Shown here: positions 1-32,000 of the stretch, piece after piece
How the letters are laid out: each line of letters begins with the position of its first letter
Position numbering within the stretch: the first letter of the stretch is position 1
From: Candidatus Saccharimonadota bacterium
GTDB lineage: Bacteria; Patescibacteriota; Gracilibacteria; BD1-5; UBA2023
Length of the DNA stretch: 32,000 bases
Reading direction: 5' to 3'
Assembly (NCBI GenBank): GCA_963706795.1
Contig: OY970170.1
Span: 720,001 to 752,000 of the forward strand
Notes under the pieces: model-generated
Databases searched by the model: none
What the model saw: only the letters and a program-made list of their open reading frames with translations
What the model was told of the DNA's origin: nothing
Translations under genes and position numbers: made by a program

Positions 1-2
1 AG

Positions 3-995
3 ATACAAGCAGAGCAGAGTATCGAGGTATCGTTTACACATAAAAAAGATACCCTTGCAGGAACACTCCTGCTTCCAAAGGGGTCTGGTCCATTTCCTTT
101 GGTTATTTTTGTCCATGGAGATGGTCCACAGACGAGGGGTTTGGAGAATTACGCACTGATTATCAATGAATTGCTCCGATCCTGAATCGCCTGTTATTCT
201 TGGGATAAGGCAGGTACTGGTGCATCATCTGGAAATTGGCTGAACCAAACCATGAGTGATCGTGCTGATGAGGCTATCTCACTTTTGAAATCTATTACAA
301 AACGTCAGGATATCGACCCCAAATCTATTGGCTTCCTTGGCTTTTCACAGTGAGGTTGGGTAATACCCGAGATAGCAAATCGATCAGAAGTCCCCGCTTT
401 TTATATGACTGTCGGTGCTGCGGTGAATTGGAGAACTCAGGGTGAATATTTCACTCGTACTCGATTGGCCCGTGCGGGCATAGTCTGAGAGCAGGCAGAT
501 CGGGTGATTTTGTGGCAAAAAAATGCTCCTCAGCCGAGTCTCTCGCGAGCCTACTGAGACTACGTACGTGCGTTTGAATTGTATAAAACATCTATTTCCG
601 TACCAGAGGGTGCAAGTATTGAAGTTCTCTCAGAGGAGAGATACCATTTTATAGCGCTCAATATTGATTCGGATGCGACCCAGTGACTCTCTGCTATAAA
701 AAAACCACTCCTAGCCATCTGGGGAGAGGATGATCTCAATGTGGATGCAATAGAGAACGCTCATACATACCGTACCATACTCGAAAAGCAAACTACGAAG
801 TGAAGTATGGTACGAGTATTTGCTGGTGCAGATCATAAAATGCTCAGATCTGATGCATACGCAGCACAACTTCCGTCAGAGTGGACTATGCTCATGAGTG
901 TGCGATATTTCTTTGAAGCGGAGTCAGCATTTGTCCCAGGCTATCTTCAACTGCTTACTCATTGGATTAGAGAGATACCGCAATCTCCTAGGTAA
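3..995 (+). CDS. alpha/beta hydrolase (5' end off window)
   Basis: Frame 3 is open from the window edge once 6 in-frame TGAs (183, 351, 486, 555, 684, 801) are read as Gly. Peptide: ...PFPLVIFVHGDGPQ...IGFLGFSQ[TGA]GWVIPE...LAIWGEDD...GADHKM. It shows a G-x-S-x-G nucleophile elbow, then Asp and His in the usual order. Ends at TAA 993-995. Confidence 0.85.
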
Positions 996-1026
996 GAACC
1001 CTTTTTAATTACATTCATTTAAAAAC

Positions 1027-2073
1027 ATGGAAGCAAACAAACTGCAAAGCATCCTAGATGCTGTCGTTGATAATAGAAAAATATGGTGAACCTCATTTTC
1101 TATTTCTTACAAAGGAAAATCTTGGAGTGGAACAAGTGGTAATTTTTCTGAAAATGATCAATTCTTCACTGCGAGTACTACCAAATTGTATACCACAACA
1201 GTACTCCTGAATTTAGAATCTGAAAATAAGATCGATATCAGCGACCCCATTTCCAAATACCTCTCAAATGAGATTATACATGGACTACATATCTTGGATG
1301 GAATTGAATATTCGGGTGCTCTTACGATACAAAATCTTCTTGCACATACTTCAGGGTTGCCAGACTATTTTCAGCAAGTAATAGACAAAAAGGGGAGTCT
1401 GCTCGACCTGATCTCAAAAAATACAGATATATCTTGGACATTCGAACAAGCGATCGATTGGTCGAAAAAAATGAAACCAAAATTTATACCAAATAAAAAA
1501 GGATCCGCCCACTATTCGGATACCAATTTTCAACTGCTGGGAAAAATCATAGAAACAGTTACAGAAACAAGCCTAGAAGCAAATTATGAAAAATATATCT
1601 ATACGCCGTTGCAACTAAAGAACACGTATTTATATCGTGATTTTCTCGATCAGAAGCCGAAGAATATCTACTTTAAAGAACACGAACTAACGATTCCGAA
1701 GGCCATGGCATCATTCGGTCCAGATGGATGAATCGTGTCTACATCGCAAGAATTACTCAAATTTCTGATGGCTTTTTCAACTTGAAAACTATTCCCAAAA
1801 TGAAAACTCGCCACTCTTCAGGTATGGAATCCTGTATTTTTCCCTATTGAATCAGGAATTGGTATTCATAGATTCAAACTTCCATGGATTTTGAATCTAT
1901 TTTGAAAAATCCCTACCCTCATAGGGCACTCAGGATTATCGTGAACCTTTGCATATGGAAATACTGATATGGATCTCTATATTGCAGGAACCGTAAATCA
2001 GATATCATCCCCAGAAACTTCCTTTAAGGTTGCTATTGCGCTTATACAGCATCTCTTGAGTAGTAAGAAATAA
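1027..2073 (+). CDS. serine hydrolase, beta-lactamase family (class C-like / PBP4*-like)
   Basis: ATG 1027 to TAA 2071, with 6 in-frame TGAs. Motifs: S-x-x-K (FTASTTKLYTT), Y-x-N (HYSDTNFQLLG), GPDG[TGA]IVST and GHSGLS[TGA]TFAY (the H-x-G equivalent of KTG). Confidence 0.85.
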
Positions 2074-2184
2074 TGCTCATAAAAAGCACATCTCCATAGT
2101 CCCCATTTTGCTCATCCTCAATTGCATCCTCTTGTTCTCTCTGTATACTTTTCTCGTCTGATATTTCCATGTTAATAGTCCAGT

Positions 2185-2535
2185 ATGATCTATTCCAGCG
2201 ACACAAAAATCCAGCAATTTCTTGAGAATGCTTTGCTGAGTAACTACGAATTATTCAGTATTGCTCAGCATCTCAGAGACGCCGTTCGTACTGTGTATCC
2301 GAATGTGCAAGAACGAATGATGTACGGCGGCATCATGTTCTCGCTTGAGAAGGATTTTGGTGGGATTTTTATAAACAAGAGCCATGTCTCTTTCGAATTT
2401 GGAAATGGAATCGCGATGAGCGATCCTCACCTTTTCTTGGAAGGAGAAGGGAAATCTCGTCGACATTTGAAGTTGCGTTCTCTGGAAGATATCACTCAAA
2501 AACAGGCTGATTTTTATATCAGACAGGCTGTGTAA
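2185..2535 (+). CDS. DUF1801-like (YdhG-like) small protein
   Basis: Intact 116-aa ORF ending in TAA and followed by a terminator. The pattern MYGGIMF...FGGIF.NKSHVSFEFGNG resembles DUF1801. This is recalled, not searched. Confidence 0.55.
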   Translation: MIYSSDTKIQQFLENALLSNYELFSIAQHLRDAVRTVYPNVQERMMYGGIMFSLEKDFGGIFINKSHVSFEFGNGIAMSDPHLFLEGEGKSRRHLKLRSLEDITQKQADFYIRQAV

Positions 2536-2550
2536 AATCTATCAATTGAA

Positions 2551-2576
2551 AGCTGGGAATTCTCAGCTTTTTTTCT
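2551..2576 (+). terminator. rho-independent terminator
   Basis: agctggga/tctcagct stem (one G-U pair) followed by a T7 run, 16 nt after the stop at 2535. Confidence 0.75.
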
Positions 2577-2635
2577 GTCGTTCAATCCTATTTCTCATAT
2601 ACTTTATACACACAATATTTCCAATCTTCAAACTC

Positions 2636-2989
2636 ATGACTCATCACACTGGAAGCTGTCACTGCGGAGCAGTTCGCTATTCTGTAGATCTTGATCTCAC
2701 TCAAACGGTATACGAATGTAACTGTTCACACTGCCAACGAAAGGGGTTCCTCCTTTCGTTTGTTCCAGCTGCTCAATTTACCCTCGAAAGTGGAGCGGAT
2801 GCGCTTACAGAATATCGATTTAATAAACATGTGATCGCGCATACATTCTGCAAGACATGCGGTGTTCAGTGTTTTTCAAAAAGCAAAAATGCTGACGAAT
2901 CAGAAACATACGCAGTCAATGTTCGAACGATCGAAGATATCGATCTTGTTCCGCTTACTCGAGGTATGTACGATGGAAAGTCTTATTAA
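2636..2989 (+). CDS. GFA family protein (glutathione-dependent formaldehyde-activating / CENP-V-like Zn-binding fold)
   Basis: MTHHTGSCHCGAVRY...CNCSHCQRKG...HTFCKTCG is the characteristic GFA Cys pattern. I chose ATG 2636, because the TTG 2546 start in the ORF track overlaps the upstream terminator. Confidence 0.85.
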   Translation: MTHHTGSCHCGAVRYSVDLDLTQTVYECNCSHCQRKGFLLSFVPAAQFTLESGADALTEYRFNKHVIAHTFCKTCGVQCFSKSKNADESETYAVNVRTIEDIDLVPLTRGMYDGKSY

Positions 2990-3023
2990 TCTACCTACAA
3001 TTAGAATAATTCTGCCACCAAAA

Positions 3024-3048
3024 GTCCCTCTGAAATAGAGGGGCTTTT
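3024..3048 (+). terminator. rho-independent terminator
   Basis: gtccctc-tgaaata-gaggggc hairpin followed by TTTT. Confidence 0.7.
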
Positions 3049-3206
3049 GAAACAATTCCTGAAACCAATTGAGTCTAAAATAGACGATGAATTCTGATAT
3101 CTGGACGCAGATCAAATCACGTGGTCAGGATATCATTATCATCCAGTTGAATATAGTAAAACACAGGAGGTATAAATTCGTTTTTCTCCAATACATCGGC
3201 GCTTTT

Positions 3207-3236
3207 AGGCTATAAATTGCAATTTATAGCCTTTTT
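3207..3236 (+). terminator. terminator-like perfect hairpin with no obvious upstream gene
   Basis: aggctataaatt-gc-aatttatagcct is a 12-bp perfect palindrome followed by TTTTT. It lies just upstream of the next CDS. It could be a second terminator or a 5' regulatory hairpin. Confidence 0.45.
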
Positions 3237-3276
3237 ATGTAGCATGACAATGTTGCTTATTTTTTACCATAAAAAT

Positions 3277-4029
3277 ATGGTTGCTAACATTGGAAAAAAG
3301 GCTTTCGTGAGCTTAACAGATGCCGAGAGACAAGAATTTGCTCAATCAGAAGGACCACTCTTTGAACAGGCTCTAGCAATGGCGGATAATACAAAAAAGA
3401 ATGTTGCAGCCCTTATTGAATTAAGAGCAGATGCTAAATCTACAAAGACTCACTCAGATATTCTGGAATGATCTTTAGAGGATGAAACTTTTCGAATTGA
3501 TTCGACTGATTGGAGCACGGTAGAACTCGAAGATACCGAAGGGAATCTACTAAAAACTAAAGTAAATGCCGAGGGTGATATATGGGAGTTAGAAAACGGT
3601 GAACAGCTATTCACACAAGTTGCCATGATCCGCGAGACCAGAAAAGCAGGAAGAGAAGAGGATATATTGTCGCTGGATCAGGCAAGGGCAATCATTGCGA
3701 CTCCGGATATTGTTCCACATGAGTCTCACTATGTAGGCTATTTCGACGATACAGATGGAAAAATTCATAGAAGAAGAGATGTGCCAATTTTGTTGCCGAA
3801 CGAAGAAGAATCGCATGTGCTATCATTTCAGCCTGATTGCGCACATTACTGGATCAGAGAATCTACCGCATCAGGTATTCATTTATTTAAATCGATTAAG
3901 GTCGACGATATACGTAGTCTCGACGTAAACAGTTCAGCATATGCATATGCACGTGATCAAAGAGCGTATTCATCCGTACATGGAATAATGTCTGGTCTGC
4001 AGGTTCGTTTGGTAAAAAAAGAGGTCTAA
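3277..4029 (+). CDS. hypothetical protein
   Basis: ORF fragments 3217-3471 and 3625-4029 share a frame and join through TGA 3469 with no TAA/TAG between them. The start is uncertain (ATG 3277 preferred, ATG 3244 possible). No recognisable domain. Confidence 0.6.
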
Positions 4030-4071
4030 TACTTCACAATATGCGATCAATCTAAATAAGGACAATCGCCT

Positions 4072-4104
4072 GAGATCTGGAATATATATTCCAGATCTCT
4101 TTTA
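4072..4104 (+). terminator. rho-independent terminator
   Basis: gagatctgg-aatatatatt-ccagatctc hairpin followed by TTTT. Confidence 0.8.
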
Positions 4105-4203
4105 ATTCATAGATTTATTATGCGAATAGTATTTTCACATTTTTTTATACAATATCTTTAACCAGAGTTTATTTTTTTCCAAAGACTCATAAATCACAGA
4201 ACC

Positions 4204-5208
4204 ATGAAAATCACACACCTCTTTTTCATCTTGCTCCTTTCACTCTCATTTGCTGGGTGCTCCACTCAAAATAATGAGCCAATAAAGTCCCCAGTTACAC
4301 CCACACAAACAGCAAGCGGTCTTACTCAGACACAAGTTTCTACTGGCTCGATTGCCACTGCTTCTTGAGCAAATACTCCAAAGCTCATCTCTCTCAAAGA
4401 CCTTGGTGATCTCTCTTTCAATGCGAAGCTTGCGAATATCGAAACCGACGGCATTCGTGGATCTATCTCAAATCCAGAATCAGTACAAAAATTCCTCACA
4501 ACTTCGTCTGGAGCCACCTTTATTGGTCGTGTAAGCGATTGGAAACGCGCTCTCAGTCTTCCATGTAGCGCATCGGGAAGTTCTGAAATTGAGATCTATC
4601 ATCCTAATTCGTTCACGCCAAAACTTACTTCCGCTGAATATTGTTTTTCGGGATCGGCTAGTGAAAATTCTGTGCTTGTGGATGGTGTTCTCACTCTACT
4701 TAAAGACGGCACAAATGATTCCCAGTTCGCTCTCGGCGCATTCGATCCATCCAGACTAAAATCAAATAAGACTACCTATCTATCAAATCCAAAAACTCCA
4801 CTCGAGCGCATAGTAGCATCACAAATCTCTGCTACTGATTCTGTTAAACGATTTGTTGCAGCTCGTCCCTATGGCAAGAGTATTCTTGTGACGTATACAA
4901 GTTCTCAAGAGCCAGGAATTCCGAGTTATAGCATTACAAAAATCTCCCAAGATGGAGATTCGCTCTATGCAAAATCTGACAGCACAATTTTCGATCTCAA
5001 GAGCCTTAATGTGGTCTACGGAGTAAGTTTTTATTACTGACTCACTCAGGATTCCTACTACATCCAAACAGGAGAACCTTCGCCAAAACAACAAAGATTT
5101 GAAGCTGAAGAAATTCGTCTATTGAATGGTGATTGACTCAAAAATCCTTCGATTGTAAATAAAAAGATTGAAGAAAAAATGATCGAGGAATTATTTGGAT
5201 GGAAGTAA
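4204..5208 (+). CDS. putative lipoprotein
   Basis: MKITHLFFILLLSLSFAGC gives a signal peptide plus lipobox Cys. The frame stays open from ATG 4204 to TAA 5206 through 3 TGAs, joining track ORF 4672-5040 to its flanks. Confidence 0.7.
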
Positions 5209-5225
5209 GAGTTATGCATTTAACA

Positions 5226-5256
5226 AAATAAGCAGACTACGTAGTCTGCTTATTTT
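5226..5256. terminator. bidirectional terminator between convergent genes
   Basis: aaaataagcagac-tacgta-gtctgcttatttt, with A/T runs on both sides. Confidence 0.8.
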
Positions 5257-5280
5257 GTTGTCATAATTTTCTTTGTTTAT

Positions 5281-5949
5281 CTATTCATTCAAATTTCCCG
5301 AAGTAAAAAATACTCCTGCGCCATACGATGCCTCACCAATGGTGATTTCTTTGGTATCAACATTGAGAGCGATGTTGTAGGTTGAGATGGTGAGTGGTCC
5401 TTCGCGATATGGGATATCAAATCTGTACGAAAATCGCAGTATGCGATCAAAGAATGAATAATCGCTTCCTGTCACGCCACTGCTATTCCCAAGGTCGGCA
5501 ATGTAGAGTCCGTTTTTCTTTTGATCTGGAAGCATCTTGAGGATCTTTTCCATCGAACCCGTTCAGACAAGCTCCTCATTTTTGTTGCCTACACAGTCAT
5601 ACGAATGAAATGTATACAGGTATCATTTTGCATGAGGCAGATTAAAATCAGGATCATCATAGATACTGCCTCGAGTATTTTGAAAATAGTAGAGATTATT
5701 ATTCTCTCGCACTAAAGTGCTCAAATCCTGCTGTAAATCGTAGGGATGGGTTCTCACTTCCTGCGAGTCACATGCCTTTTGAAGCTTGCATGCGAGATCA
5801 GTTGCCCCGCAAACTCATTGATTTTGCGCCTGACTTTGAATAGTTGGAGCGGTATTTGTTGCTATTTGTCTGCTCGTGATTTCTGCTTTGGCACATCCAG
5901 AAAACGTGAGCGCAATTCCGACGTATCCAAAAACAACGTATTTGTTCAT
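5281..5949 (-). CDS. putative lipoprotein
   Basis: Minus strand: MNKYVVFGYVGIALTFSGC (lipobox) from ATG at 5949. Three TGAs are read through to join track ORF 5281-5553. Stop is TAG (cta at 5281-5283). Confidence 0.7.
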
Positions 5950-6011
5950 ACGAACTGAGTAGGTAATCTGCAAAGCAGAGTAGTTTTTTATGAACTAATT
6001 ACAAATTTCCC

Positions 6012-6539
6012 ATGCATCGCTACGTCGCATTCCTCCGAGGAATCAATGTCGGTGGGAAGAATATTATCAAAATGGAAGTCCTCGCTCGTGCATTTGAGCG
6101 CGCAGGATTTTTGCAAGTAAAGACCTATATCCAAAGCGGAAATGTGCTTTTTTCGAGTGAAGAATCAGATATTCACACTCTCGAGAAACAACTCGAAGCA
6201 ATGATGCTCACCGAATTTAATTGTCAGACTCGTATTTTGGTCCGTTCCAAAGAGCAAATGTCGACTGTTGTTGCTGGCTTTCCAGAGGTTTTTTCAAATG
6301 CTAAGTGGAAGCATAATGTCATCTTCCTGACTCCTGAGATCGATAGGGCGACCATCATAGAGGAGCTTCGTCACAAACAAGATATCGAGTTGCTTGTCTA
6401 TCTCCCATGAGTGCTCTTTTGGTCGGCAGATTCTGTCCATATCACCAAATCCGCTATGGTAAAGCTCTCCACACGCCCAGAATATAAATGTATGTCCGCC
6501 CGTAATATCAATACGATACGGAAGATTTTAGAGGGATAG
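6012..6539 (+). CDS. DUF1697 family protein
   Basis: MHRYVAFLRGINVGGKNIIKM...YIQSGNVLF is the canonical DUF1697 N-terminus. Extended through TGA 6408 to TAG 6537. Confidence 0.85.
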
Positions 6540-6660
6540 GTGGGACATAGTTTCTTCCTGAAAAAATGTTGTAACTATATATTTGGGAATGAGTAAGTCA
6601 ATCATGCAAAAGCTTACAGCTTCACTCTTTCCTCACCATTTCCCCCTTGCATTCTTCATC

Positions 6661-6685
6661 ACATCTGACTATATATAACAGATGT
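6661..6685. promoter_or_regulatory. candidate MarR operator (perfect inverted repeat)
   Basis: ACATCTG-N11-CAGATGT lies 22 nt upstream of the marR-family start and just upstream of a TATAAT hexamer at 6692-6697. Confidence 0.4.
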
Positions 6686-6706
6686 TAATTATATAATCTC
6701 ACTACT

Positions 6707-7153
6707 ATGTCATTCGATATTGTATGTCAGATCATGGAGGCCTCTGATTCACTGCGTGCTCTGGGGGATACGCTTGGGGCGAAGATGAATATTGGAACGA
6801 ACGAATATGCCGTCCTCGACGTCCTCATTGAGTCGCCACTTCAGGAGGTTTCACTCCAGGATATTCGGAAGGTTCTGACCCTTCCAGCGCCGTCGCTCAG
6901 TCGTATTATTACGAGATTGGCGCAAAAATGATATATCCAGCGCAAGATTTCTGAGCAGGATTCTCGGATGATGTTTATCTCATTGACCGAGGAAGGGGCG
7001 AGTGCTTTTGGTTCAACAAAACACGTATATAGTAAGTCGCTAGAATCCCTTTTTAAAGATATGTCTCCAGTGTCATCCGAGCTCTTGAGTAAGGAGCTTC
7101 TCGAGCTCCAAAAACGAATCGCACGCCGAATGGAGCACAAGTGAACGATTTAA
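6707..7153 (+). CDS. MarR family transcriptional regulator
   Basis: Winged-helix pattern: ...LQDIRKVLTLPAPSLSRIITRLAQK[TGA]YIQRKISEQDSRMMFISLTEEG.... Two TGAs are read through and the true stop is TAA 7151. Confidence 0.7.
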
Positions 7154-7155
7154 AA

Positions 7156-7182
7156 AAATGATCCCGCAGTGCGGGATCATTT
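7156..7182. terminator. bidirectional terminator
   Basis: aaatgatcccgc-agt-gcgggatcattt, a 12-bp stem flanked by an A run and a T run. Confidence 0.8.
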
Positions 7183-7185
7183 ATG

Positions 7186-7590
7186 TTAGCAAGGATGCCG
7201 TTCCGAATCCCGAAAATGGGATCGAAATATCCGAAGCTCACAAGTGGTTTCGTATATAAAAACTGCGTTTATTTGTTGGTCTTCCCCCAGATCAATAGTG
7301 AGAATTTTATTTGTATCTTGGAAGACGATGAACACTTTGTAGACGTTGGTATCATCCATGTCTGCATTTGTTTCGAGCATCATCTTTATTGGTTTGTAGA
7401 CCGTGAGCTCGTGCACTTCACTCATATCGATTGGGGCGTTGGTTGTATAGAAAGCCAAGGCTTTCGTTATATGAGCAGCTTCCGTCTCTTCGATATGTGT
7501 TCCATTGCCAACAATAATGCAACCGCCATCAGCAGGATCATAATCAACCAGTGTGACAAATTCTATATCTGGTACTTCCTTTTGGTTCAT
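7186..7590 (-). CDS. hypothetical protein
   Basis: 134-aa ORF with an AAGGAG Shine-Dalgarno 7 nt upstream of the ATG. It ends in TAA and is followed by a terminator. Acidic, no recognised domain. Confidence 0.6.
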   Translation of the reverse strand: MNQKEVPDIEFVTLVDYDPADGGCIIVGNGTHIEETEAAHITKALAFYTTNAPIDMSEVHELTVYKPIKMMLETNADMDDTNVYKVFIVFQDTNKILTIDLGEDQQINAVFIYETTCELRIFRSHFRDSERHPC

Positions 7591-7783
7591 AGCATGCTCC
7601 TTGTGTGATGTTGTGAACTTCTTGTATTATTGCTTCGATGGCATAATAGTCAAGCAGGCAGAAGAGACTGAGACATAAAATATATCCTCCCTTCTTTAAT
7701 CCATCTATAAATCCCGCCCCTCAGCACATAAAAAACTTTTTATTCTCTCGTCATAAAGTAGAATAGCCCGCAAAAATCTACCT

Positions 7784-10003
7784 ATGAGAAAAACCGCCCT
7801 GTTTGTATTGTTTTTTGGATTCTGTTCGAGTGCGTTTGCGCTCGATTTTCAGACCTTCCGAGATCCAAAAATCCAAAGTTCATACGATCAACTTCGTACC
7901 AAACTTGAGACACGCTATCAAAATGCCTATCCGCTCTCAGACGCGCAACTCAAAAATATTGCGAACTCTGAAGCGACCATCATCACCGCTTATCGTAAAC
8001 TCGAGTGAGCAAAAAATCCTCGTGCACGCGTCCAGGCAAATACCGGCCTCCGCACCCAAACGAAGGCGCTTGATCGCATCCTTGCTGATATCGAAAAAGC
8101 ACGAAAAGGTTCGGTTCTCACTAACTCCAATCCGAGTCCGTTTCCGATTCCAACAACTGGAACAGTTCCGTCGTACGATCCTAATGCACCAGCTTCGACG
8201 GTCTATATACCAAGTAGTTCAGACAACTCCAATACTCCGGTAGTTCCTGCAACTTCCGCTCCACCGATTCCGGCATCTAATGATGCACCGCAAACTCCAT
8301 CAGTCGATACTTCTCTTGCAGCAAGTCTGCTCTACTACGCGGATAGTTTTGAAGGCGGTGGAACAGCAGGTGGAGATAAATTCCGTCAGGGATGATTTTC
8401 GGCAGCGAGGTGTGATGTGACAATTAACTCATTTTTGCAGGTCCGTTATGGCGGTAAGTCCGTCATCGTAAAGGCAAACGACCGACCAAATTGCGCGAAG
8501 CATCCAGATATCGTTGATCTCACAACGACGGCATTTCGCACGCTCGCACCACTCTCGAGTGGCAAATTAGCGGGTTCGTTTATTGCACTCGACAAGACTC
8601 CAAAAGGACTCGTTAAAGAGTTTATACCCACTGATTTCTTTGCGAATTATTCTATCAAACTCGATGCGAATATCCCCAATATTTATCTGCCTAATGAGAC
8701 ACTCAAGCTCTCAGGGAAGACCACTGGATCCGAAAATGAAACCCTCGTCTATCTCCAAATGCCTTCTGGTAAGACGCTCACACTTGGGCAGGATAATCTC
8801 AGCGGCAATCGTTTTGAGTATTACTTCCCACTTACCGAAATCGGTACTTATCAGTTTGTAGTAGCTTCTGGACGAAGTTTTGCAGGCGCGCGATCGCTTA
8901 TGTTTACAGTGCTTGATCCTAAGGTGCTTGCAAAAAAATACTACGAAGGAAATGTTGCTGCAGTAAATGGTATCACGGTTTCGGGGCGACGCGTGGAGAC
9001 AGGTGATCTCACTCCGACAAATCTTGTCTCTGTTAATTGACTTCCAGACAATACACTCCGGTCTGTTAAGATTACGACAGCGAATGGTTCTGTCAGTCGT
9101 ACGAGCATGTCAGATGTAGCCTTTAGTCCTCGTGAACTCAGTATATTTGAAGACGGATCCCGCGCCCGAGTTGATGTAACTGCGCGATCGAGTTCCACTC
9201 CGTATTCGATTGATACCTACACAAATTCGACTCCTGTCTTCTCAGATGAATACGTCTTGGCTCCTGCATACACTGTTGAGAGCAGCGAAAATATCGCTGT
9301 TCAGGCTCAAAATGGCGTCCTCACGGTCAAAATCGGCAATGGGGTTACTAAGGCAATCCGCAACAAAGTCTATGTTATGACGCCAAGTGGCGGGGTAGAA
9401 GAAGTTTCATTTGATGCTGCGTTTACAGGTCCAAATGGTGCTCTCGCAAACACGAATGGTGCCAAGCTCACTCATAAACTCACGGAGGATGGAGTCTATC
9501 TCGTAGAAGTCCTCTATGACACCGGCTTTGCTGCCTATCTCGGACCAGTTATGAATGGAAAAGTCCTCCCAATCCTCCCAAATGTCTATGATCTTGCCTC
9601 CAAAGATGTCAGCACGGATGTGGCAAGTGCTCAATCGGATATGCTTGCCTCGATCAATGCGATCCGCAAAAAACGTGGCCTGAGTCCAGTTGCACTCGAT
9701 GCTAATCTCAATCGACTCGCTAATTTTAAGGCGCAGGATATGGCCGACAATAACTATGTTGGACATGTGGATTCGCAGGGTGGATATATCGTAGATACTG
9801 CAAAGCGCGCAGGCGTTGAACTCCAATGATCGATTGGCGAAAATGTCGCCGGTGGAACGGTTGGTGCGATGTACCTTCAATCAGGACTTCTCCTCTCAGG
9901 TGCACACAGATCAAATATGCTCGGCACTCGCTGGACTAAAGTCGGCATTAGCATCGTTGTCAAAGGTGACAAGACCTCAGTTGTTCAGGTATTTGCACCA
10001 TAA
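7784..10003 (+). CDS. secreted protein with RlpA-like double-psi beta-barrel domain and C-terminal CAP/SCP (YkwD-like) domain
   Basis: Signal peptide MRKTALFVLFFGFCSSAFA. Track ORFs 7784-8008, 8417-9040 and 9107-9829 share one frame and join through TGAs at 8006, 8393, 9038 and 9827. DPBB-like: YYADSFEGGGTAGGDKFRQG[TGA]FSAA...VIVKANDRPNC...IVDLTTTAF. CAP-like: INAIRKKRGLSPV...NYVGHVDSQGG...GENVAGG...GAHRSNML. Stop is TAA 10001. Confidence 0.75.
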
Positions 10004-10029
10004 TTTAGAAAATTCAGACAAAAGAAAAA

Positions 10030-10051
10030 CGCCGAACTAGTCGGCGCTTTT
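10030..10051 (+). terminator. rho-independent terminator
   Basis: cgccga-actag-tcggcg hairpin followed by cTTTT. Confidence 0.6.
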
Positions 10052-10094
10052 AAAACATCCCTCCTTTTTAAAGGATGTCTCAGGATTTTGTGTG

Positions 10095-10592
10095 TTAAAA
10101 CGTGACGTATCGCTCGTCCGCTAACATTGCTTTGTTTACTTCTGTGTACTTAATTTCTTTAGGAATCGCCGATACCTTGATATTCATATCAAAGTAATCA
10201 ATGGCGATATATTCATCTTCCCTGATATAGCGGAAGAAGCTGCCGATGAATTCTTTTTTCCAGCCGATGTCTTCGCTTTCGAGAAGGGCACCAGTGTGAA
10301 TCAAGATTCCGATGCATTCAAAGCTCGACTTCAAGAGCTTGACTGCATCGTTGAGGGAAAGTGTACGGCCATATGCTTGCATGTATATGGCCATGACGTT
10401 CTTCTCTTCATTACTTCTTTTGGTGCGTGGTTCATCCGAATATGTAAAACAATCCGGATAATCCTGCACTGTCGTGAAGTATTCAGCGAACATCCGACGT
10501 GCCAGTTTGCTTTCAGACGGTAAGTCTTCAGGTATGATGCCTAATTTCCTGAGCTTATCGAGTCCTTCTACTATTGTATAAGACTTTAGCAT
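10095..10592 (-). CDS. hypothetical protein
   Basis: 165-aa intact ORF with an AAGGAG Shine-Dalgarno upstream of ATG 10592 and a TAA stop. No recognised domain. Confidence 0.65.
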   Translation of the reverse strand: MLKSYTIVEGLDKLRKLGIIPEDLPSESKLARRMFAEYFTTVQDYPDCFTYSDEPRTKRSNEEKNVMAIYMQAYGRTLSLNDAVKLLKSSFECIGILIHTGALLESEDIGWKKEFIGSFFRYIREDEYIAIDYFDMNIKVSAIPKEIKYTEVNKAMLADERYVTF

Positions 10593-10924
10593 GATTACTC
10601 CTTTGGTGTGCTGTTGGTATTGGTATTGAATTAAAAACCCCCCGATGACTCGAGGGATTTTTAACGTATCTTGACTTTATACGCGACTAAATCCCTCGTG
10701 TTTGACGAAGTAGATTAATCGCGAGAACGTTTTGTCTGAAAGACATAAATGTTGTTGATACGAAAGTCTTAAGGAGAGTAATGTTGGCACCAGGAATGTC
10801 AATTTTTATTTGTGACAAAAATTCACTTTTTACTCACCAAAACTTCACTTCATCTTCACCTCGCCTTCCTTGACCTTGGTAATAAGTCTCATAGGATGAG
10901 CAAGATTTAACCCCTGCTTAATAC

Positions 10925-13237
10925 ATGAGAACCTTTTTTACTTCAGCAATCGTCTCAGTGCTTGCACTCTGAACGATAGGTCAGATGACCACATTTGCAG
11001 ACGTTACAGATACTTCACTCCTTATTAAGGATAAGCCGGTAGCTACTCCCGACTTTTCGGTGAAGACCTTTGCAAGCTGTACTGATATGCGTACAAAAGT
11101 AGCAGATTTCATGGAGCTCTATTACGAAAAGCATCCTCCATACCAGTATCCCATCTATGATAAGGGTGGACCAATGATGCTAGAAACTACTGCTCCAATC
11201 TCAGCAGTTCCTCCTGCTGCCGCAAATGTTGGACAGTCAACAGGCGGTAAGTCTGCTACTTCTGCCGATCATTCAACAACCAATAGTCGTACGATCGGCG
11301 TTGATGAGCCAGAGCGTGTAAAAACTGATGGAAATTACCTCTACTCTGCCAATGATACAGAGCATATGGTCTACATCCACAAAGCTGACGACACACTCCA
11401 GATTATTAAAAAGATCGCGCTTCCAGCGGAGTATTCAAATACCGAGCTCTTCGTTGATGGTGATCGTCTCGTGATTGTCGCAAGTAAATATGTATATAAC
11501 AATCTCTATCGTTCAGCTTGGATCGATCGCGCATCTAAGACGGTCGTAGTAACATATAATATCGCGGATATTAATAATCCAGTGATTGATCGTTACTACC
11601 AGATCGATGGGAACTATCGTGAAGCACGCCTCACAAATGGTGAGCTTACTGTGCTCTCAACTACGAGTTTTAATTTCCCATATGAGCGCTATGTTCGTCC
11701 ACACGTAAAGGGAACAGAGCTCATTATTGATACTGACAAACTCACAAGCGAATTTTCTTCTGCGAATGTTCTTCCTCGTAAGATCGAGATTGCACCAACG
11801 AGCAAGATCGACAATATTAATGACTACCTCACGGATTCTCGTAAGACTGCACGACTTCGTGAACTCTACGCGGGTAACTGTGCTGATGTGTCCTATGTTT
11901 TTCCAGATGCGAAGACACTTGAGTCATATAACTTTACGCCAAGTTTTACGGCCGTTACAACGCTCAATATCCGTAATAACAAGCAAAAATCACATACGAA
12001 ACTCCTCTTTGGAGATGTAGACAAGACCTATGTTTCGCCTACAAATAAACTCTATGTAACTTCGACACTTTACTCGCCATATTCAAATGCATGTCCTCCT
12101 GGGGCGATGTGTCTCATGAGATTTATGCAGTCAGGGACGAATACCCTCATTCATAAATTTGATCTCAGTAATCTCGGAGCACGCTACGAACAGACAGGAA
12201 TCGTCGGCGGATCGCTTCTGAGTGATTACGCAATCGATGAAGGAAGCGATGGAAGTGTCCGCGTAGTAACTCACAAGACAGACGGCAAGACCGACAATGT
12301 TGTATCAGTGCTTGGTAAAAATCTCATACCCGTATCTACTCTTGCCGGCATCGCTCCAACCGAAAATTTCCAATCTGCGAGATTTATCGGGGACAAGCTC
12401 TATCTCGTGACCTTTAAACAGATCGATCCACTCTTTGTAATCGACCTCGCGGATTCAAAAAATCCAAAGATTCTCGGTGAGCTCAAGATTCCAGGATATT
12501 CGACATATCTTCACCCATATGACGCGACGCACCTCATTGGTATCGGCTATGATACTTCGACAAATGAATGGGGAGGTACGCAAAATAATGGAATCAAGAT
12601 CGACCTCTATGACATCTCGGATTTTAAAAATCCAAAACAGCAGTCGACACTCACGCTCGGTAATGGACCAAGTACCTACTCTGACGCACTGAGCAATCCA
12701 CGCCTCTTTGTATGGCAAAAATCCAAGAATCTTCTCTATCTTCCAGCAAGTCTCTACAAGGTTCCGGATACAAAAAATCCATACCGATATAGCGACATTT
12801 TCCAGGGAGTTGTTGCACTCTCGATCACACCAGAAACTGGCGTAGTCGAAAAAGCCCGCACAACTCACCTCGATATCATCGACGACAAGACACTCGAAGC
12901 AGCTCGCACCAAAGAATGTCTCGCATATTCCGCACCAAAAACTCCCGTATGTAAGAAGCTCATCGGAGGTGGAGAATACTGTGAGTCAGCAGGTTCGACT
13001 TATGTCCCAAGCTATTGCTACGCGGATTCACCTATCTCAGAATACAAGGCCACACAGATCTGGAATTACTCAAATAATTTCATCGATCGAGTTCTGTATT
13101 CAGGAAACCGCCTCTTCACCTTCTCAAATGCTCGTATCGATTCACTCGATATCGACGCAGGACTCCTCCAGAAGGGAAGCGTCAAAATTATGACAGAAAG
13201 CGGTTCAGTGGTGCCTACGCCAAAGCCAATGTACTAA
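10925..13237 (+). CDS. secreted beta-propeller domain protein (COG4880 / Beta_propel family)
   Basis: Extended upstream through TGA 10970 to ATG 10925, which yields the signal peptide MRTFFTSAIVSVLAL[G]TIG. Family hallmarks: VDEPERVKTDGNYLY and ARFIGDKLYLVTFKQIDPLFVIDLADSKNPKILGELKIPGYSTYLHPYDATHLIGIG. Confidence 0.85.
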
Positions 13238-13248
13238 AAAAAGATCCT

Positions 13249-13294
13249 AAAATTCCCCCCTCCTTCGCACAAGGCTTTGGAGGGGGAATTTTTA
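13249..13294 (+). terminator. rho-independent terminator
   Basis: aaaattcccccctcc...ggagggggaatttt is a long GC-rich stem followed by a T run. Confidence 0.85.
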
Positions 13295-13460
13295 AATTCG
13301 CAGAATAAAAAAATTTTGTCTTCAAAAATTAATAAATAATTAATAATTATGGATATTGTAGGTTGGTAAGGGTCGAGCTTTCAAGGAGGAAGCTCGACCC
13401 TTGCTTTGTGTCTGCACAGCATTCGTGCCAGTCTATACATATTTCTTCTCCTTTTTCTTC

Positions 13461-16400
13461 ATGAATTCACTTCGCAAGAAAGTATGTGCCATCTGGATGA
13501 TCGCACTCATAGTATCATCCCATCTCAGTATTGTAGAGGCCTCGAGTGGCCTGACTGACTTGGATAATTCGATCAACTCAAATCAATGAAATATAGAATC
13601 AAAGAAATGAATGGAGGAAGGAAGTGGAGGGATGCTCTCATGAGCTACTTTTACCGGAAACCTCTTGCCGGTATTAGCTCCTGAAAGTATTAACCTCGCT
13701 CCGGAGTCTCTTAAAATAGATACACCAACAATATTTACTGGGGCTACTGCCACAGGAACATCATTGTCTGGTGCAAGTCTCAAAGACGCCCCAGCCATCG
13801 ACTACAGTACCTATAAATATTACTCAGGATCATTTCTCTATAACGGTATAAGCTATGGGAATGGACTCTATTCCGATGATCTAGGGCTTCCACAATCGAA
13901 TATCCCAAATGTTCAAATTTATAGTTATAACGATTATCAAAAACTCAACACACCAAAAACCAAGACATTAAGTGCAAAGACATTCTCAACTCAGTCAACT
14001 CAGGGTGCTCAAGTATTTTCTATATCTTCGACAGGCCTTATTGGAAAGTGGGACTTAAATGGTAGTCCGGCTGATAGTAGTGGAAATGGAAATAATGCTG
14101 TAGCGAGCAATATGACATGGCCTAACGATTCTTCACTTACCGTGCAGAATAGTGTCGGAAATTTTAATGGCACAAATAGTTATTTAGATGCAGGTGATCC
14201 TTACGTATCAGGTGGAAGTTACATCATTTCTGGTTGGATCAAATCAACTGTTCCAGCAACTTCGGGTGATTACAATATCATCTATCGATATTCAGACTCT
14301 GCTGGTTATGACACGAGTCGAGTGTATTTTGGAGGATACGGCACCAATGCTCTCTATTGGAAGTTTATCACCGGTAATAATGCCGACGCAAATAATACCT
14401 TTGTTATCAGCAAAACATTTAACTCAAATCAGTGGTATCATGTTATCTTTGAGCTCGATAATGTAGACAAGAAAGCGCGATTTTATCTTGATGGTTCCCT
14501 CTATGCTCAGCAAGCATTCACGGGTGAAGTTTCAAAATCAAATCTTTCAGGACCACATAAGCTGTATTTCTGAAATCGATGGTACAATTCACAAAATGAA
14601 GGATGGAGTGGTAAAATGGCGCTTTTACGTTTTTTTAAGCGAGAGAAACTCTCGTCTTCTGAGGTGCAATCTCTCTATTCTGAAGGACTCTCGGCTCCTC
14701 CGACTCCATCCACCTCGGTGCCCTCTAGTATGTACCCCGCACCCTACCTCAGTGCTTACGCATGATCAACCTCCCAAATCGTAAACCGCAATAGTTTCCT
14801 CATTGGTGGTATGACGCTTGGATCGGACTCACTTATTGATCAACATTGGTCACTTTGAAACGACAAACATGGTGCAAAAAATGCGAGTGATGATGCAGCT
14901 GATCCTGTAAATCTCTCGAATGGTGAATTTACCTACGACAATACATTCGCGCATATTCCTGGCGTAAAAATCCCGTATGATTTTTCGCTCACTTATCGCA
15001 ATCAGTTGACCTACGATGGGCCGGTGGGGAATAGCTTCGATCACAATTATAATATCTTCCTCGCCGAAAATGCAGGGGATGGATCGGTGAGCTTGTATAA
15101 TGGGAAGCTCGGGATATTTAATTTTGCAGCTTCGGGATCGACATTTGCATATAGCCCTGGACTGAAGGCGAATCTGACAAAGAACGCGGGGCTGTACACG
15201 CTGACTTTTGATGATGGGATGGTGTATTCTTTTGGAACCAATCTCAAAATCTCAAAGCTTGCAGATCGCTATGCGAACGCACTCAATTTTGCTTATAACA
15301 CAGATAAGCAACTCACGACCGTGACGGATACGCTTGGTCGCGTGATTACGTATGCGTACAACGCAAATGCACGACTCTCGAGTGTAACAGACTTCAATGG
15401 AAGGGCGGTAAATCTCGCGTATTACGCAGCAGGTGATGCGGGTGGATCGGCGAATGATCTCAAGTCGGTGACGATTGCTGTTGGTGCGAGTACAAAGACT
15501 ATCTCATTTAGCTATACAGGATCGCACAATCTCCAAAATCTCATTGATGCGAAGGGGCAGACATATGTTACCAATACCTATGACACCAACAATCGCGTCC
15601 TCAGTCAGGTCTATGGATCAGGTACGACGAGCTATATATATGCGCTTACCGGCTCGATTGTAGCGACAAATACGGTAACTAATGCCAATGGTACTCAGAC
15701 GAAATATACTTTTGATGCCAATGGGAATACCACAAAGCGTGAGATTAATGATCTCACTGGTACAGGTGTAACGGTCTACAATTACGTATTTGATGCCAAT
15801 GCGCGTCTTATCAAGACGATTCTGCCTCGTGGGAATGGCAGCACATACAAATATGACAGCCGTGGTAATGTGATTGAGAAGCGTGAAAAAACCGATGCAA
15901 ATGCGGTAGATGGATCGTCTGATCTTGTGACGAACTATGTCTATGATGGCGTGTTTGATGTGCCTACGAGCATGACGCTCCCAAATGGATTTCAGAAGAG
16001 TTTTGTACTCGATGGAACAGGGAATATTCTCCAAGAAAGTGCTACGGGTATCATCAATCCCGATGCTACGACCTACAACACGACGACCGTTTACGAATAC
16101 AACCCTCAGGGCCTTCTTGCTAAAAAAACTGATGCTGAGGGGAATCAAACGACCTATGCGTATGGTTCTGGTCAGGTTATTACGGTGACGCATGGGACGG
16201 GCAGTATTGCTTCTACCGAATCTCTGAGTTATGACGCCTATGCGAATATCCTCACGAGTACTAATGGAGAAGGGAAAACTACCACATTTACCGTGACACC
16301 ATTTAATCTCACGGCGAGTGGTAAAACTACCGAAGGTATCGAAACTCGTTTTATCTATGATGCCAATAACAACAAAACCCGCCAAGAGACCTACACCCAA

Positions 16401-19400
16401 AGTGGAGGAATTGTCGGAGTGATCACATACGAATACGATATCCTCGATCGTCTCGCTAAAAAAACCACGCAGGTAGATGCGACAACATCGCTCGTAACCG
16501 TCATGACTTACGACCCAAATGGCAATATTCTCACAAACAAAGAAGGTTCCGGCGCGACTATCAAATATACCTACGACGCCATGAATCGCGCTACCGAAAA
16601 GCGCATTGTCATGGACCCAAATAATGCTTCGCTCGATATCGTGACAAGCTTTGTATATGACCGTAATGGTAATCAGATAAGAGTGACCGATCCGCTTGGC
16701 AATCAGACGATTTCTAATTTTGATCTCTTCGATCGCCCAATTAAAAAGACCGATCCGACTAGTACATACGCAACCTATTCATATGACAAAATAGGGAATG
16801 TTACTGAGGTTGATGCGTATAGCACAGGCAATACGCTGCTTCAAAAGACGACTTCGCTCTATGACGGACTCGGGCAAAAAATCCAGACGACTGCTTTTGA
16901 TCTCACAAATGCAACGCCCGTAAATATCGTCACAAGCCTCAAGTACGACAAAAATGGACATCCCAAAGAATCCACCGATGCCAAAGGCAACAAAACAACC
17001 ACGACATATGACAGTCTCGGGCGACCATCTCAGATTACAGATGCACTTGGTAACAAAACGACCAGTGCCTACGACAAGCGCAATCTCGTCATCTCAAAGA
17101 GCATCGTCCCAAATACGGGTACAGGTGTCATCACAACCACTTCGCTCTATGACAATGACGGCCGCCTCACTCAAGAGACCAATAATCTTGGGAAGACAAA
17201 AGCCCTGAGCTATAACGCTCTCGGACAGGTAATCAGCGCAAAAGACGAAGAAAATAACATCACCAACTACGCCCGCAATTTTATCGGGAAGCCCACTACA
17301 GAGACTAAATATCTCTCTGGAGGAACGACTGTAGTCACGGGTTACAGTTATGACGAACGTGGCAATCTCACATTGATCACGGACGCAAAAAACAATGCGA
17401 CAGCCTATCAATATGACGCACTCAATCGCACAACCAAAGTCACCTATCCAGACAGCAAAATCCTCGTATCTGTCTATGACAAAAATTCCAATCTCACGAG
17501 CCAAACTGATCCAAATGGGACGGTCGTAGCAAATGTCTATGATCCTCGCAATCTCCTGACCACTAAGACTATCACTACAGGAACGGGGGTCATCGGTATC
17601 ACTTCCGAGGCCTACAGTTATGACGCACTTGGCCGACTCATCTCCGGCAATGACAGCAATCTGAGTAAGCTCGATTTTTCCTATGATAGCCAAGGAAGGC
17701 TCTTGTCTGAGACCAACTCTGGTACAGTGGTCGGGTACAATTATGATGCCAATAACAATCTCACGAAGCTCATCTATCCTGATCTCCGAGAACAGGTCTA
17801 TGGCTACGACGCTCTCAATCGTGCGACAAATATCACCTACAGCGGAGGTACGATTGCCACATATAGCTACAGCGGTATTGTAAATACCGGCATCACCTAC
17901 GGCAATGGAAAAACTGTCGCTCAGACCTTCGATGGGGTATTAAGGCTTCAGTCGCTAAATAATGGGATAAATTCGTATACCTACAGCTATGATGGCGTCT
18001 GAAATATCCTCGCCGACGGACAAAAGAACTACGCCTACGACACCCTCTATCGCCTCACTAATGCGAGCAGCGCACAGAGTGGAACAACCCTCGAATCCTT
18101 TAATTATGACAAAGCCGGCAATCGCACGAGCGATCTTGGGAATGCCTACACGAGCAATGCACTGAACCAATATTTGTCACTCTCAGGAGCCACGAATGTC
18201 GTCTACATCTACGATAATAACGGCAATATCACCGACAACGGCCGATATACATTCCAATACGACTACAAAAACCGTCTCCTCAAAGTAAATTCTGGCAGCA
18301 CCAACATCGACGAATTTACCTACGACATCCTCGGTCGCCGTATCACCAAAAAATCTGGCAACGAAACGACCAAATACGTATTCGCCGACAAAAATATCCT
18401 CACCGAAGCCCGCACCCAAAGTGGCTCAACCACCTTCCACAAAACCTACATCAACGGCCTCGGTACCGACAATCTCCTCGCCTATGACAACGAGGAAGTC
18501 AATCTCTCTCCAAGCGACAAGGAAGAACTCGGTTTCTGCAACACGAATGTTCTCTCTGCAACTGGGAGCTTCATCAAGTATGGCTACCAAAATATCGTAG
18601 ATCGATGTAATACACTCGGTAACTCAGGTTCAACCATCGTCACTAATCGATACTTCTTCCACAAGAATCATCTTGGAAGTGTTGTAGGGCTTACGAATAA
18701 CACATGAGTTCTCGTAGCAGAGTACCAATACGATACCTTCGGAAATCCTTCAGTACGAACATGAACTGGAGTATTCACCAAGGTTACACAAACATCACAG
18801 CTTTCATATGACAATACTCGATTCTTCACTGGGCGAGAATATGACAAAGAAATCGGACTCTATTACCTAAGAGCGAGATTTTATGATCCAACAACTGGAA
18901 GATTCATATCTAGAGATCCTATAGGTCAGAATGATCAGGTGAATCTGTATACGTATGTTGGGAATAATCCGTTAGGGTTTGTGGATTTGATGGGGATGAG
19001 TAGCAAACCGGCTGCTCTTACAGATAAAGAAAGATTTGAAAAGATTTCACAATTCATGCAGAGTAAAACATTTAGAAATTCTCTTTATAAAGAAGGCAAT
19101 ACTCAATCAATAGATTATTTGTGGGTATATTCGTTGCAAATTTCTAATTGAAATGTTCGTGATGCTTTTTCAACTATAAACAGTGCTGTCAGAGGTGTTC
19201 CACAGTATGATGAAGATGAAGTTGCTCAAAGTATTCGCAATTGAGTTATCCCTACTGGTTTAACATGAAAATATGAAGGTGGCGAATATGGCAATAAAGA
19301 TAAACTTCAACATTTCTTTAAGGCAGCTCAAATTTCCTATGTATTATCTGTATCGAATGATGTTGATATAGGGGGTGCAACAGTTGAAATTCTCTGACAA

Positions 19401-19568
19401 GGTAAAGAGATATTTCTAGATGAAATTCCGTATGCTTTCCATATTAAGGATGAGTGATATGATGCAAAGGATATAGACGCGAATAGAACTGGTGCCCAAT
19501 TCGGAAGATATCTAAAGAGGTATGAGAATTCAAGTGGTAATGTTTTACCCTCTTCTATTATTAAATAA
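13461..19568 (+). CDS. RHS/YD-repeat polymorphic toxin, WapA-like (signal peptide, LamG, YD repeats, RHS core, C-terminal toxin CT1)
   Basis: Track ORFs 13401-, 13665-, 15006-, 18174- and 18939- all lie in frame 0 and fuse through 14 TGAs with no TAA/TAG, giving 2035 aa. Signal: MNSLRKKVCAIWMIALIVSSHLSIVEA. Dozens of YD repeats (YxYDxxGNxxxxxD). Core end: RFFTGREYDKEIGLYYLRARFYDPTTGRFISRDPIGQNDQVNLYTYVGNNPLGFVDLMGM. Stop is TAA 19566. Confidence 0.92.
14034..14687 (+). other. LamG / concanavalin-A-like lectin domain of the RHS protein
   Basis: GKWDLNGSPADSSGNGNNAV...FNGTNSYLDAG...ISGWIKS...NQWYHVIFELD...ARFYLDGSLY...GKMALLRFFKREKLSSSEVQSLY matches the LamG_3 pattern. Confidence 0.75.
18641..18998 (+). 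repeat. RHS core 3' homology block, copy A (in the full-length gene)
   Basis: cactaatcgatacttcttccacaagaatcatcttggaagtgttgtagggcttacgaataacacatgagttctcgtagc... recurs at 20040. The first ~75 nt have only a few mismatches; the remainder is clearly homologous but more diverged. Confidence 0.9.
18999..19565 (+). other. CT1: variable C-terminal toxin domain of the full-length RHS protein (function unknown)
   Basis: Begins immediately after the ...VDLMGM core boundary, where similarity to the two downstream cassettes stops abruptly. 189 aa, with 5 in-frame TGAs. Confidence 0.7.
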
Positions 19569-19577
19569 GATGATCTT

Positions 19578-20036
19578 ATGTATAAAAAGTGGCTTGTTGC
19601 AGTTTTAGTTGTGTGGATTTTATTATCTCTTTTGTCGATGATAAATAGCAAATATTTTGTCAGCGATGTCCAGCACACAGAAAGTGTAAATATACTAAAT
19701 AAATCGACAGCAAATATTCAGATTAAGACACCACAGAGCTCCTCCTTTTTATATCCAGGAGAAAAGAGTGCTTTTCAAGTGGATATAAAAAAGTCTATTC
19801 AAGAAAGAATGTTTCAGATTCTAAATAGCAGTGGAGCTGTTATTTTCAGCTATCGGGACTTTGTCAGGCCTGCTAATGATAACGTGACTTGATATGAGGA
19901 GGCTCTAAAGGGAATTTATACCACAGGAAGTCTTTCTGTCCATACAACAGTGAGTCATAAAACAGACGCATACTACTTTCCGTTTTATATACTTAACGAG
20001 ATTATGGAACATGCGATCCATATTGATGTTAATTAA
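19578..20036 (+). CDS. putative immunity protein 1 (N-terminal membrane anchor)
   Basis: Starts 9 nt after the RHS stop. MYKKWLVAVLVVWILLSLLSMI forms a TM helix. One TGA (19890) is read through to TAA 20034. The assignment rests on its position immediately downstream of the toxin tip. Confidence 0.6.
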
Positions 20037-20868
20037 TATCACTAATCGATACTTCTTCCACAAGAATCATCTTGGAAGTGTTGTAGGGCTTACGAATAAC
20101 ACATGAGTTCTCGTAGCGGAGTACCAATACGATACCTTTGGAAATCCCTCTGCTAGATCAGGAAGCGGAGCATTCACAAAGATTACTTCAACTACTTCGA
20201 CACTCTACGACAATACTCGACTCTTCACTGGGCGAGAATATGACAAAGAACTCTCACTCTACTACCTAAGAGCGAGATTCTATGATCCAACAACTGGAAG
20301 ATTCATCTCACGAGATCCGATTGGGCAAAATGACCAGATTAATCTCTATGTATATGTCGGTAATAATCCGATGAGATTTGTGGATTTGATGGGGATGAAG
20401 ACAAAAATAGTCGCGACAATCACAATTTATTCCAGCAATGGATGAGCCTCAAGCGATTGAGATATTAGTGCTTGACATAGTTGGATTGAAATCACAAACA
20501 AGAGTACCAATATAACAATCACTTACTGACTATGGCCTAATAGATGATGAGAGGATGAGCCGAAATGGAAGGCTAAGCCTATCTTTAATGGTATTCAGAC
20601 TAATGGTCCAGAAAAATCGTATACTGAAAATGACTACAAACAAGCCGCATCTTTAACAATGTCACTAAACAAAGATCAATTAAAAGCAGTGAGAAGCAGT
20701 ATAGCAGATCAAATTGTTGACTGAAAGACCTGGGGTAACTTTGCACCTTGCTCAGACTTTGCATCGAATGTATGGAATTCTGTATCTAACAATACACTAG
20801 AAGATAGAAACGATTTTGGTCTAAGTAATCCGACTACTTTATTGAATTCTATTAACTCTTATAAGTAA
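20026..20868 (+). CDS. orphan RHS C-terminal cassette 1 (core fragment + toxin CT2)
   Basis: Homology to 18641-18998 starts at 20040. The frame is open back to ATG 20026, overlapping the immunity-1 stop. Peptide: (M)LINITNRYFFHKNHLGSVVGLTNNT[G]VLVAEYQYD...NNPMRFVDLMGM, followed by an unrelated 156-aa tip with 7 TGAs. Stop is TAA 20866. Confidence 0.8.
20040..20397 (+). repeat. RHS core 3' homology block, copy B
   Basis: Collinear with 18641-18998 and the same length (358 nt). Confidence 0.9.
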
Positions 20869-20873
20869 TTAAT

Positions 20874-21248
20874 ATGAAAAAATTCCTCACTATTCTGCTG
20901 GTAGCAATAGCATTATGATTAGTTATTTTCATATATGCTAAATATTTCTGGAAAGGCTCTTATATCCAAAATGGATGACAGAATATAAGAGTGCAATTAC
21001 GCTCTAGTGATGTAGAGTTTACTGTATCACCTATATCTTCTGCAAACTGAATAACTGCCATAGATACAAGATTAGATATCTCTAAGCGTAAAATTTATGT
21101 ATGGTATTATGCCAAATTTGTCAGTTTATTGAGTGGGCAAGGAGATTGAGGTAATACTCACATAAATATACCTGGAGAATATACTGTTATTTATTTAAAT
21201 CCTGATGGCACGGAACAGTTCATACAGACTATTTCTATAGAAAAATAG
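20874..21248 (+). CDS. putative immunity protein 2 (N-terminal membrane anchor)
   Basis: ATG sits 5 nt after the CT2 stop. MKKFLTILLVAIAL[G]LVIFIYAKYFW forms a TM helix. 124 aa, 4 in-frame TGAs, TAG stop at 21246. Confidence 0.6.
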
Positions 21249-21251
21249 TCA

Positions 21252-22079
21252 GATCCCTCTGTAAGATCAGGCACTGGAACATTCACAAAGATTACTCCAA
21301 CTACTTCGCCACTCTACGACAACAGTCGACTCTTTACTGGACGAGAATATGACAAAGAAATCGGACTCTACTACCTAAGAGCGAGATTCTATGATCCAAC
21401 AACTGGTCGATTTATATCACGAGATCCGATTGGGCAAAATGACCAGATTAATCTCTATGTCTATGTTGGGAATAATCCGTTAGGGTTTGTGGATTTGATG
21501 GGAAGAGAAAGTAAACCAGTGGTGCAGGTTTTTAGTAATGCAAAGAATGATATAAGTAAATTTCATGAAAACTTAGCACTACTAAGATCTAATACTAGCT
21601 GAAAGATGCAGACGATATTGGATAAACTATATCTTCCTTACAATGTAGACGAACCAAGTTCAAGGCCACTTGTTTATGCATATTATTTTAATTTAGAATA
21701 TCATGGCACAGTGCGCGGTGTTACTGGTGAGGGAAAGTATGATTTAGCACTTGGACAAAATGGCTGAGTGAATGCTATGTCATCTTATACGGCTGACGAT
21801 ATGTTTAATATACGTTGAACAAAAATTCCAGTAGCACAAGTTTCCAATGTTCTGACGGCTTTGAATGCATACCGCTTAGGTATTTCTGAAGATGAGCTTA
21901 AGACTGGTGCTATGGCAACGGTAGTTGCTTGAGGAGGGAATGGTATAAAATGAGAGATAAAAGACCATATTCTTTATGATGCAGGATATCAACTCGGTGA
22001 ACTTGAGAGATCGGGTGTATTAACAGATGAGATTCTTCTTCAGAAGCTTATTGATGCATCTCAAAAACGAGGTGACTAA
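21252..22079 (+). CDS. orphan RHS C-terminal cassette 2 (shorter core fragment + toxin CT3), no start codon at its 5' boundary
   Basis: Homology (atccctct..agatcagg...) starts at 21253, matching 20144 and 18745. It is in frame with immunity 2, directly after that gene's TAG. Peptide: ...FTGREYDKEIGLYYLRARFYDPTTGRFISRDPIGQNDQINLYVYVGNNPLGFVDLMG, then a unique 191-aa tip with 5 TGAs. The first in-frame GTG/TTG/ATG are at 21489-21498. Stop is TAA 22077. Confidence 0.75.
21253..21503 (+). repeat. RHS core 3' homology block, copy C (5'-truncated)
   Basis: Collinear with 18745-18995 and 20144-20394. Confidence 0.9.
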
Positions 22080-22105
22080 CTCAATATTTCTTATCTTAGA
22101 TTGCT

Positions 22106-22639
22106 ATGAAACTTATCTATATCCTATTTGCGCTTGTTTCTGTATTTGGATACTTCTTGTATTTCAATGACGACTACAGCTTTGAGAAAAATAAGAAGCA
22201 AATTATAAATGATAGCGTTATAAGAATAGCAAGTGCACACGCTGAAATTGATATTCACTGAGATCAATTTCAGAAGGCTTTATTATTGCTACATAAGAAT
22301 TCAGTGAGTTTTTTAAGTTTTACAGGTACGGGTGCTATCGAGTATCAAGCAAATGATAATATGTATTCATTAGGCCAAGGACCTTTGACGAAGGATGAAA
22401 TATCCTCAATACAAGATTTGTATTCTCAGGCTCACATTGATCAAATCTATAGCAGAGATAACTTGGATACTTATTTCATAAAAGCACCTAAATTAGAAAT
22501 TTCTTTTGTATACTCGATTAAAGAAAGAAATTTCTATCCTACAGAAAAGGTAGGATACTGATTTATTATTGATGAGTATAAAAATTGGTGAATCCTGCAA
22601 TCATGTACTCGTAATACATGTCAAGAATGACAAAAATAG
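22106..22639 (+). CDS. putative immunity protein 3 (N-terminal membrane anchor)
   Basis: MKLIYILFALVSVFGYFLYF forms a TM helix. Track ORF 22286-22561 is extended in both directions through 4 TGAs. 177 aa, TAG stop at 22637. Confidence 0.6.
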
Positions 22640-22663
22640 ATTAACCTTAACTACCTACTAACT

Positions 22664-23902
22664 ATGAAAAAACAGAATTTCCTCATTGCAGGATCCTCCC
22701 TTTTTCTTCTCTTCTGAGTATTTATTTCCAGTCCTCTTATATCCAACATTGTCCATGCGGAAGATACTCCAGTGACAACAGTTACTGCGGGTGGTATTCG
22801 TGTGCCAAATATACCAAAAGATCGCACAAAAAAGGGGCCCATGGTCATGGATTTTATATCTTTGCTTAAAGCAGGGAAATATACGGAGGGGCTTGCAGTA
22901 TATAGGGAGGCTATCAAAATAGCAGATCACCCAGAATTCCTCACGGGTGAAATGTTTATTGATAAAAAGATTGTTACACGACTGGCGAGTCTGAACAAGA
23001 AGCTAGAAGTTGCTAAAACAGCTACTAGCAAGAGCAATCTGCTCATTTTGCAAGGAAATGCTCGTTACGATGCATGAAACTATCTCTACTATCGTGACAG
23101 ACAAAAATATAGCTTGGTGGTACTCTATCAGTACCTGCTTGCAGTGGAGGCATTTGATAAATCCATCCTTATTACTGATAACTCTATAGCTCACAGGCAG
23201 AAATGAATCGTTATGAATGATCTTGGTTGATCAGAGGATCTGGCTATATCAGAGCTACAAAAAGCAATCGCAATGGATCCTTCAGACGACCGTGCCTTTT
23301 ATAGATTAGGGAATCTCTATTGAAAAAAGAAACAGTATGATCTTGCTATCTCATCCTATCTAAAATCTTTGTCTATTAATGGAAGTAATGAGCTTTCCTA
23401 TCTAAATCTTTGAGCTGCTTACAGTAATGCTTGAGAGGATGCTAAAGCTTATCAAGCCTATAATGATATGCTGAAGATATGTAAAGGCTATTGCCATGTT
23501 GCGGAATATAATATTTGAAGTCAGAAAATGTTTGAAGAAAAATACGATGAAGCTATCGAGTATATTGATCTTGCAATTAAACATGCAGCAGATAAGTGAG
23601 TAGTTTATAGGAATGCTTACCTTTTAAAGTGAACTATGTTTCAACTTCACTTTCGACCTCAAGAAGCATTAACAAATCTCAAAATGGCCGTGAATGATCC
23701 GAAGGAAATAAATACTGATGATAATAATCATAGTATATGTGATTATCCGGCTAGAGTGCATGCAAGAATTGCAGCAGCATATTTTGATCTTGGTGATCTT
23801 GAAAATTCTAAAAAGGAAATGAATATCAGTATCTCTATGGAGTCAGACGATCCGGAAACCAAACACATCATTGAGGTATGGAAGTCAAAAATGGGGCAAT
23901 AA
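22664..23902 (+). CDS. secreted TPR-repeat protein
   Basis: MKKQNFLIAGSSLFLLF[G]VFISSPLISNIVHA is a signal peptide. Track ORFs 22772-23077 and 23636-23902 join through 10 TGAs. TPR-like units: AFYRLGNLY[G]KKKQYDLAISSYLKSL and YLNL[G]AAYSNA[G]EDAKAYQAY. Confidence 0.75.
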
Positions 23903-23973
23903 GTTTACGTATCAATTGCTAAATTTATCGACATGAAATTGCATTAATTAATTCAATCTCCTCAGATCCTTTT

Positions 23974-24417
23974 ATGCGTATTCTCAAGAAGATATTTGTA
24001 TGGATTGTATGTCTTTGTTGTGGGTTATATGCGCTTATGACAGCGGATCTATTTTTCGGAGGTAAACTTTGAATGATCTATACATGATTATATTTGCTAC
24101 AATTGAGTGAGCGGCACTACGTAAATAGAATGTCTTCAGAGTATGAAGAGTACTTTAGGAAGTATATCCGTGGGGTCACCATTTCTGAATGGAAACTCTC
24201 TGATTTCCCTCGTGATGGTGAAATACAAATCTCAAGTTTCACTGCATCATGATCGAACTTAATACTTGTTTGAGGCAATCGCTTCTTACTTCTACATACC
24301 AAAGATGCTCACATTCTAAATGATGTAATAGATTTATCTTTTGTTACTAGGGTTTTAGATTCAAATTGGTTTGTTCTTGCTCCCTGCACGCGACTTTTTT
24401 GTCAGCTCGAGAAGTAG
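23974..24417 (+). CDS. small membrane-anchored protein (immunity-like architecture)
   Basis: Invisible in the standard-code track. ATG 23974 to TAG 24415 is open with 4 TGAs. MRILKKIFVWIVCLCCGLYALM forms a TM helix, followed by a ~115-aa domain. Confidence 0.55.
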
Positions 24418-24470
24418 GACTTACAGACAGTTGTTGTGAGATTTTCATTTAAAATAGCTTTCAATTTCTC

Positions 24471-24938
24471 ATGCAAAAACATATTTTATCGATCTTCTTG
24501 CCTATCGCTTGAGCGTTCATTCTTGTCCTAGCTGTTTTTGGTTATTTAGGCTGGTTTCCTGTATATAGTAACTTTGTCGGTAATACACAACAGTACAATG
24601 ATTTAGTAAGACTTATCCATGCTACTAATACAAAGGAATTTATATACGCTAATAAACCAGGATTTTGCGAGGATTGAAATTGTGATAAATGAACAATTGA
24701 TAAGATATTGTCTGCAATGGATAATCTCAAAATCGAGAGTATTGATAGTCGAGAAAAGGATACATACTGAATTATCTTTTATCTCAAAAAGGGTTGGTGG
24801 ACAAACAATCCTGCAATTTACCGATATAAAAAGGATAATTTTGGAGATACTGATGTTCATTGATGAGATGCAAAGAGAGCATGAACCGAAATTATTGAAA
24901 AGTATAACAATAGCTGGGTGCAACTAGATTGGCGTTAA
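24471..24938 (+). CDS. small membrane-anchored protein (immunity-like architecture)
   Basis: ATG 24471 to TAA 24936 is open with 7 TGAs, including a TGA-TGA pair. MQKHILSIFLPIA[G]AFILVLAVFGYLGWF forms a TM helix. Confidence 0.55.
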
Positions 24939-24980
24939 TTCACTCATAGCCTTTTAGTAAGTAGCGATTCTTTCAGGAAA

Positions 24981-25364
24981 ATGCCCACCATCTTCTTCAT
25001 CCATCTCCTCCTCATAATTGCCTGCACAGCGATCCTCGATTTTGTGTTCACGAAAAAGATTTCGACACAAAATCTCTGGATCGCCTGTATGGCTTTTGCG
25101 AGTTTTTGGATTATGGGGCTGTTTTTGTATTTGTCGATTGGGATCAGGATTGTGCGGTCGGCTGCGGCGTTATATATTTTCCCTGCGATGTTTTTGTTGT
25201 CGCTGTTTGTGAGTCCGTATCTGATTGCGCGACTTAAGAGGTCGCTTGCTTCGCAGAAAGGGAATGTTAGCTGACTCTTTATGGCGGTGAATTATGTTCT
25301 TGCTTTGCTGGGGCCGATCATCTTGTTTTTTATTGCGGTCCGGATCGATGAATCCCTTAGGTAG
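24981..25364 (+). CDS. small multipass membrane protein
   Basis: Track ORF 24981-25274 extended through TGA 25272 to TAG 25362. 127 aa, almost entirely hydrophobic segments. Confidence 0.6.
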
Positions 25365-25376
25365 TGAACTGTATTT

Positions 25377-25404
25377 TTGACATAGTTTTTACTGTCCGTA
25401 AACT
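25377..25404 (+). promoter_or_regulatory. promoter of paralog unit 1 (TTGACA-N16-TAAACT)
   Basis: TTGACA at 25377-25382 and TAAACT at 25399-25404. The same architecture and the same GTAAACTC core recur at units 2 and 3. Confidence 0.7.
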
Positions 25405-25456
25405 CACGCCAGCTTTTTTAAAGCATCAAACCAAAACCCATAGAAGGAGGTGTATC

Positions 25457-26164
25457 ATGGAAGTAACAGATCGAAATGTATGCCAGACTCTCAGGGATAC
25501 GTATGGACTTCGTAGTCTCCCACCTGATGTGGTACAGGTGTATCTAGAGAAACATCAATATGATGGCTTCAGTCAAAATGTACAAGCACGTCACAAAGCG
25601 ATATGGTGGTCGTTGTTCATTGTATTGAATCTCGCTGCGATCGTTCAGAGCTATATATTCGGTACGAGCATCAGTGGTTGGTTCAACATAATGACTTTGA
25701 TTGTTTCGTTCGCAAATATGTATCTCGTTGCTAATCTTCTTCGGATTATCTTTGGCGTTCACAGCTTTCATAAGGAGATGGAAGCTGCACAAGATACATC
25801 GAAGGTGATCGCGAAGTATTCAAATGAAGAGAAAGGATATGACTTGTTACGTCTCTCGTTTGAGTATCAGTGGGTATGTTACGAAGATCTCTCAAACTTC
25901 ACCATTGTTACTCTGCGCTGTCGGATCATATTTTGTATCATCCTGCTTTTAATGGGGTATGTAGAACATACTGTAATTCTCGTATTCTTGTTTGTAATAA
26001 CCGGCTTTGGCCAATGGTATGCGCAAACCAAAATTCATTCATACCTCTCGGCTCTGGCTCATTTCTATAATGACCCAACGAAGTGATACATACTGGTTGT
26101 TTCGCAAATATTTCCCTCTTTGGCGCCAGAATTTTGGCGTCTTTTTTGTGCTTCAAAATATTAA
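25457..26164 (+). CDS. 4-TM paralog family protein, copy 1 (function unknown)
   Basis: GGAGGTGTATC-ATG context. No internal TGA. N-terminal motif LRDTYGL and C-terminal motif QTKIHSYLSAL are shared with copies 2 and 3. The standard-code ORF ends at TGA 26084-26086. Under code 25 the first stop is TAA 26162, beyond the terminator. Confidence 0.65.
26122..26147 (+). terminator. terminator of unit 1
   Basis: ggcgcca-gaattt-tggcgtc hairpin followed by T6. Confidence 0.8.
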
Positions 26165-26175
26165 AAACCCATTAT

Positions 26176-26203
26176 TTGACATAAACAATCGTACATGTAA
26201 ACT
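26176..26203 (+). promoter_or_regulatory. promoter of paralog unit 2 (TTGACA-N16-TAAACT)
   Basis: TTGACA at 26176-26181 and TAAACT at 26198-26203. Confidence 0.7.
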
Positions 26204-26271
26204 CCGACGCAGTCTTCCAGGCAATGCACTGGATCACATACATCAAATCATACAAATACAGGAGGTGTATT

Positions 26272-26988
26272 ATGGAAAATCTTCCAGAAGATGTACCGCG
26301 GATGTTGCGTGAGAGGTATGGCAAATACTTCCCATTATCGGAAGAAATGGTCGTGGCTTATGAAAATAGACGAGGGACGAACGAGCTCATTTTAACAACG
26401 TTGCTGTGGGTAATGATTCTGCTCGTTGGTGTGCCAATTATGTTCGCATATTGGCAGTCACATGATCAGAATTTTGCTCGATTTCTTGCTATTCTGGCCG
26501 TAGTCTCGGTCATTCCATATGTGAGAGCTATCACTCTCATGGAGGGAATCAGGGAGGATGTAGAGTTATTCAACAATACGATTGCGGGTATTGATGAAAA
26601 AGAGCGTGCTCGGATGATTCAGAGTCACTTTATTGAATCAACTACGCCTGAATTACTCGAAGGTTGCTTCAAATTTGAGTGGATCAAGTATTCAAGCCCG
26701 CTTCTCTATGTTCGTCTAGCGCTTCAGTTGCTGTTCTGCATTATTCTTGCAACAGTACAGCAATGGGAATTTAGCATATTCCTCATAGCAGCGCTTGCTC
26801 TGCATGCCTATTACAAAATAGAAGCGCAGGGGCAAATTCATAAATATTTACAAAACCTACTCGACTTCAAGAACCATCCGATGCATGAGTGGTACTGAAT
26901 GTTGGGGGTATCGCATTGGGGGCACCGAGAAATCGGTGCCTTTTTTATGACTCACTCATGCGGTTGACATATATTTTCCACTTCGTAA
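26272..26988 (+). CDS. 4-TM paralog family protein, copy 2 (function unknown)
   Basis: AGGAGGTGTATT-ATG context. No internal TGA. Motifs LRERYGK and QGQIHKYLQNL. The standard-code ORF ends at TGA 26896-26898. Under code 25 the first stop is the TAA inside the -10 box of unit 3 (26986). Confidence 0.65.
26921..26946 (+). terminator. terminator of unit 2
   Basis: ggcaccga-GAAA-tcggtgcc, a perfect 8-bp stem with a GNRA loop, followed by T6. Confidence 0.85.
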
Positions 26989-26991
26989 ACT
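26964..26991 (+). promoter_or_regulatory. promoter of paralog unit 3 (TTGACA-N16-TAAACT)
   Basis: TTGACA at 26964-26969 and TAAACT at 26986-26991. Confidence 0.7.
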
Positions 26992-27068
26992 CTGATCAGT
27001 TTTCCGATTCGGTTGAGCTGGATTACCAAATCTGATTCATATCAAAACACAGAGAATGGAGGTATATC

Positions 27069-27683
27069 ATGTACAGCAAGCAAAACATTAATTCGTGTTT
27101 AGCTCATACGTATGGTCTGCAGGAACCATTGTCACCAGGTCTTATTGCTACATATAACAAAAAAGTCGTGGGCATTCCTGAGCTGGCATCATTTGCCTTT
27201 TGGCTTGTCTTGGGAATGGTGAGTGCCTCCTGTATCATCTTTTATGTTGATATAAAAGATCTCATGATTGGCTTTGGAGTCGTTGTTATTATCCTTAATG
27301 CTCATCCCATAAGGAGTATCCGTTGTACAACATCCGAGATCCATAGTCTTGCTATGCAGATGAGCGGTACTGAAGGTGAGCTGAGATCTCGCATACTCGA
27401 ACGACATCTCGATCAATCGAATGCTCAGTATTTGCTTGAGAGATGTTTTAGATATCAACATCTCTGTATTTGGCCAAAATTAGCGCTGTTGCGCTATGCA
27501 TGCTGTGCAATCTTTTACGGGGCGCTTCTATTCCAGGGGCAATACTGGCTCGCTGTTGGAGTGATTGCATCAGGCTTAGTAAGCATGTACCAAATAAGCA
27601 AAGCACAAGAGTACATTCAGTGGTACTTGCTGCAACTTATGGAAAAGGCGGGCGTGAAGTTTTTGATTATATGGCAAGTGTAA
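27069..27683 (+). CDS. 4-TM paralog family protein, copy 3 (function unknown)
   Basis: TGGAGGTATATC-ATG context. 204 aa, no internal TGA. Motifs LAHTYGL and KAQEYIQWYLLQL. It ends in a genuine TAA upstream of its terminator. Confidence 0.75.
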   Translation: MYSKQNINSCLAHTYGLQEPLSPGLIATYNKKVVGIPELASFAFWLVLGMVSASCIIFYVDIKDLMIGFGVVVIILNAHPIRSIRCTTSEIHSLAMQMSGTEGELRSRILERHLDQSNAQYLLERCFRYQHLCIWPKLALLRYACCAIFYGALLFQGQYWLAVGVIASGLVSMYQISKAQEYIQWYLLQLMEKAGVKFLIIWQV

Positions 27684-27706
27684 CTGACTGAATGCATCAA
27701 TAATCT

Positions 27707-27732
27707 GGCACCGAGAAATCGGTGTCTTTTTT
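27707..27732 (+). terminator. terminator of unit 3
   Basis: ggcaccga-GAAA-tcggtgtc followed by T6. 18 nt are identical to the unit 2 terminator. Confidence 0.85.
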
Positions 27733-27740
27733 ATGGCGTA

Positions 27741-27770
27741 AAAAAGATCCACATGACATGGATCTTTTGA
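27741..27770 (-). terminator. rho-independent terminator for the minus-strand membrane protein
   Basis: Minus strand reads aaaagatcca...tggatctttt and then further T. It lies directly after the TAA at 27772-27774. Confidence 0.75.
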
Positions 27771-27771
27771 T

Positions 27772-29097
27772 TTATGCTTTTTTCTTCGCCGTCTTCTTTT
27801 TTGTGACAGCTTTTTTCTTTGGTACATCTTCTTTTACTTCCTCTTTTTTCTCTTCAACAACTACTGGTGGTTTATTACTTGGACGTAGCTTTTTTGGTTT
27901 TGCCTCTGTCATTTCTCAAATCACTGTTGCTGGCTTACGAAGTATTCCAAATATGGAGAAATAAACCATGACCATCGCGCCTTCTGTGATCAAAAACCCG
28001 AGGAAGGTGAAGATGGATTCTATTTTCCATGCATCTGGATCGACGGCACTGTTATCGAGATATGGGAAGATGGCTTCGAGATATTGTGGATCAACACCAT
28101 CGGTTTTTGGATTGAATGCGTTGTTGATAGCGATGATACGCGCAATGTCTGTTTCGTTCAGCGCAAAGGCATTGAGGAAATGGTGCTTGATATATGAGTG
28201 ATCATCGACGAAGGTTTTTGGATCGGCTTTGGCGATTGCATTAATTGCGGTTTCTGCCCGTCCGATGAGGATTTTGTTACCAGTTCCTGTGATAAATCCG
28301 CCAACTGTTCCGATGATTGCAAGGAATGGGAGGATCAAAAAGAGCATCTTAAAGATCTTGCCCTTTGTGAGTGCGAGCGAATCTGTTACAAAGCTTCGGG
28401 CAGTCTTGGCCTTGTTTTCTTTATCCAAGAGCATCATATATCCGAATGTCATGCGGATCGCAAGAAGTGTCATCCATACGACACACACAACAAATCCAAC
28501 GAGCGAAATCCCGCCAAGGATCAACGAATGTGTCTGGTTACCTGGATTGAGTAGACCAAAATGCGTTGCCAGGAAGAGTACAAAAAGGATGGTGATCCCA
28601 GTCACGATCGGAGGCAAAACATAGAGCGAAGTCCACCCAAGAATCCCGAGGAACTTTTGGAGATGATAGCGCGAGAAAAACAGATTTTTAAAAATCGGGA
28701 GCTTCGTTCCTGCGAGGTAACTCTCATAGAGTTTGATCTCCAAAAAGTATGCATAAGTGAGTGTAAATCCAAAGATCGCAATAATCTTTACAAACAAAAT
28801 TCCCACACCGAGCAATATCCATGAATGCCCCATCAGTGCACCAAGAAGCCCATTATCAATACTTCCAGAAGTCGTAAAGAGTGAGAGCGAAGCCTCAGGT
28901 ACGGGACTGAGCACCACATATCCAGCCCAAACGATCAGTCCAATCGCCGGAAGAGAAAGAATTGTCGCGAAAACAAAGGCGTATGCCCAAATCACGATCT
29001 TGCTCGCATTCCAATGAAAGAAGTTTTTGTAGAGCAACGAAATATTTCGCATGATCAGTGTCAGCGAGAGCCAGTAGGTGTTGAGAATGGATTTCAT
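27772..29097 (-). CDS. multipass membrane protein with Lys/Glu-rich C-terminal tail
   Basis: Track ORF 27916-29106, with ATG at 29097 preferred over TTG 29106. The terminal TGA (tca at 27916-27918) is read as Gly and extends the protein by 47 aa: EMTEAKPKKLRPSNKPPVVVEEKKEEVKEDVPKKKAVTKKKTAKKKA. It then ends at TAA followed by a terminator. It has multiple long hydrophobic segments; no family recognised. Confidence 0.7.
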
Positions 29098-29221
29098 ATG
29101 GGGCAAAAGTTACATGGAGTCTAACAAGAGTCTGTGTTTTTTCAATTTTACTGCGTGCATACTGCATTCGTGAGTTTGACTCTGATGATTTTTTCTATAT
29201 CCTCTTTCTACAATTTACAGC

Positions 29222-29402
29222 GTTTGAGTGGCCAACACCCACGAGCTGAGGGAAGAACAGACTCGCGTCCTATTAGACCCCTCCGGAGCAGCCGTTACCG
29301 CATATCAAGTAGGATGATCTTCATCCAAGCCTCGGTGGCACCTTCCTTCTACGCTTAAGCTACGAAGGACCGAAGCACATGAATTATTCGTGTGTTTTTT
29401 TG
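29222..29402 (+). promoter_or_regulatory. T-box-like riboswitch leader (candidate Asp specifier) with attenuator terminator
   Basis: F-box CCGTTA at 29292-29297. Stem III-like hairpin ggatga-tct-tcatcc at 29312-29326. Antiterminator-like fold: cctcgg [TGGCACC bulge, 29336-29342] ttccttc...gaagga ccgaag. Terminator cacatgaa-tta-ttcgtgtg + T7 at 29377-29402, 19 nt before the aspS ATG. GAC triplets at 29260-29262 and 29276-29278. Confidence 0.6.
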
Positions 29403-29420
29403 TTTCTCTAAAAATTGCTT

Positions 29421-31214
29421 ATGCACAGATCTCATACCTGTGGTGAACTTACCACTGCTCACATTGGGCAAACCGTTACCCTCTCTGGTTGGGTGACAAA
29501 CCGCCGCGACCACGGAGGAGTCGTGTTTATCGATATGCGTGACCGCTACGGTATTACTCAGACAGTCTATGATCCAGCTGATGGTGCAGCAGATGGTACG
29601 ATGGAACTCGCACAGTCATACCGCGCTGAATACGTAGTTAAGATCACCGGACTCGTTCGCGCTCGCCCAGTTGGTCAGGAAAACGACAAACTCGTTACTG
29701 GTGGTATCGAGATCGCCGTGATGCAGGCAGAGATTCTTTCAGAGTCTAAGCTCCCTCCGTTTGAGATCGATACACACTCTCAGGCCAATGAAGAAGTACG
29801 TCTCAAACACCGCTACCTCGACCTTCGCCGTAAGCCAGTTCTCGAAACGATCGAATTCCGAGCTCGAATGAACCGATTCACACGAGACTGGTTCAGCGAC
29901 CGAGGATTCCTCGAGGTTCAGACTCCGATTTTCACGGCGTCATCTCCAGAAGGGGCTCGTGACTTCCTCATCCCATCACGACTTCATCACGGGAAATTCT
30001 ACGCGCTTCCACAGGCTCCACAGCAGTACAAGCAGCTCCTCATGGTGGGTGGGGTAGATAAGTATTTTCAGATTGCGCCGTGTTTCCGAGACGAAGATCC
30101 ACGCGCAGATCGACACTCGTGTGAATTCTACCAGATCGACTGTGAGATGAGTTTTGTAGAACAGGAAGACGTGTTTGCAGTGGCTGAACCATTCGCACTC
30201 GACCTCGTTACGACGATGACTCCACACAAGCACGTGAAGGCTGCGAAGTTCCCACGATATACGCATACAGAGGCGCTCGATCTTTTTGGATCAGATAAGC
30301 CAGATGTACGATTTGATATGCACTTTGAGGAGCTCAGTGAGGATTTCCGAGATTCTGGATTCTCAGTGTTCGCAGCAGCCGTTGCAGAAGGCGGAGTGGT
30401 GAAAGCGATGAAATACGAAGGATCAAAAGGGAAGGGGATCATGAGTCGATCTGAGATCGATGCACTCACAGCAACTGCTCAGGCAGAAGGAGCAAAGGGA
30501 CTCGCCTACATCATCTACGAAGCAGAAGGTCCACGCTCTCCGATCCTCAAGTTCTTCACGGGAGGTGAACTCGCAGCACTCGAGGCACGTTTTGCACCAC
30601 AGCCAGGAGATATGATCTTCTTCGGAGCTGGTGAGCGAAAACTCGTGAACAAGGTTCTCGGGAAGGTGCGTCTCGCGATGCGCGATACGTTCGATCTCGT
30701 AGACAAGAACGAACTCGCATTCGCTTGGATTACGGATTTCCCAATGTACGAGCTCAAGGACGATGGATCATACGACTTTGAACACAACCCATTCTCTATG
30801 CCACACGGCGGAGCAGCAGCGTTCAACGAAGGTGTTGACCCACTCTCGATCTACGGTTGTCAGTATGACCTCGCATGTAACGGGTACGAAGTCCTCTCAG
30901 GATCTATCCGCAACCACAATATCGCAGCACTCGTGAAGGCATTCGAGATCGTAGGAAAGGGAGAAGAAGAAGTGAAGGCAAAGTTCGGTGCGGTGTACAA
31001 TGCATTTCAGTACGGAGTTCCTCCACACGGAGGATTCGCGTTTGGATTCGACCGACTCCTCATGATCCTCAAGGATGAGACCAACATCCGTGAAATCTAC
31101 GCATTCCCAAAATCTGGAAAGGCCGAAGACACGATGATGGAAGCTCCAGCCGAGATCGACGACAAGCAACTCCGCGAACTCCACATCAAGGTGCGAGAGC
31201 ATCACGGAAAATAA
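29421..31214 (+). CDS. aspS: aspartate--tRNA ligase (bacterial type)
   Basis: MHRSHTCGELT...GWV..RRDHGGVVFIDMRDRYG (OB-fold N-terminal domain). Class II motifs: FRDEDPRADR and GGFAFGFDRLLM. 597 aa from ATG 29421, no in-frame TGA, TAA stop. Confidence 0.95.
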   Translation: MHRSHTCGELTTAHIGQTVTLSGWVTNRRDHGGVVFIDMRDRYGITQTVYDPADGAADGTMELAQSYRAEYVVKITGLVRARPVGQENDKLVTGGIEIAVMQAEILSESKLPPFEIDTHSQANEEVRLKHRYLDLRRKPVLETIEFRARMNRFTRDWFSDRGFLEVQTPIFTASSPEGARDFLIPSRLHHGKFYALPQAPQQYKQLLMVGGVDKYFQIAPCFRDEDPRADRHSCEFYQIDCEMSFVEQEDVFAVAEPFALDLVTTMTPHKHVKAAKFPRYTHTEALDLFGSDKPDVRFDMHFEELSEDFRDSGFSVFAAAVAEGGVVKAMKYEGSKGKGIMSRSEIDALTATAQAEGAKGLAYIIYEAEGPRSPILKFFTGGELAALEARFAPQPGDMIFFGAGERKLVNKVLGKVRLAMRDTFDLVDKNELAFAWITDFPMYELKDDGSYDFEHNPFSMPHGGAAAFNEGVDPLSIYGCQYDLACNGYEVLSGSIRNHNIAALVKAFEIVGKGEEEVKAKFGAVYNAFQYGVPPHGGFAFGFDRLLMILKDETNIREIYAFPKSGKAEDTMMEAPAEIDDKQLRELHIKVREHHGK

Positions 31215-31215
31215 T

Positions 31216-31255
31216 AAAAACCCTCCGAAGCCCGAAAGAGCGAAGGAGGGTTTTT
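31216..31255 (+). terminator. rho-independent terminator of aspS
   Basis: aaaaaccctcc...ggagggttttt. Confidence 0.75.
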
Positions 31256-31301
31256 CGTGGATTTTTCTTTGGATGTGATTTCAAACCGATATAATGAGCA
31301 C

Positions 31302-31460
31302 ATGAAAATCCTCGAACAGACTTCGCGCAGTGTCACCGTAAAAATGTCAAAGACTCTCTTCGACAAAGTTTTGGCTATGCAAAAGCTAGAAGACGAACTC
31401 ACAAGCTACGAATTTCGTTTCGATACTCCTGTTTCCACCAAAGAATTGCTTTCAAAGTAA
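31302..31460 (+). CDS. putative antitoxin (small protein upstream of RelE-family toxin)
   Basis: Small ORF ending 9 nt before the toxin start. ATG 31302 is preferred, because the track start GTG 31257 abuts the 3' end of the aspS terminator. No family recognised; assigned by position only. Confidence 0.5.
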   Translation: MKILEQTSRSVTVKMSKTLFDKVLAMQKLEDELTSYEFRFDTPVSTKELLSK

Positions 31461-31469
31461 GACATAAGA

Positions 31470-31706
31470 ATGACACCTCAGTGGCGAAAATATATAGCGC
31501 GCCACCCCCAGAAGAACAAACTTCTGGAGATTATTATGAGGATTCAATCTGAAGATTTTGCAGGATTAGATCTAAAGAAACTCAAAGGTTTTGAGAATCT
31601 CTATCGGGTAAGACATGGAAGCATTCGCATCATTTTTATGAAAAAAGATGATGAAAATTACATCGTTGCGGTCGATACTCGATGAGATGTATATAAAAAA
31701 TTCTAA
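31470..31706 (+). CDS. type II toxin, RelE/ParE superfamily
   Basis: ...LKKLKGFENLYRVRHGSIRIIFMKKDDENYIVAVDTR[TGA]DVYKKF matches the RelE/StbE pattern (G..YR.R.G.YRII. ... R..VY). TGA 31683 is read as Gly and the true stop is TAA 31704. Confidence 0.75.
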
Positions 31707-32000
31707 CCCTCAAACACAAACTTCTCTCCAACCACAATCTCTCCAGCGAGTATCTTTTTAGCGATAGGATTTGAGACGAGATCATTGACGGCACGTTTCA
31801 TAGGGCGGGCTCAGAATTCGGGATCGAATCCTTCGTGCATGAGTTTGTTTGCGAGTCATGGAGCAAATTCGACGAGGAATCCTTCGTCTTGGAGACGGGA
31901 TTTAATGACCACGAGCTCCTTCTCGGCAATGAGTCGAACGAGAAATTCATCGAGTGGTCGGTAAAAGACAATCTCATCGATTCGACCCAAGAGCTCAGGC
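31703..32000 (-). CDS. Clp/Hsp100 AAA+ ATPase (ClpB/ClpC family), C-terminal fragment; 5' end off window
   Basis: Minus strand: PELLGRIDEIVFYRPL...GFDPEF[TGA]ARPMKRAVNDLVSNPIAKKILAGEI, giving the D2-small domain and the sensor-2 GARP motif. Stop TAG (cta at 31703-31705) overlaps the relE-like stop by 2 nt. Confidence 0.85.

What the first reader, a model, noticed from the sequence alone, without database searches (positions are those of the whole stretch)
1..32000. Whole window is recoded: TGA encodes glycine (genetic code 25, Gracilibacteria/Absconditabacteria-type)
Standard-code ORFs are short and fragmented, yet neighbouring fragments are always in the same frame and separated only by TGA, never TAA or TAG. 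The TGAs fall on invariant glycines of unrelated families:
- GFSQ-TGA-GW, the G-x-S-x-G nucleophile elbow (351-353).
- GPDG-TGA-IVST in a beta-lactamase-fold hydrolase (1729-1731).
- EF-TGA-ARPMKR, the Clp sensor-2 GARP motif (minus strand, 31811-31813).
- TPR position-8 glycines (for example 23411-23413).
- DTR-TGA-DVYKK at the RelE C-terminus (31683-31685).

These positions exclude Trp (code 4). Every downstream annotation depends on this reading. It also places the sequence in an uncultured, probably episymbiotic CPR lineage, where almost no toxin systems have been characterised.
Basis: partly seen in the sequence, partly recalled or inferred. Interest (0 to 1): 0.7.

Follow-up and report, generated by a model that had tools for sequence, protein, structure and literature searches.

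The report
TGA read as glycine throughout
This 32-kb stretch comes from an uncultured Gracilibacteria-type bacterium that reads the stop codon TGA as glycine, a known variant genetic code (table 25); every gene call here depends on using that table, but the recoding itself is not new.

Summary
In a curated set of 30 genes (9,606 codons, 90% of the window) there are 92 in-frame TGA, no in-frame TAA or TAG, and every gene ends in TAA or TAG. Reading TGA as sense raises ORF coverage from 70% to 92% and doubles mean ORF length; making TAA or TAG sense instead does not.

In 12 TGA columns with deep standard-code homolog sets, glycine is the only residue with positive log-odds (+15 bits). Tryptophan scores -49 bits. 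Further TGAs align to the ClpB sensor-2 glycine, TPR positions 8 and 15, and a conserved Rhs glycine. One TGA in the main Rhs gene is GGA and GGC in two paralogous copies inside the window.

The AspRS gene is 72-89% identical to Gracilibacteria MAG orthologs. Their in-frame TGAs fall on window glycines in 484 of 576 cases and never on tryptophan.

About half the testable TGAs sit at variable positions, so "invariant glycines" is overstated, notably for the RelE site. A tRNA-Gly(UCA) gene and loss of RF2 could not be checked. This is table 25, already known, and the source genome (a 1.27-Mb contig) is already public.

The parts
1..32000 (.). Whole window: TGA is a sense (Gly) codon and only TAA/TAG terminate. 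The curated set has 30 genes and 90% coding density.
3..995 (+). Alpha/beta hydrolase (Hydrolase_4-like, 5' end cut by the window) with 6 TGA. 183-185 aligns to Gly in 112/120 homologs. 351-353 is the nucleophile elbow (Ala 100 / Gly 19; Gly in 5/5 PDB relatives). The other four TGAs are at variable positions.
1027..2073 (+). Beta-lactamase-fold serine hydrolase (PF00144) with 6 TGA. 1087, 1729, 1783, 1903 and 1942 align to at least 95% Gly in 60 Bacteroidota-type homologs. 1801 is at a variable (Ser) position.
2636..2989 (+). GFA-family protein, no TGA. The exact protein is public on a 1,267,896-bp contig.
6012..6539 (+). DUF1697 protein with 1 TGA (6408-6410); the column is ambiguous in the single PDB relative.
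6707..7153 (+). MarR-family regulator. TGA 6929-6931 aligns to Gly in 3/5 PDB relatives. A CGG codon at aa 87 falls on the conserved wing Arg.
7784..10003 (+). Secreted DPBB + CAP domain protein with 4 TGA at variable positions. It belongs to the conserved backbone shared with related MAGs.
10925..13237 (+). Beta-propeller domain protein (PF09826) with 1 TGA in the signal peptide. Backbone gene; it lies next to AspRS in relatives.
13461..19568 (+). Rhs/YD-repeat toxin of 2035 aa with 14 TGA. 18705-18707 aligns to Gly in Tse15. 18762-18764 is GGA/GGC in the two orphan copies. The core 14859-18002 is almost free of TGA (1 of 94 Gly codons).
20011..20868 (+). Orphan Rhs C-terminal cassette 1 (8 TGA). 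It shares the core-end repeat 20039-20393 with the main gene.
21249..22079 (+). Orphan Rhs C-terminal cassette 2 (5 TGA, no start codon). Core-end repeat at 21253-21502.
22664..23902 (+). TPR protein with 10 TGA. 23411-23413 aligns to Gly8 and 23432-23434 to Gly15 of the consensus TPR. 23321-23323 aligns to variable position 12.
27772..29097 (-). Membrane protein with 1 TGA. Backbone gene shared with related MAGs.
29421..31214 (+). Aspartyl-tRNA synthetase: 0 TGA among 49 Gly codons, GC 51.5%. Used for placement and for the ortholog TGA test.
31470..31706 (+). RelE/ParE-like toxin. TGA 31683-31685 is at a variable position. The public copy is truncated at this TGA (71 aa).
31703..31999 (-). 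ClpB C-terminal D2-small domain (gene cut by the window end). TGA 31811-31813 is the Gly of the sensor-2 GAR motif. 31856-31858 is at a variable position.

Best explanation
The window is chromosomal DNA of an uncultured Gracilibacteria (BD1-5-type, Patescibacteria/CPR) bacterium that uses NCBI translation table 25. UGA is decoded as glycine and only UAA and UAG terminate translation.

Shown here:
- UGA is in frame in 24 of 30 genes.
- It stands where homologs and paralogs have glycine or small, variable residues, never tryptophan.
- It supplies about 13% of glycine codons, more in AT-rich genes.

Inferred from what is established for this lineage: decoding is by a dedicated tRNA-Gly with anticodon UCA, and release factor 2 has been lost, so UGA cannot terminate.
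For: Sense status: 92 in-frame TGA against 0 TAA/TAG, and all stops are TAA or TAG. Coverage rises from 0.70 to 0.92 and mean ORF length doubles only when TGA is made sense.

Glycine identity:
- 5 of 6 TGA columns in the beta-lactamase-fold gene are at least 95% Gly in 60 standard-code homologs.
- Hydrolase column 61 is Gly in 112/120 homologs, and the elbow column is Ala or Gly.
- Log-odds over the 12 columns are G +15 bits, the next residue A -12, and W -49. Control TGG columns score W +5.0 bits per column and GGN columns G +2.9.
- The ClpB GAR glycine, TPR Gly8 and Gly15, an Rhs Gly and a MarR Gly in 3 of 5 relatives add further sites.
- An in-window paralog comparison gives TGA = GGA = GGC.
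- The recoded ortholog L081 has GGN at 3 window TGA sites and TGA at the elbow.

Lineage:
- AspRS is 72-89% identical to Gracilibacteria MAG orthologs.
- 484 of 576 TGAs in related AspRS genes lie on window Gly columns and 0 on Trp columns. 41 of 49 window Gly columns are TGA in some relative.
- 57 of 70 related loci gain at least 0.10 coverage with TGA as sense, while outgroup CPR and Proteobacteria loci do not.

Literature: UGA to Gly in Gracilibacteria and Absconditabacteria, with tRNA-Gly(UCA) and loss of RF2 (PMC8629427; gTranslate preprint 10.64898/2026.05.24.727570; PMC4032931).
Against: No tRNA gene lies in the window, and no UCA-anticodon tRNA was seen in the 60 related loci scanned. 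The prfB status is unknown, so the decoding machinery is inferred and not shown.

About half of the testable window TGAs sit at variable columns (S, N, E, D or gaps), which by themselves do not identify the amino acid.

Composition alone does not decide the question: Trp would be 1.86% if TGA were Trp, which is high but not impossible.

Homolog sets from metagenomes could contain a few table-25 or table-4 translations. One such protein (P0121) was found and excluded.
Confidence: 0.95

Rival explanations
1. TGA encodes tryptophan (table 4), as in Mycoplasmatales, some insect endosymbionts and some recoded phages.
For: Table 4 gives the same gain in ORF length and coverage as table 25. One public pipeline did translate a related contig that way, producing P0121 with Trp at the elbow.
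Against: W has the lowest log-odds of all residues (-49 bits) over 12 columns, and no TGA column is Trp-rich. Window TGG columns are W in homologs, so Trp already has its own well-behaved codon. None of the 3 AspRS Trp columns is ever TGA in 78 orthologs. The paralog TGA aligns to GGA and GGC.
Confidence: 0.01
2. The code is standard and the TGAs are real stops: the window is a field of pseudogenes or carries sequencing or assembly errors.
For: Under table 11, coverage is still 0.70 and a few long ORFs exist. A derived public collection calls the genes with table 11.
Against: There are 92 interruptions, all TGA, with none by TAA or TAG and no frameshifts. Homology continues in frame across every tested TGA. 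The TGAs sit on conserved Gly columns, and the same pattern is seen in dozens of independent related MAGs.
Confidence: 0.005
3. The TGAs are selenocysteine codons or sites of programmed read-through.
For: TGA is the Sec codon in the standard code.
Against: The sites are spread over 24 of 30 unrelated genes, including toxins, TPR and membrane proteins. Cys, the usual Sec counterpart, scores -49 bits. No RNA family such as SECIS reached threshold in the window.
Confidence: 0.005
4. The code is an extended Absconditabacteria-type code: UGA = Gly and, in addition, CGA and/or CGG reassigned to Trp.
For: Shulgina and Eddy predict CGA/CGG to Trp in Absconditabacteria and CGG to Trp in some Gracilibacteria (PMC8629427). 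CGG is rare here, at 20 per 10,000 codons.
Against: CGA is common (94 per 10,000) and aligns to Arg over 20 columns. The one CGG at a strongly conserved site, the MarR wing D-x-R, is Arg in 5 of 5 PDB relatives. The only other aligned CGG column favours Gln or Arg, not Trp.
Confidence: 0.03

Closest known systems
NCBI translation table 25 (Candidate Division SR1 / Gracilibacteria code; Campbell et al. 2013, Rinke et al. 2013, Hanke et al. 2014, PMC4032931)
   Same: UGA is read as glycine, UAA and UAG are the only stops, UGG stays Trp, the host is a small-genome CPR bacterium, and GC lies within the reported 0.21-0.53 range.
   Different: Nothing differs in kind. tRNA-Gly(UCA) and RF2 loss are not visible in this window. 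TGA usage is moderate (13% of Gly codons) and very uneven between genes.
Translation table 4 (UGA = Trp; Mycoplasmatales, Hodgkinia, Zinderia, Nasuia, Stammera, some Eggerthellaceae)
   Same: UGA is a sense codon, and the gain in coding density is the same.
   Different: The amino acid is Gly, not Trp.
Absconditabacteria extended code (UGA = Gly plus CGA/CGG = Trp; Shulgina and Eddy 2021, PMC8629427)
   Same: UGA = Gly in a sister lineage.
   Different: CGA clearly encodes Arg here (20 columns). CGG shows no sign of Trp but has too few informative columns.

Membership tests
Genetic code 25 (UGA = Gly) | UGA occurs in frame inside genes, with homology continuing across it | tested here: met
   92 in-frame TGA in 24 of 30 genes. 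Alignments run through the TGAs.
Genetic code 25 (UGA = Gly) | UGA columns align to glycine in standard-code homologs | tested here: met
   G scores +15 bits and is the only positive residue over 12 columns. ClpB GAR, TPR G8/G15 and an Rhs Gly add further sites. An in-window paralog shows TGA = GGA/GGC.
Genetic code 25 (UGA = Gly) | Only UAA and UAG are used as terminators | tested here: met
   23 TAA and 7 TAG gene ends. C-termini of the hydrolase and beta-lactamase-fold genes match the homolog ends.
Genetic code 25 (UGA = Gly) | tRNA(UCA) with glycine identity elements (G1:C72, C2:G71, G3:C70, U73) | not testable with these tools
   No tRNA in the window and none with UCA in the 60 related loci scanned. 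The source genome was not retrievable.
Genetic code 25 (UGA = Gly) | Loss of release factor 2 (prfB) | not testable with these tools
   This needs the whole genome; only 32 kb is held.
Genetic code 25 (UGA = Gly) | Belongs to the Gracilibacteria/Absconditabacteria clade (GTDB class JAEDAM01: orders BD1-5 and Absconditabacterales) | tested here: met
   AspRS best hits are Patescibacteria or Gracilibacteria MAGs at 72-89% identity, with SR1/Absconditabacteria at 53-57%. Backbone synteny is shared with Gracilibacteria MAGs. Placement rests on best hits, not a phylogenetic tree.
Genetic code 4 (UGA = Trp) | UGA columns align to tryptophan | tested here: not met
   W scores -49 bits. 0 of 3 AspRS Trp columns are ever TGA in relatives.
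Absconditabacteria extended code | CGA and CGG align to tryptophan | tested here: not met
   CGA aligns to Arg over 20 columns. For CGG, the one conserved site is Arg and the data are too few to settle it.

The most novel reading that the evidence does not exclude
TGA-Gly density may record how long a gene has lived behind the code barrier.

The ~14-kb Rhs island is absent from the same site in related MAGs. It combines an almost TGA-free Rhs core (1 of 94 Gly codons) with TGA-laden orphan toxin tips and the small ORFs that follow them. Meanwhile, two hydrolase genes whose nearest named homologs are in Betaproteobacteria and Bacteroidota have each acquired 6 TGA.

If this is not simply a GC effect, it would show repeated import of standard-code genes into a code-25 episymbiont, followed by 'code-locking'. 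It would also show that polymorphic Rhs toxins are part of a Gracilibacteria cell's armoury.
Probability: 0.15. Interest if true: 0.5.

Novelty: already known. Interest (0 to 1): 0.22.

Why it matters
Practically, every annotation of this window depends on using table 25. With table 11 the genes are truncated, and with table 4 they get Trp at glycine positions. Both errors are present in public derived protein sets for this genome and a relative.

Scientifically, the recoding itself is textbook. It does confirm that the toxin and other genes here belong to a code-25 CPR bacterium.

Tried and rejected
Finding the source genome, to look for tRNA-Gly(UCA) and prfB:
- Exact-protein position look-ups for AspRS (two start variants), GFA and the truncated RelE all failed.
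- Exact 42-mer scans of GTDB representative genomes and of JGI metagenome contigs found nothing.
- Cluster look-ups gave only the contig length of 1,267,896 bp and no accession.

Other dead ends:
- An ARAGORN scan of 60 related loci found no tRNA with anticodon UCA.
A TGA-free 57-aa fragment of orphan toxin 1 gave no meaningful hits.
- The RelE homolog search returned only the genome's own truncated copy and one 54%-identical protein, so that column stays weakly tested.
- The DUF1697 TGA column was ambiguous in its single PDB relative.
- An Rfam scan of the window found nothing.

Method notes:
- A greedy longest-ORF gene call is unreliable with TGA as sense, because long antisense ORFs appear. 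An example is the 677-codon antisense open frame (675 aa start to stop) opposite AspRS. A curated gene list was therefore used for codon statistics.
- Several + strand ORFs first taken as genes (5245-5715, 6597-7043, 7093-7710) were replaced by better candidates on other frames.
Full report
**1. Checking the observation**

The window is 32,000 bases at 42% GC.
- GFSQ-TGA-GW at 351-353;
- GPDG-TGA-IVST at 1729-1731;
- EF-TGA-ARPMKR on the minus strand at 31811-31813;
- LNL-TGA-AAY at 23411-23413;
- DTR-TGA-DVYKK at 31683-31685.

Under table 11 the reading frames break into same-frame pieces ending in TGA. Reading through TGA gives a tiling of long ORFs, mostly on the + strand, including one of 2,069 codons stop to stop (the 2,035-aa Rhs gene).

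I curated 30 genes from these ORFs, using homology and signal-peptide or start context. They cover 90% of the window.
- In their reading frame there are 92 TGA, 0 TAA and 0 TAG.
- The two off-frames hold 114/126/171 and 261/70/344 TAA/TAG/TGA.
- Twenty-three genes end in TAA and seven in TAG.
- Twenty-four of the 30 genes contain at least one in-frame TGA.

A mechanical greedy ORF call gives:

| Stop set | Coverage | Mean ORF length |
|---|---|---|
| Table 11 | 0.70 | 171 aa |
| TGA sense | 0.92 | 326 aa |
| TAG sense (control) | 0.77 | 169 aa |
| TAA sense (control) | 0.84 | 173 aa |

So the effect is specific to TGA.

**2. Which amino acid: evidence from inside the window**

*Beta-lactamase-fold gene (1027-2073, PF00144, E = 1e-36).* It has 2,003 homologs. 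The best are 52-58% identical, and those that carry a source name are from Bacteroidota (Maribacter, Chitinophagales, Saprospiraceae), on contigs of up to several Mb, so they are standard-code organisms. In an alignment with the 60 best, five of its six TGA columns are Gly in 57-60 of 60 sequences. The sixth is variable, mostly Ser.

*Alpha/beta hydrolase (3-995).* It has 120 listed homologs, mostly Proteobacteria such as Deefgea, Roseateles and Morganella.
- TGA column 61 is Gly in 112 of 120.
- The nucleophile-elbow column 117 is Ala in 100 and Gly in 19. It is Gly in 5 of 5 PDB relatives.
- The other four columns are variable.

*Log-odds test.* Summed over these 12 columns, glycine is the only residue with a positive score (+15 bits). 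Alanine is next at -12. Tryptophan and cysteine are last at -49. As controls, the same genes' TGG columns score W at +5.0 bits per column, and their GGN columns score G at +2.9.

*Alignments to solved structures* add further sites:
- the Gly of the ClpB sensor-2 GAR motif (31811-31813);
- Gly8 and Gly15 of the consensus TPR (23411-23413 and 23432-23434);
- a Gly in the Rhs core-end motif of Tse15 (18705-18707);
- Gly in 3 of 5 MarR relatives (6929-6931).

*Paralog comparison.* The core-end segment of the Rhs gene is repeated three times in the window. Where the main gene has TGA (18762-18764), orphan copy 1 has GGA and orphan copy 2 has GGC.

*A mistranslated ortholog.* The best database hit to the hydrolase (P0121) carries Trp at the elbow. 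Its contig (L081, 42.8% GC) shows a TGA codon there, in-frame TGAs in all four of its genes, and GGN at three other positions where the window has TGA. That public protein is therefore a table-4 mistranslation of a recoded relative.

**3. Evidence from the lineage**

The AspRS gene (29421-31214) has no TGA. It finds 592 related loci in GTDB representative genomes. The best 80 are led by Patescibacteria or 'Peribacteria'-labelled MAGs at 88-89% identity, then many Candidatus Gracilibacteria MAGs at 72-77%. SR1/Absconditabacteria are at 53-57%, and other CPR and Proteobacteria near 52%.

In an alignment of 78 orthologs, the relatives carry 576 in-frame TGAs.
- 484 of them lie in columns where the window has Gly.
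- None lies in a Trp column.
- 41 of the window's 49 Gly columns are TGA in at least one relative.

The same direction holds for the DPBB-CAP, beta-propeller and membrane-protein orthologs. Of 70 related loci of 8 kb or more (69 AspRS loci plus L081), 57 gain at least 0.10 coverage with TGA as sense, including the closest (L001, 0.68 to 0.92). The outgroups (Moraniibacteriota, Buchananbacteria, a Gammaproteobacteria-labelled MAG) gain nothing.

**4. Other codons**

A Codetta-like pass over 1,261 aligned codons found no other convincing departure from table 11. The only other flagged codon was AGC, weakly, on four columns (D 0.55 bits per column).

CGA aligns to Arg over 20 columns, so the CGA-to-Trp change predicted for Absconditabacteria is absent. 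CGG is rare, at 20 per 10,000 codons. Its one strongly conserved site, the MarR wing D-x-R, is Arg (PMC8629427 read).

**5. What was overstated or not testable**

'Invariant glycines' is too strong. About half of the testable TGAs lie at variable columns holding S, N, E, D or gaps.
- The GPDG-x site is Gly in near homologs but E/D/D/A in the PDB relatives.
- The elbow site is Ala or Gly.
- The RelE site is variable; Ser in the only distinct homolog found.

No tRNA lies in the window, and no tRNA(UCA) was found in the 60 related loci scanned. The prfB status needs the whole genome. The source genome could not be fetched. However, the window's TGA-free proteins occur exactly in the public collection on one 1,267,896-bp contig, from NCBI, Logan and ENA. 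RelE is present there only as a 71-aa product cut at the TGA, which is a table-11 call.

**6. Mechanism**

Shown: UGA is a sense codon used for about 13% of glycines (92 TGA against 596 GGN). UGG remains Trp, with 87 codons. Only UAA and UAG terminate.

Inferred from what is established for this clade: UGA is decoded by a tRNA-Gly(UCA), and RF2 has been lost so UGA cannot terminate (PMC8629427; gTranslate preprint 10.64898/2026.05.24.727570).

**7. Comparison and novelty**

This is NCBI table 25. It was described in SR1/Absconditabacteria and Gracilibacteria in 2013 and in a BD1-5 bacterium in 2014 (PMC4032931), and it is routinely predicted by current tools. All testable defining features are met, and two (tRNA, RF2) are not testable here. 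Table 4 fails its defining test.

The finding is therefore correct and essential for annotation, but already known. The genome itself appears to be public.

**8. Things seen in passing**

- *An inserted Rhs island.* Related MAGs have DPBB-CAP, beta-propeller, a minus-strand membrane protein and AspRS side by side. In the window, about 14.4 kb (13.3-27.7 kb) is inserted between the beta-propeller and the membrane protein. It carries the Rhs gene, two orphan Rhs C-terminal cassettes each followed by a small ORF, a TPR protein, small ORFs and three tandem paralogous membrane proteins.
- *Uneven TGA usage.* AspRS has 0 TGA among 49 Gly codons and the Rhs core 1 among 94 (p = 5e-5). The TPR gene has 10 of 24 and ORF 24471-24938 has 7 of 13. 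The TGA share falls with gene GC (Spearman rho -0.70). GC-driven codon choice is the simple explanation; recent import of TGA-poor genes is the more interesting one and was not tested.
- *Imported genes with TGA.* The two hydrolase genes at the 5' end have their nearest named homologs outside the CPR, yet carry six TGA each.

Noticed in passing
window 13300-27700: An island of about 14.4 kb is absent from the same site in related Gracilibacteria MAG loci, where the beta-propeller, a minus-strand membrane protein and AspRS are adjacent. It holds a 2035-aa Rhs toxin (13461-19568) and two orphan Rhs C-terminal cassettes (20011-20868; 21249-22079, which has no start codon). The Rhs gene and each cassette are followed by a small ORF, a candidate immunity gene (19578-20036, 20874-21248, 22106-22639). 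A core-end repeat occurs three times (18640-18994, 20039-20393, 21253-21502). No paper in the held library links Rhs toxins with Gracilibacteria.
   Followed up: partly
window 14859-18002 and 29421-31214, versus 19578-24938: TGA usage among glycine codons is very uneven. The Rhs core has 1/94 and AspRS 0/49, against 10/24 in the TPR gene, 7/13 in ORF 24471-24938 and 8/23 in orphan cassette 1. The share falls with gene GC (Spearman rho -0.70, p = 2.5e-4). This is either GC-driven codon choice or a mark of recently imported genes.
   Followed up: partly
window 3-2073: The alpha/beta hydrolase and the beta-lactamase-fold hydrolase have their nearest named homologs in Betaproteobacteria (Deefgea, 50-54%) and Bacteroidota (Maribacter, Saprospiraceae, 52-58%), not in CPR bacteria. 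Each nonetheless carries six TGA-Gly codons. They look like imported genes that have since adapted to the variant code.
   Followed up: partly
window 31470-31706; L081 1544-2620: Public derived protein sets mistranslate this lineage. The window's RelE exists there only as a 71-aa product cut at the TGA (table 11). The hydrolase ortholog on JGI contig L081 is stored with Trp at the nucleophile elbow (table 4), where the DNA has TGA.
   Followed up: yes
window 25457-27683: Three tandem paralogous predicted membrane proteins have no Pfam match. Two carry a TGA near the C-terminus. In the first, the sequence after the TGA resembles the true C-terminal tail of the third paralog, which fits read-through as sense.
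   Followed up: partly
window 31302-31706 and 31703-31999: A small antitoxin-like ORF (31302-31460) and a RelE/ParE-like toxin (31470-31706; weak ParE_toxin match, E = 0.004; M. jannaschii RelE3, E = 0.002) lie between AspRS and a convergent ClpB gene. The 3' ends of the toxin and ClpB overlap by 4 nt.
   Followed up: partly
L011 (CAYZVC010000003.1), whole locus: This 56%-GC relative (74% AspRS identity) shares the beta-propeller, the membrane protein and a TPR match with the window. It shows almost no coverage gain with TGA as sense, yet has ORFs with 6-11 in-frame TGAs. The simple coverage heuristic therefore fails at higher GC.
   Followed up: partly

Follow-up and report, generated by a model that had tools for sequence, protein, structure and literature searches.

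Rhs toxins reach their targets by different routes in the bacteria where they have been described. WapA/WapI of Bacillus subtilis and Streptococcus suis are Sec-dependent Rhs toxins of Gram-positive bacteria, whereas enterobacterial Rhs proteins travel as T6SS cargo, have PAAR/VgrG-linked N termini and are paired with cytosolic immunity proteins. A more general plan, in which RHS repeats lie between a trafficking module and a variable tip and an immunity gene is linked, was set out for polymorphic toxins by Zhang et al. 2012, and it is also the plan of the protein studied here. In their catalogue Ntox44 occurs on several scaffolds, RHS among them, and its trafficking is general-secretory ("T2SS"); no candidate phylum appears in the Ntox44 taxon list, and the term "candidate division" does not occur in the paper.

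We estimate a probability of about 0.8 that the window (the whole stretch of 32,000 nucleotides analysed) holds an RHS/YD-repeat polymorphic toxin locus, with a main gene and two orphan cassettes, in a bacterium that reads TGA as glycine, a reading that includes the delivery mechanism proposed below. Weapons of this kind, in which the toxic tip is exchangeable, spare tips (two here) lie in reserve and each tip has a matching protection gene, are already known; the system seems not to have been described before in this lineage. The original prediction of a main rhs gene followed by two orphan tip/immunity cassettes is supported by domain matches, the pattern of repeats, a comparison with 61 relatives of the locus and a direct check of the code.

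The main gene and its genetic code

Translated with table 25, the main gene (13461-19568, + strand) is one open reading frame of 2,035 aa, which joins five separate ORFs as foreseen: 14 in-frame TGA codons are read through as glycine, and a check for TAA or TAG in frame found none before the terminal TAA at 19566-19568. The reassignment of TGA, predicted as code 25, was tested directly: at alignment columns with TGA, the ordinary codons in other sequences encode glycine in 64% of cases (8% background) and tryptophan in 0.2%, which shows that TGA encodes glycine in the source bacterium. The recoding is window-wide, with in-frame TGA in nearly all genes.

The predicted order of parts (signal peptide, LamG, YD repeats, RHS core and 189-aa tip) was recovered, the signal peptide being judged by eye. 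The signal-peptide-like N terminus (aa 1-27, 13461-13541), found by eye and with a hydrophobicity scan, divides into MNSLRKK / VCAIWMIALIVSS / HLSIVEA|SS; read as MNSLRKKVCAIWMIALIVSSHLSIVEA|SS, it shows a basic n-region, a hydrophobic h-region and a V-x-A site, and similar N termini occur in the full-length relatives L027, L031 and L037. Scanning the N terminus alone gave a match to Laminin_G_3, a concanavalin-A-like lectin domain (aa 236-403, 14166-14669, E=9.6e-16); the RHS protein of L027 has a homologous LamG region. DUF6531, an N-terminal domain preceding RHS repeats (aa 481-545, 14901-15095, E=9.3e-11), leads into a YD/RHS repeat region of about 1200-1230 aa (15096-18776) that matches RHS_repeat (E=3.2e-84, nine stretches), YD_repeat (E=3.6e-57) and RHS_core (E=7.8e-43), and then into the Rhs-associated core (TIGR03696, Rhs_assc_core, aa 1773-1846, 18777-18998, E=1.5e-22). 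All the RHS, YD and LamG models proposed for checking the fused translation were thus matched, the RHS domains above curated cut-offs. N-terminal modules differ among the RHS relatives, with subtilase and LamG in one and RCC1 and Big_5 in another.

The core, which ends NNPLGFVDLMGM ahead of the 189-aa tip, carries RDPIG-x17-DLMG, with both aspartates invariant in alignment A1. By sequence comparison the protein passes from its conserved to its variable part at the end of the core, PLGFVDLMGM, which is a variant form of PxxxxDPxGL. That the terminal motif is DLMG-M and not DPxGL counts against our preferred reading.

A terminator-like hairpin (13365-13405, + strand, 18-bp stem with 9 GC pairs) separates the RHS gene from the Beta_propel gene upstream, and likely marks the start of a separate transcription unit. 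There is no hairpin of comparable strength between 13461 and about 25185, and the genes of the locus are tightly spaced on the same strand with no strong internal terminator. Because promoter-like sites are rarer in the region than in shuffled sequence, the operon structure is deduced from gene spacing only.

Orphan cassettes, tips and putative immunity genes

Searching the window with a core HMM gives three core ends and no more. The stretch 18640-18994 is repeated at 20039-20393 with 84.5% identity overall and 100% over the first 79 nt, a perfect match that points to recent recombination between the main gene and orphan 1; 18745-18994 is repeated at 21253-21502. Both downstream copies match Rhs_assc_core (E=8e-24), and identity between copies drops to 0.25-0.43 right past the DLMG codon. 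The last ~120 codons of the core, expected to recur twice downstream, do so in the first copy (118 codons), the second keeping only 85; each copy has, as expected, its own different tip and then a small gene. Orphan cassette 1 (20011-20868, + strand) opens with an in-frame ATG at 20011 ahead of its core fragment (20039-20397) and tip 2 (20398-20865). In orphan cassette 2 (21249-22079, + strand), the core fragment (21249-21503) begins straight after the TAG of the upstream gene and in the same frame, the first start codon being GTG at 21489, and tip 3 follows (21504-22076). Calling both cassettes "silent" is an interpretation: a start codon is missing from orphan 2, but orphan 1 has its ATG. 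All three tips and all the small genes are intact, with no frameshift, TAA or TAG. The cassettes look imported because they are low in GC (31-37%, against 46% in the RHS shell) and rich in TGA, which makes up 39% of the glycine codons in the cassettes and 5% of those in the RHS body (p=7e-13).

Tip 1 (18999-19568, + strand, 189 aa), the toxin domain that the main gene would deploy, comes from an unannotated family in which the motifs DK-QHF and YD--DI-AN--G--FG are invariant, and has homologues in L045 (46% identity) and L040 (28%); sequence comparison assigns it no function. Tip 2 (156 aa, + strand) has conserved GHSW and PCSDFA motifs, and its family can be aligned with tip families of the His...Cys type in such a way that the two motifs coincide (hhalign E=1e-4); it is probably a His-Cys papain-like enzyme. 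Neither tip matches a Pfam toxin family. Tip 3 (191 aa, + strand) is assigned to the Ntox44 family through its homologues, one of which (L018) scores 27.8 bits against a Pfam cut-off of 24. Tip 3 itself does not match the Pfam model; it has SNVLTA at the GNxxxG site, with both glycines lost, and may be a divergent or decaying copy. The view that all three tips are novel therefore needs qualifying: tips 1 and 2 do belong to unannotated families, but tip 3 falls in Ntox44 through its homologues, and all three have relatives on other recoded contigs.

The genes that follow the tips, all on the + strand, are imm1 (19578-20036, 152 aa), imm2 (20874-21248, 124 aa) and imm3 (22106-22639, 177 aa), the putative immunity genes of tips 1, 2 and 3, respectively. 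Each encodes an N-terminal TM helix, and the products are membrane-anchored, with a domain that probably faces outward, to which Ntox44, named in the literature as a nuclease domain, is a poor fit. The first two pairs recur as neighbours on other recoded contigs, an imm1 homologue lying directly 3' of the tip 1 homologue in L045 and an imm2 homologue (E=4.7e-20) directly 3' of the tip 2 homologue in L010. No homologue of imm3 was found. The RHS locus probably reaches past 22639, the right-hand limit of the predicted span (13461-22639), since L018/L019 carry, directly after a tip of the Ntox44 superfamily, a homologue (E about 1e-13 to 1e-14) of the orphan immunity-like gene at 24471-24938 (+ strand, 155 aa, N-terminal TM helix), which has the low GC and abundant TGA of the cassettes. 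The gene at 23974-24417 (+ strand, 147 aa, N-terminal TM helix) might be another, a tentative call, as it has in common with imm3 only a C-terminal CTRxxCQ motif.

The survey of related genomes that had been proposed for other tips on the same core yielded 61 loci with 78 tips in 40 families. The relatives are MAGs of Candidatus Gracilibacteria, to which the source bacterium most likely belongs, and further metagenome contigs in which TGA is recoded; TGA-rich contigs among them carry the same main gene with orphan arrays. A small ORF follows 68 of 75 tips, and 49 of these 68 immunity candidates are membrane-anchored. Tip family and downstream-gene family vary together (p~2e-14): where downstream proteins are homologous (11 pairs) the tips are always of the same family, and the reverse never occurs (Fisher p=2e-14). 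Pairs are kept across genomes up to 19 GC points apart, which argues for selection on the tip/immunity pair. Some tips in the pool match NlpC/P60, papain-like or alpha/beta-hydrolase families, which act on the envelope.

Proposed mechanism and rival explanations

By analogy with described systems, we infer export, autoproteolysis, toxicity, neutralisation and contact dependence. The protein would be exported via the Sec pathway, its LamG domain would attach to surface carbohydrate, and its YD repeats would form a shell enclosing the tip. The aspartyl-protease motif RDPIG-x17-DLMG would release the tip by cleavage within the shell, and on contact with a neighbouring cell the tip would pass to it. 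Cognate immunity would come from the small downstream genes; since their products are anchored in the membrane and probably expose a domain to the outside, neutralisation would take place at the envelope. Co-transcription of the orphan cassettes would allow their immunity genes to be expressed, and the cassettes could also be loaded onto the main gene via homologous recombination in the shared core, including the 79-nt perfect match.

The target of such a weapon might instead be the host. The RHS protein would then sit at the epibiont-host contact site, LamG recognising host surface glycans, the tips damaging the host envelope to release nutrients and the membrane-anchored small proteins shielding the epibiont's own membrane at the interface. 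Host dependence is inferred for Gracilibacteria in the literature; the variation in N-terminal modules is as expected for varying target recognition, and both the membrane anchors of most immunity candidates and the envelope-acting tips in the pool fit this predatory or parasitic role. We nevertheless consider it unlikely: orphan toxin/immunity arrays and a stand-alone gene such as that at 24471-24938 are a known sign of conflict between carriers of the same weapon (PMC3150448), 40 families in 78 tips are more easily reconciled with relatives in an arms race than with one unchanging host, and the family of tip 3 is named as a nuclease. The two roles can also coexist.

It is very improbable that the protein serves chiefly as a surface adhesin or a structural fibre and that the cassettes are decaying remnants with no present function. 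Vampirococcus, a related predatory CPR bacterium, is reported to have giant surface proteins as a typical feature, and the missing start codon of orphan 2, the lost glycines of tip 3 and the lack of an imm3 homologue would suit decay; the intact tips and small genes, the conserved core motif with both aspartates, the maintenance of tip/immunity pairs across divergent genomes and the perfect core match argue against it. We give still less credence to the protein being cargo of a T6SS, a T7SS or a Tc-toxin TcA/TcB machine encoded elsewhere. The window covers 32 kb of a 1.27-Mb (1,267,896 bp) contig, and most characterised Rhs effectors are T6SS cargo. However, the N terminus is signal-peptide-like, as in relatives, the protein has no PAAR, VgrG-binding, LXG/WXG or TcB-type domain, no T6SS, T7SS or Tc component is found among the window genes (as predicted for T6SS and T7SS), and no accessory gene is conserved beside RHS genes at the 61 loci.

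Comparison with known systems

Taken as a Sec-exported polymorphic toxin, the locus resembles WapA (PMC12704120) in its signal peptide, large YD/Rhs region, Rhs-associated core, variable C-terminal toxin and small downstream gene, in having no secretion system beside the gene, and in the several tip variants found across strains. The label "WapA-like" is apt for the export mode, given the signal peptide and the lack of a secretion system in the window, but not for family membership. In place of a wall-binding domain (LysM or cell-wall-binding repeats) the protein has Laminin_G_3; no SecF-like or sortase gene adjoins the gene; the tips are not of the tRNase types of B. subtilis WapA (PMC12704120); and the immunity candidates, unlike cytosolic WapI/RhsI, have an N-terminal TM helix. 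Its terminal motif is DLMG where WapA has DPxGL, and its genome uses code 25. For Ntox44 the catalogue of Zhang et al. 2012 gives no immunity family, and the partners in the window are single-pass membrane proteins.

Unlike enterobacterial Rhs proteins, the protein described here has a signal-peptide-like N terminus, no T6SS in the window and membrane-anchored immunity candidates. The layout of the locus is nevertheless that of the rhs loci of E. coli, Salmonella, Dickeya and Yersinia (PMC3150448), in which an array of core-fragment/tip/immunity cassettes comes after the main gene, homology ends exactly at a PxxxxDPxGL-type motif, orphan toxin pieces generally have no initiation signals and cassette composition is foreign.

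Reading frame, genetic code and domains of the main gene

Judged by its domains, core, variable tips and paired genes, the locus passes as a member of the RHS polymorphic toxin class. Translated with table 25, the main RHS gene at 13461-19568 (+) is, in agreement with the original prediction, a single ORF of 2035 aa, which has TGA in frame 14 times and meets no TAA or TAG before the terminal TAA; under table 11, it splits into several ORFs. The fused translation contains a long YD/RHS repeat region of the kind by which RHS polymorphic toxins are recognised (Pfam RHS_repeat, E = 3.2e-84, nine stretches; NCBIfam YD_repeat, E = 3.6e-57), together with DUF6531 (aa 481-545, E = 9e-11) and the Rhs-associated core TIGR03696 (aa 1773-1846, 79.9 bits with a cut-off of 32.5), so the HMM searches found the repeats and core that had been foreseen. 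The LamG lectin domain that had been proposed is there as well, as a Laminin_G_3 match at aa 236-403 (E = 9.6e-16), seen on scanning the N-terminal 456 aa alone. The N terminus itself, MNSLRKKVCAIWMIALIVSSHLSIVEA followed by SS, looks like a signal peptide on inspection and in a hydrophobicity scan, with n, h and c regions and a V-E-A site visible. At the other end of the protein, the core closes with NNPLGFVDLMGM, after which 189 aa follow. Code 25 also opens a 1022-aa antisense ORF inside the RHS gene (14625-17693 (-)), which is almost certainly an artefact because this code leaves only two stop codons; antisense ORFs of this sort could mislead gene callers in recoded genomes.

To determine the meaning of TGA, 97 distinct core domains, taken both from the window and from 61 related loci, were aligned with TGA masked. 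The 164 TGA codons fell into 19 alignment columns in which ordinary codons specify Gly in 64% of cases (background 8%) and Trp in 0.2%, and this establishes TGA as a glycine codon and rules out code 4, in which TGA would be Trp. TGA occupies conserved Gly positions in the YD repeat (YDGVgN), the core (NNTgVLV) and the LamG domain, and the main-gene TGA at aa 1768 is aligned with GGN codons in both downstream copies of the core. Code 25 fuses fragments throughout the window, with an in-frame TGA in nearly every plausible gene. Its usage is nevertheless very uneven among the genes of this genome: the AspRS gene (29421-31214, 51.5% GC) has no in-frame TGA, and in the Beta_propel gene TGA makes up only 2% of Gly codons. 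No tRNA genes or Rfam families were found in the window.

Core copies and variable tips

The 3' end of the core is repeated twice downstream of the main gene, and a core HMM puts the number of core ends in the window at exactly three; both orphan copies match the Rhs-associated core (E = 8e-24, 83.9 bits). That the last ~120 codons recur twice, as first proposed, is right for the number of copies and for the length of the first, whereas the second is shorter. Copy 1 (20039-20397) comprises 118 core codons, starts 3 bases past the stop of the preceding small gene and has an in-frame ATG upstream of it, at 20011. Copy 2 (21249-21503) holds only 85 core codons. It follows directly, and in frame, on the TAG that ends the small gene before it, and contains no start codon ahead of a GTG at 21489. 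Orphan 1, the cassette headed by copy 1, is 100% identical to the main gene over its first 79 nt and is a mosaic: its 5' part resembles the main gene, and its last 250 nt are 90% identical to orphan 2, the cassette headed by copy 2, and 79% to the main gene, which is consistent with recombination among the core copies. Just past the DLMG codons, identity is at random level in all three copy pairs (0.25-0.43), and it is this abrupt change that makes PLGFVDLMGM the mark of the boundary between conserved and variable parts. Compared with PxxxxDPxGL, this motif keeps P, D and G, with DP changed to DL and the final L to M, and relatives have D(L/R/P)xG. Both Asp residues of the wider RDPIG-x17-DLMG motif are invariant in the clade.

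Beyond this boundary lie tip 1 (18999-19568), tip 2 (20398-20865) and tip 3 (21504-22076), for none of which a Pfam scan gave a match even at E<=10 or PDB sequence and family-profile searches gave anything significant. A search of a public protein collection with tip 1, tip 2 and a three-family profile was also empty, because the proteins of this genome are kept there as code-11 fragments, and this is no sign of novelty. The original prediction that all three tips are novel holds in part: tips 1 and 2 belong to unannotated families, but all three have relatives, through which tip 3 would fall into Ntox44. Its relatives occur in locus L037, as the tip of a full-length RHS protein, and in L018, L019, L010 and L024. 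Three of them match Pfam Ntox44 (PF15607, gathering score 24 bits), with 27.8 bits for L018, 21.5 for L019 and 19.6 for L037, and tip 3 matches these three with E = 1e-7 to 2e-8; transitive homology thus argues for membership of the Ntox44 family, possibly as a divergent member, although tip 3 itself has no match to the Ntox44 model even at E<=10. Ntox44 was described as an all-alpha domain with the motifs DxK, GNxxxG and DxxxD, present on RHS and other scaffolds (Zhang et al. 2012), and is called a nuclease domain in one paper. At the GNxxxG position, relatives have GNLIYG, GNMIFG or GNFLIG, L037 has SNILVG and the window tip has SNVLTA; the Asn of this site and one downstream Asp are invariant in the family. 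A resemblance of tip 3 to the MavL macrodomain (E = 0.05 with the single sequence) was set aside, since a six-member profile was without any PDB match.

In the tip 2 family, the motifs GHSW and PCS-FA are invariant, and profile-profile alignment with nine other "GH...NC" tips brings both motifs into register over a length of 114 columns (E = 1e-4, probability 57%). Our best guess, with moderate support, is that tip 2 is a putative His-Cys hydrolase; the nine tips themselves have only sub-threshold matches, to the papain-fold PPPDE and Lnb_N models. PDB matches of tip 2 to an Ig light chain are due to chance. The tip 1 family, which consists of the tips in the window, L045 and L040, has invariant ERF, DK-QHF and YD--DI-AN--G--FG motifs and no detectable link to any family. 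What we took to be a motif resemblance to DUF6973 was the starting point for a comparison with that family, to which a segment of L024 belongs (E = 1.2e-15), yet hhalign with the tip 1 family returned a probability of 0.4%. A connection of tip 1 to tip 3 and Ntox44 through a C-terminal D..AN..G..FG-like motif was likewise rejected (hhalign probability 0.1%).

Probable cognate pairs, cassette origin and surroundings

When reference genomes were scanned with the core region, four loci came up, all in Candidatus Gracilibacteria MAGs (best identity 67%), and a metagenome scan with the core alignment yielded 57 further loci, giving 101 core domains together with those of the four genome loci. Most of the related RHS ORFs have many in-frame TGAs (241 in L038, 139 in L008 and 118 in L031), and a minority come from standard-code organisms. 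The main genes are commonly followed by arrays in which each unit has a core fragment, a tip and a small gene. The homologous cores of the 61 loci carry 78 tips that fall into 40 families, so the survey of related genomes for the same core with other tips, suggested at the outset, brought up the combination of variable tips and conserved core that characterises RHS polymorphic toxins.

Evidence for toxin-immunity pairing comes from the joint variation of tips and downstream genes. A small ORF on the same strand directly follows 68 of the 75 tips of related loci; 49 of these ORFs begin with a hydrophobic helix, and 32 have at least two hydrophobic segments. The window is no exception, with an N-terminal TM helix in the products of all three putative immunity genes, imm1 (19578-20036), imm2 (20874-21248) and imm3 (22106-22639), which follow tips 1, 2 and 3. 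The downstream proteins are more diverse than the tips (74 proteins in 59 clusters). In the 11 pair cases in which they are homologous the tips are of the same family in 11/11, and the reverse was never seen (Fisher p = 2e-14, non-redundant pairs). Tip 1 resembles the L045 tip (46% identity, E = 5e-55), and the next gene of L045 resembles imm1 (E = 4e-8). Similarly, tip 2 resembles an L010 tip (46% identity, E = 4e-38), the next gene of L010 resembles imm2 (E = 5e-20), and in L010 a tip 2-like cassette precedes a tip 3-like cassette, as in the window. Co-variation of this kind is the mark that cognate toxin-immunity pairs leave in genomes, and together with the conserved pairs it lends support, at the genomic level, to the predicted arrangement of a main Rhs gene with orphan toxin/immunity cassettes.

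The related loci offer several further observations. Of the 78 tips, 17 belong to the family found most often on Gracilibacteria-type cores (L001-L005, L013, L031/L032, L034-L036 and L041-L043), apparently an unannotated, successful putative toxin family, with the motifs ..HG(N/S).. and ..SC(N/D)TG..NSIA.., a match to DUF4347 at chance level only (E = 0.18) and, in most loci, a next protein with 3-5 hydrophobic segments. Two full-length relatives have a signal-peptide-like start followed by different N-terminal modules, with subtilase (Peptidase_S8) and LamG copies in L027 (2351-10957) and RCC1 repeats and Big_5 in L031 (4556-10927); the N terminus of these RHS proteins is as modular as the tip. 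L039 (7487-18043), of near-standard code with 3 in-frame TGAs, has its core motif at aa 943 of a 3519-aa ORF, and the 2576 aa past this motif are far longer than every other tip. In the closest relative, L001, the RHS gene (2-6840) is broken by a frameshift, a likely assembly error given the coverage of 0.88x in the contig name.

The composition of the tips and small genes differs sharply from that of the rest of the locus. The RHS shell has 46% GC (GC3 50%), whereas every tip and small gene in 18999-24938 has 31-37% (GC3 20-34%), in a window of 42% overall. In the RHS body 5% of Gly codons are TGA, and in 18999-24938 39% are (p = 7e-13). The GC content of the contigs with homologous cassettes is 23-33%, and every one of them is TGA-rich. 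The low GC, the TGA load and these contigs all argue that the cassettes were imported from other recoded, lower-GC lineages. The compositional island also takes in a TPR gene (22664-23902) and two further small genes. The first of these (23974-24417), located after the TPR gene, is TM-anchored and has only a C-terminal CTRxxCQ motif in common with imm3. The TM-anchored product of the second (24471-24938) resembles the gene product that follows an Ntox44-superfamily tip in L018 and L019 (E~1e-13), and this gene is probably an orphan immunity gene. The extent of 13461-22639 therefore probably ends the locus too early, since with this gene it would reach past 22639.

All genes in 13461-24938 share a strand. 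As far as the TPR gene, neighbours are spaced -26 to +26 nt apart, and the two gaps further on measure 71 and 53 nt. A strong hairpin lies upstream of the RHS gene (13365-13405), and none comparable lies inside the array; strand, short gaps and the absence of an internal strong hairpin make co-transcription of 13461-24938 plausible. A promoter scan produced fewer matches than in shuffled sequence. The neighbours comprise a beta-lactamase-like protein, a GFA domain protein, DUF1697, a MarR regulator, the TPR protein, several membrane proteins, AspRS, and secreted CAP+DPBB and Beta_propel proteins. A search of the 61 loci for conserved accessory genes beside RHS found no counterpart of any other window gene. 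The upstream region 4204-13237 is rich in exported proteins, namely lipoprotein-like ORFs at 4204-5208 (+) and 5281-5949 (-), the CAP+DPBB protein (7784-10003, 739 aa) and the Beta_propel protein (10925-13237, 770 aa). Downstream, three tandem paralogous multi-pass membrane proteins (25457-26164, 26224-26988 and 26958-27683; pairwise E = 1e-3 to 5e-10) have no Pfam match and no relative in the RHS loci.

Proposed mechanism, significance and comparison with known systems

How the locus might work can be modelled on established Rhs/WapA proteins (PMC12704120, PMC3150448). The main RHS protein would be exported by the Sec pathway via its signal peptide, with the YD repeats folding as a shell around the tip and self-cleavage occurring at the RDPIG-x17-DLMG motif. 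The LamG domain would provide the binding step, the tip would be delivered into a neighbouring cell, and the product of the downstream gene would confer protection. The orphan cassettes would have two uses: their immunity genes would be expressed, and they would serve as a store from which the tip is replaced by recombination, as the 79-nt perfect match would allow. In imm1 and imm3, the N-terminal helix is preceded by basic and followed by acidic residues, and the bulk of the partner proteins is probably outside the cytoplasm, which would point to neutralisation at the envelope. This fits the putative His-Cys hydrolase tip but fits poorly with Ntox44 as a nuclease, a conflict within the model. 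Membrane-anchored partners predominate, so the indication of envelope-level neutralisation sets these systems apart from textbook Rhs/WapA cases.

Patescibacteria/CPR bacteria are usually portrayed as minimal, dependent cells, and to our knowledge their dealings with hosts and rivals are largely unknown. The window and the 61 related loci suggest that CPR lineages with TGA recoding maintain RHS toxin arsenals that are large, actively diversifying and backed by spare cassettes. This would imply strong cell-to-cell conflict in these populations, and the value of the locus is as evidence that conflict is intense in an ultrasmall lineage. Three candidate toxin domains still lack annotation, namely tip 1, tip 2 and the commonest tip family, and a partner is defined for each. 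A bolder reading, which we consider unlikely, is that the Gracilibacteria RHS proteins are a contact weapon of an episymbiotic or predatory lifestyle and the cassettes a private toxin pool of recoded bacteria. As a contact weapon, they would have exchangeable N-terminal modules (LamG, subtilase, RCC1) to choose the host surface, tips to breach the host envelope and outward-facing membrane-anchored partners to shield the epibiont's own membrane. The idea of a private pool comes from the TGA-heavy composition of the cassettes and from window-like tip/immunity cassettes having matches only on other recoded contigs; standard-code bacteria may be unable to express them, which would place a genetic-code barrier around the arsenal.

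Recoding also affects what can be found. The code-25 RHS, cassette and TPR proteins are not in the public protein collection, which holds first-TGA truncations instead (imm1 104/152 aa, DUF1697 132/175 aa), and code-4 versions of window proteins are confined there to some short Logan contigs. This leaves the genes in fragments that homology searches miss, so that recoded genomes are poorly searchable in this collection and under-represented in toxin surveys; only re-translation of contigs will keep such surveys from undercounting recoded lineages.

Among known classes, T6SS Rhs effectors have a PAAR/prePAAR or VgrG-linked N terminus and T6SS/chaperone genes, which neither the window protein nor the window genes display; no T6SS, T7SS, PAAR, VgrG or Tc genes were found in the window, so the expectation that it has no T6SS or T7SS gene proved correct. 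The Tc toxin components TcB/TcC have SpvB and TcdB mid/N domains and a TcA partner, for which there is no Pfam match in the window. The description of the locus as WapA-like is apt for its proposed export logic but not for two other defining features of WapA. WapA has a wall-anchoring domain (LysM/wall-binding repeats), whereas aa 1-456 of the main protein match only Laminin_G_3/Laminin_G_2, with no LysM, CW-binding or SLH domains (Pfam, E<=10). WapA carries a tRNase tip with a soluble immunity protein, whereas the window tips have no nuclease-family match save the Ntox44 link of tip 3, and an N-terminal TM helix in each of their three partners sets these apart from the cytosolic immunity protein of WapA. 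In the literature searched, we found no paper on RHS or polymorphic toxins of Gracilibacteria or any other Patescibacteria; an activated-sludge study mentions a "Rhs family" gene as one of the phage-derived transfers into genomes of CPR bacteria. The locus resembles WapA in its proposed export logic and enterobacterial rhs loci in cassette logic. Its architecture is textbook and unsurprising in kind, and what is new are the lineage, the apparently membrane-anchored partners, the D(L/R)xG motif variant and the two unannotated tip families.

Follow-up and report, generated by a model that had tools for sequence, protein, structure and literature searches.

A probable array of displaced toxin tips and immunity genes behind a predicted Rhs toxin gene of Candidatus Gracilibacteria

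Two truncated copies of the 3′ end of a large toxin-like gene lie downstream of it, each leading into a different C-terminal tip (CT) and each followed by a small gene. The locus raises the question of what these copies are: genes in their own right, decaying remains, or former tips of the large gene that can be brought back into use. We addressed this by computational analysis of the whole 32,000-nucleotide stretch of DNA, hereafter the window. The main gene, the immunity genes and the cassettes are all on the + strand.

The genetic code has to be settled before the reading frames can be discussed. Neither of the two orphan cassettes is present in the open reading frame list made with translation table 11. 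In the standard code, 8 TGA codons interrupt cassette 1 and 5 interrupt cassette 2, so both frames depend on TGA being a sense codon. When TGA is read in this way, the window codes for 16.9k amino acids instead of 6.6k. In alignments, TGA stands opposite invariant glycines of homologues from standard-code lineages (e.g., NNT[TGA]V and [TGA]HSW), and the GxSxG elbow in the open reading frame at 3–995 is written GFSQ-TGA-G. The same positions appear as W in Gracilibacteria matches that were translated with code 4. From the coding content and these alignments, we conclude that the host decodes TGA as glycine (code 25), an assignment reported for the Gracilibacteria clade (PMC8080830). The nearest relatives of the window's sequences are all Candidatus Gracilibacteria MAGs, and the host almost certainly belongs to that lineage. 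A tRNA scan of the window found no tRNA genes, and an Rfam scan was likewise empty.

The main gene (13461–19568) encodes 2035 amino acids in code 25, with 14 in-frame TGA codons. Its product begins with a signal-like hydrophobic segment and continues through LamG, a DUF6531 plug domain (E = 9e-11), RHS repeats (RHS_repeat PF05593 in nine stretches, E = 3e-84) and an Rhs-associated core to the currently loaded tip, CT-A (18996–19568; 190 amino acids, GC 34%, TGA forming 29% of Gly codons). TIGR03696 matches the main gene and both cassettes (84 bits against a cut-off of 32.5; E = 7e-24 for the main gene). The tips are preceded by a core-end motif, NNP(L/M)(G/R)FVDLMG, a variant of PxxxxDPxGL. 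In the main gene, this reads ...NNPLGFVDLMG, with VDLMG (18981–18995) forming the last residues of the core, and CT-A follows directly. Repeats, a core with a demarcating motif and unrelated tips, each with a small gene, are features of Rhs/YD-repeat polymorphic toxins. The N-terminus, where the signal-like segment leads into LamG, is not that of a T6SS effector, and no PAAR, VgrG or chaperone was found in the 32-kb window. The genes upstream encode a CAP/DPBB protein and a Beta_propel protein. This architecture points to a Sec-exported Rhs/YD-repeat polymorphic toxin.

Behind the main gene, putative immunity genes alternate with the orphan cassettes. Immunity gene 1 (19578–20036; 152 amino acids, with a single N-terminal transmembrane or signal segment) starts 9 nt past the main gene stop. 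Cassette 1 (20026–20868) joins a core stub (20039–20394) to CT-B (20395–20865), and 5 nt past its stop begins immunity gene 2 (20874–21248; 124 amino acids, an N-terminal transmembrane segment and a TAG stop). Cassette 2 (21249–22079) joins a core stub (21253–21503) to CT-C (21504–22076). Immunity gene 3 (22106–22639; 177 amino acids, again with an N-terminal transmembrane segment) closes the array. CT-A, CT-B and CT-C have no similarity to one another past VDLMG, and each is followed, 5–26 nt on, by an open reading frame of 124–177 amino acids. Both cassettes have the same orientation as a full-length rhs gene, lie 3′ of it and carry a core-coding piece homologous to it, as orphan modules do. 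Further downstream are small membrane-anchored open reading frames without any CT (23974–24417 and 24471–24938). A terminator scan gave no + strand terminators above background inside the array, and the promoter and terminator scans were at or below shuffle expectation; the array is probably carried on a polycistronic transcript.

The first-pass annotation had proposed collinear homology between the core end and both cassettes, with a dot plot as the check. Self-blastn and a repeat search gave the same collinear blocks, far above chance. The core-end block repeated before both orphan tips (18640–18999, ending with VDLMG) matches 20039–20398 at 85.7% over 364 columns (E = 1e-114), and its part at 18745–18994 matches 21253–21502 at 81.6% over 250 (E = 1e-65). 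The two stubs match each other at 89.6% (20144–20393 and 21253–21502). They had been described as cut at unequal depths, each starting a few nucleotides past the preceding immunity stop, and this is borne out: the core stubs measure 360 and 250 nt and the gaps are 2–4 nt (stop at 20034–20036 and homology from 20038/20039; TAG at 21246–21248 and homology from 21252/21253). GC content drops from 45.5% in the core to 31–37% in the tips and immunity genes.

Identity between the main gene and the stub of cassette 1 is uneven. A sub-block of 109 nt (18640–18748, against 20039–20147) is near-identical, with 2 mismatches and dS of 0.09, whereas the sequence beyond it has 53 mismatches in 251 positions and dS of 0.56 (Fisher p = 2.7e-7). 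The 3′ edge of the sub-block is the point at which the stub of cassette 2 begins. At six consecutive sites (18959–18977), the main gene agrees with cassette 2 and not with cassette 1, contrary to the majority pattern. We read the 109-nt/251-nt mosaic as the footprint of recombination or duplication, and the six sites as a further trace of recombination. For the three core ends, dS is 0.4–0.7 and dN/dS about 0.1; they therefore diverged within functional genes rather than decaying in place.

Our favored explanation, which we consider likely, is that C-terminal displacement produced a classical array of orphan rhs-CT/rhsI modules, in which the cassettes are silent displaced tips that recombination could reload. 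CT-B and CT-C would be earlier tips with their immunity genes. On each occasion, the 3′ end of the main gene would have taken up by recombination a new core end with its CT and immunity gene, and each displaced tip would have retained its core stub. The membrane-anchored product of immunity gene 1 presumably neutralizes CT-A. Immunity genes 2 and 3, which have their own ATGs, are probably co-transcribed and translated, and would give the cell a wider immunity. RecA-type homologous recombination through the stubs would fuse the main gene to CT-B with a deletion of 1399 nt, or to CT-C with a deletion of 2508 nt, and either fusion would change the deployed toxin. We infer both the succession of displacements and the occurrence of tip switching. 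The blocks had been put forward as long enough for such switching. They are indeed of sufficient length, are plausible substrates and carry footprints of recombination, and uninterrupted identity extends over at most 79 nt (main gene and cassette 1) and 41 nt (main gene and cassette 2). Outside the 109-nt block, however, identity is only 78–86%, so recombination would be inefficient, and the blocks (360 nt at 86% and 250 nt at 82%) fall well below the experimental case in Salmonella, where homology extends over 522 bp at 95% (PMC3967940).

Arrays of the same main–immunity–orphan–immunity order recur in at least nine other Gracilibacteria contigs from separate assemblies (L004, L007, L009, L010, L001–L003 and L005 show them). 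This recurrence bears on the suspicion that the array is an assembly artefact joining alternative tips of co-existing strains. The sequence is probably metagenomic, and repeats of 250–360 nt can confuse assemblers. Against this, the sequence across each join of immunity stop and stub is unique and has to be present in the reads, the three stubs are unlike in length and sequence, and the same architecture was assembled independently elsewhere; we regard an artefact as highly improbable.

We surveyed 17 orphan junctions, two from the window and the rest from the related Gracilibacteria loci. The stub before the core-end motif measures 8 to 370 amino acids, and for the majority of junctions the distance to the preceding stop is no more than about 45 nt. 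An exact cassette boundary at the immunity stop was ruled out: offsets at the related junctions run from −14 to +160 nt, and the L004 immunity stop falls within stub-derived sequence. A decrease in stub length along the array, seen in the window, L004 and L007, was rejected as a rule, as L001 has the opposite order. Neighboring copies are more alike than distant ones in the window and in L007.

The survey also speaks to whether the orphan tips are inert debris, that is, CT pseudogenes that never return to the main gene, with selection acting on the immunity genes only. The stubs are short and diverged, one L004 orphan is split by a frameshift (8910–9962 / 9884–10870), and the CT-less open reading frames downstream look as arrays reduced to immunity genes would. 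Yet that frameshift lies in the core stub and is the sole disruption at the 17 junctions; every CT frame is intact, with a uniform length of ~180–260 amino acids past the core motif. In the window, CT-B and CT-C stay open for 157 and 191 codons, although the DNA is AT-rich and TAA and TAG make up 3.8% of its trinucleotides, and the identity mosaic suggests that the stubs have taken part in recombination. Debris is thus an unlikely explanation.

Translation of the cassettes where they stand is a separate matter. As first reported, the 5′ boundary of cassette 2 is without a start codon: the first candidates, GTG 21489, TTG 21495 and ATG 21498, are codons of the conserved V-D-L-M-G core-end motif. 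It does lie in the frame of immunity gene 2, right behind the TAG, and read-through of that stop had been offered as a route to its expression. Nothing argues for this. TAG is an ordinary stop that closes several ordinary genes in the window, which rules out read-through or recoding, and an in-frame position behind the stop occurs at 6 of the 17 junctions, matching the 1-in-3 expectation. Cassette 1 had been described as open back to a private ATG at 20026 and translatable as a leaderless protein. That codon does give 280 amino acids and an 11-nt overlap with immunity gene 1, but the open frame extends back to 19909 and also contains ATG 20011 and TTG 20023. "Leaderless" is not the right word for an ATG inside a probable polycistronic transcript. 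Nor is the private ATG evidence of expression, because its frequency is close to chance: the probability of at least one ATG among the 43 open codons of cassette 1 is ~0.68, and an in-frame ATG occurs at 7 of the 17 junctions (~40%), with no start at all at 6.

It is nevertheless conceivable that cassette 1, or perhaps the CT part of both cassettes, yields a free-standing protein with its own function, translation starting either at ATG 20026 or 20011 by coupling to termination of immunity gene 1, or at the GTG, TTG or ATG of VDLMG. Genes in the window mostly lack Shine-Dalgarno sequences, so translation could begin at any of these codons and a missing ribosome binding site is no counter-argument. 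ATGs 20011 and 20026 are 23 and 8 nt upstream of the immunity gene 1 stop, the ATG of an L004 orphan lies in the same 11-nt overlap arrangement, and NCBI annotation calls such orphans CDS. The chance-level occurrence of starts weighs against a free-standing protein. So does the protein itself: the product from ATG 20026 would have neither signal peptide nor Rhs shell, whereas each of the three immunity proteins is anchored in the membrane by its N-terminus, implying a toxin target outside the cytoplasm. Cassette 2 with its stub could not arise in this way at all. We therefore consider a free-standing protein quite unlikely. As reading frames on their own, the orphans are most likely silent, with no export signal, neither a hydrophobic N-terminus nor a start codon before 21489 in cassette 2, and only fortuitous ATGs in cassette 1.

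Toxin and immunity roles for the tips and small genes are suggested by position and architecture. CT-B belongs to a His...Cys domain family that is also found at Rhs C-termini elsewhere. A permuted papain-like peptidase, with His ahead of Cys, is no more than a guess for it; the only hint of a peptidase identity is a weak Lnb_N match (E = 0.005) to a possibly related tip in L004, and a structure model of the CT-B homologue P0017 (pLDDT 51) is unreliable. Homologue searches detected no homologue of CT-A or CT-C. The three CTs and the immunity proteins gave no significant Pfam or PDB sequence match, including in permissive Pfam scans of the CTs.

A scan of genome contigs recovered only three distant Gracilibacteria loci (~40% identity), and a scan of metagenome contigs with the core end and all three CTs as query recovered one distant locus. 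An exact look-up of the AspRS encoded in the window gave no record, and none of these searches turned up a close strain. In an all-against-all blastn of the 10 related loci, only ~180 nt of core end were common and no cassette was shared. A more tentative idea is that the stub–CT–immunity units of Gracilibacteria are integrase-free cassettes: two stubs would recombine to release a circle, which could then enter any Rhs gene through one crossover in the ~180 nt of conserved core end. Such a process would account for the 2–4 nt abutment of stop and stub, for the duplicated, near-identical 109 nt with which the cassette 1 stub begins and for the greater likeness of neighboring copies. We think it rather unlikely; if true, the pool would be private to code 25 organisms, since TGA makes up 25–58% of the Gly codons of the tips.

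Gracilibacteria are thought to be episymbionts or predators. Full-text literature searches found no papers on such arrays in this group. Rhs and CDI loci of enterobacteria already show this layout; it is ordinary except for its lineage and reveals no new mechanism. What the locus adds, if it is a displaced-tip array, is that ultra-small, TGA-recoded Gracilibacteria would have Sec-type Rhs toxins with arrays of displaced tips and immunity genes and a recombination handle, as in Proteobacteria; a diversification mechanism known from elsewhere would then reach into the candidate phyla radiation. The locus further yields three uncharacterized putative toxin tips, two without a detectable homologue and all three paired with a membrane-anchored putative immunity protein.

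WapA-type toxins (Bacillus subtilis WapA/WapI) combine a signal peptide, YD/RHS repeats and a polymorphic C-terminal toxin with a downstream immunity gene and no T6SS. The main gene shares this layout, with its signal-like segment, repeats, variable tip and downstream putative immunity gene, but has LamG and DUF6531 where WapA has cell-wall-binding repeats, none of which were detected. Streptococcus suis WapA is a further WapA-type YD-repeat toxin of monoderm bacteria (PMC12704120). In CDI, the orphan cdiA-CT/cdiI arrays of E. coli EC93 and EC869 (PMC3150448) are likewise tandem displaced toxin/immunity modules right behind an immunity gene; their toxin fragments retain the demarcating motif, as both cassettes do here, and are without start codons, as cassette 2 is at its 5′ boundary, while the immunity genes are expressible. 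CDI delivery differs, as it relies on CdiA/CdiB two-partner secretion, with a VENN motif and no RHS repeats.

Enterobacterial Rhs loci differ from the window in their T6SS context, in place of which we infer Sec-dependent export here, and in their DPxGL motif, replaced here by VDLMG; the host of the window further stands apart in using code 25, in tips rich in TGA-encoded glycine and in membrane-anchored immunity proteins. The resemblance is otherwise close. Orphan rhs-CT/rhsI modules without initiation signals, and reloading by homologous recombination, have been described and shown experimentally (PMC3150448, PMC3967940). The modules of Salmonella Typhimurium LT2 (STM0291/STM0292), Dickeya dadantii (rhsC) and Yersinia pseudotuberculosis (PMC3967940, PMC3150448) are, like those of the window, co-oriented CT fragments behind a full-length rhs gene that keep a piece of the core, with their own immunity gene per fragment and a core richer in GC than the tips. 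They have no export signals and usually no initiation signals, as is true of cassette 2, and the retained core piece serves them as a recombination substrate for reloading, the role that it would also have here.

Under the standard bacterial code the region reads as a patchwork of short ORFs, and both cassettes are missing from the ORF list. Once TGA is treated as sense, the coding content (ORFs of ≥150 aa) rises from 6.6k to 16.9k residues and a 2068-codon frame appears at 13362–19568, with closely packed ORFs behind it. TGA is a sense codon across the whole window and, on the alignments, stands for glycine, not tryptophan. In cassette 1 (the first orphan core stub with its toxin tip), TGA falls at columns of invariant glycine (NNT-G-V, G-HSW) in standard-code homologues; the same columns are tryptophan in Gracilibacteria matches that databases translate with code 4. 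The hydrolase elbow of the ORF at 3–995 reads GFSQ-TGA-G, i.e., GxSxG, and the main gene has TGA at positions that are GGA or GGC in both cassettes. UGA as glycine is documented for the Gracilibacteria clade (PMC8080830), and the near relatives are all Candidatus Gracilibacteria MAGs. TGA at conserved glycines points to code 25 and to an organism of the Gracilibacteria type. All protein analyses used table-25 translations. The first-pass annotation had the coordinates of the cassette reading frames right but left out their dependence on a non-standard code.

The main gene has a signal-like N terminus and matches DUF6531, RHS repeats (nine stretches), and, weakly, LamG; it shares TIGR03696, the Rhs-associated core domain, with both cassettes. 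The core ends in NNPLGFVDLMG, beyond which the three sequences are unrelated: the main gene carries tip CT-A (190 aa), cassette 1 CT-B (157 aa), and cassette 2 CT-C (191 aa). CT-B is a member of a family, marked by conserved GHSW and CSxFA motifs, that is found at Rhs C termini in several lineages. Homologue searches with CT-A and CT-C detected none, and Pfam and PDB-sequence searches gave zero matches for all three tips. Each tip has a small ORF 5–26 nt behind it, whose product carries one hydrophobic segment at its N terminus; cassettes 1 and 2 have no such N-terminal segment. The 32-kb window shows neither PAAR nor VgrG context, and upstream of the main gene lie genes for a CAP/DPBB protein and a beta-propeller protein. 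VDLMG (18981–18995, 20380–20394, and 21489–21503) is encoded as GTG GAT TTG ATG GG in all three copies, which places three in-frame potential starts exactly at the core/toxin boundary.

Self-blastn found homology blocks ahead of both orphan tips, as had been proposed. Main-gene positions 18640–18999 match cassette 1 at 20039–20398 (85.7% over 364 columns, E 1e-114), positions 18745–18994 match cassette 2 at 21253–21502 (81.6% over 250, E 1e-65), and cassette 1 at 20144–20393 matches the same cassette 2 segment at 89.6%. The stop of immunity 1 (19578–20036) lies 2 nt ahead of the first block, and immunity 2 (20874–21248, TAG stop) ends 4 nt ahead of the second. Cassette 1 was said to be open back to ATG 20026. 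This start holds, giving a 280-aa product with an 11-nt overlap with immunity 1, but the frame is open over 19909–20868, with an earlier in-frame ATG at 20011 and a TTG at 20023. Cassette 2 (21249–22079) shares the immunity 2 frame directly behind the TAG. Its earliest possible starts are GTG 21489, TTG 21495, and ATG 21498, which confirms that no start codon precedes 21489.

Arrays of the same kind occur in nine further Gracilibacteria contigs, including L001–L005, L007, L009, and L010. L004 (GCA_041660685.1) has a main gene and three orphan fragments; L007 (GCA_028691535.1) has a main gene with an M15-peptidase tip and two orphans. We surveyed 17 junctions, two of them from the window. Stub length ahead of the core motif ranged from 8 to 370 aa, and most stubs start no more than about 45 nt from the stop ahead of them (−14 to +160 nt in well-defined cases); in L004 an immunity stop sits within stub-derived sequence. 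The in-frame TAG ahead of cassette 2, singled out in the first-pass annotation, is unremarkable, as 6/17 orphans keep the preceding gene's frame, the 1-in-3 expectation. Nor does the "private ATG" of cassette 1 stand out: the 43 open codons ahead of its stub would hold one or more ATGs by chance with a probability of about 0.68, and an in-frame ATG lies near the boundary at seven of the 17 junctions (GTG or TTG only at four, none at six). The tight junctions match local gene packing (intergenic gaps of 5–26 nt). The abutment looks like deletion down to a limit set by the immunity gene rather than a defined boundary of a cassette.

Several features of the related loci were recorded alongside. 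In the distant L004 array (6698–6714) the first orphan also has an ATG exactly 8 nt before the immunity stop, as at window 20026–20036 (ATGTTGAATAA versus ATGTTAATTAA in the window), and in L004 both ATG and stop fall within stub-derived sequence; the shared spacing is probably coincidence. One L004 orphan is split within its core stub into two overlapping frames (8910–9962 and 9884–10870), by either frameshift or sequencing error, and is the sole disrupted orphan observed. A tip family marked by a HANSN-like motif and by ...NTF(N/S)(Y/P) at its C terminus recurs in orphans of L001, L002, L003, L004, L007, and L009, paired with small immunity-like proteins that apparently have several hydrophobic segments.

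Across the conserved 186-nt part, the three core ends differ by dS 0.42–0.67 with dN/dS of about 0.1, so the copies diverged inside working genes. These values are at odds with local duplication and later decay. They fit a process in which imported foreign segments, each comprising core end, tip, and immunity gene, would have displaced the resident tip. GC content is 45.5% in the core and 31–37% in tips and immunity genes, and TGA makes up 5% of glycine codons in the Rhs N terminus and core versus 20–58% in the tips and immunity genes, of which there are three each. The stubs are also mosaic. Main gene and cassette 1 differ at 2 of the first 109 nt (dS 0.09) and at 53 of the next 251 (Fisher p = 2.7e-7; p = 3e-4 with the variable loop excluded), and the break coincides with the start of the cassette 2 stub. 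Within the shared 250 nt, the cassettes mostly agree against the main gene, and at 18959–18977 six consecutive informative sites group the main gene with cassette 2. These patterns are traces of exchange between the copies, by crossover or gene conversion, at insertion or later.

In-frame fusions are possible for main::CT-B (1399 nt deleted), main::CT-C (2508 nt), and cassette 1::CT-C (1109 nt). The longest exact matches are 79 nt (main/cassette 1), 41 nt (main/cassette 2), and 44 nt (cassette 1/cassette 2). The blocks were claimed to be long enough for tip switching; this is so in principle, but they are far less favourable than those of the Salmonella orphan, which recombines over 522 bp at 95% identity (PMC3967940). 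As in the Salmonella system, simple deletion would also take out immunity, here immunity 1, so prior duplication may be needed (PMC3150448, PMC3967940). No close strains of the source organism were found in any collection searched, and related loci have in common only the roughly 180-nt core end (70–78% identity).

Most genes of the window have no Shine-Dalgarno sequence, so a missing ribosome-binding site argues neither for nor against translation. The array is likely co-transcribed: the scanned region has about as many terminator-like sites as shuffled sequence, the array's two + strand candidates fall within immunity genes 2 and 3 and none between genes, and a strong hairpin stands ahead of the Rhs start. 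"Leaderless" is the wrong term for cassette 1, an internal cistron. Its product would have neither signal peptide nor Rhs shell. The membrane anchoring of the immunity proteins implies an extracytoplasmic site of toxin action, in agreement with the Peptidase_M15_4/VanY-like tip of the L007 main gene (1–6856), which has a predicted cell-wall target. A free cytoplasmic stub–CT-B protein would thus lack an obvious role.

Elsewhere in the window, a TPR gene (22664–23902) is followed by two more small ORFs (23974–24417 and 24471–24938), each predicted to have one hydrophobic segment at the N terminus. The C-terminal motif NW-L--CTR--CQ of the first also occurs in immunity 3 (pairwise E 7e-4), and the two may be orphan immunity genes that have no toxin fragment. 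Three membrane-protein ORFs (25457–26164, 26224–26988, and 26958–27683) are tandem paralogues with similar N-terminal motifs, and a 29-nt direct repeat is present at 26921–26949 and 27707–27735. Perfect intergenic palindromes of 26, 28, and 38 nt (3207–3232, 4072–4099, and 5222–5259) are probably terminators, as is a strong hairpin with an 18-bp stem just upstream of the Rhs start (13365–13405).

Overall, the finding reported in the first-pass annotation was correct and well observed. Full-text literature searches turned up no account of Rhs arrays in Gracilibacteria. All of the elements are known from orphan modules of Rhs and CDI systems (PMC3150448, PMC3967940). In those modules, displaced tips keep core sequence, initiation and export signals are missing, immunity genes are expressible, homology serves as a reload handle, and a GC-rich core adjoins AT-rich tips. 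The novelty lies in the host lineage with its code, the Sec-type context, the VDLMG variant of the motif, and three tips that are uncharacterised.

What the first reader, a model, noticed from the sequence alone, without database searches (positions are those of the whole stretch)
25377..27732. Tandem triplication of a complete transcription unit encoding a novel predicted 4-TM protein family, with regulatory parts conserved far better than the coding sequence
Three consecutive units of 771, 771 and 769 bp span 25377-26147, 26176-26946 and 26964-27732. Each consists of:
- a TTGACA-N16-(G)TAAACTC promoter
- an A/C-rich leader of 52-77 nt
- GGAGGT(G/A)TAT(C/T)-ATG
- a roughly 205-aa protein
- a ggc(a/g)cc(g)a...tggcg/tcggtg hairpin with T6; the unit 2 and unit 3 hairpins share 18 identical nt including a GAAA loop

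The proteins are highly diverged. By eye only short motifs align: L-[RA]-x-[TR]-Y-G near the N-terminus and Q-x-(I/Y)-(H/I)-x-Y-L near the C-terminus. All three keep the same two-plus-two hydrophobic segment layout.

Independently transcribed, rapidly diverging membrane paralogs sitting directly downstream of a polymorphic toxin locus fit a diversifying immunity, exclusion or receptor-type function. I do not recognise the family.
Basis: seen in the sequence. Interest (0 to 1): 0.75.

Follow-up and report, generated by a model that had tools for sequence, protein, structure and literature searches.

The report
Three orphan membrane-gene units, recoded genome
Three back-to-back mini-genes, each with its own on-switch, ribosome-binding site and stop signal, encode very diverged copies of a membrane protein found nowhere else, and they sit in a tiny uncultured bacterium that reads the stop codon TGA as glycine, so their textbook control signals look foreign to it.

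Summary
The DNA observation holds. There are three units of 771, 771 and 769 bp. Each has TTGACAT-N14-GTAAACTC, GGAGGT-N5-ATG, a ~205-codon ORF and a hairpin plus T6. The proteins are true paralogs (22-23% identity, E 1e-4 to 6e-11) with four TM helices, N-in/C-in.

The window comes from a Gracilibacteria-type CPR bacterium that reads TGA as Gly (code 25). The "fragmented" RHS is one 2055-aa ORF.

Under code 25, P1 and P2 do not stop at TGA. They read through their own hairpins to TAA codons 15 and 40 nt beyond the T-runs. Only P3 (TAA) is a textbook unit.

The units are alien in style:
- Neither the window's other genes (one exception) nor 889 long ORFs in relatives' loci show Shine-Dalgarno use.
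- Consensus promoters are rare there.
- Island neighbours use TGA for 36% of Gly codons; P1-P3 use none.
- Composition is native-like.

No homolog or fold match turned up in 1.84 billion representative proteins, Pfam, NCBIfam, PADLOC, PHROGs, PDB or BFVD.

Best reading: moron-like accessory cassettes, possibly acquired across the code boundary, encoding protective inner-membrane proteins. The function is inferred, not shown.

The parts
25377..25405 (+). Unit 1 promoter-like block, TTGACAT-N14-GTAAACTC (-35 at 25377-25382, -10 TAAACT at 25399-25404)
   Evidence: family D2; 16 of 16 hexamer-plus-flank bases are invariant among the units
25446..25459 (+). Unit 1 Shine-Dalgarno GGAGGT plus 5-nt spacer plus ATG
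   Evidence: family D3
25457..26164 (+). P1 ORF under code 25 (235 aa). The homologous core is 25457-26083 (209 codons). The in-frame TGA at 26084-26086 reads as Gly. The first true stop, TAA at 26162-26164, lies 15 nt past the T-run.
26122..26147 (+). Unit 1 hairpin GGCGCCAG-AATT-TTGGCGTC plus T6; it lies inside the code-25 ORF
   Evidence: -11.9 kcal/mol; family D1
26176..26204 (+). Unit 2 promoter-like block
26261..26274 (+). Unit 2 Shine-Dalgarno plus ATG
26272..26988 (+). P2 ORF under code 25 (238 aa). The core is 26272-26895 (208 codons). TGA at 26896-26898 reads as Gly. The second TGA (26965-26967) is the TGA inside unit 3's TTGACA. The stop TAA (26986-26988) is the first three bases of unit 3's -10 box.
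   Evidence: positions read
26921..26946 (+). Unit 2 hairpin GGCACCGA-GAAA-TCGGTGCC plus T6; it lies inside the code-25 ORF
   Evidence: (-18.6 kcal/mol)
26964..26992 (+). Unit 3 promoter-like block
27058..27071 (+). Unit 3 Shine-Dalgarno GGAGGT plus ATG
27069..27683 (+). P3 ORF (204 aa). It has no TGA and stops at TAA 23 nt before its hairpin. It is the only unit that is complete under both codes.
27707..27732 (+). Unit 3 hairpin plus T6 (28/29 identical to unit 2's terminator)
   Evidence: -13.7 kcal/mol
13401..19568 (+). Context: a single 2055-aa RHS toxin ORF under code 25 (14 in-frame TGA). It heads a strain-specific island (13.3-27.7 kb) that ends with P1-P3.
24981..25364 (+). Context: upstream 127-aa ORF with four hydrophobic segments (read by eye from its sequence) and an in-frame TGA. 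Its TAG stop lies 12 nt before unit 1's -35. It is not homologous to P1-P3.
27772..29106 (-). Context: convergent 444-aa membrane protein. It is conserved next to aspS in relatives and marks the right edge of the island.

Best explanation
The region holds three self-contained, 'moron-like' expression units. Each carries one paralog of an orphan inner-membrane protein of about 205 aa. The protein has four TM helices in two hairpins. Its N-terminus, central 52-aa helical loop and C-terminus face the cytoplasm.

The host is a Gracilibacteria-type CPR bacterium that decodes UGA as glycine. The units sit at the far end of a strain-specific RHS island.

Their control signals are of the standard bacterial kind, which this lineage otherwise hardly uses:
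- a perfect TTGACA -35 box;
- a GGAGGT Shine-Dalgarno 5 nt from the ATG;
- a GC hairpin plus T6;
- TGA exactly where paralog homology ends in two of the three.

Inferred origin: an ancestral unit was duplicated twice as a whole unit in, or for, a standard-code, SD-using genetic background (a mobile element or a donor bacterium). The array was then acquired by the Gracilibacterium.

Follows from code 25 plus the reported absence of RF2 in this group: P1 and P2 are read through TGA and through their hairpins. That would either mask those terminators, giving read-through into the next unit, or leave non-stop mRNAs. P3 is expressed normally.

Inferred, weakest step: the proteins act in the cytoplasmic membrane as protective factors. 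They could give immunity to membrane-acting toxins or exclude incoming phage or DNA. The variable TM helices would set specificity, and the conserved cytoplasmic helices would serve a common scaffold or partner.
For: Anatomy and homology.

Fold and topology:
- The AF2 model has pLDDT 79.4 and pTM 0.69 and is all-helical, with two long TM hairpins.
- K+R counts are N-terminus 6/5/3, central loop 6/6/6 and C-terminus 2/2/3, against 0-1 in outer loops of 4-7 aa. Of 17 invariant residues, 15 are cytoplasmic.

Organism and code:
- aspS is 89% identical to that of Patescibacteria MAGs and 72-77% to many Gracilibacteria MAGs.
- With TAA/TAG as the only stops, the RHS becomes one 2055-aa ORF. All the ORFs end in TAA or TAG. 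There are 81 in-frame TGA in 8761 codons.
- TGA aligns with Gly at conserved TPR and RHS positions.
- prfB is reported absent from BD1-5 genomes (PMC6851277).

Foreign style of the signals:
- In the window, only P1-P3 and one other orphan gene have an SD.
- In 889 long ORFs from 80 related loci, SD 5-mers occur 20 times upstream of the first ATG and 16 times in the control region.
- There are essentially no GGAGG-led ORF starts in 1.19 Mb of related loci.
- Consensus promoters are barely enriched in relatives, and this promoter pattern is absent from all 82 loci.
- TGA makes up 0/33 Gly codons in P1-P3 against 36/100 in the adjacent island genes.

Accessory status:
- Relatives have CAP/DPBB gene, beta-propeller, 1.4-6 kb, then aspS. 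The 14-kb island is missing there.
- No family member was found in 80 related loci.

Orphan status.

Precedents:
- Morons are independent promoter-gene-terminator units that often encode membrane exclusion proteins (PMC3594210).
- Standard-code phages are predicted to infect code-25 CPR bacteria (PMC10746230).
Against: - GC (42%) and codon usage (r = 0.84 against pooled native genes; native genes range 0.6-0.95) do not mark P1-P3 as foreign.
- No donor homolog exists in a collection dominated by standard-code bacteria.
- Zero TGA in 621 codons is also seen in native core genes: aspS 0/599 and the beta-propeller 1/770.
- For P1 and P2, TGA rather than TAA/TAG being the first stop-like codon has roughly a 1-in-9 chance.
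- No phage, integrase or att-like repeats flank the array.
- No transcript, protein or phenotype data exist, so the protective function rests on architecture and analogy only.
- The 3-sequence profile could miss relatives below about 20% identity or relatives fragmented by code-11 gene calling.
Confidence: 0.4

Rival explanations
1. Native, fast-evolving paralogs. The family arose and triplicated inside this Gracilibacteria lineage. The strong promoter, SD and TGA avoidance reflect selection for unusually high expression. The TGA codons after the conserved core are ordinary Gly codons in unconstrained C-terminal tails.
For: - GC, GC3 and codon usage fall within the native range.
- Native core genes also avoid TGA.
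- Native genes use the same type of intrinsic terminator.
- No donor homologs exist anywhere.
- The signals stayed conserved while synonymous sites saturated, which needs long-term selection in whatever host carried them.
Against: - SD use shows no enrichment in the window or in 889 long ORFs of relatives, so there is no evidence that this lineage uses SD even for highly expressed genes.
- In native genes of the window that have a terminator hairpin, TAA/TAG precedes it, whereas P1 and P2 read through theirs.
- The family is absent from all other sequenced relatives despite about 23% identity among the copies.
Confidence: 0.3
2. RHS-linked orphan immunity array. P1-P3 would be immunity proteins against membrane-acting RHS or other polymorphic toxins, kept as a diversified string like TsaI, EsaG or TipC.
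For: - They are tandem non-identical paralogs on the same strand, at the distal end of an RHS island that carries two orphan toxin modules.
- Strings of non-identical membrane immunity genes are known for TspA/TsaI (PMC9484751).
- The TM helices are the most variable part.
Against: - Each toxin C-terminal module already has an adjacent small anchored ORF: 19578-20036, 20874-21248 and 22106-22639.
- P1-P3 lie six genes away and differ from island genes in TGA use, GC, SD and transcription-unit design.
- No similarity to any immunity family was found.
- None of the three C-terminal domains matches a known toxin family, membrane-acting or otherwise.
Confidence: 0.15
3. The three paralogs are subunits of one hetero-oligomeric membrane complex (a channel, transporter accessory or anchoring scaffold) with a housekeeping-like role, not an arms-race role.
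For: - Conserved residues cluster in cytoplasmic helices that could form a shared interface.
- All three are intact and of equal size.
- The top, non-significant Foldseek hits include 4-TM bestrophin-type channels.
Against: - The Foldseek matches are not significant (E > 0.2, TM-score < 0.3).
- The genes are absent from every relative, so they cannot be housekeeping.
- Separate promoters and terminators are unusual for stoichiometric subunits.
Confidence: 0.1
4. Artefact or relic. Either 25.37-27.73 kb is a chimeric assembly insert from a standard-code organism, or the array is dead on arrival, with P1 and P2 made as non-stop products and degraded.
For: - Standard-code style signals and TGA ends.
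- Terminated P1 and P2 mRNAs would lack an in-frame stop.
Against: - Native, syntenic genes flank the array on both sides within one 1.27-Mb contig.
- Composition equals the genome's.
- All three ORFs are intact over 204-209 codons and show a protein-level selection signature, with codon position 2 far better conserved than position 3.
Confidence: 0.05

Closest known systems
Phage 'morons' (for example HK97 gp15), as reviewed in PMC3594210
   Same: Each is an autonomous promoter-gene-terminator unit. It is inserted relative to related genomes, its composition differs from the immediate neighbours, and it often encodes a small inner-membrane protein that protects the carrier (superinfection exclusion).
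   Different: - No prophage context is visible in the 32-kb window.
- There are three diverged paralogous units in tandem rather than single unrelated insertions.
- The host uses a different genetic code, which alters two of the three ORF ends.
Tandem strings of non-identical polymorphic-toxin immunity genes: TsaI (polytopic membrane, against TspA), EsaG and TipC (PMC9484751, PMC7456083)
   Same: Tandem, non-identical paralogs lie next to a polymorphic toxin locus. TsaI is likewise a polytopic membrane protein. Short conserved DNA blocks are shared among otherwise diverged copies.
   Different: - No sequence or profile similarity was found.
- The conserved blocks here are regulatory and non-coding (promoter, SD, terminator), not intragenic.
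- Identity is far lower (22-23%).
- The genes are not adjacent to a toxin gene, and each copy has its own promoter and terminator.
Standard-code phages or mobile DNA interacting with code-25 Gracilibacteria and Absconditabacteria (PMC10746230)
   Same: Genes free of in-frame TGA sit in a UGA = Gly host lineage, which fits genetic material that can work under both codes.
   Different: Those phages are reported to rely mostly on stop codons other than TGA. Here two of the three genes end their homologous core at TGA and so change product in the code-25 host. No phage genes accompany the array.
RHS/YD-repeat polymorphic toxin loci with orphan C-terminal toxin and immunity modules
   Same: The upstream 13.4-22.6 kb fits this kind:
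- a Laminin_G_3 domain plus RHS repeats;
- a core ending in ...DPIGQNDQVNLYTYVGNNPLGFVDLMG;
- two downstream orphan C-terminal modules that repeat the core end, each followed by a small anchored ORF.
   Different: P1-P3 are not part of the toxin/immunity repeat structure. They share none of its sequence, its codon habits or its operon-like packing.

Membership tests
Genetic code 25 (UGA = Gly; Gracilibacteria/Absconditabacteria) | In-frame TGA inside conserved genes, with ORFs closed only by TAA/TAG | tested here: met
   The RHS is one 2055-aa ORF with 14 TGA. There are 81 TGA in 8761 codons, and all ORFs end in TAA/TAG.
Genetic code 25 (UGA = Gly; Gracilibacteria/Absconditabacteria) | TGA aligns with glycine in homologs | tested here: met
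   TGA sits at TPR 'LG..Y' positions that are Gly in L012, and at RHS 'LTNNT-G-VLV' in both RHS copies. Elsewhere it aligns with G, S or A.
Genetic code 25 (UGA = Gly; Gracilibacteria/Absconditabacteria) | tRNA-Gly(UCA) present and RF2 (prfB) absent | not testable with these tools
   There is no tRNA in the window, and the rest of the genome is not available. The literature reports prfB absent from BD1-5 genomes (PMC6851277).
Genetic code 25 (UGA = Gly; Gracilibacteria/Absconditabacteria) | Phylogenetic placement in the recoded clade | tested here: met
   aspS is 72-89% identical to Gracilibacteria/Patescibacteria MAGs. The beta-propeller, membrane-protein and aspS synteny is shared.
Sigma-70-type promoter | -35 TTGACA, 16-18 nt spacer, -10 TAnnnT | tested here: met
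   TTGACA-N16-TAAACT occurs three times. Transcription initiation itself was not tested.
Intrinsic (factor-independent) terminator | GC-rich hairpin followed by a U-run | tested here: met
   Stem changes on both strands occur between unit 1 and units 2/3.
Intrinsic (factor-independent) terminator | Located downstream of the stop codon, in untranslated RNA | tested here: not met
   Met only for unit 3. Under code 25 the hairpins of units 1 and 2 lie inside the ORFs, and the first TAA comes 15 and 40 nt past the T-run.
Phage moron | Own promoter and own terminator around one gene | tested here: met
   (by motif only).
Phage moron | Extra DNA relative to related genomes, with composition unlike the neighbours | tested here: met
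   The island is absent from relatives. GC is 42% against 37% for the upstream island genes, and TGA use is 0% against 36% of Gly codons.
Phage moron | Resides in a phage or prophage genome | tested here: not met
   The ORFs that were scanned gave no phage or integrase domain, and phage collections gave no hit. The region works like a moron but is not filed as one.
Polymorphic-toxin immunity gene string (TsaI/EsaG/TipC type) | Tandem non-identical paralogs | tested here: met
Polymorphic-toxin immunity gene string (TsaI/EsaG/TipC type) | Immediately downstream of the cognate toxin domain | tested here: not met
   The array lies 3.3 kb and six ORFs beyond the last orphan toxin module. Each module has its own adjacent ORF.
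Polymorphic-toxin immunity gene string (TsaI/EsaG/TipC type) | Sequence membership in a described immunity family | tested here: not met
   Pfam, NCBIfam and PADLOC gave no hit.
Polymorphic-toxin immunity gene string (TsaI/EsaG/TipC type) | Neutralises a toxin | not testable with these tools
   This needs co-expression experiments.

The most novel reading that the evidence does not exclude
The array is a standard-code, Shine-Dalgarno-dependent expression cassette that crossed a genetic-code boundary into a UGA = Gly CPR bacterium, from its host or prey or from a broad-host-range element. Recoding turned two stop codons into glycine. This fused the P1 and P2 ORFs to their own terminator hairpins, so translation now masks the terminators or yields non-stop mRNAs. 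The result is a natural example of how a code change rewires foreign transcription units.
Probability: 0.3. Interest if true: 0.75.

Novelty: new variant of a known kind. Interest (0 to 1): 0.58.

Why it matters
Gracilibacteria are uncultured, reduced, probably episymbiotic or predatory bacteria whose UGA = Gly code is thought to act as a barrier to gene exchange.

This array looks built for a standard-code, SD-using cell:
- consensus -35 box;
- strong Shine-Dalgarno;
- TGA at the end of the conserved core;
- no internal TGA.

If the foreign origin is right, it offers a concrete, testable case of what happens to foreign genes after they cross the code barrier: C-terminal read-through, terminators placed inside ORFs and possible non-stop mRNAs. 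It also offers a case of SD use in a lineage that shows no sign of using it.

Independently of origin, it defines a protein family with no detectable relative in about 15 billion predicted proteins. The three copies keep a confident 4-TM fold at 22% identity, which is a candidate for a new membrane-level protection function.

There is a practical point too. Public gene calls for this contig use code 11, so annotations and homology searches for this genome are systematically fragmented.

Tried and rejected
Searches that gave nothing:
- Family assignment: Pfam, NCBIfam, PADLOC, PHROGs and a PDB sequence profile gave nothing above noise.
- Homolog searches found only the three proteins themselves. 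This covers the word index, a 3-sequence HMM against 1.84 billion representatives (P0004 is a repeat artefact), GTDB genome contigs, IMG/VR, and phage and plasmid tblastn.
- The 80 aspS-linked loci of relatives gave nothing either, under codes 11 and 25.
- Fold search of a pLDDT-79 model against PDB and BFVD gave no hit with E < 0.01. The bestrophin and ClyA rows are not significant.
- Internal duplication (N-half against C-half) was rejected by hhalign: probability 0.8%, E = 0.067.
- No extra degenerate copies or relatedness to the neighbouring membrane ORFs was found.
- Searching for the terminator as a genome-specific repeat found the same 26-nt hairpin on two unrelated metagenome contigs behind unrelated sequence. 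It is a generic strong terminator and not a marker.
- No Rfam match was found in the leaders or units, and no tRNA.
- No att-like flanking repeats were found.
- The source contig could not be retrieved.

Considered but not established:
- Foreign origin by composition is not supported. Codon usage and GC are native-like.
- The absence of TGA is not significant against core genes. It is significant only against the island neighbours.
Full report
**1. The observation**

The exact pattern TTGACAT-N14-GTAAACTC occurs three times, at 25377, 26176 and 26964. It occurs nowhere else in the 32 kb without mismatches.

Each copy is followed, 52-77 nt after the -10 box, by GGAGGT(G/A)TAT(C/T)ATG. After that comes an ORF of 209, 208 or 204 codons, then a GC hairpin with a T6 run at 26122-26147, 26921-26946 or 27707-27732.

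The hairpins fold at -11.9, -18.6 and -13.7 kcal/mol, well below shuffled controls. Units 2 and 3 share 28 of 29 terminator bases. Unit 1 keeps the stem through changes on both strands.

An unbiased repeat search returns only three multi-unit families in this stretch: the terminator, the promoter and the RBS/start block. So the core claim is correct. The regulatory parts are conserved far better than the coding DNA.

**2. The proteins**

- Pairwise BLASTP gives 6e-11 (P1-P2), 2e-10 (P2-P3) and 1e-4 (P1-P3), at 22-23% identity over nearly the full length.
- In the codon-aligned comparison, third positions are 22-34% identical, which is saturated. Second positions are 51-55% identical.
- These are therefore old or fast-evolving paralogs under protein-level constraint, not noise.
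- Hydropathy and an AlphaFold2 model (pLDDT 79.4, pTM 0.69, from only three sequences) agree on the layout. There are two short N-terminal helices, a TM hairpin, two loop helices and a second TM hairpin whose last helix extends into a C-terminal amphipathic stretch.
- Lys+Arg counts are 6/5/3 in the N-terminus, 6/6/6 in the central loop and 2/2/3 in the C-terminus. The two outward loops are only 4-7 residues long and hold 0-1 such residues. By the positive-inside rule the topology is N-in/C-in.
- Of 17 invariant residues, 15 lie in the cytoplasmic segments. None lies in TM1, TM2, TM4 or the outer loops.
- A test for internal duplication of the two halves was negative.

**3. The genetic code changes the reading**

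The aspS gene at the right end of the window is 89% identical to that of Patescibacteria MAGs and 72-77% identical to many Candidatus Gracilibacteria MAGs. This clade reads UGA as glycine.

In the window, using only TAA and TAG as stops has these effects:
- Four same-frame 'RHS fragments' join into one 2055-aa ORF (13401-19568) with 14 in-frame TGA.
- The left third of the window becomes contiguous genes.
- Every ORF ends in TAA or TAG. In all there are 81 in-frame TGA in 8761 codons.
- TGA falls on conserved glycines, at the TPR 'LG..Y' positions and at RHS '...LTNNT-G-VLVAEY' in both RHS copies.

prfB is reported absent from all BD1-5 genomes (PMC6851277). The ORF and translation tools here use table 11. 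So does the public protein collection for this contig: it holds the code-11 forms and not the code-25 forms.

**4. Consequences for the three units**

- P1's TGA (26084) and P2's TGA (26896) sit just where homology among the paralogs ends. In this organism they should be read as Gly.
- P1 then runs to TAA at 26162 (235 aa) and P2 to TAA at 26986 (238 aa).
- Both ORFs pass through their own hairpin and T-run. The first in-frame stop lies 15 nt (P1) and 40 nt (P2) beyond the T-run.
- P2's second TGA is the TGA inside unit 3's TTGACA. Its TAA is the first three bases of unit 3's -10 box.
- The tails are unrelated in sequence. They are dictated by the terminator DNA, not by protein conservation.
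- Only P3 (TAA, then 23 nt, then the hairpin) is a textbook unit.

By established principles, a hairpin inside translated RNA is a poor terminator. A transcript that does end there would have no stop codon. So units 1 and 2 either read through into the next unit or produce non-stop messages. This is inference. No expression data exist.

**5. The units are foreign in style to their host**

Shine-Dalgarno use:
- Of about 22 code-25 genes in the window, only P1-P3 and one other orphan gene (10095-10592, minus strand) have an SD.
- Genes with unambiguous starts, such as those with signal peptides, have none.
- In 889 long ORFs from 80 related loci, SD 5-mers occur 20 times upstream of the first ATG and 16 times in a control region.
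- GGAGG-N4-8-ATG at real ORF starts is essentially absent from 1.19 Mb of related loci.

Promoters:
- Consensus TTGACA...TAnnnT sites occur four times in the window, and three of those are in this array.
- They are barely above shuffled expectation in close relatives.
- The specific promoter pattern is absent from all 82 fetched loci.

Contrast with the island genes just upstream (19.5-25.4 kb):
- Those genes use TGA for 36 of 100 Gly codons. They have 37% GC and no SD, and they are packed operon-like.
- P1-P3 use TGA for 0 of 33 Gly codons. They have 42% GC and stand as separate units.

Against a foreign origin:
- GC and codon usage of P1-P3 are within the native range. The correlation with pooled native genes is r = 0.84, and individual native genes range from 0.6 to 0.95.
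- Native core genes also avoid TGA: aspS 0/599 and the beta-propeller 1/770.

**6. Context**

In eight relatives the gene order is CAP/DPBB protein, beta-propeller, 1.4-6 kb of varied content, then aspS. Three relatives also keep the 444-aa membrane protein next to aspS. The 14 kb between 13.3 and 27.7 kb is therefore a strain-specific island.

Under code 25 the island holds, in order:
- the RHS toxin;
- a small anchored ORF;
- an orphan RHS C-terminal module that repeats the core end (20011-20868), with its own anchored ORF (20874-21248);
- a second orphan module (21489-22079), also with an anchored ORF (22106-22639);
- a secreted TPR protein;
- three small membrane or anchored ORFs;
- P1-P3.

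But each toxin module already has an immunity-like neighbour, and P1-P3 are a distinct module.

**7. What the family is**

No match above noise was found in any of these:
- Pfam, NCBIfam, PADLOC, PHROGs or PDB sequences;
- Foldseek against PDB and BFVD, where the best E-value was 0.04;
- a 3-sequence profile against 1.84 billion representative proteins, which returned only the three proteins themselves plus a low-complexity artefact;
- genome, viral, phage and plasmid DNA scans;
- the relatives' loci.

One caveat applies. Relatives below about 20% identity, or relatives fragmented by code-11 gene calling, could be missed.

**8. Interpretation**

The best-supported description is three moron-like, self-contained expression units for an orphan N-in/C-in 4-TM protein, lying at the edge of an accessory island. 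Morons are defined as independent promoter-gene-terminator units that add DNA relative to related genomes, and they often encode inner-membrane exclusion proteins (PMC3594210). The design matches but the prophage context does not, so I do not file the array as a moron.

Strings of non-identical immunity genes are the other close analogy, including the polytopic TsaI (PMC9484751). Adjacency to a toxin and family membership both fail here.

The standard-code style of the signals fits reports of standard-code phages that interact with code-25 CPR hosts (PMC10746230). This makes acquisition across the code boundary a serious possibility, at about 0.3. A native origin with special expression needs is about equally likely.

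A protective membrane function (immunity or exclusion) is my committed guess, for these reasons:
- the array is accessory;
- it is strongly promoted;
- the copies are tandemly diversified;
- the variable helices lie within the membrane;
- the outward loops are too small for a receptor.

It is inference only.

**9. Verdict**

Interest is 0.58. Novelty is a new protein family in a new variant of a known kind of element.

Noticed in passing
window 1-32000 (for example 13401-19568): The whole window uses genetic code 25 (TGA = Gly). The apparent RHS 'fragments' (13665-14573, 15006-18002, 18174-18707 and 18939-19151) are one 2055-aa gene. The public protein collection holds only code-11 gene calls for this 1.27-Mb contig, so its annotation is fragmented.
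   Followed up: yes
window 10095-10592 (-), promoter-like site at 10802-10774 (-): A second gene has standard-style signals: AAGGAG Shine-Dalgarno, TTGACA-N17-TACTCT, no TGA and a TAA stop. It encodes a 165-aa orphan protein (only a self-hit). In relatives, the CAP/DPBB and beta-propeller genes that flank it here are only about 0.2-0.4 kb apart.
   Followed up: partly
window 20011-20868 and 21489-22079: Two orphan RHS C-terminal toxin modules repeat the end of the RHS core (...NRYFFHKNHLGSVVGLTNNTG... and ...VDLMG...). Each is followed by a small N-terminally anchored ORF (20874-21248 and 22106-22639). The toxin domains have no Pfam match. The first carries a GHSW...CSDF His/Cys pattern that might mark a papain-like fold.
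   Followed up: partly
window 29372-29408: A hairpin plus T-run on the + strand lies only about 10 nt upstream of the aspS start, inside the divergent intergenic region. It could be a leader attenuator. No Rfam family (T-box or other) matched.
   Followed up: no
window 27742-27768: A perfect 10-bp palindrome, AAAAGATCCA-CATGACA-TGGATCTTTT, lies between unit 3's terminator and the stop of the convergent 444-aa membrane gene. It probably serves as that gene's terminator or as a bidirectional one.
   Followed up: no
window 25377-27732: Unit lengths are 771, 771 and 769 bp, although the leader (52-77 nt), the CDS (204-209 codons) and the spacer after the CDS all differ between units. I have no explanation for this.
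   Followed up: no
window 27772-27915 (-): After its single TGA (codon 397), the 444-aa membrane protein continues with a 47-residue tail rich in Lys, Glu and Pro (...KPKKLRPSNKPP...KKKTAKKKA). Code-11 gene calling cuts this tail off.
   Followed up: no
L004 2096-2713 and L053 9341-9970: In two relatives the slot just upstream of aspS holds a conserved ~205-aa protein that starts MPQIIYILTNEAMPGYVKIGKTT... From memory this looks like a T5orf172/GIY-YIG type, which I did not test. It shows that this position is a variable insertion hotspot.
   Followed up: no
L081 2100-2434: An unrelated metagenome contig carries the identical 26-nt terminator hairpin behind a very GC-rich structured stretch. 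That stretch gives a sub-threshold Glutamine-II riboswitch hit on the opposite strand (24 bits, against a gathering score of 33).
   Followed up: partly

What the first reader, a model, noticed from the sequence alone, without database searches (positions are those of the whole stretch)
26084..26988. Code conflict: paralogs 1 and 2 'end' at TGA just before their terminators, and under code 25 the next stop lies beyond the terminator
Copy 3 ends in TAA (27681) 23 nt before its terminator, as expected.

Copies 1 and 2 have TGA at the equivalent place (26084 and 26896). With TGA=Gly, translation would run through the terminator hairpins (26122-26147 and 26921-26946). It would stop only at TAA 26162 for copy 1, and for copy 2 at the TAA inside the next unit's -10 box (26986).

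If the terminators work, these mRNAs lack an in-frame stop and are non-stop messages.

Elsewhere in the window the same test supports read-through. In marR, relE and the membrane protein at 27772, a terminal TGA is followed by a real TAA before the terminator.

The three paralogs also contain 29 glycines and not one TGA, unlike their TGA-rich upstream neighbours.

Possible explanations:
- recent acquisition from a standard-code donor
- context-dependent termination at TGA
- deliberate production of non-stop or extended products
Basis: partly seen in the sequence, partly recalled or inferred. Interest (0 to 1): 0.7.

Follow-up and report, generated by a model that had tools for sequence, protein, structure and literature searches.

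The report
Standard-code-style gene array in UGA=Gly genome
Three tandem copies of an otherwise unknown membrane-protein gene sit in a bacterium that reads TGA as glycine; two of them still "end" in TGA, so their reading frames run through their own transcription terminators, which most likely marks the block as imported DNA written in the standard code.

Summary
The window comes from a Gracilibacterium that reads TGA as Gly. At 25377-27732 lie three tandem units of about 800 bp. Each has a TTGACA-N16-TAAACT promoter, an AGGAGGTG ribosome-binding site, a gene of about 205 codons for a four-helix membrane protein, and a hairpin+T6 terminator. Units 1 and 2 have TGA where unit 3 has TAA, and their next TAA lies 14 and 37 nt beyond the T tract.

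This geometry is rare. It appeared in none of 110 conserved, terminator-bearing genes in about 1 Mb of related code-25 DNA, and in about 2 of 140 terminator-linked gene ends overall. The two extension peptides are unrelated, and the hairpins are read in different frames.

The "no internal TGA" argument is weak. Host genes of similar GC3 use TGA for only 6% of Gly codons, giving P about 0.18.

A stronger sign of foreignness is the perfect Shine-Dalgarno sites in a lineage that hardly uses them (at most 3 of 107 genes). Codon usage is also poorly adapted, and the array lies in an accessory island next to an RHS toxin locus.

The family has no homologue among about 15 billion proteins, so the orthologue test cannot be done.

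Best reading: a cassette array written in the standard code, whose TGA stops are now read through. Programmed non-stop expression or residual UGA termination is not excluded but has no support.

The parts
25377..25404 (+). Promoter-like site of unit 1 (TTGACA-N16-TAAACT)
   Evidence: the exact pattern occurs 3 times in the window, once before each unit, against 0.07 expected by chance.
25445..25452 (+). Shine-Dalgarno site AGGAGGTG of unit 1, 4 nt before the ATG
   Evidence: (repeat family D4). SD motifs are nearly absent from other genes of this lineage.
25457..26086 (+). Paralog 1: 209 codons, ending in TGA at 26084-86 (Gly under code 25)
   Evidence: It is stored as the 209-aa protein P0002 in public collections. 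No Pfam, PHROG or PADLOC match.
26087..26164 (+). Read-through extension of paralog 1 under code 25 (YILVVSQIFPSLAPEFWRLFCASKY, then TAA 26162-64)
   Evidence: It is not similar to the extension of paralog 2.
26122..26147 (+). Intrinsic-terminator-like hairpin (8 bp, loop 4) plus T6 of unit 1, lying inside the extension
   Evidence: -10.7 kcal/mol.
26176..26203 (+). Promoter-like site of unit 2
26260..26267 (+). Shine-Dalgarno site AGGAGGTG of unit 2
26272..26898 (+). Paralog 2: 208 codons, ending in TGA at 26896-98
   Evidence: (P0001).
26899..26988 (+). Read-through extension of paralog 2 (MLGVSHWGHREIGAFFMTHSCG-G-HIFSTS). It holds a second in-frame TGA at 26965-67 and ends at TAA 26986-88.
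26921..26946 (+). Hairpin GGCACCGAGAAATCGGTGCC plus T6 of unit 2, inside the extension
   Evidence: -16.8 kcal/mol. It differs from the hairpin of unit 3 at 1 of 20 bases.
26964..26991 (+). Promoter-like site of unit 3. It overlaps the end of the extension of paralog 2.
27057..27064 (+). Shine-Dalgarno site TGGAGGTA of unit 3
27069..27683 (+). Paralog 3: 204 codons, ending in TAA at 27681-83
   Evidence: (P0003).
27707..27732 (+). Hairpin plus T6 of unit 3, 23 nt after the TAA
   Evidence: -12.0 kcal/mol.
27742..27768 (.). Hairpin that ends the convergent membrane-protein gene (27772-29097, minus strand). It marks the right edge of the array.
   Evidence: That gene is syntenic with aspS in relatives, and its tail beyond an in-frame TGA is conserved.

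Best explanation
The block 25377-27732 is a three-unit tandem array of a lineage-unique gene for a four-helix membrane protein. Its punctuation and expression signals were shaped where TGA is a stop codon. The likely source is a standard-code bacterium, or the largely "code-11-compatible" mobile gene pool of Gracilibacteria. The array now sits in an accessory island of a UGA=Gly genome.

In this host the TGA of units 1 and 2 is decoded as Gly (inferred). Ribosomes therefore run on into the terminator hairpin. Two outcomes are possible. If the terminator fires first, the message has no stop codon and must be rescued, which lowers the protein yield. If the ribosome suppresses the hairpin, transcription continues and a 26- or 30-residue unselected tail is added. 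Only unit 3 is correctly punctuated.

What is shown: the geometry, the code, the rarity of the geometry, the atypical SD sites and codon usage, the ORFan status and the island context. What is inferred: the foreign origin and the fate of the messages and proteins.
For: 1. Stop-equivalent positions. After the conserved AQxxIxxYLxxL motif the tails are 9, 12 and 14 residues if TGA counts as an end, against 35, 42 and 14 under code 25. The spacers from TGA/TGA/TAA to the hairpin are 35, 22 and 23 nt, which is the normal stop-to-terminator spacing of this genome (TAA/TAG 7-30 nt upstream).
2. The extensions are not protein-like relatives. The two peptides are unrelated, and the hairpins are read from codon positions 3, 2 and 3. 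Open runs of 26-30 codons are expected by chance (P about 0.3).
3. Rarity in native genes. The geometry occurs in 0 of 110 conserved genes with terminators and about 2 of 140 terminator-linked gene ends. P(at least 2 of 3) is about 6e-4.
4. Foreign-looking expression signals. All three units have AGGAGGTG-type SD sites. GGAG/GAGG lies upstream of only 3 of 107 and 0 of 113 confirmed genes in code-25 loci and of almost none of the other window genes. The exact TTGACA-N16-TAAACT pattern occurs 3 times against 0.07 expected.
5. Codon usage. RSCU correlation with host genes is 0.57, against 0.61-0.90 for host genes or gene chunks of similar size. Mean log2 relative synonymous frequency is -0.004, against +0.09 to +0.22.
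6. Island context. Relatives have the flanking genes g10925 and aspS about 1.7 kb apart. Here about 16 kb lie between them, holding the RHS locus and the array.
7. TGA really is sense here, and prfB has not been found in any BD1-5 genome (PMC6851277).
8. Precedent. Most predicted Gracilibacteria phages avoid in-frame TGA and remain code-11 compatible (PMC10746230).
Against: - No donor or homologue was found anywhere: 5.8e9 clusters, 1.84e9 representatives, genome, viral, phage and plasmid collections. A well-sampled standard-code donor should have left relatives.
- The G+C of the array (0.41-0.43) equals that of the window (0.42).
- The absence of internal TGA is not significant against host genes of similar GC3 (P = 0.18).
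- TGA to TAA is a single transition, so persistence of both TGAs means the overrun is recent, harmless or useful.
- Two apparently SD-less small genes in the closest relatives (L001/L002 genes A and B) and an S8-peptidase-like gene in L036 also end in TGA. Native genes can therefore acquire or tolerate this state.
- No mobile-element hallmarks flank the array.
Confidence: 0.6

Rival explanations
1. The genes are native, and the stop codons drifted. In a small-population episymbiont, TAA-to-TGA transitions at the stops of weakly constrained accessory genes became fixed because the extensions are harmless.
For: TGA-terminal, non-conserved, frame-shifted extensions occur in the apparently native, SD-less genes A and B of L001/L002 and in an L036 peptidase-like gene. 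TGA density is about twice as high in codons 11-40 before the stop as in gene bodies in the higher-GC clade. The G+C of the array equals the host's, and the family is lineage-specific.
Against: It needs two independent events in a three-gene family against a background of about 1-1.5%. It does not explain three perfect SD sites in an SD-less lineage or the poorly adapted codon usage.
Confidence: 0.17
2. The arrangement is functional. Reading UGA as Gly drives ribosomes into terminators 1 and 2. Then either translation suppresses termination and links the three units into one transcript that ends at the properly punctuated unit 3, or non-stop messages are made on purpose so that ribosome-rescue capacity sets the protein output, as with arfA.
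For: The two internal units have TGA and the last unit has TAA. The hairpins are strong and their sequence is kept. Both TGAs persist although a single transition would restore TAA.
Against: Each unit has its own equally good promoter, so coupling is not needed. The extensions and hairpin reading frames are not conserved between units. The long open runs are what chance gives. There is no comparative support because there are no orthologues.
Confidence: 0.1
3. UGA still ends translation in some contexts in this clade, for example near a transcript 3' end, so copies 1 and 2 terminate normally.
For: In L001/L002, conservation of genes A and B stops exactly at TGA, and the downstream frames differ between the two species. 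In the array, TGA sits at positions equivalent to a stop.
Against: L001 and L002 are only about 14% diverged in this region, so TGA conservation there is weak evidence. Across 889 prematurely ending homology segments, TGA is not enriched at the end of homology (8.8%, similar to GGA at 9.1%). In-frame TGA is plainly sense in neighbouring genes. RF2 is reported absent from BD1-5 genomes. The terminal TGAs share no sequence context.
Confidence: 0.05
4. It is an artefact: an assembly chimera or contaminating standard-code DNA, or base-call errors at the two stop codons.
For: The block looks like standard-code DNA and has no relatives.
Against: Code-25 genes flank it on both sides within a few hundred bases: 24981-25364 has an in-frame TGA, and the syntenic membrane gene lies at 27772-29097. 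The source contig is 1.27 Mb. Two identical A-to-G errors exactly at stop codons are improbable.
Confidence: 0.03

Closest known systems
Code-11-compatible phages and mobile DNA of Gracilibacteria/Absconditabacteria (Liu et al. 2023, PMC10746230)
   Same: Genes that reside in, or target, a UGA=Gly host, contain no in-frame TGA and may use TGA as a terminal codon.
   Different: In those phages a TGA stop is backed up by a nearby TAA/TAG. Here the next stops are 26 and 30 codons away, beyond the intrinsic terminator. There are no phage hallmark genes and no PHROG hits. The block is chromosomal.
arfA-type programmed non-stop mRNA (E. coli; from my own knowledge, not tested here)
   Same: An ORF that runs through a hairpin, which truncates the transcript. 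The message then lacks a stop codon and its product depends on ribosome rescue.
   Different: No sequence or structural relation to ArfA. Here the proteins are 205-residue membrane proteins. The arrangement is not conserved in any orthologue, and it arises from a change in codon meaning rather than from a dedicated design.
Horizontally acquired genes with unameliorated signals in accessory islands
   Same: Atypical codon usage and atypical translation-initiation signals, ORFan status, and a position inside an insertion relative to relatives.
   Different: What remains unameliorated is the stop codon itself. The host's genetic code, not only its codon bias, differs from the one in which the genes were written.
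Orphan immunity-gene arrays downstream of RHS/polymorphic toxin loci
   Same: Tandem, highly diverged small paralogs (about 23% identity) at the distal end of an RHS toxin island.
   Different: The genes do not directly follow toxin tips. Each has its own promoter and terminator. There is no match to any immunity or defence family, and base composition and TGA use differ sharply from the adjacent toxin/immunity cassettes.

Membership tests
Genetic code 25 genome (UGA = Gly; Gracilibacteria/BD1-5) | In-frame TGA at conserved glycine positions of conserved proteins | tested here: met
   TGA falls at WGHGG and LLGGKL positions of the beta-lactamase-family protein, at GxSxG of the hydrolase, at a conserved MarR Gly, and at an aspS position in L003/L004 that aligns to Gly in 30-33 loci.
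Genetic code 25 genome (UGA = Gly; Gracilibacteria/BD1-5) | Phylogenetic placement in Gracilibacteria | tested here: met
   aspS is 72-89% identical to records titled Candidatus Gracilibacteria or Patescibacteria.
Genetic code 25 genome (UGA = Gly; Gracilibacteria/BD1-5) | Loss of prfB (RF2) and presence of tRNA-Gly(UCA) | not testable with these tools
   There is no tRNA in the window, and the rest of the 1.27-Mb genome could not be fetched. The literature reports prfB absent from BD1-5 genomes.
Intrinsic (Rho-independent) terminator | G+C-rich stem-loop directly followed by a U tract, downstream of a gene | tested here: met
   Each has an 8-bp stem, a 4-nt loop and T6. Energies are -10.7, -16.8 and -12.0 kcal/mol.
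Intrinsic (Rho-independent) terminator | Actual transcript 3' ends at the U tract | not testable with these tools
   This needs Term-seq or 3' RACE.
Code-11-compatible mobile DNA of code-25 hosts (Liu et al. 2023) | No in-frame TGA within genes | tested here: met
   No TGA in 621 codons. This alone is not significant (P = 0.18).
Code-11-compatible mobile DNA of code-25 hosts (Liu et al. 2023) | A terminal TGA backed up by a nearby TAA/TAG | tested here: not met
   The next TAA is 26 and 30 codons downstream, beyond the terminator.
Code-11-compatible mobile DNA of code-25 hosts (Liu et al. 2023) | Phage or mobile-element hallmark genes or boundaries | tested here: not met
   No PHROG hit below E = 0.03. 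No match in viral, phage or plasmid collections. No flanking repeats.
arfA-like programmed non-stop message | The ORF continues through a transcript-truncating hairpin with no in-frame stop before it | tested here: met
   This holds only under code 25.
arfA-like programmed non-stop message | The arrangement is conserved in orthologues, or the protein is homologous to ArfA | tested here: not met
   No orthologues exist in any collection. There is no Pfam hit. The paralogs' extensions are unrelated.
RHS-associated immunity gene | Lies immediately downstream of a toxin C-terminal tip, or matches an immunity family | tested here: not met
   The array is separated from the last RHS-type tip by several genes, has its own promoters, and has no family match. 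The fold search gave nothing (model pLDDT 68.6).

The most novel reading that the evidence does not exclude
In this Gracilibacteria clade, a terminal UGA followed by an intrinsic terminator may be a working way to end a gene. The end of the transcript, together with ribosome rescue or some unknown UGA-dependent release, would define the C-terminus. Alternatively, ribosome entry into the hairpin would tune terminator read-through between the three units. UGA would then have kept a position-dependent, stop-like role in a bacterium that otherwise reads it as glycine.
Probability: 0.08. Interest if true: 0.85.

Novelty: new variant of a known kind. Interest (0 to 1): 0.42.

Why it matters
Genetic-code change is often described as a barrier to gene flow. 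This locus is a concrete natural example of what happens when genes punctuated for the standard code sit in a UGA=Gly cell. The stop is lost, the reading frame runs into the intrinsic terminator, and the message is predicted to lack a stop codon.

It gives a small, well-defined test case for three questions: how code-25 bacteria handle such imports, how quickly stops are repaired, and whether ribosome rescue buffers transfer between codes. It also flags a practical annotation problem. Under table 25 these genes are called with spurious tails that overlap terminators and the next promoter. Under table 11 they are called correctly but their neighbours are fragmented.

Tried and rejected
**Searches for relatives.**
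- Homologues of the three paralogs were sought with a profile against 5.8e9 clusters and 1.84e9 representatives. They were also sought in GTDB genomes, 80 related loci, IMG/VR, GenBank phages and PLSDB plasmids. Only the three proteins themselves were found.
- Exact-protein look-ups to fetch the source genome failed.
- A metagenome and viral scan for the terminator sequence found two unrelated contigs with the same hairpin. This is convergence, not homology.

**Searches for function.**
- Pfam, PHROGs, PADLOC, Rfam and an AlphaFold model with a PDB fold search gave no assignment.

**Ideas tested and dropped.**
- General use of TGA as a stop in Gracilibacteria is rejected. TGA is not enriched where homology ends, and none of 110 conserved genes show the geometry.
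- Most "overrun" hits of the terminator-anchored survey were off-frame or antisense ORFs.
- The terminal TGAs conserved between L001 and L002 looked striking at first. The two records are 86% identical in that region, so the conservation carries little weight.
- The last two homology searches showed that L002 gene A and the SD-led window ORF 10095-10592 are also ORFans, so they gave no donor either.
Full report
**1. The observation**

Reading 24800-28600 confirms every coordinate of the finding.
- Paralog 1 runs from ATG 25457 to TGA 26084-86. An 8-bp hairpin (26122-26141) with T6 follows, and the next in-frame TAA/TAG is TAA 26162-64, 14 nt past the T tract.
- Paralog 2 runs from ATG 26272 to TGA 26896-98. 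Its hairpin is 26921-26940 plus T6. A second in-frame TGA (26965-67) lies in the next unit's -35 box, and TAA 26986-88 lies in its -10 box.
- Paralog 3 runs from ATG 27069 to TAA 27681-83, 23 nt before its hairpin (27707-26).

The hairpins form in the predicted folds. They score -10.7, -16.8 and -12.0 kcal/mol in my terminator scan. The glycine count is right: 29 GGN codons and no TGA.

**2. The genetic code and the organism**

With TAA/TAG as the only stops, fragmented ORFs fuse into long genes. One example is a 2056-codon RHS protein with 14 in-frame TGAs.

TGA aligns with invariant Gly in solved relatives of a beta-lactamase-family protein, at WGHGG and LLGGKL. It occupies the second Gly of the GxSxG nucleophile elbow of a hydrolase and a conserved Gly of MarR. 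TGA never aligned with Trp.

aspS (29421-31214) is 72-89% identical to Gracilibacteria MAGs. Relatives carry TGA at aspS positions that are Gly in 30 or more other loci. The window is therefore from a code-25 Gracilibacterium. Public protein collections place the paralogs on a 1,267,896-bp contig. Sieber et al. report prfB absent from all BD1-5 genomes (PMC6851277).

**3. Anatomy of the locus**

The three proteins are 23% identical to paralog 1. They share a layout of two hydrophobic hairpins around a helical segment of about 50 residues, plus N- and C-terminal motifs.

The DNA around them is better conserved than the genes.
- An exact TTGACA-N16-TAAACT precedes each unit: 3 matches against 0.07 expected.
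- Each unit has an AGGAGGTGTAT(C/T)ATG start region.
- Hairpins 2 and 3 differ at 1 of 20 bases.
- The unit period is 799 and 786 nt.

Each unit is thus an independent promoter, SD, ORF and terminator cassette. No Rfam family matches.

**4. Is TGA the "intended" end?**

After the shared AQxxIxxYLxxL motif the tails are 9, 12 and 14 residues if TGA counts as an end. Under code 25 they are 35, 42 and 14.

The spacers from TGA/TGA/TAA to the hairpin are 35, 22 and 23 nt. That is the normal spacing in this genome, where other genes have TAA/TAG 7-30 nt before their hairpins.

The two extension peptides are unrelated. The hairpins start at codon positions 3, 2 and 3, so nothing beyond the TGA behaves as coding sequence. 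Open runs of 26 and 30 codons without TAA/TAG have a chance probability of about 0.3 at this base composition. No back-up stop was therefore selected for or against.

**5. How unusual is the geometry?**

I extracted ORFs from 69 code-25 loci (0.99 Mb). I kept 414 genes confirmed by homology in at least two other loci and scanned their ends.
- 107 have a hairpin+T tract within 100 nt after TAA/TAG.
- 3 have a hairpin starting before the stop. None of these has an upstream in-frame TGA that fits this geometry.

A terminator-anchored survey that does not require conservation found 323 terminators and 138 regular gene ends. After inspection, only two credible TGA-then-hairpin overruns remained outside the array. 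They are gene B of L001 and an S8-peptidase-like ORF in L036. The rest were off-frame or antisense ORFs.

With a background of about 2 in 140, two of three in one family has P of about 6e-4.

**6.

TGA's share of Gly codons tracks GC3.
- Host genes with GC3 of at least 0.40 use TGA for 24 of 415 Gly codons (5.8%). This group includes aspS (0/49), g10925 (1/46) and the membrane gene (1/31).
- The low-GC RHS cassette block upstream uses it for 43 of 117 (37%).

The paralogs have GC3 of 0.44-0.46, so 0 of 29 has P = 0.18 against the relevant background.

**7. Evidence on origin**

*Shine-Dalgarno sites.* Among confirmed genes with an estimated ATG, GGAG/GAGG occurs at -18..-4 in 3 of 107 genes (higher-GC loci) and 0 of 113 genes (low-GC loci). 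Almost no other window gene has one. A scan for strong SD, a 4-9 nt spacer, ATG and an ORF found few cases in about 1 Mb of relatives but five in this window. They are the three paralogs plus two other TGA-free ORFs, 10095-10592(-) and 7186-7590(-).

*Codon usage.* The paralogs correlate with host genes at r = 0.57, against 0.61-0.90 for host genes or RHS chunks of similar size. Their mean log2 relative synonymous frequency is -0.004, against +0.09 to +0.22.

*Context.* In many relatives g10925 lies about 1.7 kb upstream of aspS. Here about 16 kb intervene, holding the RHS toxin locus, its orphan tips and the array. The convergent membrane gene at 27772-29097 is syntenic with aspS in some relatives, and its Lys-rich tail beyond an in-frame TGA is conserved. 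The array therefore ends at about 27740.

*No donor.* No homologue exists in 5.8e9 clusters, in 1.84e9 representatives read exhaustively by HMMER, or in the GTDB, IMG/VR, phage and plasmid collections. The SD-led ORF 10095-10592 is an ORFan too. This argues against a well-sampled donor. It fits the poorly sampled mobile gene pool of Gracilibacteria, much of which is reported to avoid in-frame TGA and stay code-11 compatible (PMC10746230). In that pool, however, terminal TGAs have close back-up stops. These genes do not.

**8. A lead that tempers the conclusion**

The two closest relatives are L001 and L002. Both use code 25. Each has two small genes just upstream of aspS.

Gene A ends ...ELTY-TGA. 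After that the DNA diverges, with indels of 6 and 10 nt. As a result A would be fused in frame to B in L001 but would run 52 codons out of frame in L002.

Gene B ends ...V-TGA 19-20 nt before a hairpin+T6. The stems differ by compensatory changes (GCTCCGAGAAATCGGAGC against GCCCCGCGAAAGCGGGGC). A 1-nt indel lies between the TGA and the hairpin.

Terminal TGA with a junk extension therefore recurs in this clade, in genes that show no recognisable SD. The two records are 86% identical in this region, so conservation of the TGA itself proves little. Gene A is also an ORFan.

A global test found no enrichment of TGA where homology ends (8.8%, against 9.1% for GGA). TGA density is about twice as high in codons 11-40 before the stop in the higher-GC clade. 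That level is close to the expectation for unconstrained sequence.

**9. Mechanism**

*Shown:* under the host's code, units 1 and 2 have no stop before their terminators.

*Inferred:* ribosomes decode UGA as Gly and enter the hairpin. If transcription and translation are tightly coupled, the ribosome masks the 5' arm and weakens termination. Transcripts then run into the next unit, and the proteins gain 26- or 30-residue tails. If the two processes are uncoupled, RNA polymerase terminates at about 26148 and 26948. The messages then lack a stop and must be resolved by ribosome rescue, which would normally lower the yield. Unit 3 is unaffected.

I rate the standard-code-written, unrepaired cassette reading at 0.6. 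The rivals are native drift (0.17), a functional coupling or non-stop design (0.10), residual UGA termination (0.05) and artefact (0.03).

**10. Comparison, novelty and verdict**

The closest described phenomenon is the code-11-compatible DNA of Gracilibacteria phages. The array meets the "no in-frame TGA" criterion but fails the "nearby back-up stop" and "phage hallmark" criteria.

It resembles arfA-type non-stop messages in geometry only. It is not a demonstrable RHS immunity array.

I class it as a new variant of a known kind: horizontally acquired, unameliorated genes in which the unameliorated feature is the stop codon itself.

Interest is moderate (0.42). The conflict is real and statistically unusual, and it makes the cost of gene transfer between genetic codes experimentally approachable. 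No new mechanism is demonstrated, and the comparative test is blocked because the family has no known relatives.

Noticed in passing
window 13401-24938: There is an RHS/YD-repeat polymorphic toxin gene (13401-19568; Pfam RHS_repeat). It is followed by an orphan C-terminal tip (20011-20868) that repeats the RHS core end (NRYFFHKNHLGSVVGL...DPIGQNDQ.NLY), small putative immunity ORFs and a TPR protein (22664-23902). This block is low in GC (0.31-0.38) and uses TGA for 37% of Gly codons, against 6% in the higher-GC genes.
   Followed up: partly
window 13300-27740, compared with L005, L006, L008, L014, L020 and others: In many related Gracilibacteria the orthologue of g10925 lies about 1.7-2.5 kb upstream of aspS. 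In the window about 16 kb (the RHS locus plus the paralog array) lie between them. This is an accessory island.
   Followed up: partly
69 code-25 loci; window 10095-10592(-) and 7186-7590(-): Gracilibacteria genes are almost free of Shine-Dalgarno sites: GGAG/GAGG lies upstream of 3 of 107 and 0 of 113 confirmed genes. The window holds two further SD-led, TGA-free ORFs that end at terminators. The one at 10095-10592 is unique to this genome in a search of 5.8e9 protein clusters.
   Followed up: partly
L001 145-661 and L002 9353-9886: Two small genes just upstream of aspS in the two closest relatives both end in TGA. Their extensions are not conserved and are frame-shifted: gene A is fused to gene B in L001 but out of frame in L002. 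Gene B's terminator hairpin shows compensatory stem changes between the two genomes.
   Followed up: yes
L036, minus strand, ORF L036|-|1|811 (hairpin at offsets 753-779, 0-based on the reverse-complemented locus): An S8-peptidase-like ORF in a distant low-GC Gracilibacterium has TGA at the expected C-terminus, 20 nt before a -16.5 kcal/mol hairpin. There is no TAA/TAG until after the T tract.
   Followed up: partly
window 6689-7153: A MarR-family regulator has one TGA at a conserved Gly (AQK-G-YI) and a second TGA two codons before its TAA. A bidirectional hairpin (7157-7181) serves this gene and the convergent ORF.
   Followed up: partly
window 24981-25364: A small membrane-protein ORF lies directly upstream of the array. 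It has no SD. An in-frame TGA at 25272-74 is followed by 29 codons that look like a genuine extra transmembrane helix (LFMAVNYVLALLGPIILFFIAV), so read-through there seems functional.
   Followed up: no
window 29421-31214: aspS has no TGA among 597 codons (49 Gly). Orthologues in L003 and L004 each have one TGA, at a conserved Gly position.
   Followed up: partly
L081 2407-2432 and L082 754-779: The exact hairpin GGCACCGAGAAATCGGTGCC plus T6 occurs in two unrelated metagenome contigs. One appears to use the standard code at 42% GC and the other has 55% GC. Neither shares any other similarity with the window, so this looks like convergence on a GNRA-loop terminator.
   Followed up: partly
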